The notes beneath the pieces are model-generated. The model saw only the letters and a list, made by a program, of their open reading frames with translations. It made no database searches and had not been told where the DNA came from. From Chiloscyllium plagiosum (Eukaryota), in assembly GCF_004010195.1 (NCBI RefSeq), contig NC_057744.1, positions 13,295,518-13,359,517 on the forward strand: a stretch of 64,000 nucleotides of DNA, written 5' to 3'. A program made the translations under genes and the position numbers. This document shows, in pieces, positions 1 to 64,000 of the stretch; within the stretch, counting starts at the first letter, position 1; each line of letters starts with the position of its first letter.

Positions 1-225
1 TATCCACAAACCTACTAATTTGACCAGCTACATTTTCCTCCAAAACATTTATATAAATCATGAACAGCAGAGGTCCCAGCACTGATCCCTGTGGAACACC
101 ATTAGCCACAGCCCTCCATTCCACCACTACCTTCTGTCTCCTATGACTAAGCCAATTCTGTGTCCATCTTGCCAGCTCACCCCTGATATCATGTGACTTC
201 ACCTTTTATACCAGTCTGCCATGAG
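1..225 (-). mobile_element. CR1-type LINE reverse-transcriptase fragment
   Basis: Reverse complement of ~70-103 reads ggtgttccacagggatcagtgctgggacctct = GVPQGSVLGPL (LINE RT motif). Confidence 0.85.
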
Positions 226-516
226 CCATGATTTTCCTATGTTTCTAAGTTGCAATAAAGGCTCAAGAAACATCCCAGGTATGTGTTAAGCTGTTTGAGA
301 TAAATGTCAAACTTAAATTATTAACTAAACGTAGTCAGGTTCTGAAATGTTTTTCTTGTGATCAACATGAAATGAACACTAATTCAATGGCTGTGTTTAA
401 TTTATCAATATTCTTAGTTGCTTTCATTTATCTAGATAAATTAAATTTCCTAAATATTGCGTATGTGGATATTTAGCCAGTAATAACATACATGTAATAA
501 ACAGCAGTTAAGTATA

Positions 517-745
517 AACCACATTACTGTGGATTTGCAGTCACACGTAGTCCAAACCAGGTAAAGATGCCAGTTTCCTTCCAAAGGGACATTAGTGAAC
601 TAAATGGGTTTCATGATTATCATTATACTCTTAAATCCCAATTAATTGAATTCAAACTCCATCTGCCTTCATGGGATTCGAACCCAAATTCCCAGATTAT
701 TACCTGTGATATCCAATGATAATACCACTAGACTGCTGTTTCCCC
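517..745 (-). mobile_element. tRNA-derived SINE, family A (L2-like tail)
   Basis: B-box-like gggattcgaaccc; body matches the copies at 14852-14930, 21636-21858 and 35577-35878. Confidence 0.75.
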
Positions 746-799
746 TAAGTGCAGATACTTAAAGAGAACTTAGAGTTTTAGATGGATAATGAGCAGAAA

Positions 800-1520
800 G
801 CATGGTGAGTAGTTGATGTACTAAATCCTTTTGTCTGGGAAGCTCTTGCTGCTAGTGGGTAGCAGTATGACAGTTGAATATGTGTATGCATCTTTTTTCT
901 CTTTCTAATTTATGTCATTAGAGTTTGCCAATGGTACCAAATTAAGGGCATGCAAACTGTAAGGAAGAACGTAAGAGGTTACACAAGGACATTGATTACT
1001 GAGGTGGACAGATAGATAGTTTAGTTTATTGCAGAGAAACATGAAGTCGTGCGGTTGGGAGAAAAGGGCAGTGAAAGCAAACATACCTTCAATATCTTAA
1101 AGTCTCTTGGAAGAAGTAAGGAATGCAAGGGTGCCAATGCAAAGAGGTAAAGTGTCAAATAAAATTCTGTATTTAGAGCAGAAAGATTACAGTTAGAAGA
1201 AATTAAGCAATGTTGAATTCATGCAAGATGTTCAATCAAATAATTACACATTGTTTGGGGTACATTAAAGTGAATATTGGAGAGGATAATAACAACAGAT
1301 TAGTTGTGAAGTCAGGCTCAAAAAATAGGATTTGTCTTTCCACAGGAAAACAGAAGGTAACTGAGATATATTAGAGGTTTCCAAAATTGGAAATACTTTG
1401 AGAAAATGCAGAGGGAAAGGTTGAGTCCACTGGTATAAAAAGGACATTGGTTCATAAATAATATTACCAGAAAGAAGGGTGAAGATGGACTTTTATCATT
1501 GACATGTTGTTAGAACTCTA
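800..1520 (+). mobile_element. Highly decayed CR1-type LINE (RT C-terminal part)
   Basis: Remnants of FADDTKL / LQKDID / FNAEK and LFSLE.RR.GD.IEVFKI motifs, with many stops and indels. Confidence 0.55.
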
Positions 1521-3339
1521 ATAAATGTGGCTTTTAGGGCAAATACTGAAATAAATGAGTTAAATATTTCAAAAAAAATTATTGTCCAGAATAAAAATAA
1601 GTGAGTCTATGATTGTTCATCATTATGAAAATGAAAGTTAGGCACCCACTTCCAATGACCAAACATGGACACTTAAACACAGAAATCGAGGATTTTTTCC
1701 CATGTTGCCCTTCACTTCCAAAAGCTGCAACATCCCAATATCTCACAAAAGAAACTCAGCATTTAAATCTGTGGAGTGGTACAAAATTGCAATAGTTACC
1801 ACAATAAATACTATTGAGCAAAAGGTAAGGTTCCACCATTTAAGTGGAACAACATGTTTAACAAAAGGATGAAGTCTATTTTAACTTTTTCTTTGCATCT
1901 GATTTAACCATTTTTTACTCAAGGCCATCGCATTTTCCTCTTTTCCTTTCGCATTCTATATGTGATTTGTAATTGAATTAAATATTTTAGCTTTCAGCTT
2001 CTCGAACAAGTTCTGCATTGCTTAACAAAAATTATGATTTCATGTTGCTGTGGAGATTCACAGTTCATTTGTAGCACATATTGCAAAGAAGTGACTCCCT
2101 ACTCACAGTGCAAATGTTCATAGACATTTGGGAGCAACTATAGGTGTACTGAAGGCTTTCGGTCATTATTTGTTCATATGTGTGAAGTAAATGTTTTTCG
2201 AATGATTTTGCAATGGTGTATGTGCAGTCAACCAACATTTTTAATTATTTGTGTTTAGGACATTGGCACATTTATATATTTACCTTATTCATTCATACTC
2301 TGAAGAGATCACCAGTTATTGCCAGCAGCTTATGGACTGTCAGACACTTGCTGTCAGAAGAACACAGTTACCGCACTCTCATCAGGTCACTGCTATGTGC
2401 TGAAACTGAACTTGTAATTGTCTACCCCATGCTATCAATTGCATGCTGGCAATTTGACTAGCAAAACAATTTGATTTAGGGGATATCAAAAATTACTTCA
2501 GCATAAAATAATTTGCTTCATATAATTAAGAACTAATGAAAATATTAATTTGATTATGTTTCAAATGCCATAACTGTGGAAAAGGAAAATAAGATAATAA
2601 AGGTGTGTGAAATATTGAAAATAATTATCATATGAAACATCAAAAATGGTGTCAACCAAGCATGATACAGAAACGTATGCGGGGATCAAAATTGCTTTCT
2701 ATTTTTATGCAGACACAGAATGCACACTTTGAAAGTTACAACTTTTTGCCCTTTCTTCAGTATGTTTATTTTGCCAGTTTGTGAACCATGATAGAAGAAT
2801 TTTTGCAGTCCTTTGTCTTCTGTAATCTCCACTAACATATTCATTTCTCACAAAATCATATGCAAGAAAATTATGCTCACTCTCAATCTGGTTCAGCAGC
2901 CAGTAAATATACAACAGAAAGGCCATTGTGTAAGGAAAACTATGGCATTGCAGTTGGTACTTTGCCAGTTGAATTGGAACACTGATCCAAGATGTCAATA
3001 AAGTATTGCCTTTGTAAAGTGAATGTCTGAAAGTGAAATTCAGTGGTGGCTATTAGTTAAATTGTCAAGAGAGTTTGCGAAATGGCTTACCTGACAAATA
3101 TGCCTGATAGAAGGAGAAAGTTTCAGTTGTATCACTTAAGCATGTTGAAAATGTTTGTTGTATGGAAGAAGATAAGGAGGAAAGTGTGTCAGTTGATAAG
3201 AGTAGTGCAAGATGATGCAGGCAAGAAGAATGAGGTAGAAGCGATGGACAGTTCTGAAAGTGGACCTCCTACAGTTCCACTAACACAACCTTACTTTGAC
3301 AGTTATACACTCTTCTCACAGTGAAAGGACAACAGGAGG

Positions 3340-4270
3340 GTCTTGTAAGATTACTGAGGAATCACAAGGTAATCTGTAGAGATATGTTTAGATGTATTAC
3401 ATTAGCTAGAAATGACATAGACATAGGAGAGTCAGGACCAATAAAACAGCATTCTTGTCAGTTAAACCCAAAAAAAACTGAGGAGGAAACATAGGCTCAG
3501 CACAGGCTGGAAAATCACTTACTTGAAACCAGTATAAGCAGCTGGAGTTCACTGGCAATGATAACTCCTAATCCAGATGGATCAACTAAATTCTGTACAG
3601 ATTATAGAAAGGTGAATGGGGTCACAAAGACAGATTCATACCTAATTTCATTATTATAAGACTGAATTGATTGTGTTGACAGTGCCTTTCTAAAACTGAT
3701 CTACCTGAGGTGTACTGGCAAGCACCACTGACATCAAAGGCTAAAGAAATATTAACTTTTGCTTCAGCAAATGGTTACAACAATGTCAAGATGATGCCCC
3801 CGCTATGTTATAGATACTTAAGAATGAAGATTTATAACTGTATAGTCTATTTAAATAATTATGTGGTATATTGTAACACATGGAATCGCATGGGAGATAA
3901 ATAGAAAACTTGCTTAAACATTTAGAGTTGGCTGACTTAATAATAAATTTAGCCAATAGTAAATGCAAAAAAACAACAGTAACTTACAAACACATTTTAT
4001 AGGTCAAGTGTTACCAAGAACAATGAAATTGATGGCTCTAACAGTATTTCCCATTCCTAAAACTAAATGAGAAATCATGAAATATTTAGGAATGTGTGGA
4101 TTTCATTGTAAATTTGTATGCAACTTCAGCACGAGAGTGAGGCTTTTTTTTTTAAAGAAACAAGCAAAGTCAGTAGAATGCAAGGCTGCCTTTGAGACCT
4201 TGAAACAAATCAAATTATGTGAGCCAGTGTTCAAAAACTGTCATTGGGTCATCATCCTGGAATACACTTC
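3340..4270 (+). mobile_element. Decayed Gypsy LTR-retrotransposon pol (RT and connection)
   Basis: Translates to DIDIGESGPIKQH, SSWSS...PNPDGSTKFCTDYRKVNGVTKTDSY, YWQAPLT..AKEILTF and YLGMCGFHCKFVCNFS; stops and frameshifts. Confidence 0.9.
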
Positions 4271-5092
4271 CTAAAAGCACTGTGAGGCTTCCTCTACCCC
4301 AAGAAGGAAGGTCAGCATCACCCTTCACATCATAATTATAGAAGAGCAAAAGACCGGTCTAGTCAGTGACACCCAGATTCCATGAACAAAAAAAAATGCT
4401 CGACCACAATCCTTGTAGTGAATGATAAAGTAAGTAATTTTTTTTTCCCACTCTGTTTACTGCATAGGTCTAGCTTACTTTGGCTATCTTCTATGAGTGA
4501 GTTGAAGATTGCACAAACCAGTTCTATCCTGCAACTAAAACTCTCTTAGCAAGCACGGACAAAACTAAATCAGAAACTATCTCCATAGTGATGTAGCCTA
4601 GTTGCTCTGGGTCAACATTTAGATTAATTATCTGATTAAATAAATGGATTTTACAACATTTCATGATTTGCTGAATAATTTTAGACTAATTTAGTTCTAC
4701 GTCCCATAATACAAACACTAGAATGCTTTCATTCTTACAAGTATTGCAGATATCATGTCTCCAACTCCCTAGCTAAGCAAATCTACCTGCTGTTTTATAA
4801 TTCTATCTCTTCTACTCTGACTTTACCAAATAAATATGGGTCAGCTTTTCGAATTGCCATTTTTTCAGGCATCGGGTAATCTCTAAAGCCCAGTGTTTTA
4901 ATTACCTTACTTCTAGGACTTTGAAGTTCCCAAAACAAAACAAAATCTCTAAAATAATCATGTGAGCAATGGACTGGTTACTCACAAAAGAACCCTCATT
5001 TTGGACAGTTTTATACTTGTACATTCACTGTGTATTTAATCCCAATTTAGTCAATTCATTATTGCAAAATAGCTAAAGGTGAATTTGGACCA

Positions 5093-5290
5093 AAGAGCTG
5101 CTCTGTCATTAGAGAGAGATGACTGGTGGCGGTTTAACCTGAGGATCACCACACCTCAGGTGAGGGGAGACTTTGAAAAAAAGGGACCTGCATGGTAACA
5201 TGTGTAGGAATGTGTAGCCAGTGTAGGAATTCAAATGATACTGTTGGCATTACTCTGTATCACAAACCAGCCATCCAGCCTTCAGGTGCT
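5093..5290 (-). mobile_element. tRNA-derived SINE, family B
   Basis: Reverse complement similar to the + strand copy at 47818-48030 and to 6730-6895. Confidence 0.65.
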
Positions 5291-6594
5291 AATTGACTAA
5301 TTTTATTGTAATTTTATTGTTATTACATAACAGTTAAACAAAATTCCCCAATAAAGTTTAAACATTGATTTGTAACACATCTCTTTTCATCTCAGGAAAG
5401 AAAGCTGTACTTATTGGAGGTGGAAGGCAATAGATAAACCTGAATTTGCATTGGTAGTATCAGTTTGAACATCAACAAATAGGCACATTTAAATTAATGG
5501 GGTCAGTCACAGTAAGTGTTAAATGAATATTTCAGTTGGAAGTAGCATGCAATTAATAGTTTTGGAAACATTGTGGAATAAAATTGCAAACATTTTAACA
5601 TTATTCCATATTTCTCAATTTGTCCATTTATAAAGTAACTCACACAACATTTAAACTGATGTTATAAGTTGGGTTTTACAGCCACAAGTCCAACAGGCCA
5701 CCAGTACACCACATCAAAGTAAAACACCACATAATGATAACAGGACAGTAATCCAACATCATTCTGCCAATCTCTCCAAACACGGGAGGAGAAGGTGAGT
5801 GACTGCCCAATTCGGAAGTCCAACAATTCTTTGGAAAAAAAAGTACTTATTAGTGATTGACAATGTTAAAAAGTCAGTCCCTTTTCTCAGGAATCAAACA
5901 TGGAATAGTTTGGGAGTGATCAATTTTAGGTATGAGGAGGCAACAGAAAAGCTGAAGAAAAGATCCATGCAGAATCAGGGCCTGCAAACACAGGTGGCAG
6001 CAGTTGACTGCTGGTAGTCCATTTTTCTTAGACCCTTAAAGGATGACATAGCAATTGGGGACAGAGTGAGAAGGTAGTGATCTGTCAAATTGGAACTGAA
6101 TTCTGTTTCACAGCCTAAATCCTCACATCCCACCAGATGTCCAACCACATGACACGTCCTCCTTCATAATCCTACTCAGTTGTCATTCCCGGGAACGTGT
6201 CACTAATTGGCCCATCAGTGCTTGATCGACGTGCTGAAATGGAGGACGTAGGAGCAAGTGGATCAGTTACTCATAAAAAGTAGTTGTACTTATCCAATTC
6301 AATATTTTTCATCCATTAAGTCTCCTTTTATTTACTTGTCTGTCTTGTATAAGTAGGTCTGAGCAGGAATGTAAAGAATGGAACATTTCATATCTATTAA
6401 CAGATTTGAAGGTCAGACAGTTGAATACCAACATTGAAACTATCTATGAAATTATATTTTATAATCTTACAACTGCAAAAAGTATTTCATATTGAGAATA
6501 ATTACAATTGATTCTGGCAGTTTAATGGAAAGAGAAACAGGCTTAACATTTCAATTCTGTATGACCCTTTCTCATAACGCAAAGGTGTTGGAAT

Positions 6595-7061
6595 TTTTAA
6601 AAATACTTTTAAGAGATGCAGAGGAGGAGAAAGCAATGAAGATGCACAATTCAATAGATGAAGTTGGAAATCTCATCAGAAAGAACAGCAGAACATCTTC
6701 ACCATAGCTTCTTCTGGTAAAATCACAAAAGGGCTGTTTTTACAGAAAGATGGCTGGTGATGAGTTTCACCTCACCTCAGGGTAACTACTCCACAGGTGA
6801 GGGGTTTCATAATGACCCCACGCAGTGTGGGAATTGAACCCGCACTGTTGGCCACATTCTGCACCGCAAACTAACCATCTGAGCTAAATGACTCATCACC
6901 AGCCATCTTTCTGTAATGACAGCCCTTTGGTGATTTTACCAGAAGAAGCTATGGTGAAGATGTTCTGCTGTTCTTTCTGATGAGATTTCCAACTTCATCT
7001 TTTGAATTGTGCATCTTTATTGCTTTCTCCTCCTCTGCATCTCTTAAAAGTATTTTTAAAA
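6595..7061. repeat. Long inverted repeat: 171-bp arms (6595-6765 / 6891-7061) around a 125-bp SINE-B-derived spacer
   Basis: Arms are reverse complements with about 5 mismatches by eye. Confidence 0.95.
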
Positions 7062-7158
7062 GTATACTGCAAGAGCACACTCTACTGAATCATTGTGCAA
7101 GTTCCCTTTCCCAAATGGACCTTTCTGAGTAAGTTGACAAATGTTTGGGCAATTAGCA

Positions 7159-7558
7159 AGTTTTGAGAAGATTTATAGCTCAGGTTGAGGTTCTGGATGT
7201 AAGCTTGCTTGCTGAGCTGGAACGTTTGTTTTCAGACATTTCTTCACCATACTAGGGCACATCATCAGTGAGCCTCTGGTGAATCCCTGGTGGTATGGCC
7301 CACTGTCCTTTTATGTGTTTAGGTTTGCTTGGGTTGGTGATGTCATTTCCCATGGCGATATCATTTGCTGTGGTAATGTCATTTCCTGTTCTTTTTCTCG
7401 GATGGTGGTAAATGGTGTCCAAGTCAATTTGGTCCAAGAATTCCGGTTGGAATGCCATGCTTCTAGGAATTCTTGTGTGACTCTCTGTTTCGCTTGTATA
7501 GGATGGATGTGTTGACCCAACTGAAGTGGTGTCCCTCCTCATCTGTATGTAAGGATGT
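7159..7558 (-). mobile_element. Penelope-like element 3' end (GIY-YIG C-terminus + terminal repeat with decayed hammerhead at 7232-7271)
   Basis: ORF 7311-7520 QAKQRVTQEFLEAWHSNRNS; same family as 36519-38167; minus strand tca-ctgatga-t...gaaat-gtc-tga. Confidence 0.85.
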
Positions 7559-7762
7559 TGTTTGGGCAATTCTAAGTTTCAATAACATGTAAGACGATAT
7601 CAGCCAAAAATGCTGAATCTATTCAATTACCAAAAAGAGAATAACATCACTGACACCATCTGAGCTGCAAACAAACTCAGAGTATTTGGGTAGACAGAAA
7701 CATCAAAGTCCTGTTCATGATTTTGTTTTAGAGAAGTGTGGCAATAGGTTAGTAATATTAGT

Positions 7763-9223
7763 TCAATTATGGCTGAGGTAGCTTACTCAGCAGATACTGC
7801 TGAAGAATCAGGAAACTCCTTGCTCTGTACAGTACTGTGTAGTATTCCCCATTGACTCATTAGAGAACTCACTATACATATTGATACCATTGGAAATTAC
7901 ATCACCACAAACTGACCATGAATTGTTGGTTCTATCCCTGAGCTTTGGCATAATTTGTACCCAAATCATTTCCCTTAATGTCTCCATTTTAAAATGACTA
8001 CTTATTAAGCAGGAGCAAGAAAACATTTGACTAACACATTGACAATCACCTCAATTAAATGAGCTGATGGAATGAATGCTTATTAAATTCAGCATCAAAA
8101 TGACAGTCCATAAAAGCAGAACTGTGTGCTTTGGAAAGATGGTGAACTTCAGACACTTCTCCTGAACAATTCTGCCCCCCACCAAGCAGTTGAAACAGTT
8201 CTTAGTAAATTATGCATGATAACACTAAATTGAATGTTTCTCGACAAAGCAAAAATTCCCACGCATTGGGTTTTTGCCCCAGCGGGGTGATAAATACATA
8301 AATGTTTCCATGCCCAAACGCTTTCATTTCCCTTGCTAAATGCTTTTTGTCAAAGGCTGTCAATGAATTCCCTGCTGCACACCAGGCCAATTTAAATTGG
8401 TACCATCTGTGGACCACTGTCTTGTCAGAGATCAAGCTTAGGCTGTCTCTTTCAACTTTATCAAAGTATGATAGCAGTAAATAAACTAAAATTGTTTCAG
8501 AAAAAGATGTGTGGACAGGGACATTTAGTGCCATTTAATTAATGCAATGTAGGAATCAAGTTTACAAAACACTTCTTACCAATATTTTCTCCAACCCACC
8601 TGAAGGCACTGACTCCACATTGGATTTGAAACATAGCTACAGGCAACCACTGCATATAATTTACCATTTAGATACAGGCCATTGAGCCCATTTGGTCACT
8701 GCTGATGCTAATTGGCCACACAGGCATCACCACTGAATTTATCTCATTTTGAGGTATCAATTTAGCCATTTATTGTTTTATCCCTCAAGAACATACCTAC
8801 TTTCTCCTTAAATGAGGTTCAGACTCATGTGTGAACCAATTCCACATTTGGATCATTCTCTCAGTTTACCTAGCAGCCATTTTACATTTACAAATTTAAA
8901 CAGTTGGTAGTTGTGAATGTTAACCGTGGTCCAATGCAATAATTAAGATGAGTGCAATGTGCACTTTACAACAGGCGTTACATGTTAGCTTTCAGAAAGA
9001 GCATCCTCAATGGAATTTTCACTTCTTATGAAAAAGTAGGTCAATTATGGCTGAGGTAGCTAACTCAGCAGACACAGTTGGAAAATCTGGAACCTCCTTG
9101 CTCTGTACGGTACAGCATTCATTCCCCATTGACTCATTAAAGAATCACTGTGCATATTGCTACTATTGGGAATTATATCACCACTAACTGTCCAAAATTG
9201 TCGGTTCTACCCCTGAGCTTTGG
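7763..9223 (+). repeat. Dispersed direct duplication of ~185 bp (7763-7948 and 9041-9223)
   Basis: Both copies run tcaattatggctgaggtagc...attccccattgactcatta...ctgagctttgg; roughly 80% identical by eye. Confidence 0.9.
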
Positions 9224-10629
9224 AGTCAAAAGTAAACTCCTTAATTTATGAGATAACCACTGCAGCAATAGAAATTGTGAAGGTAAGCTTGATGTAGGAC
9301 ATAATTCTTCTTTCACCTCTCATGGTGGTAACATTTGCAATTCAGATGAAAGTCCATCAGAAACACAACTACACAGCAGAGCACCATTCAACAAACATCT
9401 CAAAAAATATGAAATGACATGGAGGTGATCCTGAAAGCTTTTATTGAATGCTATAAATCTGATGTTCATTGCTAAATTGTTTCTTTTTTCCCAAAGCAAC
9501 CAAGCCAATATTAAACAGATCTTCTAAAAAAAAACTTTCAAATCATTATATGGAATATTACAAGTGGTGAGAAAGGCTGGAAGGGGAGCTGAATTCATTC
9601 ATGGGATGTGGGTATTGATGGTTAGACCAGCATTTCTGTTTCATCTTTAAATGCCCTGGACAATGTGAGCTCCTTCTTGAAATACCACAGTCCACGTGGT
9701 AGCGGAACATTCAGTTAGGATTGGAGTTCCAGGATTTTCTTCCAGGGACATGTTGGAATTACAGATTTTTGTTTAAGAACCACAAAGAACTAGAATATAT
9801 AACTGTTTGGTGATTCTGAATGAAAAAGGGCTTTTAACCATGTGACTTCTTGAAAATCAATCGAAAAGTTTAATAAGTTGTGTAAGCCACCTATTGATTA
9901 CAAAACATCATGAATTTTGGAAAGTAGACAAGCAAAGCTTTTAACAGGTATGTTTTATGTCTTTCATTACTTGACAAACTTGGTATGGGAAGAGATGATA
10001 CTCATGCACTGAACATTGCCTCACAACAGCCTCTCAACTAAAGTTGTTGTTTTCAGTACATGTCAGGGAGTCAGCTGAAGAAACAAACCTTGAAGGTGGC
10101 TGCAAAATGAAAGATCTCTCTCTCTATCCCAAACAAGAAGAAACCTCTGAGAAAAACAAGTTGCGCAGATCTCTCTCGTAATGTATCTTCAGTAAGCCTG
10201 AGAAAGTTTCATAAATTTGTAGTTTTAGTTTGCTCTTAAACTCTGAAAGATGAACGTTTACTTCTAACATGACTCTTACCTGAACTGAATTCTGATGTGA
10301 AGATTTCCCATCCATTCCCTGGCTGTCAGCACTGCAATCTTGATGACAAGAAATTGACTGGACTATGAGAAATCTTCCCATTTATTTATATTTGAGTTCA
10401 GAGCTTCAGACTCTTAGCCTACCAGACTGCTTTTTTTTAAAACTCAGGCTGAGAATTCAGGCGGGAGTGTCATCTGAGCTTACCCCAACTCATCAACATG
10501 CAGGAAGAGTAGAGGGAACCCCAGATGGTGTAGAGAGCTTAATTGTTCCTTCTGAGTGCTAAAGGAATTTTTTTTGCATCTCTTGGCCCAGTGGGAAAAT
10601 TAGTAAAAATGTTTGATAAGTTTGCTGCT

Positions 10630-10915
10630 CAAGATTCACTGCAGCATTTCATCAAGACTTCTTCAACAGCTCTTTCCAAACCGATTTCATCTATCACATA
10701 GAAGGCTAATGACAGAAAGGTGCATGGGCACACCACAATCTCCAAGTGACATATCATTCTAACATGGGAATATATCACCAATCTTCACTGCCTCTCCGTC
10801 AAAATCTGAGAACTCCCTCCACAGTAAGTGCTCCTACACCAGATGGACTGCAATGGTTACCACCACCTGCTCAAGGACAATTAAAATTGGGCAATAAATG
10901 CTGACCCATCCAGTA
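10630..10915 (+). mobile_element. L2-type LINE 3' end (related copies 11230-11650 +, 11863-12140 -, 27930-28370 +, 9593-9760 -)
   Basis: Shared tail ...ggactgcagc...caccacct.ctcaagg.caatta...gggcaataaatgctg, also found at the end of SINE family A. Confidence 0.65.
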
Positions 10916-13900
10916 TTACTCACTTCCAATAGCGAATAATAAAGGGAAGTTAAAACTTTCAGAGAAAATATCTCTACCTGTTCCAGCATTATACACACTT
11001 AAATCAGTTTGCCACAGAAGGCGTCTTGGCAACTTGCATATTCTTTGTGAATAAAACATGTTATGCAATTCATGGCCCTCTTGCCCCTGGAGAAACAATG
11101 TGATTTATATAAGGTCACTATGGGAATTAACAGATCTCCCTCCTTAAGCCCCACATATCCTGACTCATAAAAGACTGCCGACCAACTACAAGGCACACGT
11201 TAGCAGTGTGATCGACTAATCCCCAATTTCCTGGATGAGTACATCTCCAACAAGCAGCTTGATGCCATCCAGGACAAAGCAGATCAGATTGTCACTCTGT
11301 TGACCACCTTCAACATTATTTCCCTTTACTCTTGACAAACAGTGGCAGCAACATGTATCATGTATAAAACTTGCTGCAACAACTCACTAAGGCTCTTTTG
11401 AAAATATCTATCAAATACATGACATATCTCAGCGAGAAGGATAAGGGCAGCAGGATAAGTGGGAGCTTCAAGTTCGCCTCCAAACCATACACCATCCTGA
11501 CTTGGAACAATATCACCATTTCTTCATGTTGTATGGTCAAAATCCTAGAACTCTGTTTTTAACAGCACTGTGGCTCACTACCACCTTCTCAAGGCAACAG
11601 GCATGGACAGAAAGTGTTGTCTTAATTGGCAAAACTCACACCCTCTGAAAGAATATTCTTTGATATTCTTTTCTTGACGAGTACTGGCAGCTAATACATG
11701 ACCAAAAATTAAAACAGTGTCACGGTCTGAGTAGCATCACATGGTGTAAAGTTGCTGAGAGGACATTTGTACGACATTCCTCCACAATATTAATTGTGCA
11801 TGACTAAACCCATTCTCTTTGGGCATAGTGTTTTAAAATTCATCTCTGGAATTGATTTTTAAATTCACTCATGGAACCTGGGCAATGCTAGCTGGGCCCT
11901 GCATTTATTGTCTGGAGTTACCCACTAGCAGGAGGTGGTGAGCTGCCTTATTGAATCTCTGCAATCTATTTGGTGTATGTACACCCACCATGCCATTAGC
12001 ATGGGCATTCAGAACTTTGACCCAGCAACATCAAATGAACCACAGTATGTTTCCAAGTCAGGACAATGAGTGGCTTAGAAGAGAACTGGCAGATGATAGT
12101 GTTCCCAAAAATTTGTTGTCCTTGTCTTTTAGGATGCTGAAAGGTGGTTTCTCTAGATGACAATGGAACCCCTTCCAAAGAAAAATGTTTACAGATTGCC
12201 ATTTACAACAAAAATAGTGATTGGCTTATTTTGCCACTGTGATTCTCTCTTGAATGGCATTTCCTTTCTAACTGTTCTGCGTGCTTCTAACTCTTGACTT
12301 CTCAAGAAGATACAAGCTCAGCCATGCACATTTGATGTGAATGATGCTGCCAAGACCAGCACTTATTCCCATATGGGTGAGTCATCTGCTTGGAACTGCT
12401 TGAACTGTGTTTTGGACATATCCATGATGCTGTTAGAGAAAGAGTTCAACATTTTTAACTATGTGGGCGACAGTGATTTCTCATCTTCCACCAGTTCTCT
12501 GTCACCTGAATTATATCATCATTACAATGTGGCCCAGGAAATCGAGCTCCTGAATAAAACTAAAACCAACAGGAATTATAAAAGATACCACAGAGAACAC
12601 TCATAGAACTGTAATGTGCAAAACTAATGTGCGAAAAGAACAATATGGCTAATAATTGACAATTTGAATTTTAGTTAACAAAATACACACAATTTCCACA
12701 CAATTAATTTTCACAGCATTACCTTGCATAAATAAAATGGACTGGCCAGATTTGATTCAAATTCAATGTTGCTCTTGAAATGAATCATTAATGCAATTTC
12801 TGCTTGTGTTTTCACAATTAGTTACCAAACTGTCAGTTTCCTGCCTTCTGAATGATGGGAACTTTTATTCACTTCCCTCTGGTTTGATCTGTGATATTAA
12901 ATCCTGCTAAGAAGGATTTGCTGGGCCAGTTTTTCCCCAAATTCCCAAAGGACCTACTGCCCTGCACATTCGTTTTCAAAGTTCAACTATCATCAGCATT
13001 AATAGTGCTCATTTGGCATTTTTTCTTACTTCTCTGTACTGCTATGATCCTCTTAGACTAAACTGTCCAGTGAAAGAAACTACTGATTTCAAAAGAGGCT
13101 TAACATTTCTTTTTAATAGTGTCTATTCATTGCCCCAGTTTTGCCTTGTTGGAATACAATTTAATATGTACTGTTCCACATTCATCAGTAATTCACCCAT
13201 GTTATCATTGCTTACATACAACCAAGGCAACGAATGGTAACTTTGTCATGGATAGAATTATGGTTTATCCTCACTCACCTGTGCATACCACAGTGCAAGT
13301 CACTGGATAATGATGAAGCAGAGAGATTTTGCTAAACATCTAAGTTGACTAGTTTATTTCTAAATGTAAAAAAAAGGGGAAAATGATACAAAATTGATGT
13401 GAGGGTGGTGGTGGATGCGGTTAGAGGGAAGCATCAATTTTACAAGATAGTTCTGTCACTGAAACACAGCTGGAAGACACATTCTTTCAGGTGACCATGA
13501 CACCAGGCCCCAAATGTATGTTAATGAGGTACCTAACTTTCCATGATCAATTCCAGAAAGCTGTCAGGATCCGGGCTGATAATTAATTGGTCTGCATGTG
13601 ACCTAACTGGAGTCACTGTCCAAAAGAAATGTTCTTTTAATATGTGCTTTAATGTGCAACCAGGGAGAACAGCTGTGATTCTCCAGTTTCATAACATGAC
13701 TATAGGCTCAATTACATCATGGTAGCTACAATAATGGGTTCTTTTAATGAACATCAAACAAACATTACAGCTTTAAAGGAAGAAAACTTAAGTTATCCCA
13801 ATTGCAAAGAAGTCAAGGAAGATTTACTCAAGTGATTACCTAGTAATAGATCCTAGTAGCTTTTAATTGACAGCTATTGTTAGATCAGACCTCTCTCTCC

Positions 13901-14029
13901 TGCTCTGCTCCGTCCCCTCTAGGACAGAGTCTAAATCTGATTCATAACTGCCATGTTACAGTACATAATTACACTTTCTACTTGTCTGTTTTATGGTCTA
14001 ACTAGGGTTGACCTGCATTTATTGGTGTT

Positions 14030-14365
14030 TAGAAGAATGGAGGTAATCTTACTGAAGTGTATAAGATCCTAAGAGGACTTGACAGGGTGGATGCTAAGTC
14101 GAAGATTCTCACTGTGGGAAAGACTAGAACTGCGGGGGGGGGCACCCTGTTTATAAGTAATGAGTCTTTGTGCAATTCTCTTCCCAGGAGAACAGTGGAG
14201 GCAGAGACACTGAATTTTTTCAAGCTTAAGTTAGTTAACAATGTGAGTGAGTCAAAGGTTATAGATAGTCTATAGTAAAGTTGAAGCCAGAATCAGAACA
14301 GCCATGATTTTATCAATTGGTGGAACAAGCCAAGGAGCCAAACAGCTGTTACTCCTAATTTGTAT
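14030..14365 (+). mobile_element. CR1-type LINE 3' fragment
   Basis: ORF 14057-14275 YKILRGLDRVD...NSLPRRTVEAETLNFFK, a CR1 ORF2 C-terminus. Confidence 0.85.
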
Positions 14366-15724
14366 TCTTTTTTTGCTGATGCTTTAGGCATAGCATATAA
14401 CAAACTTTCTTTCCCTCACCATGCAAAACTAATAAATGAAGAGAGAGTCGTGTCCTATGAGTCAGCACCAGGGAGGGAAGCTTGGATCCCATTATAATCG
14501 GCAGTGGTGATCAACTTCCAGATTATCATAATGCATTGATCATTCAAATAGTTCCCAAGTACACCCAGCCATTTGATTCCCTCACTGCAAATTGCATAAA
14601 ATGGAGCATCAGTCTTGCAGTTGCATTGCCTCATTTACTATGTACATTGTGATTTGTAAAGTGGTTATTTGAAAAGAAAGTATAAAATGAGAGAATGTGC
14701 TGGCTATACAAAACACATTTTTAATTCTCTTTATCGACCTATCATATGAGTAGAATAATATTCAGTGGAAACATTTTGTGTAAGGTTGGATAATAATAGA
14801 CAAATCCTGCTGATATCGGATCATCTATTACATTTTAAAATGTAAATTAGGACCACATTGCTGTGGGTCTGGAGTTACATGTAGGCTAGACCAGGTAAGG
14901 ATGGCAGTTCCCTTCCCTAAAGGATATTAGACACAGTACTATCCACAGAGAAATCATCCCTTTGTTTCCCCCCTCCATGCTGCAGGGAAATTGTAATCAT
15001 CCCCATGAGAACCTAATTGACATTGAGAACTTAGTGATTGTGGGTATAAAGAGTAACCAACCATTTAAAACGCAAGCATAAATGATACATATCACCAGAA
15101 TGCTGTTCAATGTTGCAATGTGAACAAGCTGTACCATGCATTTAAATAACAATATTGAAGAATCCATCATTACCTTCTGTAGCCAGAAAGACACATCACA
15201 CACTCAGCTTGTGGGTGGACATGTGTATGCTTTCTGAAGTAATATAGGACACATGACTCACATTATAATCAATACAATGTGAGATTAAAATAGAATATTA
15301 TAATCAGCGGTGGGGAGGAAGGTAAAAGCAAACAAACAATTGATCCTTATTGATGAAAATATCTCAACAGTGCCCCGTAATAAGAAAATTTAAATGCAAA
15401 ATATCCCAAATGTTTCCTTGCAATTAATGATAATTGGATTATTTGTAGTGAAGTGAATTCATAACAAAATTTAATTTTGAAAAGGAATTTGCAATAAAAA
15501 GTCAGGCTGTGCACCAACCATTGTACTCCTTTGTTCCAAGCGCAAGGTTTGAAAAGGTATTTATAGTATGGAATTGTGTTTTAATGTGGGGTAAAATGAG
15601 GAATGAATCAGTCATTCACCAGTTATGAATTCTGGTGACAACAAACTTGAGTGCCGTTATTATTAAGGATTAATTTAGTAGCCCAGGATGTTTTACGAAG
15701 AAGGTTTGAAGTGTTGGTGCGGTT

Positions 15725-15806
15725 TCAAATAAACTTGTTGGACTATAACTCAGTTTCATGTGACTTTTGACTTTGACCACCCCAGTCCAACACCGGCACC
15801 TCTACA
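15725..15806 (+). mobile_element. PLE terminal-repeat fragment (same family as 41880-42046)
   Basis: aaataaacttgttggactataac...ccagtccaacaccggcacctc is the reverse complement of the 41880 region. Confidence 0.7.
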
Positions 15807-15836
15807 TTTTGTAAACACTGGCAGACACAGCTATGC

Positions 15837-16896
15837 TGTTAGCAAATAAACAATTAATTCCCAAGTCTTAGGGAAGTGTTAAAAATATCTGCCTGCAAAT
15901 GCTTATAGTTTAAACGAGCTACTTATTTCCCAACTAGAATAGGACTGCTCTAAATTAAAGCTAATCAACATTTTTAGCAGGATACAGAGTCCATGTTATT
16001 CACTTTGCCATTGAGATAGGCTTTGGGAAGGGGGTAACAGAAGCCATAGATTATAAAGCTATCAGAAGGATATGAAGGAACATCATAGACAGGTCAGTCT
16101 GCCAGAACTTGAGAGAGAAGGAACAGATAGAGCTGACAAGTCTCAGTGGTTCACATCACAGAATGTCAGTGGGAATTTGACAAGTCTAAATCATGATAGT
16201 TTAAAACAAGTCTAGAAGATCAAATCATGACAATTTAAAACAGGACTGGAGGATCCATCTGGACAGAGATAGTGATCTAGATTGAGATAAAGAATGCATT
16301 GTCAGGAAAACCTCCTACTGTTAAAGACCACGTGGAGTCACACATTAACTGCTGAGAAAAGGAAAAGTAGGAAGTAAACTCTTTGGAGCTTGCCATCACT
16401 TTGGATTGGTTCTAGGAGATTTACATCACAATTTAAGAGGCAGCATAAGGTATAACTGTGGAGTAGGCAAAAGTGAGGACTGCAGATGCTGGAAACCAGA
16501 GTTTAGATTAGTGTGGTGCTGGAAAAGCACAGCAGGTCAGGCAGCAACGAGGAGCAGGAAAATTGACGTTTCGGGCAAAAGCTCTTCATCAGGAATTTTT
16601 GAAGGGCCCGAAATGTCGATTTTCCTGCTCCTCAGATGCTGCCTGACCTGATGTGCTTTTCCAGCACCACTCTGACCTAAACTGTGGAGTAGATTTTTAG
16701 TTCTGTTAAAAGTATAAGTGGTTAAGTTCTGATTTGCAATTTATAAACTGTCTGCAAGAATATTTTTTATCAATGTTGCTATTAGTTTACTTGTTATAGA
16801 AGCCATTTTAAATCATGAAACCTTGTGATGGCATCCTTTCAGTTATGTAGTGAAAGTTCACATTTTAAGTCCCCAACATCTATAGTAATTGTGACA
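15837..16896. mobile_element. Possible solo LTR hosting a PLE insertion
   Basis: TGTTA...GTGACA termini and LTR-like composition; no clear TSD. Confidence 0.3.
16467..16679. mobile_element. Palindromic non-autonomous PLE derivative with 13-bp TSD
   Basis: TSD aactgtggagtag at 16454-16466 and 16680-16692; inverted arms; hammerhead-like core on the minus strand at 16561-16597. Confidence 0.9.
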
Positions 16897-17526
16897 TTTT
16901 CCAAAGGTTTATTGTTTGAAACATTCTAAAGTTAGAACTCAATTCTTTTTATAAATGCTGAACATTTTAATCAACTGTTCTTAAATACCTTTTCCTGAGG
17001 TGAAAGGTTTTACAGAATGCACCACAGAAGGTGGAAATAATGGTAGTGCACTGCACTGAGACGTAACTTTGTTTGTATCATTTTTTATCTTCATGTCAGT
17101 CAGATACCATTGTTTCTATCTTGAGCGATGAAAAATCTGCAGCTGACCTGTAAACTATTGCAATGCATGCTGCTCCATAATTATCCACACCCACACACTC
17201 ATCAAATCATGGTTAATATAATGGTAGAACTGTTGATTTGAAAATTAAAAACATATTTTTTTATGTGACTCAAAGACAAGTGAACAGATGAGAGCAGTGA
17301 CAACAGGAAAGTGGTTCCATTCAGGTATCGACCACAAAATGTGCTGATTTCACTATTTGGATGAGGATCCATTCTAAATTAACCACACCAGACTCGAAAC
17401 ATTAACTCAGTTTCTCTCTTCATCAATGCTGCCATACAGTCATACAGCACAGAAACAGACTCTTCAGTCCAACTCATCCATGCAGTTAGTAGGGGAGCAC
17501 TTTGTCACTAGAGACCATAATTCTAG

Positions 17527-17652
17527 TTCCTGATGAAGGGCTTTTGCCCAAAACATTGATTCTCCTGCTCCTCGGTTGCTGTCTGATCTGCTGTGCTCTT
17601 CCAGCACCACACTCTCGACTCTAATCTCCAGCATCTGCCGTCCTCACTTTCG
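17527..17652 (+). mobile_element. PLE terminal-repeat fragment starting at a CpG-decayed hammerhead
   Basis: ttc-ctgatga-a-gggc-tttt-gccc-aaaacattg followed by the conserved tgctgcctgacctgctgtgc-like repeat. Confidence 0.85.
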
Positions 17653-17654
17653 CC

Positions 17655-18235
17655 CATGGAAAAGGATAGACCTTGTGTAAACATTAAATTTCTAAACAAG
17701 AGCAATGCCAATTTTGTTGGTATTAGACAGGAATTCTTAAAAGTTGATTGGAGTAGGCTGTTCACAGGTAAAGGGATGATTGACAAGTAGGAGGCTTTCA
17801 AAAGTGAGATGACGAGAGTCCAGAGACAGTATGTTCCTGTTAGAGGGAAGGGTAAAGCTGGTAAGAGTACGGAACACTGGATGACTAAAGACATTGAAGC
17901 TCTGATGAAGAAAAAGGAGACATATATGAGACACAGACGGCTGGGATTAAGTGAATCCCTTGAGGAGTACAATGGGAGAAGAGGCATACTTGAGCAGAGG
18001 CGACTGAGAGTATGGAGGTTTATAATATCATGAGGGACATAGATAAGGTGAATAGCAAAGGTTTTTTTGCTTCGGGTAGTGGAATTCAAAATGAGAGGGC
18101 ATAGTTTTAAAGTGAGAGGGGAAAGATTTAAAAGGGACCTGATGGGCAACTTTTTCACATAGAGGGTGGTGCATTTATGGAATGAACTACTGGAGGAGGT
18201 GGTTGATGCAGGCATAGTTACAATATATAAAGGAC
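17655..18235 (+). mobile_element. CR1-type LINE fragments (EN-RT linker joined to 3' end)
   Basis: KFLNKSNANFVGIRQEFLKVDWSRLF, WMTKDIEALMKKK and VVHLWNELLEEVVDAG. Confidence 0.85.
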
Positions 18236-18239
18236 AGCT

Positions 18240-21200
18240 ACATGACACACAAGATTTGCTGATGGGGCAAACCATGGGTAGACCAATGTTGAACAGCCTT
18301 CTGGCTGTTAAAACACATATTGCTAACTTAGCCAAACAGCAAGGGATGCTGGGTATAGAGGCCAAGTAAAACTCTGAAATAAAACAAAACTCACAGACCA
18401 GATACAGTGAAAACACAGCAGCCAGGTGCAAATGACATTAGCATGATGTAAAAGGCAATATTCTGGTTGGAGTTGTCGAACTTGTTTAAGGAGGAACTAG
18501 ACAACAATTGCCTTGAGAAGCAGCAAGTAGATTAAACATAGTTTCCTGAAAATCTGAGCAAATAGCTTTACATTTAATGATCATGGACTTCACTGAACTA
18601 ACAGTACACCTGGAGATTCAGGATAGTGAGGAGAGGTGGTAACGTGTTGAATACACCATTTCTTCCACATCTCTTGAAAGGGTGCACTGATGTATTATTG
18701 TCAGACATGATCTACTGAGAAACATCAAACTTACCAAATATAGTTGTTAACCTGTCAGGAACATGAGTATTATCTTTGAATTGTCTCACAAAGAGAATTT
18801 GGTGTAATTGTCAGTCACCAGGATGTATTCATATCTTTGGACATGGAAAACATCTTGCATCATGGCCTAGAAGGAACTTTCTATGGAATGAGTGGATCTT
18901 TTGAATGTAAGGCTAATAGAGTTGACATGATTCACATGACTTGATCAATGTCCTTATTGATACTGGGCCAAAAGATAGATCAATGTGCCACTTTTATGTT
19001 TTTATTCTGTATCCATGTGACCTATATGTATATGGTCAAACAAATATCAGTGTAGAATTTGTGAAATAAACACTTGTTTACTCTTGAAAACTAAATTCCT
19101 AGAGACTCCGAGTTCACCTCTGAATGACACAAAGAATATGTTTCATCAGGGAACCTTTGAATGATGACCGGGCTGGTGAAGGTGGATCTTATCATGCATA
19201 GCTTGTTGAATCCGTTCCGCTTCACCAAGCATAAATCCGATCAATGTGAAGATCTTCAAACACAGATTTGGCAATATTCACTCATAGATCTAGAGGAATA
19301 TTTTTCATTTTAGTGGTATTTGGAAGTCAACTGAAAGCATCAGGAAGAGTTCGCTGTGGGCTTGCTTTCTGTTATGCTCCAAAATGATATCATTGGATAT
19401 TCACCTGTATACCCAATTGTGAATGTGCACTTTTGAGAGATTTTCAACAAATAACTTCAAACAATTTTAGTCAGTTTGAATAATGAAGTGCCTGCCAAAC
19501 GTGCAGAGCCTTTGATTTCTGAAATCTAAAGTTAGGGCTCTCCTTTTTATGTTGGAGTGATTAGCCAGAAGTGTCAAATGGATCTTAGAACCAAATACAA
19601 TAGCCTTATTATCAACTAATGCTTTAATGCTTTTTGGGATACATCTACTGTCAAAGTGGTAAGCTTTGAGGAATCATGATAGTCACTTGCTGGATGATCA
19701 TCTGTTTTAGAGAGTGAAGAATCTGTTGGTGATCATCTTATAACAATTATTACGTACCTTTGTTAAGCAAATCTGATATAAAAGGTATTTTGGTTACAGC
19801 ATTTGGAGTATACAGAGATTAAAAATTGAAAGAACCAAGACACCTTTGTAAGTCACTTTTGTCTAATAGTGAAATACCTTTTGTATAAATTCTATTTTGG
19901 CAAGGTGATATCTAATACAGTTTGTGGAGTTGATTTATACAAAGAGATTGATTTGGCTCATGTTGATTTAATAATTTTTGCTATTGACTATGAAACCATG
20001 CTTTCTTGCTACTGGTAGACAATCTGGTAGACTGACTATGATATGATTCATATGTTATTCAAACATGATCTGGCTAACATACATTCCAATTGGTAATTGA
20101 AGAAAACAGTGTCTAACAAATGGAGCTCTAAAAGCTGTCAGCTCCTGTAACTCTGGAAAAGGTGAATCTACATGCATTTGTGACATCAAACATGGAATAG
20201 TGCTTTATGCCTGAGAATTTGGGATTAAGCTTTTCCAAGGTAGGAATCTGGAATGCATGTATTCCTTTCTTACAATGTTCAATCAGCTTGGATTTAAACA
20301 CAAAATACAATGGAGTTGCACCAATCAGTGTAATTCTTAACTTTGTAAATAATATTTTGTACCATGGAATCCAGCTTCAGATTGAACTTATCCTGAATAC
20401 GAAGACAGCACACACAAAGAAAAAAAGCTTACATTCATTGACATCACCTTTCAGGTGTAATACTATATCACCTTTGAAGTTGCCAGTCGAACCGGAGCAG
20501 TCTGGATAGAGTTTCGTCAGATCATAGATACTCTTGATGATGCAATGTCTGCATCATTGTCGTTCGAACAGACATATTGGTTACCTCAAGGATCATAATA
20601 ACATGGAACCTCTGCATGCTGGTAGACCAATGATAGAAAGTCCCACTGATTCAAGGTATAAATGATTTCATGTGAGAAAGTGGTGGATGTGGGTACAATT
20701 ACAACATCTAAAAAGGCATTTGGATAGATACAAGAATAGAAAAAGGTTTGGAGGGATATGGGGCAGGAGCCAGCATGTGGGACCCGTTTTGTTTGGGATC
20801 ATGTTCGGTGTGGAGACGTTGGACCGAAGGGTCTGTTTCTGTGCTGTATGACTCTATAACTTGATGTGTACATCACAAGGAACCATTTTGAAATTAAAGT
20901 TGGATAATTCCAATGCAATTGTTGTCTGACCTGCTGTAAGCAGATGAGCTTATTATGAATGAACTGCATTACATTGTGCCAGTAATTTCTCAAATTAGAT
21001 GCGTAAACGGATGACATTTGCAATTGGTTCAATCTTAGCATACAGCTTACAAAGTTAATGTATTTTGTGTTATCCCACTTTAATAGAGGTAAAATCTTCA
21101 GCCTTTCTAATATGTAGCATGTTAAATTGATTAGATGTACTATCCGACTGATGTCTGTAACCTATACTGTTGGAGGTCCATCTTGAACAAACCACACTTC

Positions 21201-21590
21201 ATAAAAGATTTGGATATTTTACTTACCTTTCTTGATTGTTAGAATTGTTGTTACAGAGTTCAACACCTGTGGATGCTGCTGTTGTGCTGCAATTACTTCA
21301 AACCTGCATCCTTCTTAAAGAAGTGTGTTGATGATGTCAACCTTTAAGTTTGTTCAGAAATGTCTTTCGAAGATTTGTTGAGTATAGAGGCAATGACTAA
21401 CTCCATCAGATTTTCAGCTGAGTTTGCTTCAGCAAGATCACACTCTGTATCTTTGCATTAATTGGCTGTGAATTATTGCACGTGCAACATAATTTAAAAC
21501 CTGTAAATCCTAAAGATGATTCAAACCGTAAGCTTAGCTTTGAAAAAATTTTATTTTCACATGTTTGCAGTCATTACTAGACATTCCAAA
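18240..21590 (-). mobile_element. Decayed Gypsy internal region (gag-PR-RT-RNaseH-IN), interrupted by a CR1 3' end at ~20670-20860
   Basis: Minus-strand remnants in order: CDLAEA..ENLMELVIAS (gag), IIGLPAC (PR), TDWCNSIV, IPTLEKLNPKFSG, LQRCLGSFNF (RT), LTVDVSQK...IVFGSK (RNase H), HIGHMD..IFWPSINKDI..CESCQ and IMSDN (IN). Confidence 0.85.
20670..20860 (+). mobile_element. CR1-type (HER1-like) LINE 3' end nested in the Gypsy element
   Basis: ggaccgaagggtctgtttctgtgctgtatgactctataac tail. Confidence 0.85.
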
Positions 21591-21635
21591 AGTGATAAGA
21601 AGTTTGTTTGCTTGTCTATCCAATTCCTTTGTTTT

Positions 21636-21858
21636 TATTCATTCATGGGATGAGGATGTTGCTGGCTAGGCCAGCATTTATTGCCCATCCCAAAGGGCAG
21701 GTAAGACTCAACCCCATTCCTGTGGGTCTGAAGTCACGTATAGGTCAGACCGGGTAAGAATGGCAGCTTTCTTCCTTAAAGGACGTTAGAGAATCAGGTG
21801 GGTTTTTCTGACAATTGACAATTGTTTCATAGTAGTGATTAGACTCTGAATTCCAATT
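21636..21858 (-). mobile_element. SINE family A
   Basis: Reverse complement of the 35577-35878 copy, including the L2-like tail. Confidence 0.8.
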
Positions 21859-21869
21859 TGTAGAGTTGC

Positions 21870-22280
21870 AGTGAAACTTCACTACTCTTTTGAAATGAGA
21901 GTCAACAATCCATTAGTCTTCCTGATTACTTGTTGCACCTGTGTTTCCTGTACAAGACCCCGAAGTCCCTTTGTGTTGCAGTTTCTGCAGCTTTTCTCCT
22001 TTTAAATAATACTGTTCTTTTGTTCTCCCTTCCGTTTTCCTACATTATACTCCTTTTGCCAACATTTTGCCCATTTACTTAACCTAACAATATCTCTGTA
22101 TAAACTTTGTATCCCTCTTGCAACTTGCCTTTCCACCTATTTTATATTATCTGCAAATGTGGCTGCAGTATGTTTGCTTCCTTCTTCCAAGTCATGAATA
22201 TACATTGCAAACTGTTGTGGTCCCAGCACTGATCCCTGTGGAGCCCCACTGGTTGTAGTTTGTCAACCTGAAAATATAGT
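21870..22280 (-). mobile_element. CR1-type RT fragment
   Basis: ggtcccagcactgatccctgtggagcccc = GAPQGSVLGP on the minus strand; FADN motif. Confidence 0.8.
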
Positions 22281-22527
22281 CTATCCAGCCTCTTTTCATA
22301 ACTAAAATGCTCTAACCACTATTCCAATAATAGCAGGTAATGCAGCGATTGTGAAAAAGGAGGCGCTTAAAACAATTGCCATTTCTTGGGGGGAAATGTA
22401 CTGAGCAGGTTGTTTTTTACCTTATCTACCTGTCCTGCTACCTTCAGGGGTTGATGGACATGTGCTTGTCTATCTGATTCCTGATGTTTCCCAGGGTTCT
22501 AACATTCATCATGTATTCCCTTACCTT

Positions 22528-22841
22528 GTGGCACAGTGGCTAGCGCTGCTGCCTCACAGGACCATGAGACCTGGGTTCAATTCCCACCTCAAGCAACTGT
22601 CTGTGTGGTGTTTGCACATTCTCGCCAAGTCTGCATGGGTTTTCTCTGAGTGTTCTGGTTTCCTCCCACAATCCAAAAATGTGCAGGTTAGGTGAATTGG
22701 TCATGCTAAATTGCCCGCCCGTAGTGTCAGGTGAAGGGGTAAATGTAGGGGAATGGGTCTGGGTGGGTTGCTCTTCGGAGGGTCGGTGTGGACTTGTTGG
22801 GCCAAAGGGCCTGTTTCCACACTGTAAGTAATCTAATCTAA
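22528..22841 (+). mobile_element. HE1-type V-SINE
   Basis: tRNA-like A/B boxes (tggcacagtgg, gggttcaattccc), V-domain ...ggtttcctcccaca.tccaaa and CR1-like tail (atcta)n. Confidence 0.9.
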
Positions 22842-24059
22842 AGTGAAGATTCTTTATTTTTGAGTAACTGAAATTCTGACAAAATGTCATTGGAGTGCCA
22901 TTCCAAGTTTAGGTCTTTGGTTTCCATCCTTACTGCGGTCTTTAAAAATTGTCAATATGTGAAGGATCTGCATTACAATACAATGCTTCCTTTTTTGTTG
23001 CCTTCTGTCTTTTTGCTTATCTCCTTGTTGCTGCTTTGTTTCTATTTATATATGTTTTAAAGCAAAGAGCGGAGTATGGCCTATATGGCATTCTCACCAA
23101 GAAATATCAGAGTGATGGCATATGTGCTTTTTTCTATTTTTATCCTATTTCTAAAATAAACGGAATGGCAGAATCAACAGAAAAATACAGCTATCCTCAG
23201 GCTCTTGTAAATGGTTTTCTTTTTAAATCAGACGGACTGTGGCCTCCTTTTGTTTGAGAGGCAGAGTACTCACAATAGTTCCTATTGTGCTGCTATGCTT
23301 CACAGCCATTACAGACTCCAGTTTTGGTTGCTAAATGGAAACTTCAACTTTCCACTCAAGCATTTGCGACTGTTGGGAAAATAACTTTCTCACAACTATT
23401 ACTGCTGTTTCTTTATTTCACCCTTTGATACCAACTTGTTGTCATTAGCCTTTAGTGCTCACCTCTAATGACCATCTTCTAGTGCCCATTTGCTGCTACT
23501 ACGGAGTAACAGTATTTTTATATGATATACAAAGTTCTTATTGAGACGAATGTCAGGAAGTTTATTAACAAATAACAAAGTTGACTAATATTACATCTCA
23601 AACTCACGTATTCAGTCCGGGGATTAGATATGTTGTGTTATTTCTCAAGGTCAGTCTGCTATTGTATAGTTAAGAGACACAGTATTTAAAATGTCTTTGC
23701 GATTCATGCTCCTGATATCATCACTGTATCATAGCATTTGACATAAGAATATAAATAATTCATACTTCATCCTGACTTAGGTCACTTGATGTTAAATGAT
23801 CCTGACAACACAGTTTCAAAGCACTCATCATCAAAGAAGAGCCAACTGCAAAGGCTAGAAATTGTGGTTTTCTACATTAACAATATTTACCTGGATCCAG
23901 ACCTCAGATACTTCTACAATTTTCTTTCTACAAATTGCTGCAAAATTGAGAGAAGTTTCTGGGGCATCAATGCTGCTGCGTTGGTGCCAGTCATACCTGC
24001 AGGTGGATATCTGCAGCTATGAGTCTGCAATTCTTAAATATTGTGAATCAATCTGTTTA

Positions 24060-25620
24060 GAAAATAAAAAGTGCTGGAAATCACAACAGGTCAGGCAGCA
24101 ACCTTGGAGAGAGAGCAAGCTAACATTTTGAGACTAGATGAGCCTTCATCAGAGATAACGTGAAGTGTGGAAGGGGCAGCATTTGTGCAATAATGAGTTG
24201 GTGGGGGGGGGGGGAGGTAGATTGTGCAGATTAAGCATGCAGAATGTGAGAATAGCAGAACAATGGAGTGTCAAACTGCCAGACCGGGAGGAACAGAAAA
24301 TTCCCCTGGTGTGAGGGGAGGGGAGAGAGGACATGGTGACCGAGAAGAATACACAACAGTGTGATTGGATCCCCCCTTGTCCTCACTTTTCACCCCACCA
24401 ACCTCCACATTCTAAAGATCATTCTCCATCATTTCAGACAACTCCAGCAGAAGGACACCAACAAACACATCTTCAGCTCTGTCTGCCTTTTGCAGGGACC
24501 ATTCCCTTTGGAACAACTGGTCCATTCCTAGACCACCATGACAAGCCCCCCCTTCCCAGGTAACCACAGAAGGTGCAACACCTGCCCCTTCCCCTCCTCC
24601 CCACTCACCAGCCAAGGGCCTAAACAACCTTTCCAGGTGAAGCAGCAACTCTAATCTGAACTGTGGCATTTGCTGCACCCAATGTGATCTACTCTACATT
24701 GGAGAAACTAAATGTAGACTGGGTGACCATTTGCAGAATACCTCCAGCTCATATACGTACATGACCCCGACCTTCCTTATAGCTGGTCATTTTAACACAG
24801 CGTCCTGCTCACGTGCCCACTTGTCTGTCCTCAAAATGCTGCAATGCTCTGGCGAATCACAGCACAAACTGGAAGAACAATGTTTCGTCTTCAGACTAGG
24901 CATTTTTCCAAACTTCTGCACTTAATATTGAGTTCAACATCTTCAAATTGTGAACTCAGTCCCATTTCTTTTAACTTTACTTGTTGCATTCTCCGTCACT
25001 ATGTCCTCTCTCCCCCTCCCCACTCCAGTGGGACCATCTGTTCTTTCCAATCTGGCAGTTAGACACACCATTATTTTGCCATTCTCACATTCCAATCACT
25101 TAATCTGCGTTATCAGCACCCTTTCTCCCTCAACACTCCATCCCCTCACCATTGTATAAATGCTGTCCCCTCCACACTTCACATCAGCTCCGATGAAGAA
25201 TTGTCTGGACTTGAAACATTAGCTTACTCTCTCTCTTTGGATGCTGCCTGGTCCATTAACAGGCCCTTTGGCCCAACAAGTCCACACCAACCCTCCAAAG
25301 AGTATCCCACCCACAGCCATTCCCCTACGTTAACCCCTGAACTAATGTACCTAATCTGCACATCCCTGAACGCTATGAGCAATTTAGCATGGCCAATTCA
25401 CCTAACCTGCACATCTTTGGACTGTGGGAGGAAACCCGAGCACCCGGAGGAAACCCATGCACACACGGGGAGAATGTGCAAACTCCACACAGACAGTCAC
25501 CTGAGGCTGGAATCAAACCCAGGTCCCTGGCTATGTGAGGCAGCAGTTGCTAACCACTGAGCCACCGTGCCACAGTTATTTCAATATAGATTCCAGCTCC
25601 TGGATTAATTTGCTCCTAAC
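24060..25620 (+). mobile_element. PLE with inverted 5' terminal repeat (24060-24345, -), decayed GIY-YIG endonuclease and 3' repeat; nested in a short SINE and interrupted by HE1
   Basis: ICCTQCDLLYIGETKCRLGDH.AE GIY-YIG motif at ~24665-24740; decayed hammerheads at 24119-24155 (-) and 25186-25225 (+). Confidence 0.85.
25258..25572 (-). mobile_element. HE1-type V-SINE
   Basis: Reverse complement of the V-domain and tRNA head. Confidence 0.9.
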
Positions 25621-25949
25621 CTTTTCAGAGATGTTATTACACATCTCTGGAGTGGGTGGAAATTGAACCTGGGTCTCCTAGCTCAGATTTAGGTACACTA
25701 CTATTGCACGCAAGATTCCAAGTCTGTAATTCTTAAACTACAACCAGTAGTTCTTAAAGCAACAGTATTAAAAGCTCCAAGACCAATAATAGGAGCAACA
25801 GCAGAGTAAAATAAAGGCAACAGAAGCAAAAAAACAGAAGAATAAAAGGAGAGAGAACTAAGACCAATAAAAGAAATAAAAAAAACTCTGCACAGTACTC
25901 CATATCTTTAGAACAAAAATGGCAAGAGAAAAGGAATGCAGACACATAT

Positions 25950-27400
25950 TGATGAACTGCGTACCCAGTAACACCTTCAGTGAATTACGATGGTGCAAGC
26001 AACATGCACATATAGATGATAGTGTTTGTCTTTGATGTGAACAATTCACACATTCATGCTGTCCATGGACGTCAGAAAGACTTAGAAAAGATCCAGAAAA
26101 GATCTGGAAGGTTCTCCAAAAACAGCTCATGCTCACAATTAAGGTCAGGATTAACAGACTGTAACTCATGTTACAATCATGGGACAAATATCCCAAAAGT
26201 CTACTCAGCAATTGTTGGAAGATCCCGCAGCAAAAGGCATGACTGTGACTTTTTTGAAGGGGAAGTGACAGAAAGTTGGAGGAGTTAATGTTTCGGAAGC
26301 CCTGAAGTGACTTCTCCACTTCCTGATGCTGCCTGGCTTGCTGTGTTCTTCCAGCCTCCTGTTTGTATACCTTTAAGAATGATCTGTTAGGCAAGCAAAA
26401 TGGCCATACCTTTGACATATTACCTGAGGATGTCCACAAGTATAAAGCTGTAGTGGCAGCCCAGTGACAGTTCTAGGTTTCAAGTGTGACCAGCGCTATT
26501 ATTATAGTCTTCAAAGCACACCAAACCAACAAAATCTGTATCAGATGCGGTTTGTCGCACATAACAAAAGCTGTCCAGCTTTCCATGAAATCTATAAAGC
26601 ATAAAGCACTAGGAAACATGAGGCATGCACATGCACAAAATCAAGACAGATCCCAGAACAAACGAATACACTGGTAACCAACTAGCTGGTATGGCATCAC
26701 AATATTGGCAACCAAGGAAGTATGAAGAAGATTGACAAATATAAACAGATCAATAAGGTTCAGAGTCAACTTAGCAAAAAGGACATCTTGCAAAGTGATC
26801 AAGCTTTCCATAGTGTTATCTTCACACACCATGTTCACAGTATAAGGTTAAATTGCCTGTAGTGTTAGGTGCATTAGTCAGGGGTAAATACAGAGTAAGG
26901 GAATGGATCTGGGTGGGTCACTCTTTGGAGGGTCGGTGTGGACTTGTTGGGCAGAAGGGCCTGTTTCCATACTGTAGGGAATCTAATCTAATCACTGAGC
27001 AGATGGAGAATCAATGTTTGTACATCATAATACATAATTTTTAAGAGTAAAGAAATTCAAATATGAAAAGTATTACGTTGAGATTTTATATCCAAATTGG
27101 ACCAGAGGCATGTGGTTATTGAGCGCATCAGCATCAAGCACATGATCTGTCAACCAGCCAGGGATCAATCAGAATGTTCAAGAACTCCTGGATATGTGAA
27201 GCATGCCAAACAAATTAACTTTAATGGCAGAAGGAGCCTCTACATCAACAAGATGTTCCATTGACCCCTCAGATGAAAGTAGCAAAAAAGCTATTTGTAG
27301 TGCAAGACAAAGATTGCATCCTTGGGAAAGATGATTTCCCCAATTTTCCTGCTGTTCAATAACTAAGCAACATAGTAAGCTTATCCATCACTGACATGAT
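25950..27400 (+). mobile_element. Decayed Gypsy gag(-PR) region with nested PLE (26280-26370) and HE1 tail (26848-26992)
   Basis: DPEKIWKVLQKQL...RSRSKRHDCDFFEGEVTE and Zn-knuckle-like CIRCGLSH..SCPA. Confidence 0.6.
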
Positions 27401-29123
27401 AGGAGTTTTTATCTGATTATTCAGTTTCAGATCAGATAGTTCTGATAACAGACCACAACTTATTAGTAAGCCATTTCAAGACATGTGAAAGTGGGGAGTG
27501 AGCTATATATCAAATTGTCACCCACTGTCCATGCTCATAAGATCTAGCAGAATGAATGATACATACTCTCAAATCAACAAGTATTACATGTTGAACAAAA
27601 GAACAAGTATTTTTCATTATATGCCTGTATTTTTGAGCACACTAATTGAGAAGAGATCACCATTCAAGCATGACTTCTGCTTTGAAGGCAAGTATTAACC
27701 ACGTTGCTCAGCAACCAACTGTATAACCGTTGTGTTACAGGACCTTCTTCTTCAAAGACAGACGATAATGAATGAGATACACAACAAGTGAGCAGGTAGA
27801 GAAAGACATTGGGCAATTTCTTGTTGGTTCTGAAGAAGAGACATATAGCACTTATTTCTCCCTCCTCAGAGCTGCTAGCCCTGCTGAGTTTTTCCAGCAT
27901 TTTCTATGTTGTTCCAGCATGAAGATTGACACATCCAAGACAAAGCAGCCAGCTTGATTGACACATCAACAATCACTTCAAACATTGGTTCCCTCCACGA
28001 CAGATGGACAGCAGAAACAGCATGTACAACCTGCAAGCTACACTGTTCAGTCCAACTCAGCAAGGCTCCTTCAATCGTCGCTTTGAAATGTATCACTTCA
28101 AATGCTTAGAAAGACAGGACAGGAGATGCAAGGAAAAACTACCATATGCAGGTTCTCCTCCAAGTTACACACCGTCCTAACTTGGAACTATATCATTGCT
28201 ATTTCACTGTCTTTAGCTCAGAGTCCTGGAAATCAATTCAGAGCAGCACTGAGTGTATTTATACCGACATGGACTGCAGCAGTTCAAAAAAGCCACTCAC
28301 GATCACTTCCTCAAAGACAATTAACATTCAGCTAAAAATGCTTGCCTTGCCAGCGATGTTCACATCCCATAAGTTAATTATTTTGCTTTCAAAACATTTG
28401 CCTAGAGATACTTTGTCCTTTGAAGAACAGTATTAATAATGCACACAATTACTAATACAGTAACTGCATGCAAGGACAATGCTGACACTGAGAAAGTGCA
28501 CTCTCAGTGCAGACAAGTTGGCATTTAACCAAAAACTAAGCCCCAAAATCAGAAAGCAGCTAAAACCTACATGTATTGACTGTTCTTCCAGTTGTAGTAT
28601 TAAAGATTTGTTTCATTCTAAAATTCCACGAAATTGCTGGTAGCAGAGATTTTGTGAATAGCTTTCCTGTCTTGTGAGGCATTGCAACATCACTAGCAGT
28701 GCATTCTTCCACACGTTTAGAGCTCCTCACCTTTACAGCTTTACCCCACGAAGTTGAATGAGAGAACTTGACAAGGGATGTGTAATGCCTTCCAAACATA
28801 GAAACATTCCGATGTTTGAAAATGATTGTCCTGGGCATTGTGTTGGAGTGCTCAGGGATTCATTTAGAAACAAAACAAGGAATTTAGGATCTACATGTGA
28901 TGTAAACCTCAGAAAATTAAACATGAGGAAAACCTACATTGCTTGCATATAGAACCTTTTGCTCCTACAAGAATTCCTAATGTTTTGCAAACCTCTAAAT
29001 ACATTTTTGGCATTATCACTTGGGCATAGCAATCACCCACAAATGCCAATAAATAAGTGACATCCCTCAGTTCTGTTCTGCAACTGATATCATAGATCAG
29101 GATCTATTTCTACTCATGCACTG

Positions 29124-29182
29124 ATTAGATTAGATTAGATTACTTACAGTGTGGAAACAGGCCCTCCGGCCCAACAAGTCCA
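29124..29182 (-). mobile_element. 5'-truncated HE1/CR1 3' tail with 48-bp TSD
   Basis: (attag)n tail; exact direct repeats at 29076-29123 and 29183-29230. Confidence 0.9.
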
Positions 29183-30039
29183 TTCTGCAACTGATATCAT
29201 AGATCAGGATCTATTTCTACTCATGCACTGGTTGCAGCCTTACCTGTAAATCGTTTCTTGAGGTTGGGAACATATAAATATTTTGGATAGATGATACTTG
29301 CAACATAGGTTAGTCAAAAAAAAATCACTGTAGCATTTCAGCGCTTAACTGAGTGTAATGATCAATCCTTATTTATAAAATAAATGCTGGCAAATTTCCA
29401 AATTGTCAGGCTTCCCATTCCAGTTTGCGGCAGATTGTAAAATAAAGATTTTGATATCTATATGGATACTTAATCTTTATAACAAAATATAATGACATGG
29501 AGGCTTACATAAGTGAACAGAGGCTAGAGAATAGGAGAATATTCTGACAGTGCTGCGTTTAGTTAAGTAGAAGGAAACTTGTGAGGTGCATAATGACTGG
29601 TGTAGACCAGTTGGTTTGAATCATTTATTTCTGTGTCACTCATTCAATGTATTCCACTCACAATGCTTCATAGACTCTTTAATGCTGAATTGTGAGTCAC
29701 ACATGTCTCTCTGATACTCAGCAGAGCTTGGTGCAAATGGTGAAAAAAAACCTGGTAGTTCCACAACTGGATGGAATTTTCCCATTCTTCAAACGAATAT
29801 TTACACTTTGCAAGGACTAAAGGGTGATCCAAGGCATGACTAAATTTAACCAAAGTTTTTGCTAAATCAGTTCAGTATTCTTATGCCCATTTGAATAAGA
29901 AATTCAAAGTCTATTTTCCCATTAGACTGTTGCATCAATTTCCATACAGAATAACATTGGTAAATAATGGATGCAATTAGCTTTTGTTGTAAAATGCAGC
30001 AGGGTTTAGAAAACTCATTTGAATTTCTAAATGTGTGAG

Positions 30040-31686
30040 AGAAGCTGGTTATTATAGCGGTGGAGTTGGACTCCTCAGATAGAAGTATTTATTTGTTTCT
30101 TTTCTCTTTTCATGACTGTTTTTTTTCGTCTTTCTATTCATCTCTCATCCTTGAGCCTCAAGTGAAGTCATCACAGACTCCCAGCCTCAACACAAATTCC
30201 TAGCCTCAGCACGGACTCCCAGACTTAGCGAGGGCTCCTGGACTCAGTGCAGATTCCCAACCACAACATGTATTCCTGGCCTCAGCGCAAGCTCCTGGCC
30301 TTAGCGTAGACTCCTAGCCTCAATGTGGACTCCCGGACTCAGCGAGGGCTCCCAATCTCAACATGGACTCCCGGCCTCAGTGCGGGTTCCTGGCCTCAGT
30401 GCATACGCATACTACTAGCCTCAGTGCAGACTCCCAGCCTCAACATGAACTCTTGGCTTCTGTGTGGATCCCCAACCTCAATATGAACTCCCAGCTTCAA
30501 CATGAACTCCCGGCCTTGGCGTAGACTCCCGGCCTCAATACGAACTCTCGACTTCAACATGAACTCCCGGCCTCAGGAGAGACTGCCAGACTCAACACAA
30601 ATTTCCAGACTCAACACTAACTCCCAGCCTCAGTGCGGACTCACAGCCTCAAAACAAAATCCTGGATTCAACACAAACCTCCGGCCTCATCGTGGGCTAC
30701 TGGCCTCAGCCCAAGCTCCAGCCTCAAAATGAGCTCCCGGCCTCAGCGCAGACTCCCAGTGCGGGCGCTTGGCCACAACACAAACTCCCGGCCTCAGTGC
30801 CAACTCACAGCCTCAACATGAACTCTCAGCCTCAGCACGTGCTCCCAGTCTCAGTGCGGATTCCCGATCTCAGCACAGAATCCTGGCCTCAGTGCGGGCT
30901 CCAGATCTCAGCGCGAATCCCCGGGCTCAGCACGGACCCCTGGCCTCAGCACAGGCCCCCGGCCTTAGCCCAGACCCCCGGGCTCAGCACAGGCTCCAGG
31001 TCTCAGCGCGGGCTACAGATCTCAATGCGGGCTACAGGTCTCAGCGCGGCCTCCTGCCCTCAGTGCAGGCTCCTGGCCTCAACACGAACTCCCGGTCTCG
31101 ACGTTAATCCAGAATGGACTTCCGATACTCTTGGTCTCGAGATGAAGCCCAGTCTGGACTGAAGGAGAGGCCTGGCACAGTCTGGATGTTCGGTGATGGT
31201 GCAAACTGGGTTGGAAGAACTGTTATTGTGAACTTTTTATTTCTTTATTTTTCTCATTTATTCAATGAGTTTATACTTTTGTAAATAAAATGGTGTGAAG
31301 GTCTGTAATTCTGTATACATAGTTCACTCTTCAACTCATTCAGTTTGAATTGTGATGTGGACCATACTGTAAACTGTGTTGGGAAGGCAATTTCAAATTT
31401 CTTTCTCAATATAGAACATAGAACATAGAAGAATACAGCGCAGTACAGGCCCTTTGGCCCTCGATGTTGCACCGATCCAAGCCCACCTAACCTATACTAA
31501 CCCACTATCCTCCATATACCTATCTTTTTATTTCTATACTTTTCCAATTTATTTTCCAAGAATTTGTACTTAAAATTCTGTCCTAGGTACATTTGTACCT
31601 AAGATGGCACTGGAGGTGGTGACTTGTAAATGTTTCACTGTACTCATGTGAGTACATGTGACAATAGAGCAAATTCTAATTCTAAA
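30040..31686 (+). mobile_element. Probable non-autonomous retroposon with Rex1-like 3' tail containing the minisatellite
   Basis: Ends tttcactgtactc...tacatgtgacaata..aaattctaattctaa, similar to the Rex1-like tail at 57165-57220. Confidence 0.5.
30176..31104 (+). repeat. GC-rich 19-bp minisatellite, ~49 diverged units (consensus ~ACTCCCGGCCTCAGCGCGG)
   Basis: Periodicity read directly, e.g. attcctagcctcagcacgg / actcccagacttagcgagg / gctcctggactcagtgcag. Confidence 0.95.
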
Positions 31687-32030
31687 TAATGTTTCCACAC
31701 GTTTGGATGGGAACATTAGTTTAACATAATGCTCAAGGATTACAGGGAGAAGGCAGGAGAATGGGTTGAGAAACATATCAGCTATGATCGATTGATGGAA
31801 CAGGCTCAACAGGCCAAATGGTCTAATTCTGCTCTTGTATCTTACAATCATAAGTTCTCTCATATATTTACTATAGGAAGGATGTGGAGGCACTGGAACG
31901 GGTGCAGAGGAGGTTTACCAGGATGTTGCCTGGTATGGAAGAAATTTGAAATTGCCTTCCCAACACAGTTTACAGTATGGTCCACATCACAATTCAGACT
32001 GAATGAGTTGAAGAGTGAACTATGTATACA
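31312..32030. repeat. 92-bp inverted duplication (31312-31403 / 31939-32030), each copy abutting a CR1 fragment
   Basis: One mismatch; also visible as the shared peptide KKFEIAFPTQFTVWSTSQF in opposite-strand ORFs. Confidence 0.95.
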
Positions 32031-32852
32031 CCAGCTCCCAACAATTAACCCTGTTAATAGTATATATCTTCTGCTTTGAGTTGTTTACTGCTCTGGTAAA
32101 TCTACCTGAAAATACACAAATTAGCATTAACATTAGCCAAACTGTCCTTCTATTTTGCATGTGGCAGCTAAATTGATATGAAATTTAACAATGCCTGAAC
32201 ATTCCCTGGAGTTCTCATATCCACTCAGAAGGTATTCAAGAGTCCATGTATTTCTGGCCTGTCCAACAATTGGAAGGAGACCAACATTGCAGTCCAGGTC
32301 TTAAAAAGGGAGCAAATAAGACATTAAAGTGGGTGAGAAGAGATATTTAAAGATGTTTGTGTTGTTCTATAAGTAGGTGCTGGCATGAGTACAGTGCAAT
32401 AGGTCTAAGAACTGAAGCATAAGATTAACATTGCAAGCTTTAAGTAATAAGACAGCTTAAAATTTCACCTACTCTGTGCATCAACTTAAACACCACAGCA
32501 GTTGTTCTACAGGCATGCCAGAGAATGCAGGTATAAAGATGGCACTCAACGCTCTCACTGCAATTAGCTTTTAACTCATTTAAGCTGATTTATTTCATCA
32601 CATTAAGTAGTGCAATAATTATTGTCTCCATGTGGTAGATTGCATGGATCTGTACTTAAACCATCTGCAGGCTGACCTATTGTTTGTGAAGTTTTGCACA
32701 GCTGTGTGGTTCTTAGCACTTGGTAATTGATCATTTTATTGTAGATTGTTAAGTGAAAGGTACATAGATTTGGTTTGATATAGTTATGCTCAATTTATGT
32801 TAACGTTTGTTTCTCCCCAGCCTTTCAAAAGGTTTGGGTTCAGCTGTTAGGA

Positions 32853-33062
32853 GAAAGTGAGGACTGCAGATGCTGGAGATCAGAGCTGAAAAATGTGTTG
32901 CTGGAAAAGCGCAGCAGGTCAGGCGGCATCCAAGGAGCAGGAGAATCGACGTTTCGGGCATAAGCCCTCCTTCGGGAAGAAGGGCTTATGCCCGAAACGT
33001 CGATTCTCCTGCTCCTTGGATGCTGCCTGACCTGCTGTGCTTTTCCAGCAACACATTTTTCA
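32853..33062. mobile_element. Palindromic non-autonomous PLE derivative with 15-bp TSD
   Basis: TSD gttcagctgttagga at 32838-32852 and 33063-33077; 88-bp arms (32886-32973 / 32976-33063) with 3 mismatches. Confidence 0.93.
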
Positions 33063-34095
33063 GTTCAGCTGTTAGGAAAAGGATTAGATTGGACATGAGT
33101 ACAGATCAGAATGAATGGATTTGGCAAAGAAAGAAATTCTCCCAATTCATGGTGGTTGTCTATAAGACTTTGAGGCCTTGTGCTGATGGTCAAAAGCTGG
33201 CAGTAAATTTCCAGCATGACACTTGCACATCTGTTAACCAACCTTGACATGCAAAACATTGAACAGAATTTTAAGAACCTATTGAAATGGAAGATATGGT
33301 CAGAAGTTTAAAGTTTCTTTATGACTGCTGTAAGATCAGAATTAAAGTCATTACAGTTGCCATAGTGAAAGAGACACAGCTAATTATTTACTTGTGAATC
33401 ACTATCATATTGCAGACTGTGATAGGGGTGGAATGCTCCTTTGAGCATGGAACATATGTGGTGTCAGATATACACCCCGAGGTGAGGACAATAATTTAAC
33501 TGTCTCACCGGCTGATAATTTCCTGGATGAGTCATCGCTTAACTATCTCATATCACAACACATTTTAAGCATTATAAATGGTTCTCCATTAGAATAAATA
33601 GCAGCCGCACTGATATGATCAGGGTCTTTGACATGTGAAAGTTCTGGGAATGTGTATTCGCTGATGCATTAGCTAATGCTTAAAGACAACAATTACATTG
33701 AAGCCTATTTGTGACAACAATTTGGAACTCACTTCAAGAGTTCTCCTTTGAAAGGTTGTCTCCCAATATAGTTTCAGTGAGAATCATTAATCATGATCTC
33801 TTAATGCACAGCATAGACTTCTCAGAGACACATGCAAGGAACAATTGCAACATAGCTAGGAGTGTGGATTTACAAACACAATCTTTGGCTTCAAATTTTA
33901 AATAATTGAATTTCAAAGTCAAACGATCGCATTTAGCTGTACAAGTGTTGATCATAACTGTGTGTTTTGCACTTTTAATTTTCCAAATATGAATCTCCAC
34001 TTGGTTAGTTAACAAAAGTTTCAATTCAATAATTTCCTTAAAAAATGAATTACTTCTTTGGAAAAATGTGACTGTCTCTATTGTAATATTACATG

Positions 34096-34192
34096 ACTCT
34101 CCTGCTCCTCGGATGCTGCCTGACCTGCAATGCTTTTCCAGCGCCAGACTTAACAACTCTGATCTTCAGCATCTGCAGTCCTCACTTTCTCC
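34096..34192 (+). mobile_element. PLE terminal-repeat fragment (other short remnants: 27826-27920, 34785-34900, 39105-39222, 42385-42530, 42900-42980, 54700-54775, 59970-60090, 61503-61640)
   Basis: Conserved tgctgcctgacctgc...ccagc...gcatctgcagt motif. Confidence 0.75.
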
Positions 34193-35059
34193 CCCTTCTA
34201 GTGTCAGATAGACATATAACTTTAACAGTGCTAAGTGTGACATTACCATGATCACAATTGAGAATGAGACATATTGTCATGTAAAATGTCCATATAAAGG
34301 TATCAATCAACCCCATCTCTAATAACTGCCACTGTACTTCAAAATCCATCAAGGAAATTAGTTGGTCAACCAAATGCAATAGAGTCCACAATATTATTAT
34401 GTCTGTGATAGAGTTGTAATACATTTAATTAATTTGTGAATAAATTTTCTGATAGGTATTCTTGGTAAGAACTTGGTCTCGATGTTCTTGTTACAAAAGT
34501 TAATATAATCACACCAGGAAGACATTGGTTTTCATTGTAGACCTACTTTCAGCACCAGATAATATGCAACAAAACTACAGTCCTGAAAAATTCCAACAAC
34601 ATAGTGTTTGTTCTGAATTCATGTTGACCAATAAAGAAATCCTATTTGTATATATTTTTAAAATCTGTAATCTTTCAGACATGATACAAAGTGATTCATA
34701 TGCACTAAATTATTTGGAAATATGGTCATTGTTGTTAGGAAGTTAAATGTGGAACATAATTAAAGCAAAATATTGTGATTCTGGAAATCTGAAATATTAA
34801 AAAACTGAAAATACTGGAGAAATGAAGCAGGTCTGGGACCATTGATGGCGAGAGAAACAGGATTAATATTTCAAGTCCAGTATGACTCTTCTTGCGAATG
34901 TGGAAGATAACGTGCAGATAACAAGATCTCATAAGTTGTTAAAAGATGTGCAACCAGGTTATCTTCATCATTGTTAGTGCTTGAGGGATTAATGCTGACC
35001 AGACAAGGTAACAATACCAGATAGGTAAAACCACAACTAAACAATGGGAGGTATTCAAA

Positions 35060-36518
35060 GAGGAGATAAGTCACTGAGGCATGTTCAAAGATAGAGGCTC
35101 CTGCATTATTAAAGATTAAAGTGTTAAAATGAGGCAGAAAAGGTCAACTTATGACAATTATAAAGTTCATAATATAGTTCAGAAGCTAACTGAGTATTGA
35201 AAGCACAAAGGATATCAAAAAAGGAACAAAAGGGGCAAAGAAAATTTTGAAAAGAAGCTAATAGTTTTTGCATGGGAACCCTGATATATTTTATTCATTC
35301 ATAAATTGTAAAAGAGTAACTAAAGGAAGGTTGAGAAACAAGGGGCAAAGAGAAATCTACTAATGGAGTCAAAGAGTGGCTGATATACTAAATATGTACT
35401 TTAAATCTGTCTTCACTAAAGAAGACACTGTCAATGAAAGTAATAAATAAGAAGGCAGTAGCAATATTGAATAAAATAAAAATAATCAAAGAGGATATAC
35501 TTCAAAGGTTGCCAATCCTCATAGTAGAAATTTAAAAATCACATTCCAGATGAGAAGCATCCTCAGTAACTGAAGTTAGTTAATCCAGAGATTCAGGAAA
35601 TGTGCTGGGAGATGGCAGATGATGGAACTTGAATTCAATAAAAACCTGGAATTAAGAGTCAATTGATGACCATGAAACTGTTGTTGATTGTCATGAAAAT
35701 AACTCACCTGGTTCATAAATGCATATCAGGGAAGAAAACTGCCATCCTTAACAGCTCTGGGTTATATATGACTCCAGATTCACAGCAATGTTATTGATTC
35801 TTTACTGCTCTCTGGGTAAATAGGGATGGGCAATAAATGCTGGCTTAGCCAATGATGCCCATATCCCGAGTTTGAATTAAACGAAAGGTAAGGGTGGAAG
35901 TTGAGAAAGCTCTAACCAAATTGTCTAATCCTCCTTGTGTGTGGGGTTGGCACCAAGGTATTGGAGGATTACAAATGTTATACCCCTGTTTTAAAAAGTA
36001 ATAAACATGGGAACTACAATGTAGATGGTAGAGAAACATTTAGAGGCACCAATCTGGAATTATTGGCATTTGAAAAAGGAAGGGCAATTAAACAAAAGTC
36101 AGCAAGGATTTGTTAAAGATAAATTGTGCTGAACTAATTTGATTGCATTCTCTGATAACATAACGGAAATAGCTCATGTGCACAGTGCAGTTGATATTGC
36201 ACATGTGGACTTTCAAAAACGCAATTGACAAAATACATAATGGATTCAACAAAATTAAAGTCCAAGAGATTAGAGAGACATTGATAGCACAGAAATTGGC
36301 AAAGGGACTAAAATCAGGGAGCTATAGTGAACAGATATTTGTCTTCAGCCTGGAAAGTGGTACACAGTGATAATCCCCAGGGGTCACCATTGAAACCACT
36401 ATTCTTTTTGATAAATATTCAACACCCTAGACTTTTGCATGACTCAAAACTTTGTGATAATATGAAACTTAGCGATGTAGTACACAAGAAGGAGAATAAC
36501 AACAGACTTCAGGATTAG
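35060..36518 (+). mobile_element. Decayed CR1-type ORF2 with nested SINE-A (35577-35878)
   Basis: LNMYF.SVFTKED, SQQGFVKDKLC.TNLI.F, DF.NAIDKI and PQGSPLKPLFFLI remnants. Confidence 0.75.
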
Positions 36519-37124
36519 CGAGTTTTGAGAAAATTTGTAGCTCAGGTTGAGATTTACGTGTTTAGGCTTCCTTGTGTTGGTGAAGTCATTTCCTGTGGTG
36601 ATGTCATTTCCGGTTCTTTTTCTGAGAGCGTGGAAAATGGGTTCAAGTCGATGTGTTTGTTTCAGTTGGAATACCATGCTTCTAGGAATTTTCATGCATG
36701 TCTCTGTTTGGCTTGTCCTAGAATGGATGCGTTATCCCAGTTGAAGTGGTGTCTCCTTCTTCATCTGTATGTAAGGATACTAGTGAGAGTAGGTCATGTC
36801 TTTCTGTAGCCAGCTGATGTTCATGTATCCTGATGGCTAGTTTTCTACCTATTTGTCCAATGTAGTATTTGGTACAGTTATTGCAAGGTATTTTGTATAT
36901 GAGGTTTGTTTTGCTTGTTATCTGTATACAGCGTTTTAAATTCATTAGCTGCTGTTTTAATGTGTTGGTAGGTTTGTGGGCTACCATGATGCCAAGAGGT
37001 CTGTGTAGTCTGGCAGTCATTTCTGAGATGTCTTTGATGTAGGGGAGAGTGGCTATGGTTTCTGGATGTATTTTGTCTGCTTGTTTGAGTTTGTTGCTGA
37101 GAAATCGGCGGACTGTATTCATTG

Positions 37125-37769
37125 TATTATGGACCAGGCCAGGACATTCAAAACATTCTTAAGCAGGCAGCCCAGACCATAACTTTGCAATTTGTTTCTG
37201 TTCTTTAAGTGTACAGTGAAAATTACCCAGAGTAAGTTAGCTAAGTTGACTACCAAGGTTTAAAACAGACAAAAATGTATTCGCATAACTACACAATGAT
37301 ACACAAAGAACAGAATAAAGAACCCCTACAGAACGCAATCTATCCAAACTAGACGTAATTATGCTGTTCCGAATATACACAACAGTTGCAATAAGCAAAC
37401 CCCTAAAACACAGTAAAAATGAAACAAATGCTTACAGGTTGAAGTTCGAAGGGCAGAAGGAGAGAGGGTCTCATAGCCTGTTTCCAAACAGCTGAACTCC
37501 CTAACTACATCTGGACTGAACTGCCCAGCTAGAGAGCTGACCACTCCCCTTTCAAAATACAGGTCACTTCTAAAACATGACCACTTCGGCCTGAAGTCTC
37601 AACTGTTTATGTATAAACAAAAGGCCTTTTAAAATCCTTTTCCATCTCAGTACCAAATTAGCCACCTTGGAGCTGGGAGCTGTTTATGACCTCTCTGAGA
37701 AAAATGAAGGACACAGTATCCTTGCGAAAAGGAACAGCTTATTAAAGAAAAAGGACTAGTTTTGTGACA
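37125..37769. mobile_element. Solo LTR (645 bp) inserted in the PLE
   Basis: T(A)TTAT...GTGACA termini; 4-bp TSD attg/gttg; PLE sequence resumes in register after removal. Confidence 0.75.
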
Positions 37770-38050
37770 GTTGGGTATACCCGTTCTTTTTGAATACGCT
37801 GTATAGGTGATTTTCCTTAGCTCTTCATTGTTCCTCTGTGTTGCAGTGTATGGTGGCTTGTTGAAATAATGTTCTAATGCAGCTTCATTTGTGGGTGTTG
37901 AGATGCTTGCTTCTGTAGTTTAGTATTGGGTCCATATGTGTTGTTTTTCTGTAGATGCTGGTTTGAAGTTCTCAAAGAACATCACTGACCCAAGGAAATC
38001 TAAACACATAAACAGAAAGTGGGTCATAACACCAGCACTCCACCAAAGGC

Positions 38051-38090
38051 TCACTGATGATGTTATCTAACATGGTGACGAAACATCTGG
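38051..38090 (+). ncRNA. Near-intact minimal hammerhead ribozyme motif (PLE family 2)
   Basis: UCA-CUGAUGA-U-GUUAUC(UAACAU)GGUGAC-GAAAC-AUC-UGG; stems I and II pair with G-U wobbles; G16.2>A is consistent with CpG decay. Confidence 0.7.
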
Positions 38091-38179
38091 ATATGAACTT
38101 TCCAGCTCAGCAAGCAAACATACAACCAGAACCTCAACCTGAGCTATAAGATCTTCTCAAAACTCAATAAATTATAAAC

Positions 38180-39050
38180 AGTTGAGATCCCAGTATTGTT
38201 TCTTGTGGCACTCCACAAGTTAGTTTTCCAAACTGATAACAGCTAATTTATCACAAATTTTGATCTGATCTTTGTTAATTAGCAAGTGCTCTGCTGATAT
38301 GTCAGTGCCAACACCATAAACTCTCTTCAAGTGCAGTCACTTTTTATTTGGCAGCTTATCAAATGCCTTTTGCAAATCCAAACCAAATATAGCACATCTG
38401 CAGCATCCCCTTTATCCACTGTTTATTATATCCTCAAAGAATCCAATACATTAGTCAAAAATGATTACCCTTTCACAGAACTTGTTCACTTTACCTAACT
38501 GTACTGAAGTCTTTAAAGATGAAAAGACAAGTTGAGAGCAAAATAAAATTCTGGAGTGCAAAGGAAGTTATTTTGAACCTTAAGAAAACACCAGGTAAGC
38601 CAGTAACTACAGAATCATCGCCTGGGCAGCATACTTAATCAAAGTATGGTACCAGCAATCAGGACTTCAGGTATGTAAACAGACTAGAGAAGTTGAAATT
38701 TTTTCTCCTCAGAAGATGTAAGGTTAAGAAGACATTTGACTGAGATGTAAATAGAATAATGGATAGAATAAATAAGTGGCAACTAGTGACAACAAGCAGA
38801 ACTGGTAACTTGACTGGATCGGATTTAAATGAATTGTCATAGGTGACATGAACAGACATGTTTTTAAACATCAAGTTGTTATTTAGAATGTGCTACCTAG
38901 GAGGGGATAAGCAACTTCAATGATAACCTTCAAAAGACAATTGGATATATATGTGAAAGGGAAAACAAAACAGGAACAAAGGGAAAAAGCTGATAAATAA
39001 TTGGGCATCTTTACCAAAGAGACAGCATGGTACAATGGGCCAACTTATTA
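38180..39050. mobile_element. Decayed CR1 fragments (38180-38480 minus, 38500-39050 plus)
   Basis: GVPQ-like and DL.KAFDKL-like motifs on the minus strand; LEKL.FFLLRR and 3' remnants on the plus strand. Confidence 0.6.
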
Positions 39051-39388
39051 GATTTTGAGTAGATTGTACAGAAGTTCATTGCTCTTTTTTAAGCAATGCC
39101 ATGGGCTCTGCAGATGCTGGAGTTCAGAGTCGCGAGTGTGGCACTGGAAAAGCACATCAGACCAGGCAGCATCCGAGAAGCAGGTGAATCGATGTTATGG
39201 ATAAAATGACCCTCAGCAGGAATGCAACCTTCGCTTTTATTACTGAAGCAGGTAGACTAATCCTCCAGAGTTCCAAATTGAGAGTATCAGGAATTAGATC
39301 AAACTTTCTCACGACTGTTAATGAAACTATTTTCAATAATAAAATGAATTTTTTTTTCAGTTGCTATTTTTGTGGTTTTAATCTGTTA

Positions 39389-40397
39389 CCGTACATACTC
39401 AAGTAATAGTCGAATGTTTTGACTACTATTTAAGGTTAAATGTATGGGGTTGAACATTACATGGATACTGTTTTTGAGGGGCTGAAATTCATGCCCGTCA
39501 AAATTCATACCCCCCCCTGCTGACCAATAAATGATTGAAGAAAAAAAATGAATTATGGTAACTCTGAAAACCGGGACATTGGTTAGGCCACTGTTGGAAT
39601 ATTGTGTGCAATTCTGGTCTCCTTCCTATCGGAAAGATGTTATGAAACTTGAAAGGGTTCAGAAAAGATTTATAAGGATGTTGCCAGGGTTGGAAGATTT
39701 GAGATATAGGGAGATGCTGAAGAGGCTGGGGTGATTCTGAAGGTGATTCTGAATATTCTTTAGAAACAAATACAGTTCAGGTGTTCTTTAACAGTTGTTT
39801 TCCCTGGAGCATCGGAGGCTGAGAGGTGACCTTATCAAGGTTTACAAAATTATGAGGGACATGGATAGGATAAATAGACAAAGACATTTCCCTGGGGTGG
39901 AGGAGTCCAGAACTAGAGGGCATAGGTTTAGGGTGAGAGTGGAAAGATATAAAAGCGACCTAAGGGACAACGTTTTCACGCAAAAGGTGGTACATGCATG
40001 GAAGACTACAATTGCAACATTTAAGAGGCATTTGGATGGGTATGTGAATGGGAAGGGCTTGGAGGGATATGGGCTGGGTGCTGGCAGGTGGGACTAGATT
40101 GGGTTGGGATATCTGGTCGGCATGGATGGGTTGGACCGAAGGGTCTGTTTCCATGCTGTACATCTCTATGACTCTATGACTGTAAAACAGCTAGCAGACT
40201 GGAAGACCAGGAGCGGAGTGGAACAACCGGCAGATTGGAACGCTGGAGTGGGCTGCGACAGCGGCACACTGACTCATAAACATTGATCTGCTATTTGTGA
40301 AGAACAAGGGTCAACCTTTACACGTGATGTATGGAAAATTCCAGATTATTTAACCAAAAAAAAGGTCGACCTTTACATGAGATCGACTATATACCGA
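39389..40397. mobile_element. Remnant Tc1/mariner (Tc2/pogo-like) non-autonomous DNA transposon split by a CR1
   Basis: TA + ccgtacatactcaagtaatagtcga at the left end; partial inverted end tcgactatatacc at ~40383-40395. Confidence 0.45.
39572..40181 (+). mobile_element. CR1-type (HER1-like) LINE 3' part
   Basis: LVRPLLEYCVQFWSP, ORF 39795-40097 FSLEHRRLRGDLIKVYK and (ctctatga)n tail. Confidence 0.93.
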
Positions 40398-40930
40398 ATT
40401 TAGAGTCACAAAGTCCTAGAAATGTACAACACGTGGACAGACCCTTCATTCGTACTCATCCATGCCAACCAGATATCCTGAATTAATTTAGTCTCATTTG
40501 CCAACACTTGACCCATAACCCTCCAAACCCTTCCTATTCATTTACCCAGATGCCTTTTAAATGTTGTAATTTTACCAGCCTCCACCACTTTCTCTGGCAG
40601 CTCACTCTGGACATGTACCACCCTCTGTGTGAAAACGTTGCCCCTTAGATCTCTTTTAAATATTTCCCCCCTCACTCTAAACCTATGCCCTCTAGTTCTG
40701 GATTCCCCCACCCCAGGGAGAAGACCTTGCGTAATTATCCGATCCATGCCCCTCACAATTTTATAAACCTCTATAAGGTCGCCCCTCAGCCTCTGATGCT
40801 CCAGGGAAAACAGCACCAGCTTATTCAGCATCTCCGAGGAGAAAGTGAGGTCTGCAGATGCTGGAGATCAAAGTTGAAACTTTATTGCTGGAACAGCACA
40901 GCAGGTCAGGCAGCATCCAGGGAACAGGAG

Positions 40931-40966
40931 ATTCGACGTTTCGGGCACAGGCCCTTCTTCAGGAAT
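40931..40966 (-). ncRNA. Intact minimal type-I hammerhead ribozyme motif (PLE family 1)
   Basis: Minus strand AUUC-CUGAAGA-A-GGGC(CUGU)GCCC-GAAAC-GUC-GAAU. Confidence 0.85.
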
Positions 40967-41438
40967 GAGCAGAGAGTGTTCAGCAGGAGAAGATAAAAGG
41001 TAGGGAGGAGGGACTTGGAGGAGGGGAGTTGGAAATGTGATAGGTGGAAAGAGGTCAAGGTGAGGGTGATAGGTCGGAGTAGGACGGAGGCGGAGAGGTC
41101 AAGAAGAAGACAGCAGGTCAGGAAGGCGGTGCCGGGCGGGAAGGATCCGGCTGAGACAAGGTGGGGGGAGGGGGGATGAAAAAACTCATCACCCCAGGGG
41201 ACCTCCCATCCACCGCCTCCAACCTCATAGTCCCACAACCCCGAACCGCCCGTTTCTACCTCCTGCCCAAAATCCACAAACCTGACTGCCCCGGACGACC
41301 CATCGTCTCAGCCTGCTCCTGCCCAACCGAACTCATCTCGGCATACCTCGACACGGTCCTGTCCCCATTAGTCCAAGAACCCCCCACCTACGTCCGTGAC
41401 ACCACCCACGCCCTCCACCTCCTCCAGGATTCCCGCTT

Positions 41439-41879
41439 NNNNNNNNNNNNNNNNNNNNNNNNNNNNNNNNNNNNNNNNNNNNNNNNNNNNNNNNNNNNNN
41501 NNNNNNNNNNNNNNNNNNNNNNNNNNNNNNNNNNNNNNNNNNNNNNNNNNNNNNNNNNNNNNNNNNNNNNNNNNNNNNNNNNNNNNNNNNNNNNNNNNNN
41601 NNNNNNNNNNNNNNNNNNNNNNNNNNNNNNNNNNNNNNNNNNNNNNNNNNNNNNNNNNNNNNNNNNNNNNNNNNNNNNNNNNNNNNNNNNNNNNNNNNNN
41701 NNNNNNNNNNNNNNNNNNNNNNNNNNNNNNNNNNNNNNNNNNNNNNNNNNNNNNNNNNNNNNNNNNNNNNNNNNNNNNNNNNNNNNNNNNNNNNNNNNNN
41801 NNNNNNNNNNNNNNNNNNNNNNNNNNNNNNNNNNNNNNNNNNNNNNNNNNNNNNNNNNNNNNNNNNNNNNNNNNNNNNN
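41439..41879. other. Assembly gap (441 N)
   Basis: Run of N. Confidence 1.
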
Positions 41880-42046
41880 AGGTGCCGGTGTTGGACTAAG
41901 GTGGGCAAAGTTAAAAATCTGACAACACTAGGTTATAGTCCAACAGGTTTATTTGGAAGCACTAGCTTCCGGAGCACTGCTCCTTCATCAGGTAGCTGAT
42001 AAATCTGTTGAACTATAACCTAGTGTTGTCTGATTTTTAACTTTGT
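41880..42046. mobile_element. Palindromic PLE derivative (family 3) with hammerhead-like core at 41960-41994 (-)
   Basis: Inverted arms caaagttaaaaatc.gacaacactaggttatagt.caacag; minus strand UAC-CUGAUGA-A-GGAGC(AGU)GCUCC-GGAAG-CUA-GUG. Confidence 0.8.
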
Positions 42047-42984
42047 TTCTGTGTTGCCAGCCCTGAGTAACATTGTTAAATCTTGCCAAATGCTGTTGAG
42101 TCTCAATTCAAAAAGATAATCACAGAGTGAGTTGCGATGAAAATCATGGGTCCCAGGCGCATAATGGAAGCAGCAGCTCCAGGCAAAGCAGACAGCAGAG
42201 ACCGACACACTGAACACATGGCAAGTATCTCTGCTTAGTTATCATTCCCAGTGGATCCCTCACCAAATAAGAAAATGTCTCAGCATCCCATCCAGCTTTA
42301 TCCTTTATGAGGTAAAGGAACGAGAGGCGGAGAAAACTTTGAGCAAGAGCCTGCTTGCTTGCTTTCTGTAACTGAACCTAGAACATAGCATTAGAGCTGG
42401 CAGCATCTGTGAAGAGAAACGTTTTGGGTCGACTGAGCCTCAGAACCCACAGATGCTACCATACCAGCAGAGTCTCTCCAACAATTTCTGTTTTTGTTTC
42501 TGATTTACAGCAGCCGCAGTTCTTTTGGCTTTTAACATATCATTAGGACTTGACAGAAATGTGGATGTAACAGCCCACAAGCTGCATCTTCTAACAGCCA
42601 CACTGTAGGTATTTAGAACAATGAAAGGATCTTACACACATTACTGAAGCTAAGCTCCCAGCATCATAAGCCTTCACAAGCCATCAGCATTGAATAGTTC
42701 TTTGCGGAGATTAAACAAATGACTTATTTGTCTGACAGATGTTGTGCTTTGAAAAATATTTGCATGCTTCAGCAAAGCACTCAGATTTTATTGGCCAACC
42801 AGTCACCCAGCTTTTCTGCTCCTTCCCTCTTTGTCAGCTGGAACTCAGTCAGTCACATTTGCTTGTAAAGTCAGGCTCATTTGGGAATTAAAACACAACA
42901 GCGAATGCTGGAGATTGGAAACAAAACAGAAATTTCTGCAGAGACTCTGCTGATATGGTAGCATCTGTGAGAAGAAAGGACAGG

Positions 42985-44665
42985 AGTGGGAATTTGTGCT
43001 TGGAGTCCGAGGAGATAGGAGAGGTGCTAAATGAATATTTTTCATTAGTATTTACACTGGAAAGAGACAATGTTGTTGAGGAGAACACTGAGGTACAGGC
43101 TATTAGATGAGATGGGACTGAGGTTCGTAAGGAGGAGGTGTTAGCAATTCTGGAAAGTGTGAAAATAGATAAGTCCCCTGGGCCGGATGTGATTTATCCT
43201 CAGATTCTCTGGGAAGCCAGGAAGGAGATTGCAGAACATTTGGCTTTGATCTTTATGTCGTCATTGTCGACAGAAATTGTGCCAGAAGACTGGAAGATAG
43301 CAAATGTTGTCCCCTTGTTCAAGAAGGGGAGTAGAGACAACTTTGGTAATTATAGAGCAGTGAGCCTTACTTCAGTTGTGGGTAAAGTGCTGGAAAGAAT
43401 TATAAGATATAGGATTTATTATTAACTAGAAAGGAACAATTTGATTAGGGATAGTCAACACAGTTTTGTGAAGGGCAGGTCGTGCCTCGCAAAGCTTATT
43501 GAGATGGTTGAGAAGATGAATGAGGGTATAGTGGTTGATGTGGTGTACATGGATTTCAGTAAAGCGTTTGATAAGGTTCCCCATGGTAAGCTGTTGCAGT
43601 AAATATGGAGGTATGGGATTGAGGGTGATTTAGTGGTATGAATCAGAAATTGGTTAGCTGAAAGAAGACAGAGAGTGGTGGTGGCAAATGTTCATCCTGG
43701 TGTTCAGTTATTAGTGGTATACCATAAGGATCTGTTTAGGGGCCACTGCTGTTTGTCATTTTTATACATGACCTGGATGATGGCGTAGAAGGATGGGTTA
43801 GTAAATTTACAAATGACTCTAAGGTCGGTCGAGCTGTGGACAGTGCTGAAGGATATTGCTGCTTACAGAGGGACATAGATAAGCTGCAGAGTTGGGCTGA
43901 AAGGTGGCAAATGGAGTTTAATGCAGAAAAGTGTGAGGTGATTCATTTTGGAAGAAGTAACAGTAATACAGAGTACTGGGGTAATGGTAAGGTTCTTGCA
44001 GTGTGGATGAGCAGAAAGATCTCCGTGTCCATGTACATAGATCCCTGAAAGTTGCCACCCAGGTTAATAGGATTGTTAAGAAGGCATATGAACCATGGGG
44101 TTATGTTGCAGCTGTAGGAAACTATGGTGTGGCCGCACTTGGAGTATTGCGTACAGTTCTGGTTACCACATTATAGGAAGGATGTGTAAGTTTTGGAAAA
44201 GATGCAGAGGAGATTTATGAGGATATTGTCTGGTATGGAAGGAAGGTCTTCTGAGGAAAGACTGAGTGACCTGAGGCTGTTTTCGTTAGAAGGAAGAGGT
44301 TGAGAGGTGACTTAATAGAGATGTGAAAGATGATCAGAGGATTAGATAGTGTTAGCAGAGAGAGACGTTTTCCTCGGATAGTGATGGCTAGCATGAGAGG
44401 ACATAGCTTTAAATTGAGCGGTGATAGATATAGGACAGATGTCAGAGGGGTAGTTTCTTTACTCAGAGAGTAGTAATGGCGTGAAACTCCCTGCCTGCAA
44501 CTGTAGTAGACTCACCGACTTTAATGTCTTTTTAAATGGCCATTGGATAAACATATGGATGATAATGCAACAATGCAGGTTAGTTCAGCTTCAGGCTGGT
44601 TTCACAGGTCAGCACAACATTGAGGGTCAGAGAGCCTGGACTGTGCTGTAATGTTCTGTGTTCTT
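42985..44665 (+). mobile_element. CR1-type LINE, 5'-truncated ORF2 (RT) to 3' tail, frameshifted
   Basis: KSPGPDVIYPQIL...PEDWKIANVVPLFKKG..NYRAVSLTSVVGKVLE, DFSKAFDKVPH and LQRDIDKLQSWAERWQMEFNAEKC. Confidence 0.95.
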
Positions 44666-44799
44666 TGAAAGCAAGATAATATTTCGAGTCTGGCGATTCT
44701 TCATCAGAACTGTTAACAGCTCAGGAAAGGTGGTAATATATTGAAGTGACGTTTGTGGGAAGGGGTTGGTCTTGCACAAGGTGACTTACTTGCCGATTT

Positions 44800-45116
44800 A
44801 CTTCCTCCAACCTCAGTATCCAAGGCCTCAGGCACACCTTCCAGGTGAAGCAGCAGCTTACCTGCACTTCTCTCAACTCATTTATTTCATTCACTGCTCA
44901 GAATGTGGTCTCCTGTATATCGGGGGAGATGAAACACAGATTTGATGACCGCTTTGCTGAACACCTACACTCTGTCTGTAAAACATGACCCAGAGTTTCC
45001 CACTGCCTCCACTTCAACACACCACTGTGTTCCTACACCAACATTTCTGTCCCAGATCTGTTGCAGTGTTCCTTAACGCAAGTTCAAAGAACAACACTTC
45101 ATTTTCCACTTGGGGA
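44800..45116 (+). mobile_element. Old decayed PLE GIY-YIG fragment
   Basis: IHCSECGLLYIG...RFDDRFAEHL; similar to 24630-24910. Confidence 0.75.
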
Positions 45117-45135
45117 TGCTGAACACTCTCTGCTC

Positions 45136-45171
45136 ATTCCTGAAGAAGGGCCTGTGCCCGAAACGTCGAAT
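45136..45171 (+). ncRNA. Intact minimal type-I hammerhead ribozyme motif (PLE family 1)
   Basis: AUUC-CUGAAGA-A-GGGC(CUGU)GCCC-GAAAC-GUC-GAAU; predicted cleavage after C45167. Confidence 0.85.
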
Positions 45172-46269
45172 CTCCTGTTCCCTGGATGCTGCCTGACCTG
45201 CTGTGCTGTTCCAGCAATAAAGTTTCAACTATTCAGCATCTCCCTATAGTTCAAATCCTCCAACCCTGGCAACATCCTTGTAAATCTTTTCTGAACCCTT
45301 TCAAGTTTTGCAACATCTTTTTGATAGGAGGGAGACCAGAATTGCTTGCAATATTCCAAAAATGTCCTTTACAGCCACATGACCTCTCCAACCCCTGTAC
45401 TCAATGCTCTGACCAATAAAAGAAAGCATACCAAACGCCTTCTTCACTATCTTATCTACCTGCGACTCCACTTTCAAGGAGCTATGAACCTGAACTCCAA
45501 GGTCTCTTTGTTCAGCAGCACTCCCCAGGACCTTACCATTCAGTATGTAAGTCCTGCTCTGATTTGCCTTTCTGAAATGCAGCACCAGACATTTACCTAA
45601 ATCAATCTCTATCTGCCACTTCTCAGCCTACTGGTCTATCTGATCATGATCCCATTGTACTCTGAGGTAACCTTATTTGCTGTCCATGACACTTCCAATT
45701 TTGGTGTCATCTGCAAACTTACTAACTATACCTCCTACTTTCACATCCAAATCAATTATATAAATGACAAAAAGCAGTGGACCCAGCACCTATCCTTGTG
45801 GCACACCACTACTGAGCTTCAACAATATTATGACTTAGGTTTTATGAAGGTGATTCTGAATATTCTTTAGAAACAAATACAGTTCAGGTATTCTTTAACA
45901 GCACGTCCAAAAATTGAAATGGCGAAACAACCAAAGTTTTATTTTTCAAGCACACCTCTAAATCATGTGGGAAACTGGGGTTCCGGCAGAACCCCAGTGT
46001 TACCTTATAGGTACTGAAGCAGTTCCAGAAAACTCACAAGGATCAGGCTGGGGTTCTCTTGTTTTCACTTCTGACACTTCAGCCAGTTCTGACCTGAAGT
46101 CCATCAAAAATCATCTCTTTAGCAATACTGTTGACAGTCACACGTTTGCTTTACCTTGGCTTTTTAGTCCTTTTTTATTGAAAAAGCAGTTTTATTCTTC
46201 CAATAGTCATGTTAGAAAGACCATTTTATACCCCTATAGGTGGTGTAAGAAAAATAATTAGCAAAGGGG

Positions 46270-47790
46270 ATGTTGCAATGACATGACCAATGTATGTCCA
46301 AAATGACTGAGTGAGGAGAATGGGATAGGTGTCACCATCATATATGATTTAAAGAAGCAGAAAGACCAATTGTTGAAATCTCATAAGGAAGGTAAATCTC
46401 AAAAATTAATGATCAATAGAAAAACATTGCATAGATCAAAAGTGATTAAACCAATCATGTTAAGTTGAAATGGATCCATCAGTGAAGAAGTAAAAAGCTT
46501 CCATTTTTGGCCCATGAAGCAAGTCAAGTTTGCCCATGTAGAACCAAAGCTTGAATTAGCATGTGAGTACATGACAGGGAGGTTTCAGAAATTCAAAAAG
46601 AATCACTGTGTCAAGTTTTAAAAGATATTTGGTGATAAGGCATCTACAAACCATGAAACTGCTGAAATCTTTATTGATGAGTTCACCAAGTTCATTTTGG
46701 ACCATAATTTTCCACCTGAACAAATATATAATGCAGATGAAACTAGTCTGTTCTGGTGATACGTCCTTAGGAAAGTGCTAACAACAGTTGAAGAGAAAGC
46801 ACCAACAGGTTAAGGATGCAAAGGTTTGTTGAACAGTTTTTGCATTTGCCAATACAGCTGGCACACAAACATTTAATTTGAATGTAATTGTGGAGAGCAG
46901 AAATCCCAGATGCTTCAAAGGAATTCAGACATTACAAGCTCACTGCTGTGCTAATAAGAGGGTCTGGGTATCAACAAAATGACTGATTGGTTTCATTATC
47001 AATTTGTACCCAAGGCACATTAACATTGTCAAGCAGCTGGACTTCAAGATCATTGTGAAATCTTGTTGCTCCTGGATAACTGTTCAGTACATCCCACTGT
47101 TGAACTGTTGGTGAAGAACAATGGTTTCATTGTTTACTTCCCACTGATGCAAAATCATTAATTCAGACGAAGACATCGTTTGTCCATGAAATGTAAATAT
47201 AGAGACTCTTCCATGATTCGCATGCTTGGTCCTGTAAACAAAGGCCCAATGTTAGACAGTTTTTAAAAGAAATTTACTGTCAAGAACACCCTGTGTGCAT
47301 CAGCTAATGTCTGTGGCTTTGTTGATGAAATAACCTTGACAAATGTATGGCATAATATTTTACCTGCAATAATGTTGAAAGAAGATGATAGGATGGAAGA
47401 AGACTTTGAAGGCTTTCATGTGAGCAAAGAATTCCTTGAGTACACAAAACATATACCTTTGGATCGTGTGAACAACCTTTAGGTGAAAGATATCAAAGAG
47501 GTGCTTACTGTTGATATTGAAGCACCAATCATGCATTTGTGATCAATAAAGAGATTGAACAAATGATGAAATATCAAGGTAAAAGCAGTGACGATGTGGA
47601 TGACTGGATTTTGGACAGGTCGAGAATGTACCTATAGATAATATTGTAATGATGAGTGACAATTTGATATATACACTGGAAAAATGTGATCATATAACCA
47701 AGTAGGAAGCAATGCCTGCATATAAAAATCAAGAACAAACTTCTGAAAGAAGAAAACAAAGATAATGAGGTCGATGACACTGGAAGAACT
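46270..47790 (+). pseudogene. Decayed Tigger/pogo (JRKL/TIGD-like) DNA-transposon transposase
   Basis: GIGVTIIYDLKKQK (HTH), FQKFKKNH, PEQIYNADETSLFW*, ANTAG, NPRCFKG, DWFHYQFVP and LLLLDNCSVHP; multiple stops and frameshifts. Confidence 0.9.
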
Positions 47791-47817
47791 TTCCAAGAAG
47801 GGCTCATAACAAAGTTA

Positions 47818-48030
47818 TTTCAGTTAGCTGGATGACTGGTTTGCATTGTAGAGTGATACCAACAGCATGGGTTCACTCTCTGCACTGGCTGAGGCTATCA
47901 TAAAGATCTCTCCTTCTCAACCTTTCCCTTCAACCTGAGGCATGGTGACCCCTGGTTTAAACCACAACTAGCTGTACTCTCTAATGAGAGAGCAGCCCTG
48001 TAGTCCTCTGGGACATTGGTTACTTTACTA
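47818..48030 (+). mobile_element. SINE family B
   Basis: tRNA-like head (tcagttagctggat...gggttcact); matches 5093-5290 inverted. Confidence 0.7.
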
Positions 48031-48143
48031 TGGAAAAGGAAGTTATTGATCTAGCTGTTTTTATTTCCTCCTTTTCTTGTCTCAACCTGCATATGTTTCT
48101 TGCAATGCACTGCCCTCACTGACTTCCTGGTCAGAGAACCAGT

Positions 48144-48445
48144 GGGCTGCACGGTGGTACAGTGGTTAGCACTGCTGCCTCACAGCGCCAGAGACCCGGG
48201 TTCAATTCCCGCCTCAGGTGACTGACTGTGTGGAGTTTGCACGTTCTCCCCGTGTCTGCGTGGGTTTCCTCCGGGTGCTCCGGTTTCCTCCCACAGTCCA
48301 AAGATGTGCAGGTCAGGTGAATTGGCCATGCTAAAAATTACCCGTAGTGTTAGGTAAGGGGTAAATGTAGGGGTATGGGTGGGTTGCGGGTTGGTGTGGA
48401 CTTGTTGGGCCGAAGGGTCTGTTTCCACACTGTAATGTAATCTAA
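48144..48445 (+). mobile_element. HE1-type V-SINE (young)
   Basis: A/B boxes, CpG-rich V-domain and tail. Confidence 0.93.
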
Positions 48446-51400
48446 AAATTTTACATATATCATCTGACCCATGGTTTAGTTGACTAATCAGGCTTTTCTG
48501 CAGATGTATTAATTATATTGAAAGATGCAAGGAGAGGATTTGGAGAAAACTGCTGCACAATCAAGCAGTTAGTGCTTGATCAAAATGAAAAGGCCAATAT
48601 TTATCATCTATTAATGATAGTGTTTGGTGCACTAATGCTCTTCCTGGCACTCACATAGCCACGTGCAAATCCATGCTGCAATTTCCAAAGAAGTGCCATT
48701 TTTTTTACACTTTGTAGCATTTTGTTGAGGAAATTATTCATTTAGTGGCAGCTCCAGAGGCAATAATTTTTTTTTACAACTACACAGCAAATCCAATTCT
48801 GTCTTCCTGCAGTAGCGGAAATGAAAAAGAGTGGATTTAATTATATCTGCCCTGATAATTTGCCATAACCGTGGCAGTTTTATTAAACTGAAGACTGCAG
48901 GAAGAATATTTATCCTAAACATTCTTTGTGCTCTAGGTACCAACCACTTAGCTCACTGGTCATGTTATACGTTAGGTATTGCTTGCAGCTTTTCTCTTCT
49001 GTACACAGCACTATCAAGCATTTAGAGGATACCTAAGAAATACTAACTTTTGATCTGTTTTCTTATTAGTTAACTTTCTTTGGATAGTTGTAATGTTTTC
49101 TGGTATATTTAACATTGTTTCTTTAATTATATATTTCATTTCTTAAATGATAGTGCTTTGACAGTGCTTAAGCACTTTAGTCAATAATTAAAATCTGTTA
49201 TTGATGAATAACGTTTTTAGTTAAAAGCTTTGGAGGGAAAAATAAAGTGGTACAAGGTGAGTTTATATCTAGATAAATCAGGCTTTGAGAAAGAATGGAA
49301 GTGGAAACAAATGTGAGGGGAAAAGAAAAGAAATCTACTTAAAGAATTTATTAAATTTATATAGTGTCTTCTACAGCTTCACATGCTACAAAGTGCTTTG
49401 TAGCCAGTTTAAGTAAATTCAGTGTTGCTGAAAAGATAGGCAGCTTTCCAAAGCTTTCTGCATGTACTCATCAGGACAAACACAAAAATGCCATTTTGCA
49501 AATGGACACGACAATTTATATTACAGAATAAAAGGTGCTAATTGGTTGCCAAGTAAACTCTAATTGACTGAGATGTTGCCATGGAGAAAGCAATGGAGAA
49601 CTATTGACTATCCAAACTCCTGGATAATTCAGTATTGTGTAAGGGCTTGAACATATTCCTTTTCTTTGTAGAGAACAGATCTTTGAACCTGAATATATGT
49701 TACTTCTATGACTCGACAATGATTCCAGCTTGTATAAATGAGCCATGTGTCTGACCAATTATCTTAAATTCTCATTAGTACAACTACTAGTACACTTTCT
49801 AACCAATCAGGACCTTTTATATCTCTCATATAAATGCAGTTGTTTGAAATTTGGCATTCTTGCACTGATGCTGAGTAATGTAAAACAATATCACTCGTTT
49901 TTTTGCAATATTTAAGTTATATAGTTCAAAGTGGTTGTTTTTAAATTGTAGTCACCACTGTAATGTCCTTTTCACACTGTAACAGAAGGTGATGCTAAAA
50001 TATATACTTATTCTGGGAAAAGGAATCATCTAGCACATTAAAAATTGAATCAGTTCAATGGAAAGATAAATATCCTTGGTTGCTGGGCTGGAAGATTATT
50101 TTTCTGTAATTACGCAACCATCCAAGAAACTGTTTTGATCACACCACTGACTCAAATCGAAGCTTTACATGAGAGTAATGTTTGTATTAAAGTTGACTAA
50201 CAACAAATCATTCATGGAATTCAATCAACACAACAGATATTCTTTTCTATCTCTGTGAGAACTCTTTATGGTCATGCTGCCTTAAATAAAACAGGCTTCC
50301 TTAGAGAAAACTATTTAATGTTAATTTGTCCTTCAAATCCATGGTATCTTTCTTACTAATTCTACACTGATTGAATATATCAGTTTTCTTATGCTTATTT
50401 TTATTTTTGAACTTTTATTCAATGTATTTGAGTTAACCTGAAGATAAACTGGTTAGAGTTTTCAGAATCTTAATGATCATGAGCGGGAAAGTTGAGCATT
50501 ATTGTATTATGCGCTTCCTCCATGGTCAATTTTAAATCTCAGAAACAAGTCAGTTCACTTAGTGATTGAAGATAGCTCAAATGCAGAAGTAAGAGTAACA
50601 TGTCGTCCTTTGATTAGGTACCATTTTTCTGAGCAATGCACTGGTACCATTGTTTATTTTGCACCTGATTTTCTTCACCATCTTGATTTTGCAATTGAAA
50701 TTTTACCCAGCACATCCCTGGAACCCTCTGAAAGGAATGAAAGTCATTAAGTGTGGGAATTTCCCCAGGCAATGCTGATAGATTTCCTGGGTGATAAAAT
50801 ACAGCACTTGCAATGAGGTAGGATCAGAAATTTACCCTAATTTGTCACGAATATGTACCATAAGGTAACGTGAATATGAAGAGGGAATAAAATATTAAAC
50901 ATTGATGGAAATAGTTTCAACTTTAGCATAAGAATTGATAATAGAAACGAGTTGTTTTGTAGTGACAGTTTTTTTTTAAATGTAGTTAGAGGTGTGAGAG
51001 CATATTATTTGTGAGTTTGCTCAGAATTGTGGACAGTAGTCTTTTATTGATTACGAAAGTTTGGAATTAAATCCTAACTAGCATTATGGAAGTAACGGAA
51101 ATAATGTAGGTAATGTTTTTCCTTTCCCCTCCTTAAGGGGTGATCATACCTTGGGACCACTCCAGCAAGTGCCAATCTCCTTCCAGAAGCTTGTCTATGA
51201 CCCTGCTCAGTGCATATTCTTCCCTCTTGGCTTCACGACAATTCTGATATTGTCCACAGCCATATTCTGGATGGACATTGAACACAAAACCATCTACAAT
51301 GAGAAACTCAGTAGTTGACCAGCATTTTCACGGTGGTTTGTTTACTCTCAGGGTGGTGGCAGGATAGTCACATCATACATAAACTACATAACCACATGTT

Positions 51401-52203
51401 AGAGGAATGGTTTTAGCCCATCTATTATTGTTGCAATCTGGGTGTTCTCATTATGTTGCCATTTATTTCTGAGTCTTACTTTCCCAATAAGGATTCGATA
51501 CAACTGAGTGACTTACTAAAGAGATTACTTAATGATGGCTGCTCAGTCATGATCCTGATATGGGAATAAAGACAAAGTAGGCTTTTCCAGGAATTTAGGC
51601 AGGTTTGCCTCCTGTGATGGAATGCCTATTTTTCCTGTTTGGTCTATAAACTGAAATAGAAGTTGGATTGCTGTCAAGCTGGCTGTGAAAGACAATGTTG
51701 ATTTTTGAATCAGTGGAGTAGATAAATATATTCAGATAGAGTGGCACCAACTGACTTTGAGTCAATGAGACGCTACCTGACAACAGCCCTCAGATTGGTT
51801 AAGCTGCACTTTGCCTTAAAGGTGTAAGTGGAAAGCAATAAGAGACATCCAGATCCTTGAAATTGAAAATATCTTTCTCCCCGACTCTGTGGATGAAAGA
51901 ACATGAAAATCAAGAAAGTTTAAAAGATAGAATTTGAACAAATAAAAACCTAGGTCCATCAAATCAACTATCTTAGTGAAGAATGACTAAGACTTTGTAG
52001 ATGACAGTATATCATCATTGCTGAAATGAAAAGAAATGAGAGAAGCAAATGAATCCACTCTTGTGATCTGGACCTTTGACCTTCAGAACTTTGTTCTCTA
52101 TCTATAGGTTTTGCGCCCCCATTATATCTGTGTCAGTCTAATTTTCATTAATCTTAATTACAAATGTATGTGTAACATTGGGATCTTTAAATGGTATAGA
52201 TAT

Positions 52204-52507
52204 GGTGGCCCAGTGGTTAGCACAGCTGCCTCACAGCGCCGGAGACCCGGGTTCAATTCCCGCCATAGGTGACTGACTGTGTGGAGTTTGCACGTTCTCC
52301 CCGTGTCTGCGTGGGTTTCCTCTGGGTACTCCGGTTTCCTCCCACAGTCCAAAGATGTGCAAGTCAGGTGAATTGGCCATGCTAAATTGCCCGTAGTGTT
52401 AGGTAAGGGGTAAATGTAGGGGTATGGGTGGGTTGCGCTTCGGCGGGGCGGTGTGGACTTGTTGGGCCGAAGGGCCTGTTTCCACACTGTAAGTAATCTA
52501 AATCTAA
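52204..52507 (+). mobile_element. HE1-type V-SINE (young)
   Basis: A/B boxes, V-domain and tail. Confidence 0.93.
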
Positions 52508-55094
52508 ATTATGTTATTTCTTTTCTCGGCCATTTATTAAAGTGAAATGCTTTACAATAAATAGAGTTCATTTCTGTTAATGACAAAGCCTGATGTGAAT
52601 ATCTTTTGTACTGAATAGGTCTGTCAGACAAGTTGGTCATTTTGGTGGTCTAATTGGGATTTTACACAGTTTGTGACGAATTATGGAAATGGCACATAAT
52701 TCTCCCTGGTTAACTCATAACACTTCATAAAAGGTCAATAATGGGCAAGTTGGTGTACTGGTAAAATTGTGTCTGCAATTGGTAGTAAAACTGAAAGTTA
52801 CAAACAAATGTTAACTCTATACTCTATTCATTTGAAGCTATCAAATTCGAATCATTTTCCACTCAATTTAATATCCTGAAATATTTAAGAAGTTCCTGTG
52901 AGATACTCATTTATCTTTCTTTTAAAGGTACTTGACTGATTCTATGACTCATATCTATGTCCTTCCAATGGGTAGTGCTAACTTCACAGGCATGATCTGT
53001 TAACCTAAAAATGAAAACTTATATATGGAAATAATCTAAAGCCAAGTCTCAAAAATGTAAAGCGATGGAGCTATGACTATTTCCTTTGGCAGCTTGTTCC
53101 ATTGTGGGATAGTCCTGTCTTGGACGCAAACAGTCACTGTAGCTTGTATGGATGATTAACTTGGTATTTTGTCATTACCAGAGGGGAGCAGGTATTTGTT
53201 TTTATCAATTACCACAAGCCTATTCCATAATTTATAGAACATGGCTTAAAAGAAATGAGTAACCTTCCACTAGAATAGCAGACAAATATTTGAAGGGCTC
53301 AACTTCAAGGCATCAAATGCATAATTTGGCAAAGAAGAAAAACTGATCATTTCATTCAAACACATGCTCGATGATGGTTTATGTCTAGGTTACAAAATCA
53401 AATAGTTTTGATTTTGAAATTAACTGAAACTTCCATTTGAAAAGGATTACTTTGGATAATTTTGATGTGATCATCCTTGAGCGGGTCTACTAACTCGCTC
53501 ATTCATAATACGTTCACGGAATTACATTGCCTTTGAAAGCTTTAAGTGAATGCAATATGTGAATATTTGGCAGCAAGGAATGAAAATTTGTCCCTCATAT
53601 CCCTCTGAGTTGAAATTGTTTTTCATGAGAACTGATGCTCCTGCTCTATTTTGACCTTAGGTATCTCAAAAAAAAAACATTGGCAAGGCAGTGCTGAAAA
53701 TGAAGAGGTTAAAATGGAATTCACACTGTGTGCTTTCATGGTTTAATGATCTCATGCTGTAGCGAAATATGTATGAGGCATAGTTAATAAAATGTGCGCA
53801 GATCTCAGCAAATACTACCAATTAGAGAAATTATTAAAGCAAACGGATTGAGAGATTTATTCAATAAAATCCAAACATTAGGTGGGTCATGCTTAAGAAG
53901 TGCAGGGTTGGGAATGTTGTGGAATCACCACATGCACCTTCTGAAGCTGGCAAACAGTGAAATGTAAAGTCTCATCTGAAGGCAGTGGGTTCAGGGCAAG
54001 ACTAGGACAAAGTCATGAATATGTCTGAGGCAGTCAAGCAGTGAAGCAAAACTGAGCAAATCTGAGCATAGAAATAGAATTGAAAAGCCACAAACGAAAG
54101 CTAAATTGACAATATTTATAAGATGAATTGAAAATCAGCGAGACATGTAATGCCAGATAGAGTTTTGTAAACAAAAATTTGAATGCAAGCCATAGCATAG
54201 CTATAGCAGTGTGACATAATGAATAATTCATAATTCGAGTCAGCTTGCATTAGCTATATCAAAAAAAAGACTACCTGAGAACCATTGGTGTTAATTCAAT
54301 AGCTTTCTCTCCCCATGGCCCACATCACAACTCTCCATGTCCCAAAAAAGATTTAAGCAAATCTGGACATGTTGTCATTATTCGTGCCAAAGTTAGGAAG
54401 TTGAATAAGATTAATTCATTCACTTTTGAATCACACACAAAGATTCATCACAAAATTAATAGCATCCACCAGGTTATATCAAGCAATCAAATCTTTGCCA
54501 CGCATTGTTCAAGAAAGTGATCACATGATGTCTGATGGTCTGCTTTGCTTTCCTTGAGCAAGATTATCTTCATCAGACTATTATGAAACTGTCACTATTT
54601 CAGCTCAGAACACATCCATCACATACAAAGAATCGTGCATCTCTGTGTGACTAGTGCTTTACCAGGTTCCATCTCGTTGTTTTTTCATTCATGGTTTCTC
54701 AGAAAACAGTTGCTGCTTGACTTGCTGAGTGTTTTCAGCATTTTCTAGTTTGATTTCAGATTTCCAGCTCATCCAATATTTTATTTTATTTTACTCTATT
54801 AATATTAATATTTGTTTTGATCCACCTTCTCCTGTCTCTCAATATTACTAATTTCTTCTTTTTCTTCAGTTGTCAATGGAAATCTGAAGCCCAATGTTGA
54901 ATATCCCAAACTGTCACAACCACTGTCTGGAATGCACATTGGCGGATGTCATGTTACCTGTTACTCGTAAGGCCAAGATGTTGTCGAGTCCTGCTGCAGA
55001 CAAATGCTGCTAAATCACTACAAGACGTACAGTCATGGGAGATTTATCAATAAATACTCTCCTTGACGTTCATTCACAAAGCACGTTAAGATTG

Positions 55095-55447
55095 ATAGGC
55101 TGCAGTTACTGGATAAAATAGACATTGAGTGGATGCTTCCTCTTGTGGGACATTCTGGGACAAGAGGTCACAGTCTTAGGATAAGGGGGAGCAAATTTAA
55201 AACAAAATTGAGGAGAAACTACTTCTCCCAAAGGGTTGTGAACCTGTGGAATTCCCAACCCCAAAGTGGGGTGGATGCTGAAACATTGAGTAAATTTAAG
55301 GAGGAGTCAGACAGGTTTTTAATTGTTAATGGTTGAAGGGTTATTGGGAGAAGGCAGGAAAATGGGGGTGAGGAGCATATCAGCCATGATCAAATGGTGG
55401 AGCAGATTCAATGTGCCAAATGGCCTCATACTGCTCCTATATCTTCT
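55095..55447 (+). mobile_element. CR1-type LINE 3' end
   Basis: ORF 55133-55336 GTRGHSLRIRGSKFKTKLRRNYFSQRVVNLWNS. Confidence 0.9.
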
Positions 55448-55787
55448 TAACTACTGCCTTGATGCCTTGATCAGCATTCGGCGTGACATTAAATTATGAT
55501 GAATGGCTCGGGATATTGCAATATTTTCACCTTGACTCTCATTGACCTCTCAATTTAGCAACTTGATTGGTGGAATGTTGCTTTGTTGGTTAAGGTATCC
55601 ACATTTGCCTTCATCAAGGTTATGCTCAGGTGTGGAACTGATTGGTTTTGCATAAATTGAGCTGCCCATCAGTGAATAGGTATAGAAATTTTAATTTCAA
55701 GGAGCTGATTAGCAGAAGGCTAATAGGGTAGTAATAAGTTGGATAATGCTAGTGCTGCTTTTTATGTACAGTATAGACTTGGGCAAT

Positions 55788-55899
55788 GGGCTCATGTGGT
55801 GCAGTGGTAGTGTCTCTAATTCTGAGTCAGGAGGCCTAGGATCAAGTCCTACTCCAGAGGTGTGCCTTAATATCTCTGAACACATTCATTAGAAATATC
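55788..55899 (+). mobile_element. Short (~112 bp) tRNA-derived SINE family C with 14-bp TSD
   Basis: TSD tagacttgggcaat at 55774-55787 and 55900-55913; A-box tggtgcagtggta; related copies at 56740-56842 (-) and 25625-25720 (-). Confidence 0.85.
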
Positions 55900-56094
55900 T
55901 AGACTTGGGCAATAGACCATATTGGCCTGATGTTAGCACTGTAGCTCCACTGGAATTGTCTGCCTGGGAAATTGGCTACTTTTGATTGACGGTAGAACAG
56001 TCAAGAATATCAACAGTGTGCGTTAAGTTTGCTGAGTCCCATATATTCAATCAGCTGCTCAATGTCCCATAGAGTGAAACAAATTAGATCATCA

Positions 56095-58116
56095 CTGATA
56101 TTATGATAGTGCATTAAATCATGTCCTCATACAGCACATGGGAAAGGCAAGGACTGATTTGGGATAGTCAGCATGGCTTTGTGCATGGGAAATCATGTCT
56201 GACAAATTTGATTTGAGTTTTTTGAGAAGGTGAACAAGAGGACAGATGAAGGCAGAGGAGACTTTAGCAAGGTCTTTGACAAGGTCCCACATGGTAGATT
56301 GGTTAACAAGGTTAGATCACAAGGGATCCACGGGGAGCTGGACAACTGGATACAAAATTTGCTTGACAGTAGGAGACAGAGGATTCTTGTTCAGACTGGA
56401 GGCCTGTGACCAATGGTGTGCTGCAAGGATCGATGCTGGGTCCACTTGTTCATCATTTATATAAACAATTTGAATGGTCATAGGAGACTGGGTTAGTTAC
56501 TTTGTGATGACACCAAAATTGGTGGTGTAATGGAGAATGAAGAAAGTTATCTAAGATTGCAATGGAATCTTGATCAACTCAGTCAATGGGCTGAGGAATG
56601 ACAGATAGACTTTAATTCACATATGATAACTACTCTGCCCAGGACTGCAAGAAATTACAGAGAGTTGTGAGCGCAATCCAGTCCATCAAGGAACCCAGCC
56701 TTCCTTCCATTGACTCAGTCAATACTTCCTGCTGTCCAGATATTTTTAATGAACATGTTCAGAGATGTTAAGACACAGCTCTGGAGTAGGACTTTAACCT
56801 GGGCTCAGGGTTAGAGACTCTACCATTGCACCACATGATCCCATTGCCCAATTCTATACTTTACATAAAAAGCAGCACTAGTCTTATTCAACATATTACT
56901 TGGGAAAGCTGCCTTGGGAAATGTGCTAATAATCAAAGACCAACCCTACCACAGTTATACTCTCTTCCACTGGGCAGAAGGTACAAAAGTTCGGAAACTA
57001 ATTCTTCCCCACGGTTATCAGAATTATGAACAGACCTCTCATATATCAGAGTTGATCTTCCTCTGCACCTTCTCTGTGGCTCTAACACTGTATTCTGCAT
57101 CCTGTTCTATTACCTATATGTATTCATGTAAGGTATGATTTGTCTGGTTAACACACAAAACATAGTTTTCACTGTATTGTGTTACATGTGATAATAATAA
57201 ATCAAATTAAATCAAATCAAATAAGTGTGAGGTATTTAACTTTAGTAAGACAAACCAGAGTAGGACTAACGGTTAATGGCAGGGTCCTATATTTTCACCT
57301 TGACTCTCATTGACTTCTCAATTTAACACCTTGATTGGTGGAATGTTGGTTTGTTGGTTAAGGGACTGTTGTGGAACAGAGTTGCCTAAGGGGTGCAGGT
57401 ACACAGTTCCTCGAAAGTGGTGTCACAGGTAGACAGGGTGGTGAAGAAGGCATTTGGCACGCTTGCCTTCATCGACCAGAGCATTGAGTACAGGAGTTGG
57501 GACTTCATATTACAGCTGTACAAGAATTGGTAAAGCCACATTTGGAGAACTGTGTAAAATTCTGGTCGCTCTGCTACAGGAAAAATGTTATTAAACTGGA
57601 AAGGCTGCAAAAAAGATTTACAAGAATGTTGCTGAGACTGGAGGGATTGAGTTATAAGAGGAGGCTAGATAGACTGGGTCTTTTTTCCCTGGAGAATAGG
57701 AAGCTGAAGGGTGACTTCTAGAGGTTTATAAAATCATGAGGGGCATTGATAAGATAAATAGCCAACATCTTTTCCCCAGAGGAGTGCAAAACTAAAGGGC
57801 ATAGGTTTAAGGCAAGAGATGAAAGATTTAAACGGGACCTAAGAGGTAACCTTTTCACAAGGAGGGTGGTGCATGTGTGGAATAAGCTGGCCAAAGAAGT
57901 GGTTGAGGTGGGTACAATTACATTTAAAAGACATTTGGGCAGGTGCATGGATTGGAAAGGTTTCTAGGGATATGGGCCAAATGCAGGCACATTATTTAGT
58001 TTAGGAAATCTGGTTAGAGAGAGACAATAAAATCTGCAGATGTAGGAAATCTGGTCGGCATGGACAAGTTGGGCTGAATCACTTGTTTCCACGCTGTAAG
58101 ACTCCATGACTCTATC
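56095..58116 (+). mobile_element. CR1-type LINE RT to 3' end with nested Rex1-like fragment (56622-57220), SINE-C and small insertions
   Basis: SQHGFVHGKSCLTNL, DFSKVFDKVPH, DDTKIGG and LENCVKFWS; Rex1-like tail (aaatc)n. Confidence 0.88.
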
Positions 58117-58879
58117 ATCAGACATAGCATTGTTAATGCAACAAAATTCACTTATACAGACAAATGATGAAGAAGAAAGAAATAAAATGCATGTCATGCT
58201 CTAGCATGTGTTTTCTCTTTTTGCAAATATCTTTCACACTTTGCAATGTGTGGCACTTCAAGAAGTATTCTATTAAAGAGAAAGCAAGTCAATGACTTAG
58301 AACTGACAGAGAAACTCCCCTTGTAACAGAAAATATCTCAGTGACATGGAAGGCTACATGTGACTCCTAGCAGACTTCAGCAGCAGAGAAAAATAAACTC
58401 TGCACAAACCAGTATGACATTTCCTTCTTTATAAAATATCAGTTTCTGTTTCTCAAAGGTGTAGGGATCCTCCAATGTATAATACATAAACAAACAGATA
58501 CATTTTCATCTTTCATGTAGCACTTATATGCTAGACACTCAACATCTCAGTTTAGATTTAACCTCGACTCTAATCAAGATTTGATCTGAGGAAGATGGGG
58601 ATGTGGACAGGTGCTGTGATTGGGAGGGACCAAGCCATCAGTATTCCTTGTGGAGCACAGGGAGCACTCATGATCTGTTGGTGCCATTGATTAAACCAGA
58701 CAATATTTAACCATTTAAACCTCTTCTGGCTCATCTTCTTCGTTGTTTGTGTTCCCAGGCTGCAAACCCCCTGTGGTTACTTGCTTGCTTGATGATTATG
58801 TATTGCACGTGAGTCCAATAATATCATTCAACAGATATAGCTACAAGTGCCTCTGATTGCACCCAGATTGATTCCACCC

Positions 58880-59110
58880 TCAGCTGACTGTTTACACATT
58901 CTCCTCATGGTTCTGTGGGTTTCCTCTAGATGCTCCAGTTTCCTCCCACAGTCCAAAGATGTGCAGTTTAGATGTATTGGCCGTGGGAATTGCACGGTTA
59001 AAGCGATAGGGTATTGGGTTGGACTTTGGTGGGATGCTCTTCAGAGCGTAAGTGTGGACTCAATGGCTTGCTTCCATACTGTAGGGGTTCTATGATTCCG
59101 TGATTCTATA
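58880..59110 (+). mobile_element. Decayed HE1-type V-SINE
   Basis: V-domain tttcctcccacagtccaaagatgtgcag. Confidence 0.75.
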
Positions 59111-60601
59111 AGACTGTAATAGTGAAAGGAGAAACTCAACATATTTGGTGAGGAGGGGGTTGATAACAGTGCACTGAAGGATATGGGTTACTGCAGGAAG
59201 GGAGATCATTGGTCACAATGATCCTGGCCTCAATTGCTGCATTGGGAGGGATTAGAGAGTGCAGAAAATGTTTAACATGAATAAGTAGTAGCTACATTGG
59301 ACAATGGGTAGGGAGAACCACTCCCCTTAGACAGGGCCTTAAGGTGAAATGAAGGTAAGACAGCATAATCTCTACAGCTTGGTTCTTCAATAATAATAGA
59401 TTTATGATTATGCTTTTGTATTAGCAGTGATGCTAGCCGTGTCACCTATGTGTTCTGAGAAGGATTTGGTTTTGGCTCTCTTGCTATTATACACTCTGAC
59501 TGACAATACTTGACTGGGTGCCTGGTTGAGCTATCAATATGGTGCTGGCACCAGGAAATCTAGAAAGTCCCAGTAATGGTTTGCATAATTAAGCTGTAGG
59601 CCTGGGGCTCAGGGGGTAATGTGGGGAGATGAAGACTAGAAGAGCTGGCTGAGGATGTGTGCAAACTCAGACCTGATGACAAGGCATTCAAAGAAGAAAG
59701 GAACATTATGATGTGGAAAAGATGAGCTGAATTAGTGACTCACTCTGCAAAGAACAATCTATGCTGCCTCCTGTCCTTGTCCAAAGTACAAACGCACAAT
59801 GAAAATGAAAAATGGATGCCACCAAACCTGGAGTGGGCAGTGCAAGTATCCTCTTCTGTCTGAGAAAAAGGGCTAAACCTGTGAGTAACGTGAGGCCCTT
59901 TGAGGTGCAATTGAATAGATGAAATACCTGCATCATACAGGTTTAAACATTTGTAATGACAGAACCACGTCAAGATTAGAAAAAGCCTAAAACGTTGATT
60001 TTTCTACTCCTCGCATGCTGCCTGACCTGTTGTGCTTCTCCAGCACCACTCTAATCTTGACTCTAATCTCCAGCTTCTGCAGTACCCACTCCTGCCTATG
60101 TGAACCACAGTGACCAATGATGTTGAATACAAATCCTGGCTATAAGCAACCTTGACCATGTTATTGGTCTTTACAAATTAATCATAGTCATCTCAGTGAA
60201 GCAAAAGTATTTACAGGCCATGATCAACAAAGATGATCAGAGATCTCATAGACTACTGATGGGTACACAATTGATTTCCTCGCACTTTGAACTGCAAACA
60301 TTTGACAGCATATGTTCTATGATGCAATGCTGCTTTCCCTGGAGGATGTGGAGATGCCAGGCTTCAGTCATCCTACAGGATTTACAATCTTCTGTGATAT
60401 TTGAGTGACTTGGCCAGTGCTGCATAAATCAAAATAAAGTCAATGATGTCAAAATATCCAAGTATAGACATTCCATGGCCTTCCTCCATGTTCTATTGTA
60501 TCTAGGTCAATAGCAAACTCTGATTTGAGTGTGTGACTCAAAAGCTGGCAGCTCATATCCTTAAGGAGATAATTTGTTTCTGATGCTATGACTATGACTC
60601 T

Positions 60602-60856
60602 ATATAAAAGAGACTAAGGGACAACCTTTTCACACGGAGGGTGGTACGTTTGTGGAATGAGCTGCCAGAGGAAGTGGTGGAGGCTAGTTCAATTGCAACT
60701 TTTAAAAGGCATCTGGATGGGTACATGAATGGGAAGGGTTTGTAGGGATATGGGCCAAGTGCTGGCAAATGGGACTAGATTGGGTTGAGATATCTGTTCA
60801 GCATGGACAAGTTGGACCGAAGGGTCTGTTTCCATGCTGTACATCTCTATGACTGA
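60602..60856 (+). mobile_element. CR1-type LINE 3' end
   Basis: Similar to 39950-40180. Confidence 0.88.
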
Positions 60857-60949
60857 CTCCCTGCCTTGATTCTTTCAAACCATTACCAATGGTTTCAGTA
60901 GGTTTTGTCATCTCTGTGGCAACTGCACAGCTCAAGTACAGAGAAACTG

Positions 60950-62190
60950 AGAATGAAAAAATGTTTCAGCAAATCCAGGATGAGTGGATTAAGTTCCACA
61001 TGAGAACTTTGCAGCAGAATGTCCCTTCAGGATGAGAAGGTAGTGCAGGAGGGTCAGAATCTATCATCTGCAATGCAATTTCCTCCAGACGAGCAAAGTG
61101 CAGTTTCATAACCAGAATGAGGATGGTTCAGAACACCAGTACATACCTATGTCACTTCCTGAAGTGGAATCCAAAACTTGGAACTGTGGGGTGTTCATTC
61201 TATCCCAGCTGCCAATAAGCTGACAGCTGTGCTACATTATTATGCAAATTGATGCTTCTAAATATCCACTGAAGTCCTGTATGGGATCTTCCAATCCACA
61301 ACACATAAACGTATCAATGCTGTTGTCGATGCAATTTTTGCCAGATCACACTATGTCAGTGCTCCAGCCAGGGCAATAGGCTTTGATAACACTGTTGCCT
61401 TTCCCAAGTGCAAGTGCTATAGACTGCACAGATGTCATGTTAAGAGCCAGTACTGGAGTTCTTCAATTGAAAAGCGTTCCCTTCAGTCAATGTACAAGTC
61501 TGAATTCTGGAGAACAGTCATATCAGACTCAAAACATTAACTCTGTTCCTCTCTCGACAGATGTTGCCTGACCTACTGAGATACTTCAGCATTTTCCAAG
61601 CTTGTTTCAGATTTCCAGAACCTGCAGTGCTTTGCTTTTAAATGAACCTTCAGGTCTTATGTAATCATTGGCATCACATCATAGAGATCTGCACAAAATA
61701 CATTGGAAGCTGCCATGATGCATAAATCCTTGATAACTGTCATGTTCCTGCAGCATTTCAATGACCTGATATTTTATAAGGATGAAGCCTGAGAGCAAAA
61801 AGCTGGCTACCCTCTGTAACCATGGCTAATGGTTCCATTATGCACCCCCCCCCACCTCCTTTTCGATCAAACATAGACATAATGCAGGCTATTCTTCCGC
61901 TAGGGCTACCTGATGATGAAGTTGCAAAGTTTGAATTGGTTGAATAGTGGGGGAAGAGGGAGCTTGAATGTGTGCTCCAGTCCAAGAGTGTTGTGCAATC
62001 CTTCCTAACTCTGTTCTGCTCAACTGGAACCAGCAGAGTGTGGGCATGTGGTTGACATTGAAGAGCTAGAAGATTGATAGCAGTCTTCTGAGGAGGAAAT
62101 GAGGACATTGAGCGGAAGTTCAGTGTGAAAGAGCACTGCAGCATCAGGCACAATGGTCAGACAGGACTTAATTGACATTTACTTCCAACA
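60950..62190 (+). pseudogene. Decayed PIF/Harbinger (HARBI1-like) transposase, interrupted by a PLE fragment
   Basis: KLTAVLHYYA, AIDCTDV (~61416), NLQVLCNH, GSCHDA (~61705) and GYPL*PWLMVP (~61805); stops present. Confidence 0.85.
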
Positions 62191-62727
62191 GTCCTGCATT
62201 GTATGGAGTGATCATTCACTTAATGAAAATTAGTTGTTGCATGAAGCCAAGCAGTCCCAGAAGCAAATGCATTTTTTTTTGTTTGTTCTTTCTTCACCAT
62301 GCTGTCTTTTAATTAAGGTTAATGTTCCCAACTGTGGGAAGGCTTTCCAACATGTGATGCTGCCACATTGAAAAATGACAACACATTGCTCAACTCTGGG
62401 CATGAGGAAAATAATGGCACTCCTTCAGACATGGCTATAACATGGTATTGCAATGTGGATGAGTAGCCCATGTCCCTTCATTCTTGTAACTGCAATTATA
62501 ATACCAGTTGATTAGACATGTGTTGATGTAAATGGTAATCTTTTTACAGATGAGAGATTCAATTTCTCATGAAGTATCATTAGTGTGACCTCAAAAACTC
62601 TTCGTTTTTGGTTACAACGGTGCATTGCAAAGGACTGTTGGTGGCTGGCAACGTTTGACCTGGTACACAGCTAGGATTTAAATATGGTGCCATTGGCAGA
62701 AATCCAGAATTTCCCAGTAATTGCTAG

Positions 62728-64000
62728 TGTAATGATACTTTGTCTATAAGAGGTTATTTGGTCCTGGATTTTTTGAAGCAAGGTTTTAAGTCAACGATGA
62801 TAAACAGTCCATCAGAGCCACTAGAGTAAACAACTTGTGAGGTCTTGGGACTTTTTAAAAAATTGGAACAATAGAAGCAGCCTGAATGAGTGGGGTCAAG
62901 ATAGTACAGGAGCTAAACTTTTACTTTCAGCTTTTAAAACAGTTGCTTTTGGGGTCTTTAATAAGTAGAAGTTATTTTGTACCTTCTCTCGGTTACAGCC
63001 AGAAACTGGGGTTTCTCTTCCTGCTGCTGGACTTACATTTAAAACAAACCATTTTCGGAATTTGGAAAAAAGTGAGGACTACAGATGCTGGAGATTAGAG
63101 TCAAGAATGTGGTGCTGGAAAAGCACAGCAGGTCAGGCAGCATTCAAAGAGCAGGAAAATCTATGTTTCAGCATAGCCCTTCATCAGGAATGAGGCTTGT
63201 GAACCAAGGAGGTGGAGAGATAAATAGGAGGGGGTGGGACGGTAGATAGGTAGACAGAGGTGGCAGTAATGATGATAGATCAGAGAGGAGGGTGGAGCAG
63301 ATAGATGGGAAGGAAGATGGACATGGAGGACAGGTCATGAAGGTGGTGCTGAGTTGGAAGGTTAGAACTGGCATAAGGTGGAAGGAGGGGAAATGACGAA
63401 ACTGGTGAAATCCACATTGATCCCGTGTGGTTGGAAACCCAAGGTGGAAGAGGAGACGTTCTTCCTCCAGGCATCAGGTGGTTTGGGTTTGACGATGGAG
63501 GACATCCAGAACCTGCATGTCCATGGTGGAGGGGGAGTTAATGTGTTCAGCCACAGGGTGATGGGGTTGGGGTTGGTGCAGGTGTCCTGGAGATGTTCTC
63601 TGAAGTGTTCGATGGGGTTGGGGTTGGTGCAGGTGTCCTGGAGATGTTCTCTGAAGTGTTCTGCAAGTAGGCATCCTGTCTCCTCCAATGTCGAGGAGAC
63701 CGCATCGGATACAGTAAATGACATGGGTGGAAATGCAGGTAAAATTCTAATGGATGTGGAAGGCTCCACTGGGGCCTTTGACAGAGGTGAGAGGGGAGGT
63801 GTGGGCACAGGTTTTGCAATTCCTGTGGTGGCAAGGGAAAGTGTCAGGAGGGAAGTGTGGGTTGGTGTGGCCGCGTGGACCTGACAAGAGAGTTGCGGAG
63901 GGAATGGTATTTAATGGAACACAGATAGGGTAGGGAGGGAAATTTTCTGAATTTGCCTTTTGACAAGGGTGTGTTTATGGGATGTTCCTATATCAGTACA
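62728..64000. mobile_element. Probable LTR, truncated by the window edge and split by a PLE
   Basis: TGTAA start; LTR-like sequence resumes after the PLE TSD. Confidence 0.4.
63065..63941 (-). mobile_element. PLE 3' part (GIY-YIG + terminal repeat) with 14-bp TSD and internal 51-bp tandem duplication
   Basis: TSD attttc(g/t)gaatttg at 63051-63064 and 63942-63955; ETGCLLAEHFREHL; duplication at 63560-63610 / 63611-63661; decayed hammerhead ~63159-63191. Confidence 0.9.

Follow-up and report, generated by a model that had tools for sequence, protein, structure and literature searches.

The hammerhead-like motifs in a 64-kb window of the Chiloscyllium plagiosum genome (the whole stretch of 64,000 nucleotides analysed) are likely to be genuine end-pieces (terminal repeats) that belong to four lineages of Penelope-like elements (PLEs), whose hammerhead RNA is predicted to cut as a pair. 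We observed the layout itself, its linkage to RT/GIY-YIG reading frames, an extra letter (+1) in all four families, and compensatory differences between the families. All 13 positions listed in the initial annotation carry a recognisable type-I minimal hammerhead layout in the order stem I strand, CUGANGA, +1 letter, stem II hairpin, GAA, 4-nt palindrome, N17, and stem I strand. Helix I is short, spanning 3–4 positions in the type I topology. CUGANGA with its extra letter, GAAA, and the 4-nt palindrome are common to the four families by majority letters, as the annotation had proposed. An Rfam scan of the window gave 4 matches with an E-value of at most 1, none of them to a hammerhead family.

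Only the motifs starting at 40931 and 45136 are flawless in core, every pair, and palindrome; the other 11 of the 13 are damaged. The core letters are kept, with pairs or the palindrome lost, at 7232, 16561, 38051, 44674, and 63159, whereas G12A is found at 17527, 24119, and 61503 and U4C at 25186. The family 2 minimal hammerhead at 7232..7271 (minus strand) has an intact core, three of six stem II pairs, and a decayed palindrome, and the reading frame of a family 2 GIY-YIG, represented by a decayed C-terminal piece detected by tblastn (7258..7555, minus), continues into it. The other family 2 motif (38051..38090, plus) retains an intact core and complete stems, with the palindrome decayed at its CpG. 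It lies inverted next to a disrupted reading frame for the RT and GIY-YIG of family 2 (36552..37972, minus). Among the family 1 motifs, that at 16561..16596 (minus) has an intact core with 3/4 stem II and 2/4 stem I pairs and a partial inverted partner (16601-16673, plus), that at 17526..17561 (plus) carries G12A, and that at 63158..63191 (minus) has a shortened stem II, with a disrupted piece of a family 1 linker and GIY-YIG lying upstream of it (63632..63942, minus). The feature at 32944..33005, to which no strand applies, is a palindromic family 1 stub, an inverted motif pair with two core changes in each arm.

The two flawless family 1 motifs, at 40931..40966 (minus; of a young subfamily) and 45136..45171 (plus), are the left and right inverted arms of one insertion flanked by a 13-bp target duplication (40823..40835 and 45231..45243, both plus), the left copy of which lies within a probably CR1-like LINE, so labelled from an RT match. 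Inside this insertion, a family 1 RT fragment (41176..41436, plus) stops at an assembly gap. The family 4 motifs at 24118..24156 (minus, G12A) and 25186..25224 (plus, U4C) are probably the left and right arms of a single inverted insertion, with a decayed family 4 linker and GIY-YIG fragment between them (24358..24739, plus); a further family 4 motif (61503..61542, plus) carries A6G together with G12A. Two decayed copies were missing from the initial annotation: one of family 4 lacking the start of the core (34804..34893, minus) and one of family 1 (39122..39238, minus). Within the window, the copies are dispersed or inverted, and none are arranged head-to-tail.

The single family 3 copy in the window (41960..41994, minus), which carries A13G, and a family 4 motif with intact core and incomplete stems (44674..44711, minus) both lie within a block at 41880..45116 (no strand assigned) that was probably pasted in by gap filling, its true place being at G000:C17 (L212). 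Of 20 retrieved loci, 19 carry the identical block, without a single difference across 3.2 kb, and vary only where the block meets the repeat specific to that locus. A gap adjoins 13 of the 20 copies at the identical base, and many have a tail absent from the probable source locus. In four sequencing runs, the depth of the block was near single-copy, and three of the runs showed alleles of the source locus. A real transduction by family 1 was weighed first because partial copies have their 3′ end in common, but the identity, the abutment to gaps, the tails absent at the source, and the depth make it less likely than an assembly artefact. When repeated beside assembly gaps, a 3.3-kb block of this kind can pass for a young family spread by transduction and can raise the copy counts obtained from this assembly. 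Because of the shared insertions and this probable assembly block, several of the motifs listed in the initial annotation are not independent insertions.

Beyond the window, we examined an unselected sample of 80 stretches of 10 kb spread over the genome (758,068 bases), with shuffled sequences as the control. The strict core with a stem II of at least four pairs gave 69 matches, 60 of them with +1 spacing (2.0 in shuffles); with zero extra letter, there were 3 matches against 2.1 in shuffles. The full descriptor gave 45 matches, all with the +1 letter after A9 (0.2 in shuffles), and 44 of these could be assigned to the four families. Across 1.67 Mb, of which the part beyond the 758 kb was mostly retrieved by family queries and is hence biased, the +1 letter was present in 265 of 267 family matches, a single match of 268 remained unassigned, and neither a fifth family nor a family without the +1 letter was found. 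The density of about 58 descriptor matches per Mb extrapolates to ~200,000 descriptor-positive copies. The core letters are intact in 58/102, 9/15, 6/17, and 7/27 sampled copies of families 1–4, respectively. Majority letters compiled genome-wide for each family nonetheless restore the core in all four and support the entire layout, including that of family 4, which had been reconstructed from decayed copies.

In each family, the motif lies at the 3′ end of the RT/GIY-YIG reading frame on the coding strand, and one family 1 element (L262) has the motif at both ends. Pfam scores of these frames are mostly under the curated cut-offs; for families 3 and 4, the frames were identified solely through tblastn matches. 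A CX2-5CxxC linker is present in families 1, 3, and 4, which look Neptune-type, and absent in family 2, which looks Penelope/Poseidon-type; this clade assignment is based on the linker motif and does not separate Neptune from Nematis. The RTs of families 1 and 2 are 26% identical, and the core is nonetheless the same. Outside the core, families 1, 2, and 3 do not resemble one another in DNA sequence. The profiles of families 1 and 4, however, match each other (14/14 and 44/48 seeds at E<1e-3), so that these two are homologous and the four families are not all unrelated, although the initial annotation had called them unrelated-looking; they therefore allow at most three independent comparisons.

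The stems differ between the families in a compensatory manner. By majority letters, the first stem I pair in families 1–4 is C-G, A-U, C-G, and U-A, the second is U-A, C-G, A-U, and C-G or U-A, and the fourth stem II pair is C-G, A-U, G-C, and U-A. The inner palindrome pair is G-C in family 3 and C-G in the other three families; families 1, 2, and 4 carry ACGU or forms derived from it by CpG decay, and AGCU is found in 11/17 family 3 copies. The suggestion that the stems covary fully and differ completely in sequence holds only in part, since the first stem II pair (G10.1-C11.1) is most commonly G-C in all four families. At the third stem I pair, the pairing is incomplete in family 1 (17 of 88 copies paired, U-U in 55) and in family 2 (9/15 paired, with one subfamily mostly mismatched). 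Covariation inside family 4 was not significant (P 0.13 and 0.21). The +1 letter is A, U, A, and A in families 1–4, and G at N17 is rare (2/102, 0/15, 0/17, and 0/27).

The palindrome has no loop, so a hairpin helix III cannot fit in one molecule. Published work in other animals suggests how the motif might operate through dimer formation, cleavage, protein help, and the freeing of RNA. In active elements, two motif copies likely pair via the palindrome, thereby completing helix III; the paired RNAs would then cut after position 17, probably slowly and aided by the element's protein, and cutting would free the element RNA from longer transcripts. Selection acting on the few master elements probably held the stems in register, and the dispersed copies are probably dead stubs decaying mostly at CpG. 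Most stubs appear to have been templated by uncut RNA, as they retain what lies upstream of the cut site. Within one base, the copy 5′ ends coincided with the cut site in 7/305 matches of family 1, 0/87 of family 2, 1/85 of family 3, and 0/85 of family 4, the profile boundaries being fuzzy. Nearest-neighbour folding used a model that has no catalytic-core term and represents half of the dimer; for none of five natural copies was the modelled dimer the pairing of highest stability, and stem I was weak or lost in four of the five once flanks were included. We counted the lack of a 5′-end pile-up, the folding result, the U-U mismatch of family 1, the anole data on insertion and RNA ends described below, and the non-significant family 4 covariation against this reading.

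The same observations might be read as a fold kept chiefly as a structural signal, such as a protein binding site or a mark near the RNA start, with cutting incidental or rare. The copy ends do not accumulate at the cut site, the entire core is contained in 205 of 305 family 1 matches, and the forms of family 1 found most often have a weak stem I; core mutants of the anole element insert normally in vitro (Frangieh et al., PMC11167929), and functions other than cleavage are left open in PMC4209133. We nevertheless regard this explanation as rather unlikely: conservation despite the divergence of the RTs falls precisely on the catalytic letters, G is avoided at N17, the two palindrome positions change together, and the anole motif does cleave, with rescue by C3G/G8C (PMC11167929). 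It is very unlikely that the layout has merely been inherited as a vestige, or was eyeballed from decayed repeats, without any selection. The damage to most motifs in the window, the modest fractions of intact cores, and the kinship of families 1 and 4 could be expected of a vestige, but the shuffle controls, the restoration of the core by majority letters in four families, and the paired stems of different sequence in families 1, 2, and 3 speak against it, and the family-level pair tables already contradict it.

The abundance of core-positive copies, some 200,000, also raises the idea that motifs within host transcripts pair in trans and cut each other, with helix I acting as a family address. 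In the dimer, helix I joins the 5′ strand of one molecule with the 3′ strand of the other, and the majority helix I pairs, read by hand, are nearly orthogonal among the four families, the exception being a family 4 variant that might pair with family 1. We consider such trans-cutting very unlikely; if true, the genome would offer a natural setting in which to test endogenous ribozymes that act in trans.

The preferred reading, terminal repeats with a dimeric hammerhead, is an ordinary finding of a known type, and its architecture was already published in 2014 (Cervera and De la Pena; PMC4209133). The min-HHRs described there sit in the pLTRs of metazoan PLEs and have the consensus of a short helix I, CUGANGAH, G10.1-C11.1, helix II, GAAA, a palindrome, U, and H; the text also names a nucleotide separating 9 from 10.1, places the palindrome at 15.2-16.2, and describes numerous covarying families of consensus motifs in each genome (6 in coelacanth, 8 in Xenopus). 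The core CUGANGA...GAAA...UH, the +1 letter, G10.1-C11.1, the palindromic helix III, and the pLTR location are all found here. By our own count, 54 of the 56 motifs listed in PMC4209133 are printed with the extra letter after A9. The initial annotation had taken the +1 core as a lineage-wide design; its generality stands, but the feature is superfamily-wide and part of the published metazoan consensus. The commonest family 1 forms differ from the published motifs in their U-U mismatch in helix I. A Schistosoma motif showed no cleavage as a monomer and low cleavage as a dimer (PMC4209133).

A close vertebrate counterpart is the pLTR hammerhead of the anole Poseidon element PAc. For it, Frangieh et al. 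2024 (PMC11167929) describe cleavage that depends on the core and is assisted by protein, no effect of core mutants on in vitro insertion, zero RNA reads ending at the cut site, uncut RNA as the main insertion template, and a tail at the insertion end. Family 1 resembles PAc, its copies ending with or without a tail and not starting at the cut site, whereas the PAc frame begins at stem II and the stop of the family 2 frame lies within the motif. Neptune and Penelope/Poseidon clades have RT followed by GIY-YIG, pLTRs, inverted truncated copies, and a tail, as here, and the CX2-5CxxC linker marks Neptune/Nematis, as in families 1, 3, and 4, and is lacking in Penelope/Poseidon, as in family 2 (Craig et al., 10.1101/2021.04.23.441226). 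The plus-strand hammerhead of chrysanthemum chlorotic mottle viroid has an extra A between A9 and G10.1, the same insertion point as in our families; according to the review PMC3705267, A is tolerated at this position, U speeds cleavage 3-4-fold, and C and G are harmful. Unlike the minimal motifs here, the viroid has a complete hammerhead acting as a monomer, and there the extra letter is exceptional. Non-LTR retrozymes were rejected as an identity, since they are tandem units with a canonical type-I hammerhead and no coding part, whereas the motifs in the window are minimal, tied to coding frames, and not arranged head-to-tail.

The copy density is the sole outstanding feature, about 58/Mb and ~200,000 copies, whereas Xenopus has about 9,000 and coelacanth about 4,000, a comparison valid to an order of magnitude as the descriptors differ. 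No cartilaginous fish is among the 56 motifs of PMC4209133, and the present families extend the list of PLE min-HHRs to this host group, with young, identical family 1 copies suited to a cleavage assay.

The minimal hammerhead layout of Penelope-like elements (PLEs), with one extra letter after A9 (+1), was present at all 13 places in the window for which the initial annotation had proposed it, and its assignment to PLE hammerheads was correct. Two of the 13 copies are flawless (40931 and 45136), five retain the core letters with stem pairs or the palindrome lost (7232, 16561, 38051, 44674, and 63159), and six carry core changes: G12A at 17527 and at 24119, U4C at 25186, two changes per arm at 32944, A6G with G12A at 61503, and A13G at 41960, the sole family 3 copy in the window. 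The copies at 40931 and 45136 are the 100% complementary arms of one insertion, which is flanked by a 13-bp duplication (40823 and 45231). Those at 24119 and 25186 are inverted arms with an endonuclease fragment between them, around which we looked for a target duplication and found none. An Rfam scan of the window matched no hammerhead model and returned just four weak microRNA matches. Pairs of inverted repeat ends form short palindromic stubs at 16533–16673, 32883–33066, and 41906–42045, and microRNA-like matches fell on two such stubs because they are hairpins. The window also holds a tandem array with a 19-bp period (30147–31104), two inverted repeats with 97–99% complementary arms (6595–7061, arms of 171 bases, 125 bases apart; 31312–32030, arms of 92 bases, 535 bases apart), and another abundant short repeat, presumably a SINE, at 22528–22841, 25369–25547, 48153–48449, 52204–52506, and 58890–59092, some of them 95% alike.

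The motif pattern is real and statistically solid. We sampled the large contigs at 80 round positions, taking 10 kb at each (758,068 called bases; unselected yet not random). The strict core with a helix II of at least 4 pairs matched 69 times, 60 with +1, 3 with no extra letter, and 6 with two or three, and 10 dinucleotide shuffles gave about 2 matches per spacing class. When the palindrome and helix I were added to the descriptor, 45 matches were left in the 758 kb, all with +1; the four families account for 44. Five shuffles gave 0.2 matches. Across 1.67 Mb plus the window, a set partly retrieved by family queries, the +1 spacing held for 265 of 267 family matches, and 1 of 268 descriptor matches fell outside the families. 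A profile search of the 758 kb identified 170 core-spanning copies (107, 15, 18, and 30 for families 1–4). Extrapolation to 3.56 Gb yields about 200,000 descriptor-positive copies and about 800,000 recognisable ones, to be read as orders of magnitude because the sample is not random.

Pair tables built from the sampled copies (n = 102, 15, 17, and 27 for families 1–4) confirmed the layout claimed for each family genome-wide; family 4 therefore no longer rests on the decayed copies of the window, beyond which intact examples exist in the genome. The extra letter was A in 94/102, U in 13/15, A in 15/17, and A in 23/27 copies; by construction this column is a profile position, and the unbiased count comes from the spacing of descriptor matches. 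The stems had been described as fully covarying, which holds only in part. Between families, paired positions change jointly: for families 1–4, helix I pair 1 is C-G, A-U, C-G, and U-A, helix I pair 2 is U-A, C-G, A-U, and C-G or U-A, and helix II pair 4 is C-G, A-U, G-C, and U-A, while the inner palindrome pair is G-C in family 3 and C-G in the other three. However, helix II pair 1 is G-C in all four families, and helix I pair 3 is often unformed (formed in 17/88 family 1 copies, with U-U in 55 and U-C in 13, and in 9/15 of family 2). Two candidate covarying pairs inside family 4 (n = 27) were not significant (P 0.13 and 0.21). A U-U or U-C mismatch in helix I characterises most family 1 copies (e.g. 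L173:5945, at a locus from the rest of the genome), whereas all 4 bp of this helix are paired in a young subfamily represented by many identical copies (e.g. window 45136).

Two of the families, labelled unrelated-looking in the initial annotation, proved to be related: the profiles of families 1 and 4 recognise each other's ends (14/14 and 44/48 seeds). The remaining ten cross-comparisons recovered 0 seeds, apart from 1/48 in one. In each of the four families, including family 2, the motif is located 3' of the RT/GIY-YIG frame on the coding strand; one family 1 locus (L262) has a 615-codon frame with the motif at both ends. Family 3 frames, found at several of 30 loci, are 26–41% identical to family 1 pieces, family 4 frames show 33–61% identity across short pieces, and the RTs of families 1 and 2 are 26% identical across 279 residues. 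A CX2-5CxxC linker precedes the endonuclease in families 1, 3, and 4 and is absent from family 2. By this linker motif alone, families 1, 3, and 4 would be of the Neptune or Nematis type and family 2 of the Penelope/Poseidon type, following the clade criterion in the available text of 10.1101/2021.04.23.441226. The stop codon of the family 2 reading frame falls inside the ribozyme (L275:4304, L278:4490, L259, L276; window 7252–7271); some copies use the core UGA and others a UAG of loop II. Young family 1 copies (L001–L030) fall into two end classes, at the repeat end or about 35 bases beyond it (the tail), a feature described for PLEs.

The family 3 copy (41960) and one family 4 copy (44674) lie in the block 41880–45116, which at the window locus is very probably a gap-filling error. 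Counting the window, the block is identical across 1,500 bases at 21 of the best 22 loci. Among 20 loci retrieved in full, 19 match the window exactly across 41880–45108 and depart from it only at the junction with their own family 1 repeat; an N gap adjoins the block at the same base in 13 of the 20. The probable source locus is L212 (G000:C17, ~8269900–8273200), where the sequence continues naturally without the tail present at many other loci, and which is separated from the window block by 4 substitutions and 1 indel. In four public DNA runs, of which the three from organism A carry the alleles of L212, the depths of the block's unique parts versus the flanks were 4.6–5.9 versus 7.3–7.4, 10–14 versus 16–19, 6–23 versus 9–11, and ~12 versus ~7, nowhere near 20-fold, with the proviso that contig depth does not measure copy number and that other individuals may have been sequenced. 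Such an error would mimic a retrotransduction family. The 3.3-kb block stands letter for letter beside gaps in young family 1 insertions at at least 20 places of the assembly (L201–L220), and partial versions occur at further places. Despite the suspect window copy, the family 3 pattern is real at other places in the genome.

Because the four-letter palindrome has no room for a loop, a single molecule cannot close helix III; in the published model, two motifs would pair at the palindrome and each would be cut after position 17. When five natural copies were folded, helix II was firm and helix I weak, and the modelled half-dimer was the minimum-energy pairing in none of the five under a folding model without a core term. 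The 5' ends of copies lay within one base of the cut site in 7/305, 0/87, 1/85, and 0/85 cases for families 1–4, without pile-up, and 205 of the 305 family 1 matches included the whole core. Given this lack of clustering, the stubs were mostly copied from uncut RNA. By analogy, we infer that these motifs would be capable of cleavage.

The initial annotation took the +1 core for a lineage-wide design, but it is the already-described general design of animal PLE hammerheads. The 2014 description of minimal hammerheads in metazoan PLEs (PMC4209133) reported six families in coelacanth and eight in Xenopus, with no cleavage of monomers and low cleavage of dimers; for dimer cleavage, the available text of a review (PMC6765202) cites Lunse et al. 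The earliest work on the extra letter concerned a viroid; according to the accessible part of a review (PMC3705267), A was tolerated there and U was faster. Our literature search, with subscription papers outside its scope, found no shark-specific description; in the portion available, a 2026 preprint (10.64898/2026.07.22.740005) applied canonical and minimal models to one cartilaginous fish and reported retrozymes, with PLEs co-occurring. The origin of stubs from uncut RNA agrees with observations on the anole Poseidon element, for which the available text of PMC11167929 reports that the motif cleaves only with protein, that core mutants retain insertion, and that read ends are absent from the cut site.

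Follow-up and report, generated by a model that had tools for sequence, protein, structure and literature searches.

A PLE minimal hammerhead at both ends of a young insertion in Chiloscyllium plagiosum, and copy ends that point to mostly uncleaved insertion templates

The window analysed here, a stretch of 64,000 nucleotides from Chiloscyllium plagiosum, carries a minimal type-I hammerhead (min-HHR) at 45136..45171 (+ strand), for which cleavage is predicted after C45167. The motif consists of a 4-bp stem I (5′ strand 45136-45139, 3′ strand 45168-45171), the core C3-A9 (45140-45146), an extra A (45147) standing unpaired between core and stem II, a 4-bp stem II with a 4-nt loop (45148-45151/45156-45159), G12-A14 (45160-45162), the loop-less stem III palindrome A15.1-U16.1 (45163-45166), and C17 (45167), all on the + strand. 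A twin hammerhead lies at 40931..40966 (− strand); its reverse complement is identical to 45136-45171, and the identity extends to 114 nt (45117-45230 versus 40872-40985). Genome-wide, where exact-copy counts may be raised by assembly gap filling, the 36-mer was found 8,512 times and its reversed control 0 times, which excludes that the motif arose by chance. The hammerhead and its inverted twin, first noticed in a preliminary description made from the letters of this stretch, are thus confirmed. A structure descriptor with pairing, a check proposed there, detected 108 hammerhead sites in 727,603 bases (the window plus fetched loci, by design enriched for the PLE family of the 36-mer) and 0 in the reversed sequence. 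When pairing was not required, a loose core pattern matched the genome 199,322 times versus 614 times for the control, many of the 100 matches listed being decayed. An Rfam scan of 38000-50000 returned nine weak, unrelated matches and no hammerhead at E ≤ 10.

The min-HHR class was defined by type I topology, a short stem I, an unpaired base between 9 and 10.1, a G10.1-C11.1 pair and palindromic positions 15.2-16.2 without a loop 3 (Cervera & De la Peña 2014, PMC4209133). The core CUGANGA ... GAAA ... UH with stems I and II is present in 45136-45171. The extra base is a single nucleotide in 106 of the 108 scanned sites (A 99, T 6, G 1), the G10.1-C11.1 pair corresponds to G45148-C45159 and is kept in the main hammerhead families of the genome, and positions 15.2-16.2 are CG, as in 92 of the 108 sites (GC 7, other 9). 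Extra base and missing loop III had initially been regarded as noteworthy; both, however, define the class. At least three families differ from one another in both strands of stems I, II and III, as read from listings rather than from a shuffle statistic, so that the covariation asked for at the outset exists across the hammerhead families of the genome; within the four closest subfamilies, no covariation of stem I is seen. The canonical Rfam type I hammerhead has a stable stem III, a stem I of 6 bp and a loop-loop contact, which are absent here, and the monomer has no stem III. On every feature that can be judged from sequence, 45136-45171 belongs to the min-HHR class of PLEs, with cleavage as a prediction. 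By analogy with published work on this class, cleavage would depend on a dimer: the schistosome min-HHR showed none as a monomer and a low level as a dimer (PMC4209133), and dimer cleavage of min-HHRs is also credited, in a review, to Lünse et al.

The hammerhead is embedded in the 3′ pseudo-LTR (pLTR) of a young PLE (45117..45230, + strand), the tailless end of which is 95 nt from the first base of the hammerhead. The twin belongs to an inverted pLTR arm (40836..41186, − strand) that bears a tail of ~36 nt (40836-40871) and beyond about 41090 is probably an assembly patch. Two copies of a 14-bp target-site duplication (TSD), the left one (40822..40835, + strand) inside a repeat that we take to be LINE-type and the right one at 45230..45243 (+ strand), frame 40836-45230, with a span of 4,395 nt between them. 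The twins 40931-40966 and 45136-45171 are two ends of one insertion. An inversion between two independent inverted copies was considered and rejected, as the outer flanks share the TSD and continue one presumably LINE-type repeat. Being on opposite strands, the twins cannot be dimer partners in one transcript, contrary to the role initially envisaged for the second copy; a read-through RNA of the insertion would form a 114-bp duplex between the arms. Both hammerheads are ≤131 nt away from the TSD-bearing flanks and are probably derived from this locus. Since an inverted arm together with about one unit, estimated at ~4 kb, would account for the span of 4,395 nt, a near-full-length PLE probably lies beneath the patches; its interior, hidden by a gap and by patches, may contain a second sense hammerhead.

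The same architecture recurs in a set of 98 young arms (98 of the first 100 matches on contig C1, with the 3′ probe placed outside the hammerhead; a handful of long arms, L023/L041, probably represent duplicated patches). Among these, 56 are tailed and 42 tailless, and 48 have an inverted partner. Every complete head-to-head pair (21/21) joins one tailed to one tailless arm, and TSDs are mostly 10-17 bp long. The inverted 5′ pLTR, the tail of 30-40 bp at one end and the TSD expected of an EN+ PLE insertion are all present. At one further locus (L082, about 3364-3639), two inverted arms, each starting at the first base of the hammerhead, enclose unrelated filler, with the TSD outside; the filler is either a real capture or a patch.

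The inverted arm is followed by a PLE reverse-transcriptase (RT) fragment (41187..41438, + strand) that matches the family ORF at 96%. That ORF, in locus L123, has 676 aa and, narrowly below the Pfam cut-offs in each case, matches RVT_1 (E 7.5e-07) and GIY-YIG (E 6e-04). In the ungapped locus L127, the hammerhead is located 1,577 nt downstream of the RT fragment. A pLTR of an RT + GIY-YIG element is therefore where this hammerhead resides, which bears out the earlier assignment to a young PLE. Pfam gave no match for the RT fragment of the window, for two other stretches or for 11 window ORF stretches (one a repeat); hence, no host gene was identified.

Between the RT fragment and the 3′ pLTR lie an assembly gap of 441 N (41439..41879) and a mosaic of old repeats (41880..45116, + strand). 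The latter is very probably a gap-fill patch, the other haplotype of the single-copy locus L105, that replaces the real PLE body. The RT-fragment unit 41187-41438 is probably a pasted contig, because the same junction and the same end recur in three other loci; in the left unit (pLTR plus RT fragment), differences between loci are confined to the ~250 nt next to the flank. Short-read assembly trouble at such PLE loci is on record (PMC3846280, PMC8557442, as far as accessible). The apparently pasted 3.2-kb single-copy haplotype is found beside young PLE ends at 40 or more sites of the assembly (L093-L116, L081, L141), and a second pasted unit, of the 40836-41438 type, is found in four loci.

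Alternatively, 41880-45230 might be genuine non-autonomous cargo, i.e., a 3.2-kb host RNA mobilised in trans, its cDNA transferring in register from the pLTR. All scored matches to 41880-45116 (40/40) are at 100%, in all 20 fetched regions it continues as far as the pLTR (99.6-100%), TSDs reach at least 12 bp in 14/22 cases, and host DNA framed by pLTRs has a precedent in a rotifer (PMC3846280, in the part available). The cargo-pLTR junctions differ in register among loci. We nevertheless consider cargo highly improbable: in two of two other DNA samples, in which the assembled individual is not singled out, the unique parts of the stretch have single-copy depth (10-14 versus a flank of 10.5-11; 16-23 versus 23), so that genomic reads do not present the stretch as multi-copy; 20/21 loci are devoid of body differences, whereas the source-like L105, with native flanks on both sides, differs at five sites, and the two DNA samples segregate for one of them; and 18/24 loci begin at the same base, which in 12 of them borders an N gap. 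The stretch also fills the body length of an autonomous element. The distance from the N-terminal motif to the hammerhead is 3,139, 3,256 and 3,269 nt, and in copies free of cargo it is 3,122-3,386 nt in 9/13 (752, 1,143, 3,521 and 3,881 nt in the other four), with the motif missing in 1/17 loci and two having no downstream hammerhead in the fetched stretch. The second fixed chimera in four loci and, weakly, unique bins devoid of RNA reads in one run likewise argue against cargo. A cargo element using strong-stop-like strand transfer was rejected on the evidence of depth, chimera, N gap and length.

To describe the copies, A45136 was set as position 0, so that cleavage would give a 5′ end at +32. 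The 5′ ends of the 98 arms are concentrated at -3..+3 (47) and +4..+13 (23), with 2 at +14..+27, 6 at +28..+36, 1 beyond and 19 upstream of -3; close to the predicted cut, at +30..+34, only 3/98 are found, none of them at +32. Solo copies with an adjacent TSD, which are too short for gap patches, begin at -3..+3 in 13/18 cases. Exact genome-wide counts amount to 17,395 (+46..91), 17,103 (+32..67), 15,159 (+14..49), 8,512 (0..35) and 4,292 (-19..16); thus, they fall by only 11%, CpG decay included, across the cut (17,103 to 15,159). As 5′ ends pile up at the first base of the hammerhead, and not at the cut, the inserted RNAs of this PLE family are mostly uncleaved, although the evidence is indirect. 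Stalling of RT at the hammerhead fold was rejected as a cause, since RT would be expected to stall on reaching stem I, at its 3′ strand (about +36). An intron ending at the hammerhead was also rejected, because there is no AG at -2/-1 and solo copies share no upstream exon.

The pile-up coincides with an initiator-like sequence (45134..45140, + strand) that overlaps stem I and places A45136, the start of most family copies, at the putative transcription start. The initiator consensus is YYANWYY; it matches four times in the 351-nt pLTR, once at position 0. The four sister subfamilies have an unchanged 5′ strand of stem I, whereas the 3′ strand differs among them, with the loss of a pair, a pattern that a constraint on sequence such as an initiator would produce. 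Promoters of PLEs have been located in the pLTR (PMC2377424, PMC6765202, in the portions accessible). We infer that transcription starts at A45136. Tentatively, then, the first base of the hammerhead would be the transcription start, with stem I doubling as initiator, most of the ~17,000 young arms would be run-off copies of uncleaved RNA, and each twin would use both internal RT starts, one per DNA strand; that all three hold together we regard as slightly doubtful.

A less probable explanation of the pile-up is processing at the DNA level, in which the GIY-YIG enzyme cuts the cDNA at its own ATT, or microhomology (ATT-rich target ends, self-complementary 0..+13) fixes the junction. ATT indeed occurs in the pLTR only at 0 and -70, many solo junctions overlap by 2-4 nt, and the anole enzyme prefers to cleave at ATT (PMC11167929, in the sections available). 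However, junctions between arms, in which no target DNA takes part, have the same peak (21/40 at -3..+3), microhomology alone would not halt about three quarters of the arms within about 30 nt, and the initiator consensus falls exactly on the pile-up site. All of this renders DNA-level processing unlikely, though by no means negligible, and favors a transcription start at the first base of the hammerhead.

RNA reads were taken from a single poly(A) single-cell run, of which about 2% was read; 714 reads, drawn from the whole family, fell on L105. Depth climbs smoothly over the cleavage site (133, 163 and 213 at 8359, 8377 and 8411), 53 reads extend upstream, and among the 714 reads ends do not pile up at the cut, which for 5′-OH ends is a weak test. 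In folding predictions, stem I and stem II both form in the 36-mer on its own (-7.1 kcal/mol); in contexts of 95-171 nt, the pair probability of stem I is ≤0.15 and that of stem II >0.9. Nearest-neighbour energies, which ignore core contacts, disfavour the double hammerhead (-13.1 versus -14.2 kcal/mol for two monomers). The preliminary description had called the ribozyme probably active, a view that the rarity of starts near the cut (3/98), poly(A) reads running through it and a stem I poorly populated in its native context do not sustain.

An efficient ribozyme would mean that dimer transcripts are routinely cleaved to unit-length, possibly circularised, RNAs that serve as insertion templates, as proposed in 2014. 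The core is intact in at least 8,512 copies, and the stems covary across families; moreover, weak dimer cleavage of the schistosome min-HHR (PMC4209133) and protein-assisted cleavage in the anole (PMC11167929, sections available) provide precedents, and religated circles would hide the cut as well. Circles, however, would not stop at position 0, and neither the few 5′ ends at +30..+34, nor the drop of exact counts by merely 11%, nor the single poly(A) run, weak as it is for 5′-OH ends, fits routine cleavage. We therefore judge an efficient ribozyme improbable; most likely, the ribozyme at 45136-45171 is a silent passenger.

With high confidence, the 36-mer can be described as a min-HHR in the 3′ pLTR of a recent, probably near-full-length PLE, the left end of which is an inverted, tailed pLTR containing the twin, and which would work in four steps. 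(1) Transcription would begin at the initiator at the first base of the hammerhead, so that the ribozyme opens the RNA. (2) The monomer, folding without stem III, would be inactive, and the cut after C17, as known for the class, slow and in need of a second sense copy and/or a PLE protein. (3) The RT/GIY-YIG protein would make a staggered cut, in keeping with the TSDs of mostly 10-17 bp, and cDNA synthesis would be initiated internally on the RNA, about 95 and 131 nt downstream; these two sites are observed as 3′ ends of copies and known for the anole element. (4) Copying of uncleaved RNA would run off at its 5′ end, a presumed cause of the observed pile-up, and leave copies of 95 or 131 nt counted from the hammerhead; priming on both strands would yield the head-to-head twins, in which a tailed arm is joined to a tailless one, as seen in 21/21 pairs; and read-through RNA might yield long copies such as the insertion 40836-45230.

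Further hammerheads are scattered over the window. A head-to-head pair of truncated sister-subfamily hammerheads (32948-33001) has the same twin architecture. At 38054-38087 (+ strand), there is a hammerhead of a third family, with an extra T, a longer stem II and CA (a decayed CG) at 15.2-16.2. At about 41955-41995 (− strand), inside the patch, a decayed hammerhead of a PLE family with an AGCU palindrome is accompanied by a 47-nt inverted repeat (41906-41952/41999-42045). In L105, at 5141-5144, 97 and 46 RNA reads, which come from the family, have poly(T) loose ends, implying that the pLTR of the AGCU family is polyadenylated on the minus strand; 26 copies of this family were inspected for a like pile-up of 5′ ends. 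Older, decayed pLTR copies of sister subfamilies are located at 17530-17557 and 39102-39196. Besides, a 60-nt stretch is present twice (39735-39794 and 45842-45901; 97% identical, 6.1 kb apart), and its left copy interrupts the presumed LINE-type repeat at nearly the position at which the PLE is inserted in the neighbouring repeat copy.

By itself, the motif extends a class known since 2014 by one further genome. The profile of copy ends, on the other hand, is a genome-scale argument for uncleaved insertion templates and predicts a capped 5′ end at A45136. If the start-site reading is true, the genome documents in vivo, and on a large scale, that transposition does not use the ribozyme as its processing step; the ribozyme, if it acts, would then make a dimer- or protein-triggered cut that removes a capped 31-nt leader and limits expression of the element. 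Gap-fill patches beside young PLE ends mimic a cargo-carrying element, and nearby findings in this assembly need a check of read depth.

The min-HHRs described previously (PMC4209133) share with 45136-45171 type I topology, the short stem I, the unpaired base, G10.1-C11.1, the loop-less palindrome and the location in a pLTR, where, in metazoan PLEs, most are single, truncated copies. Stem II has 4 bp here compared with 7-8 bp in schistosome families, and the 199,322 loose-pattern matches, many of them decayed, compare with about 4,000 in coelacanth and 9,000 in Xenopus. The text of that paper and two of its supplement files name no cartilaginous fish. The function of PLE hammerheads is still termed unclear in the available part of PMC8557442. 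Non-LTR retrozymes, which according to the portion available of bioRxiv 10.64898/2026.07.22.740005 contain type I hammerheads related to those of PLE pLTRs and include one chondrichthyan species, consist of head-to-tail tandem units, whereas the copy here is a dispersed pLTR in a head-to-head insertion with its two hammerheads inverted and 4.1 kb apart. In Drosophila virilis, PLE transcription begins upstream of the hammerhead, at a distance of 46 nt plus an intron (PMC4209133), whereas the putative start here is at the hammerhead. PLE insertions with an inverted 5′ pLTR and a one-sided tail were described by Arkhipova et al. 2013 (PMC3846280) and Craig et al. 2021 (PMC8557442); judged from the accessible sections, the insertions here resemble them in the inverted arm, the tail at one end only and the TSD, and differ from them in that pairing, when counted, is strict (21/21) and that most insertions have only 95-131 nt per arm. 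Across the literature that could be searched, most subscription papers being out of reach, a 5′ pile-up at the first base of the hammerhead is not described, and the same applies to the available sections on PAc, the Poseidon PLE of Anolis carolinensis (Frangieh et al. 2024, PMC11167929). The PAc ORF begins at stem II, whereas here the ATG at +50 is not supported as an ORF start, since both L076 copies run into a stop 42 codons after it. According to the same sections, PAc and the element described here are alike in the hammerhead in the pLTR, the two internal RT start sites that the tail marks and the AT-rich targets. The likeness extends to the template: PAc RNA ends are absent at the hammerhead cut, and unprocessed RNA is the main insertion substrate in vitro.
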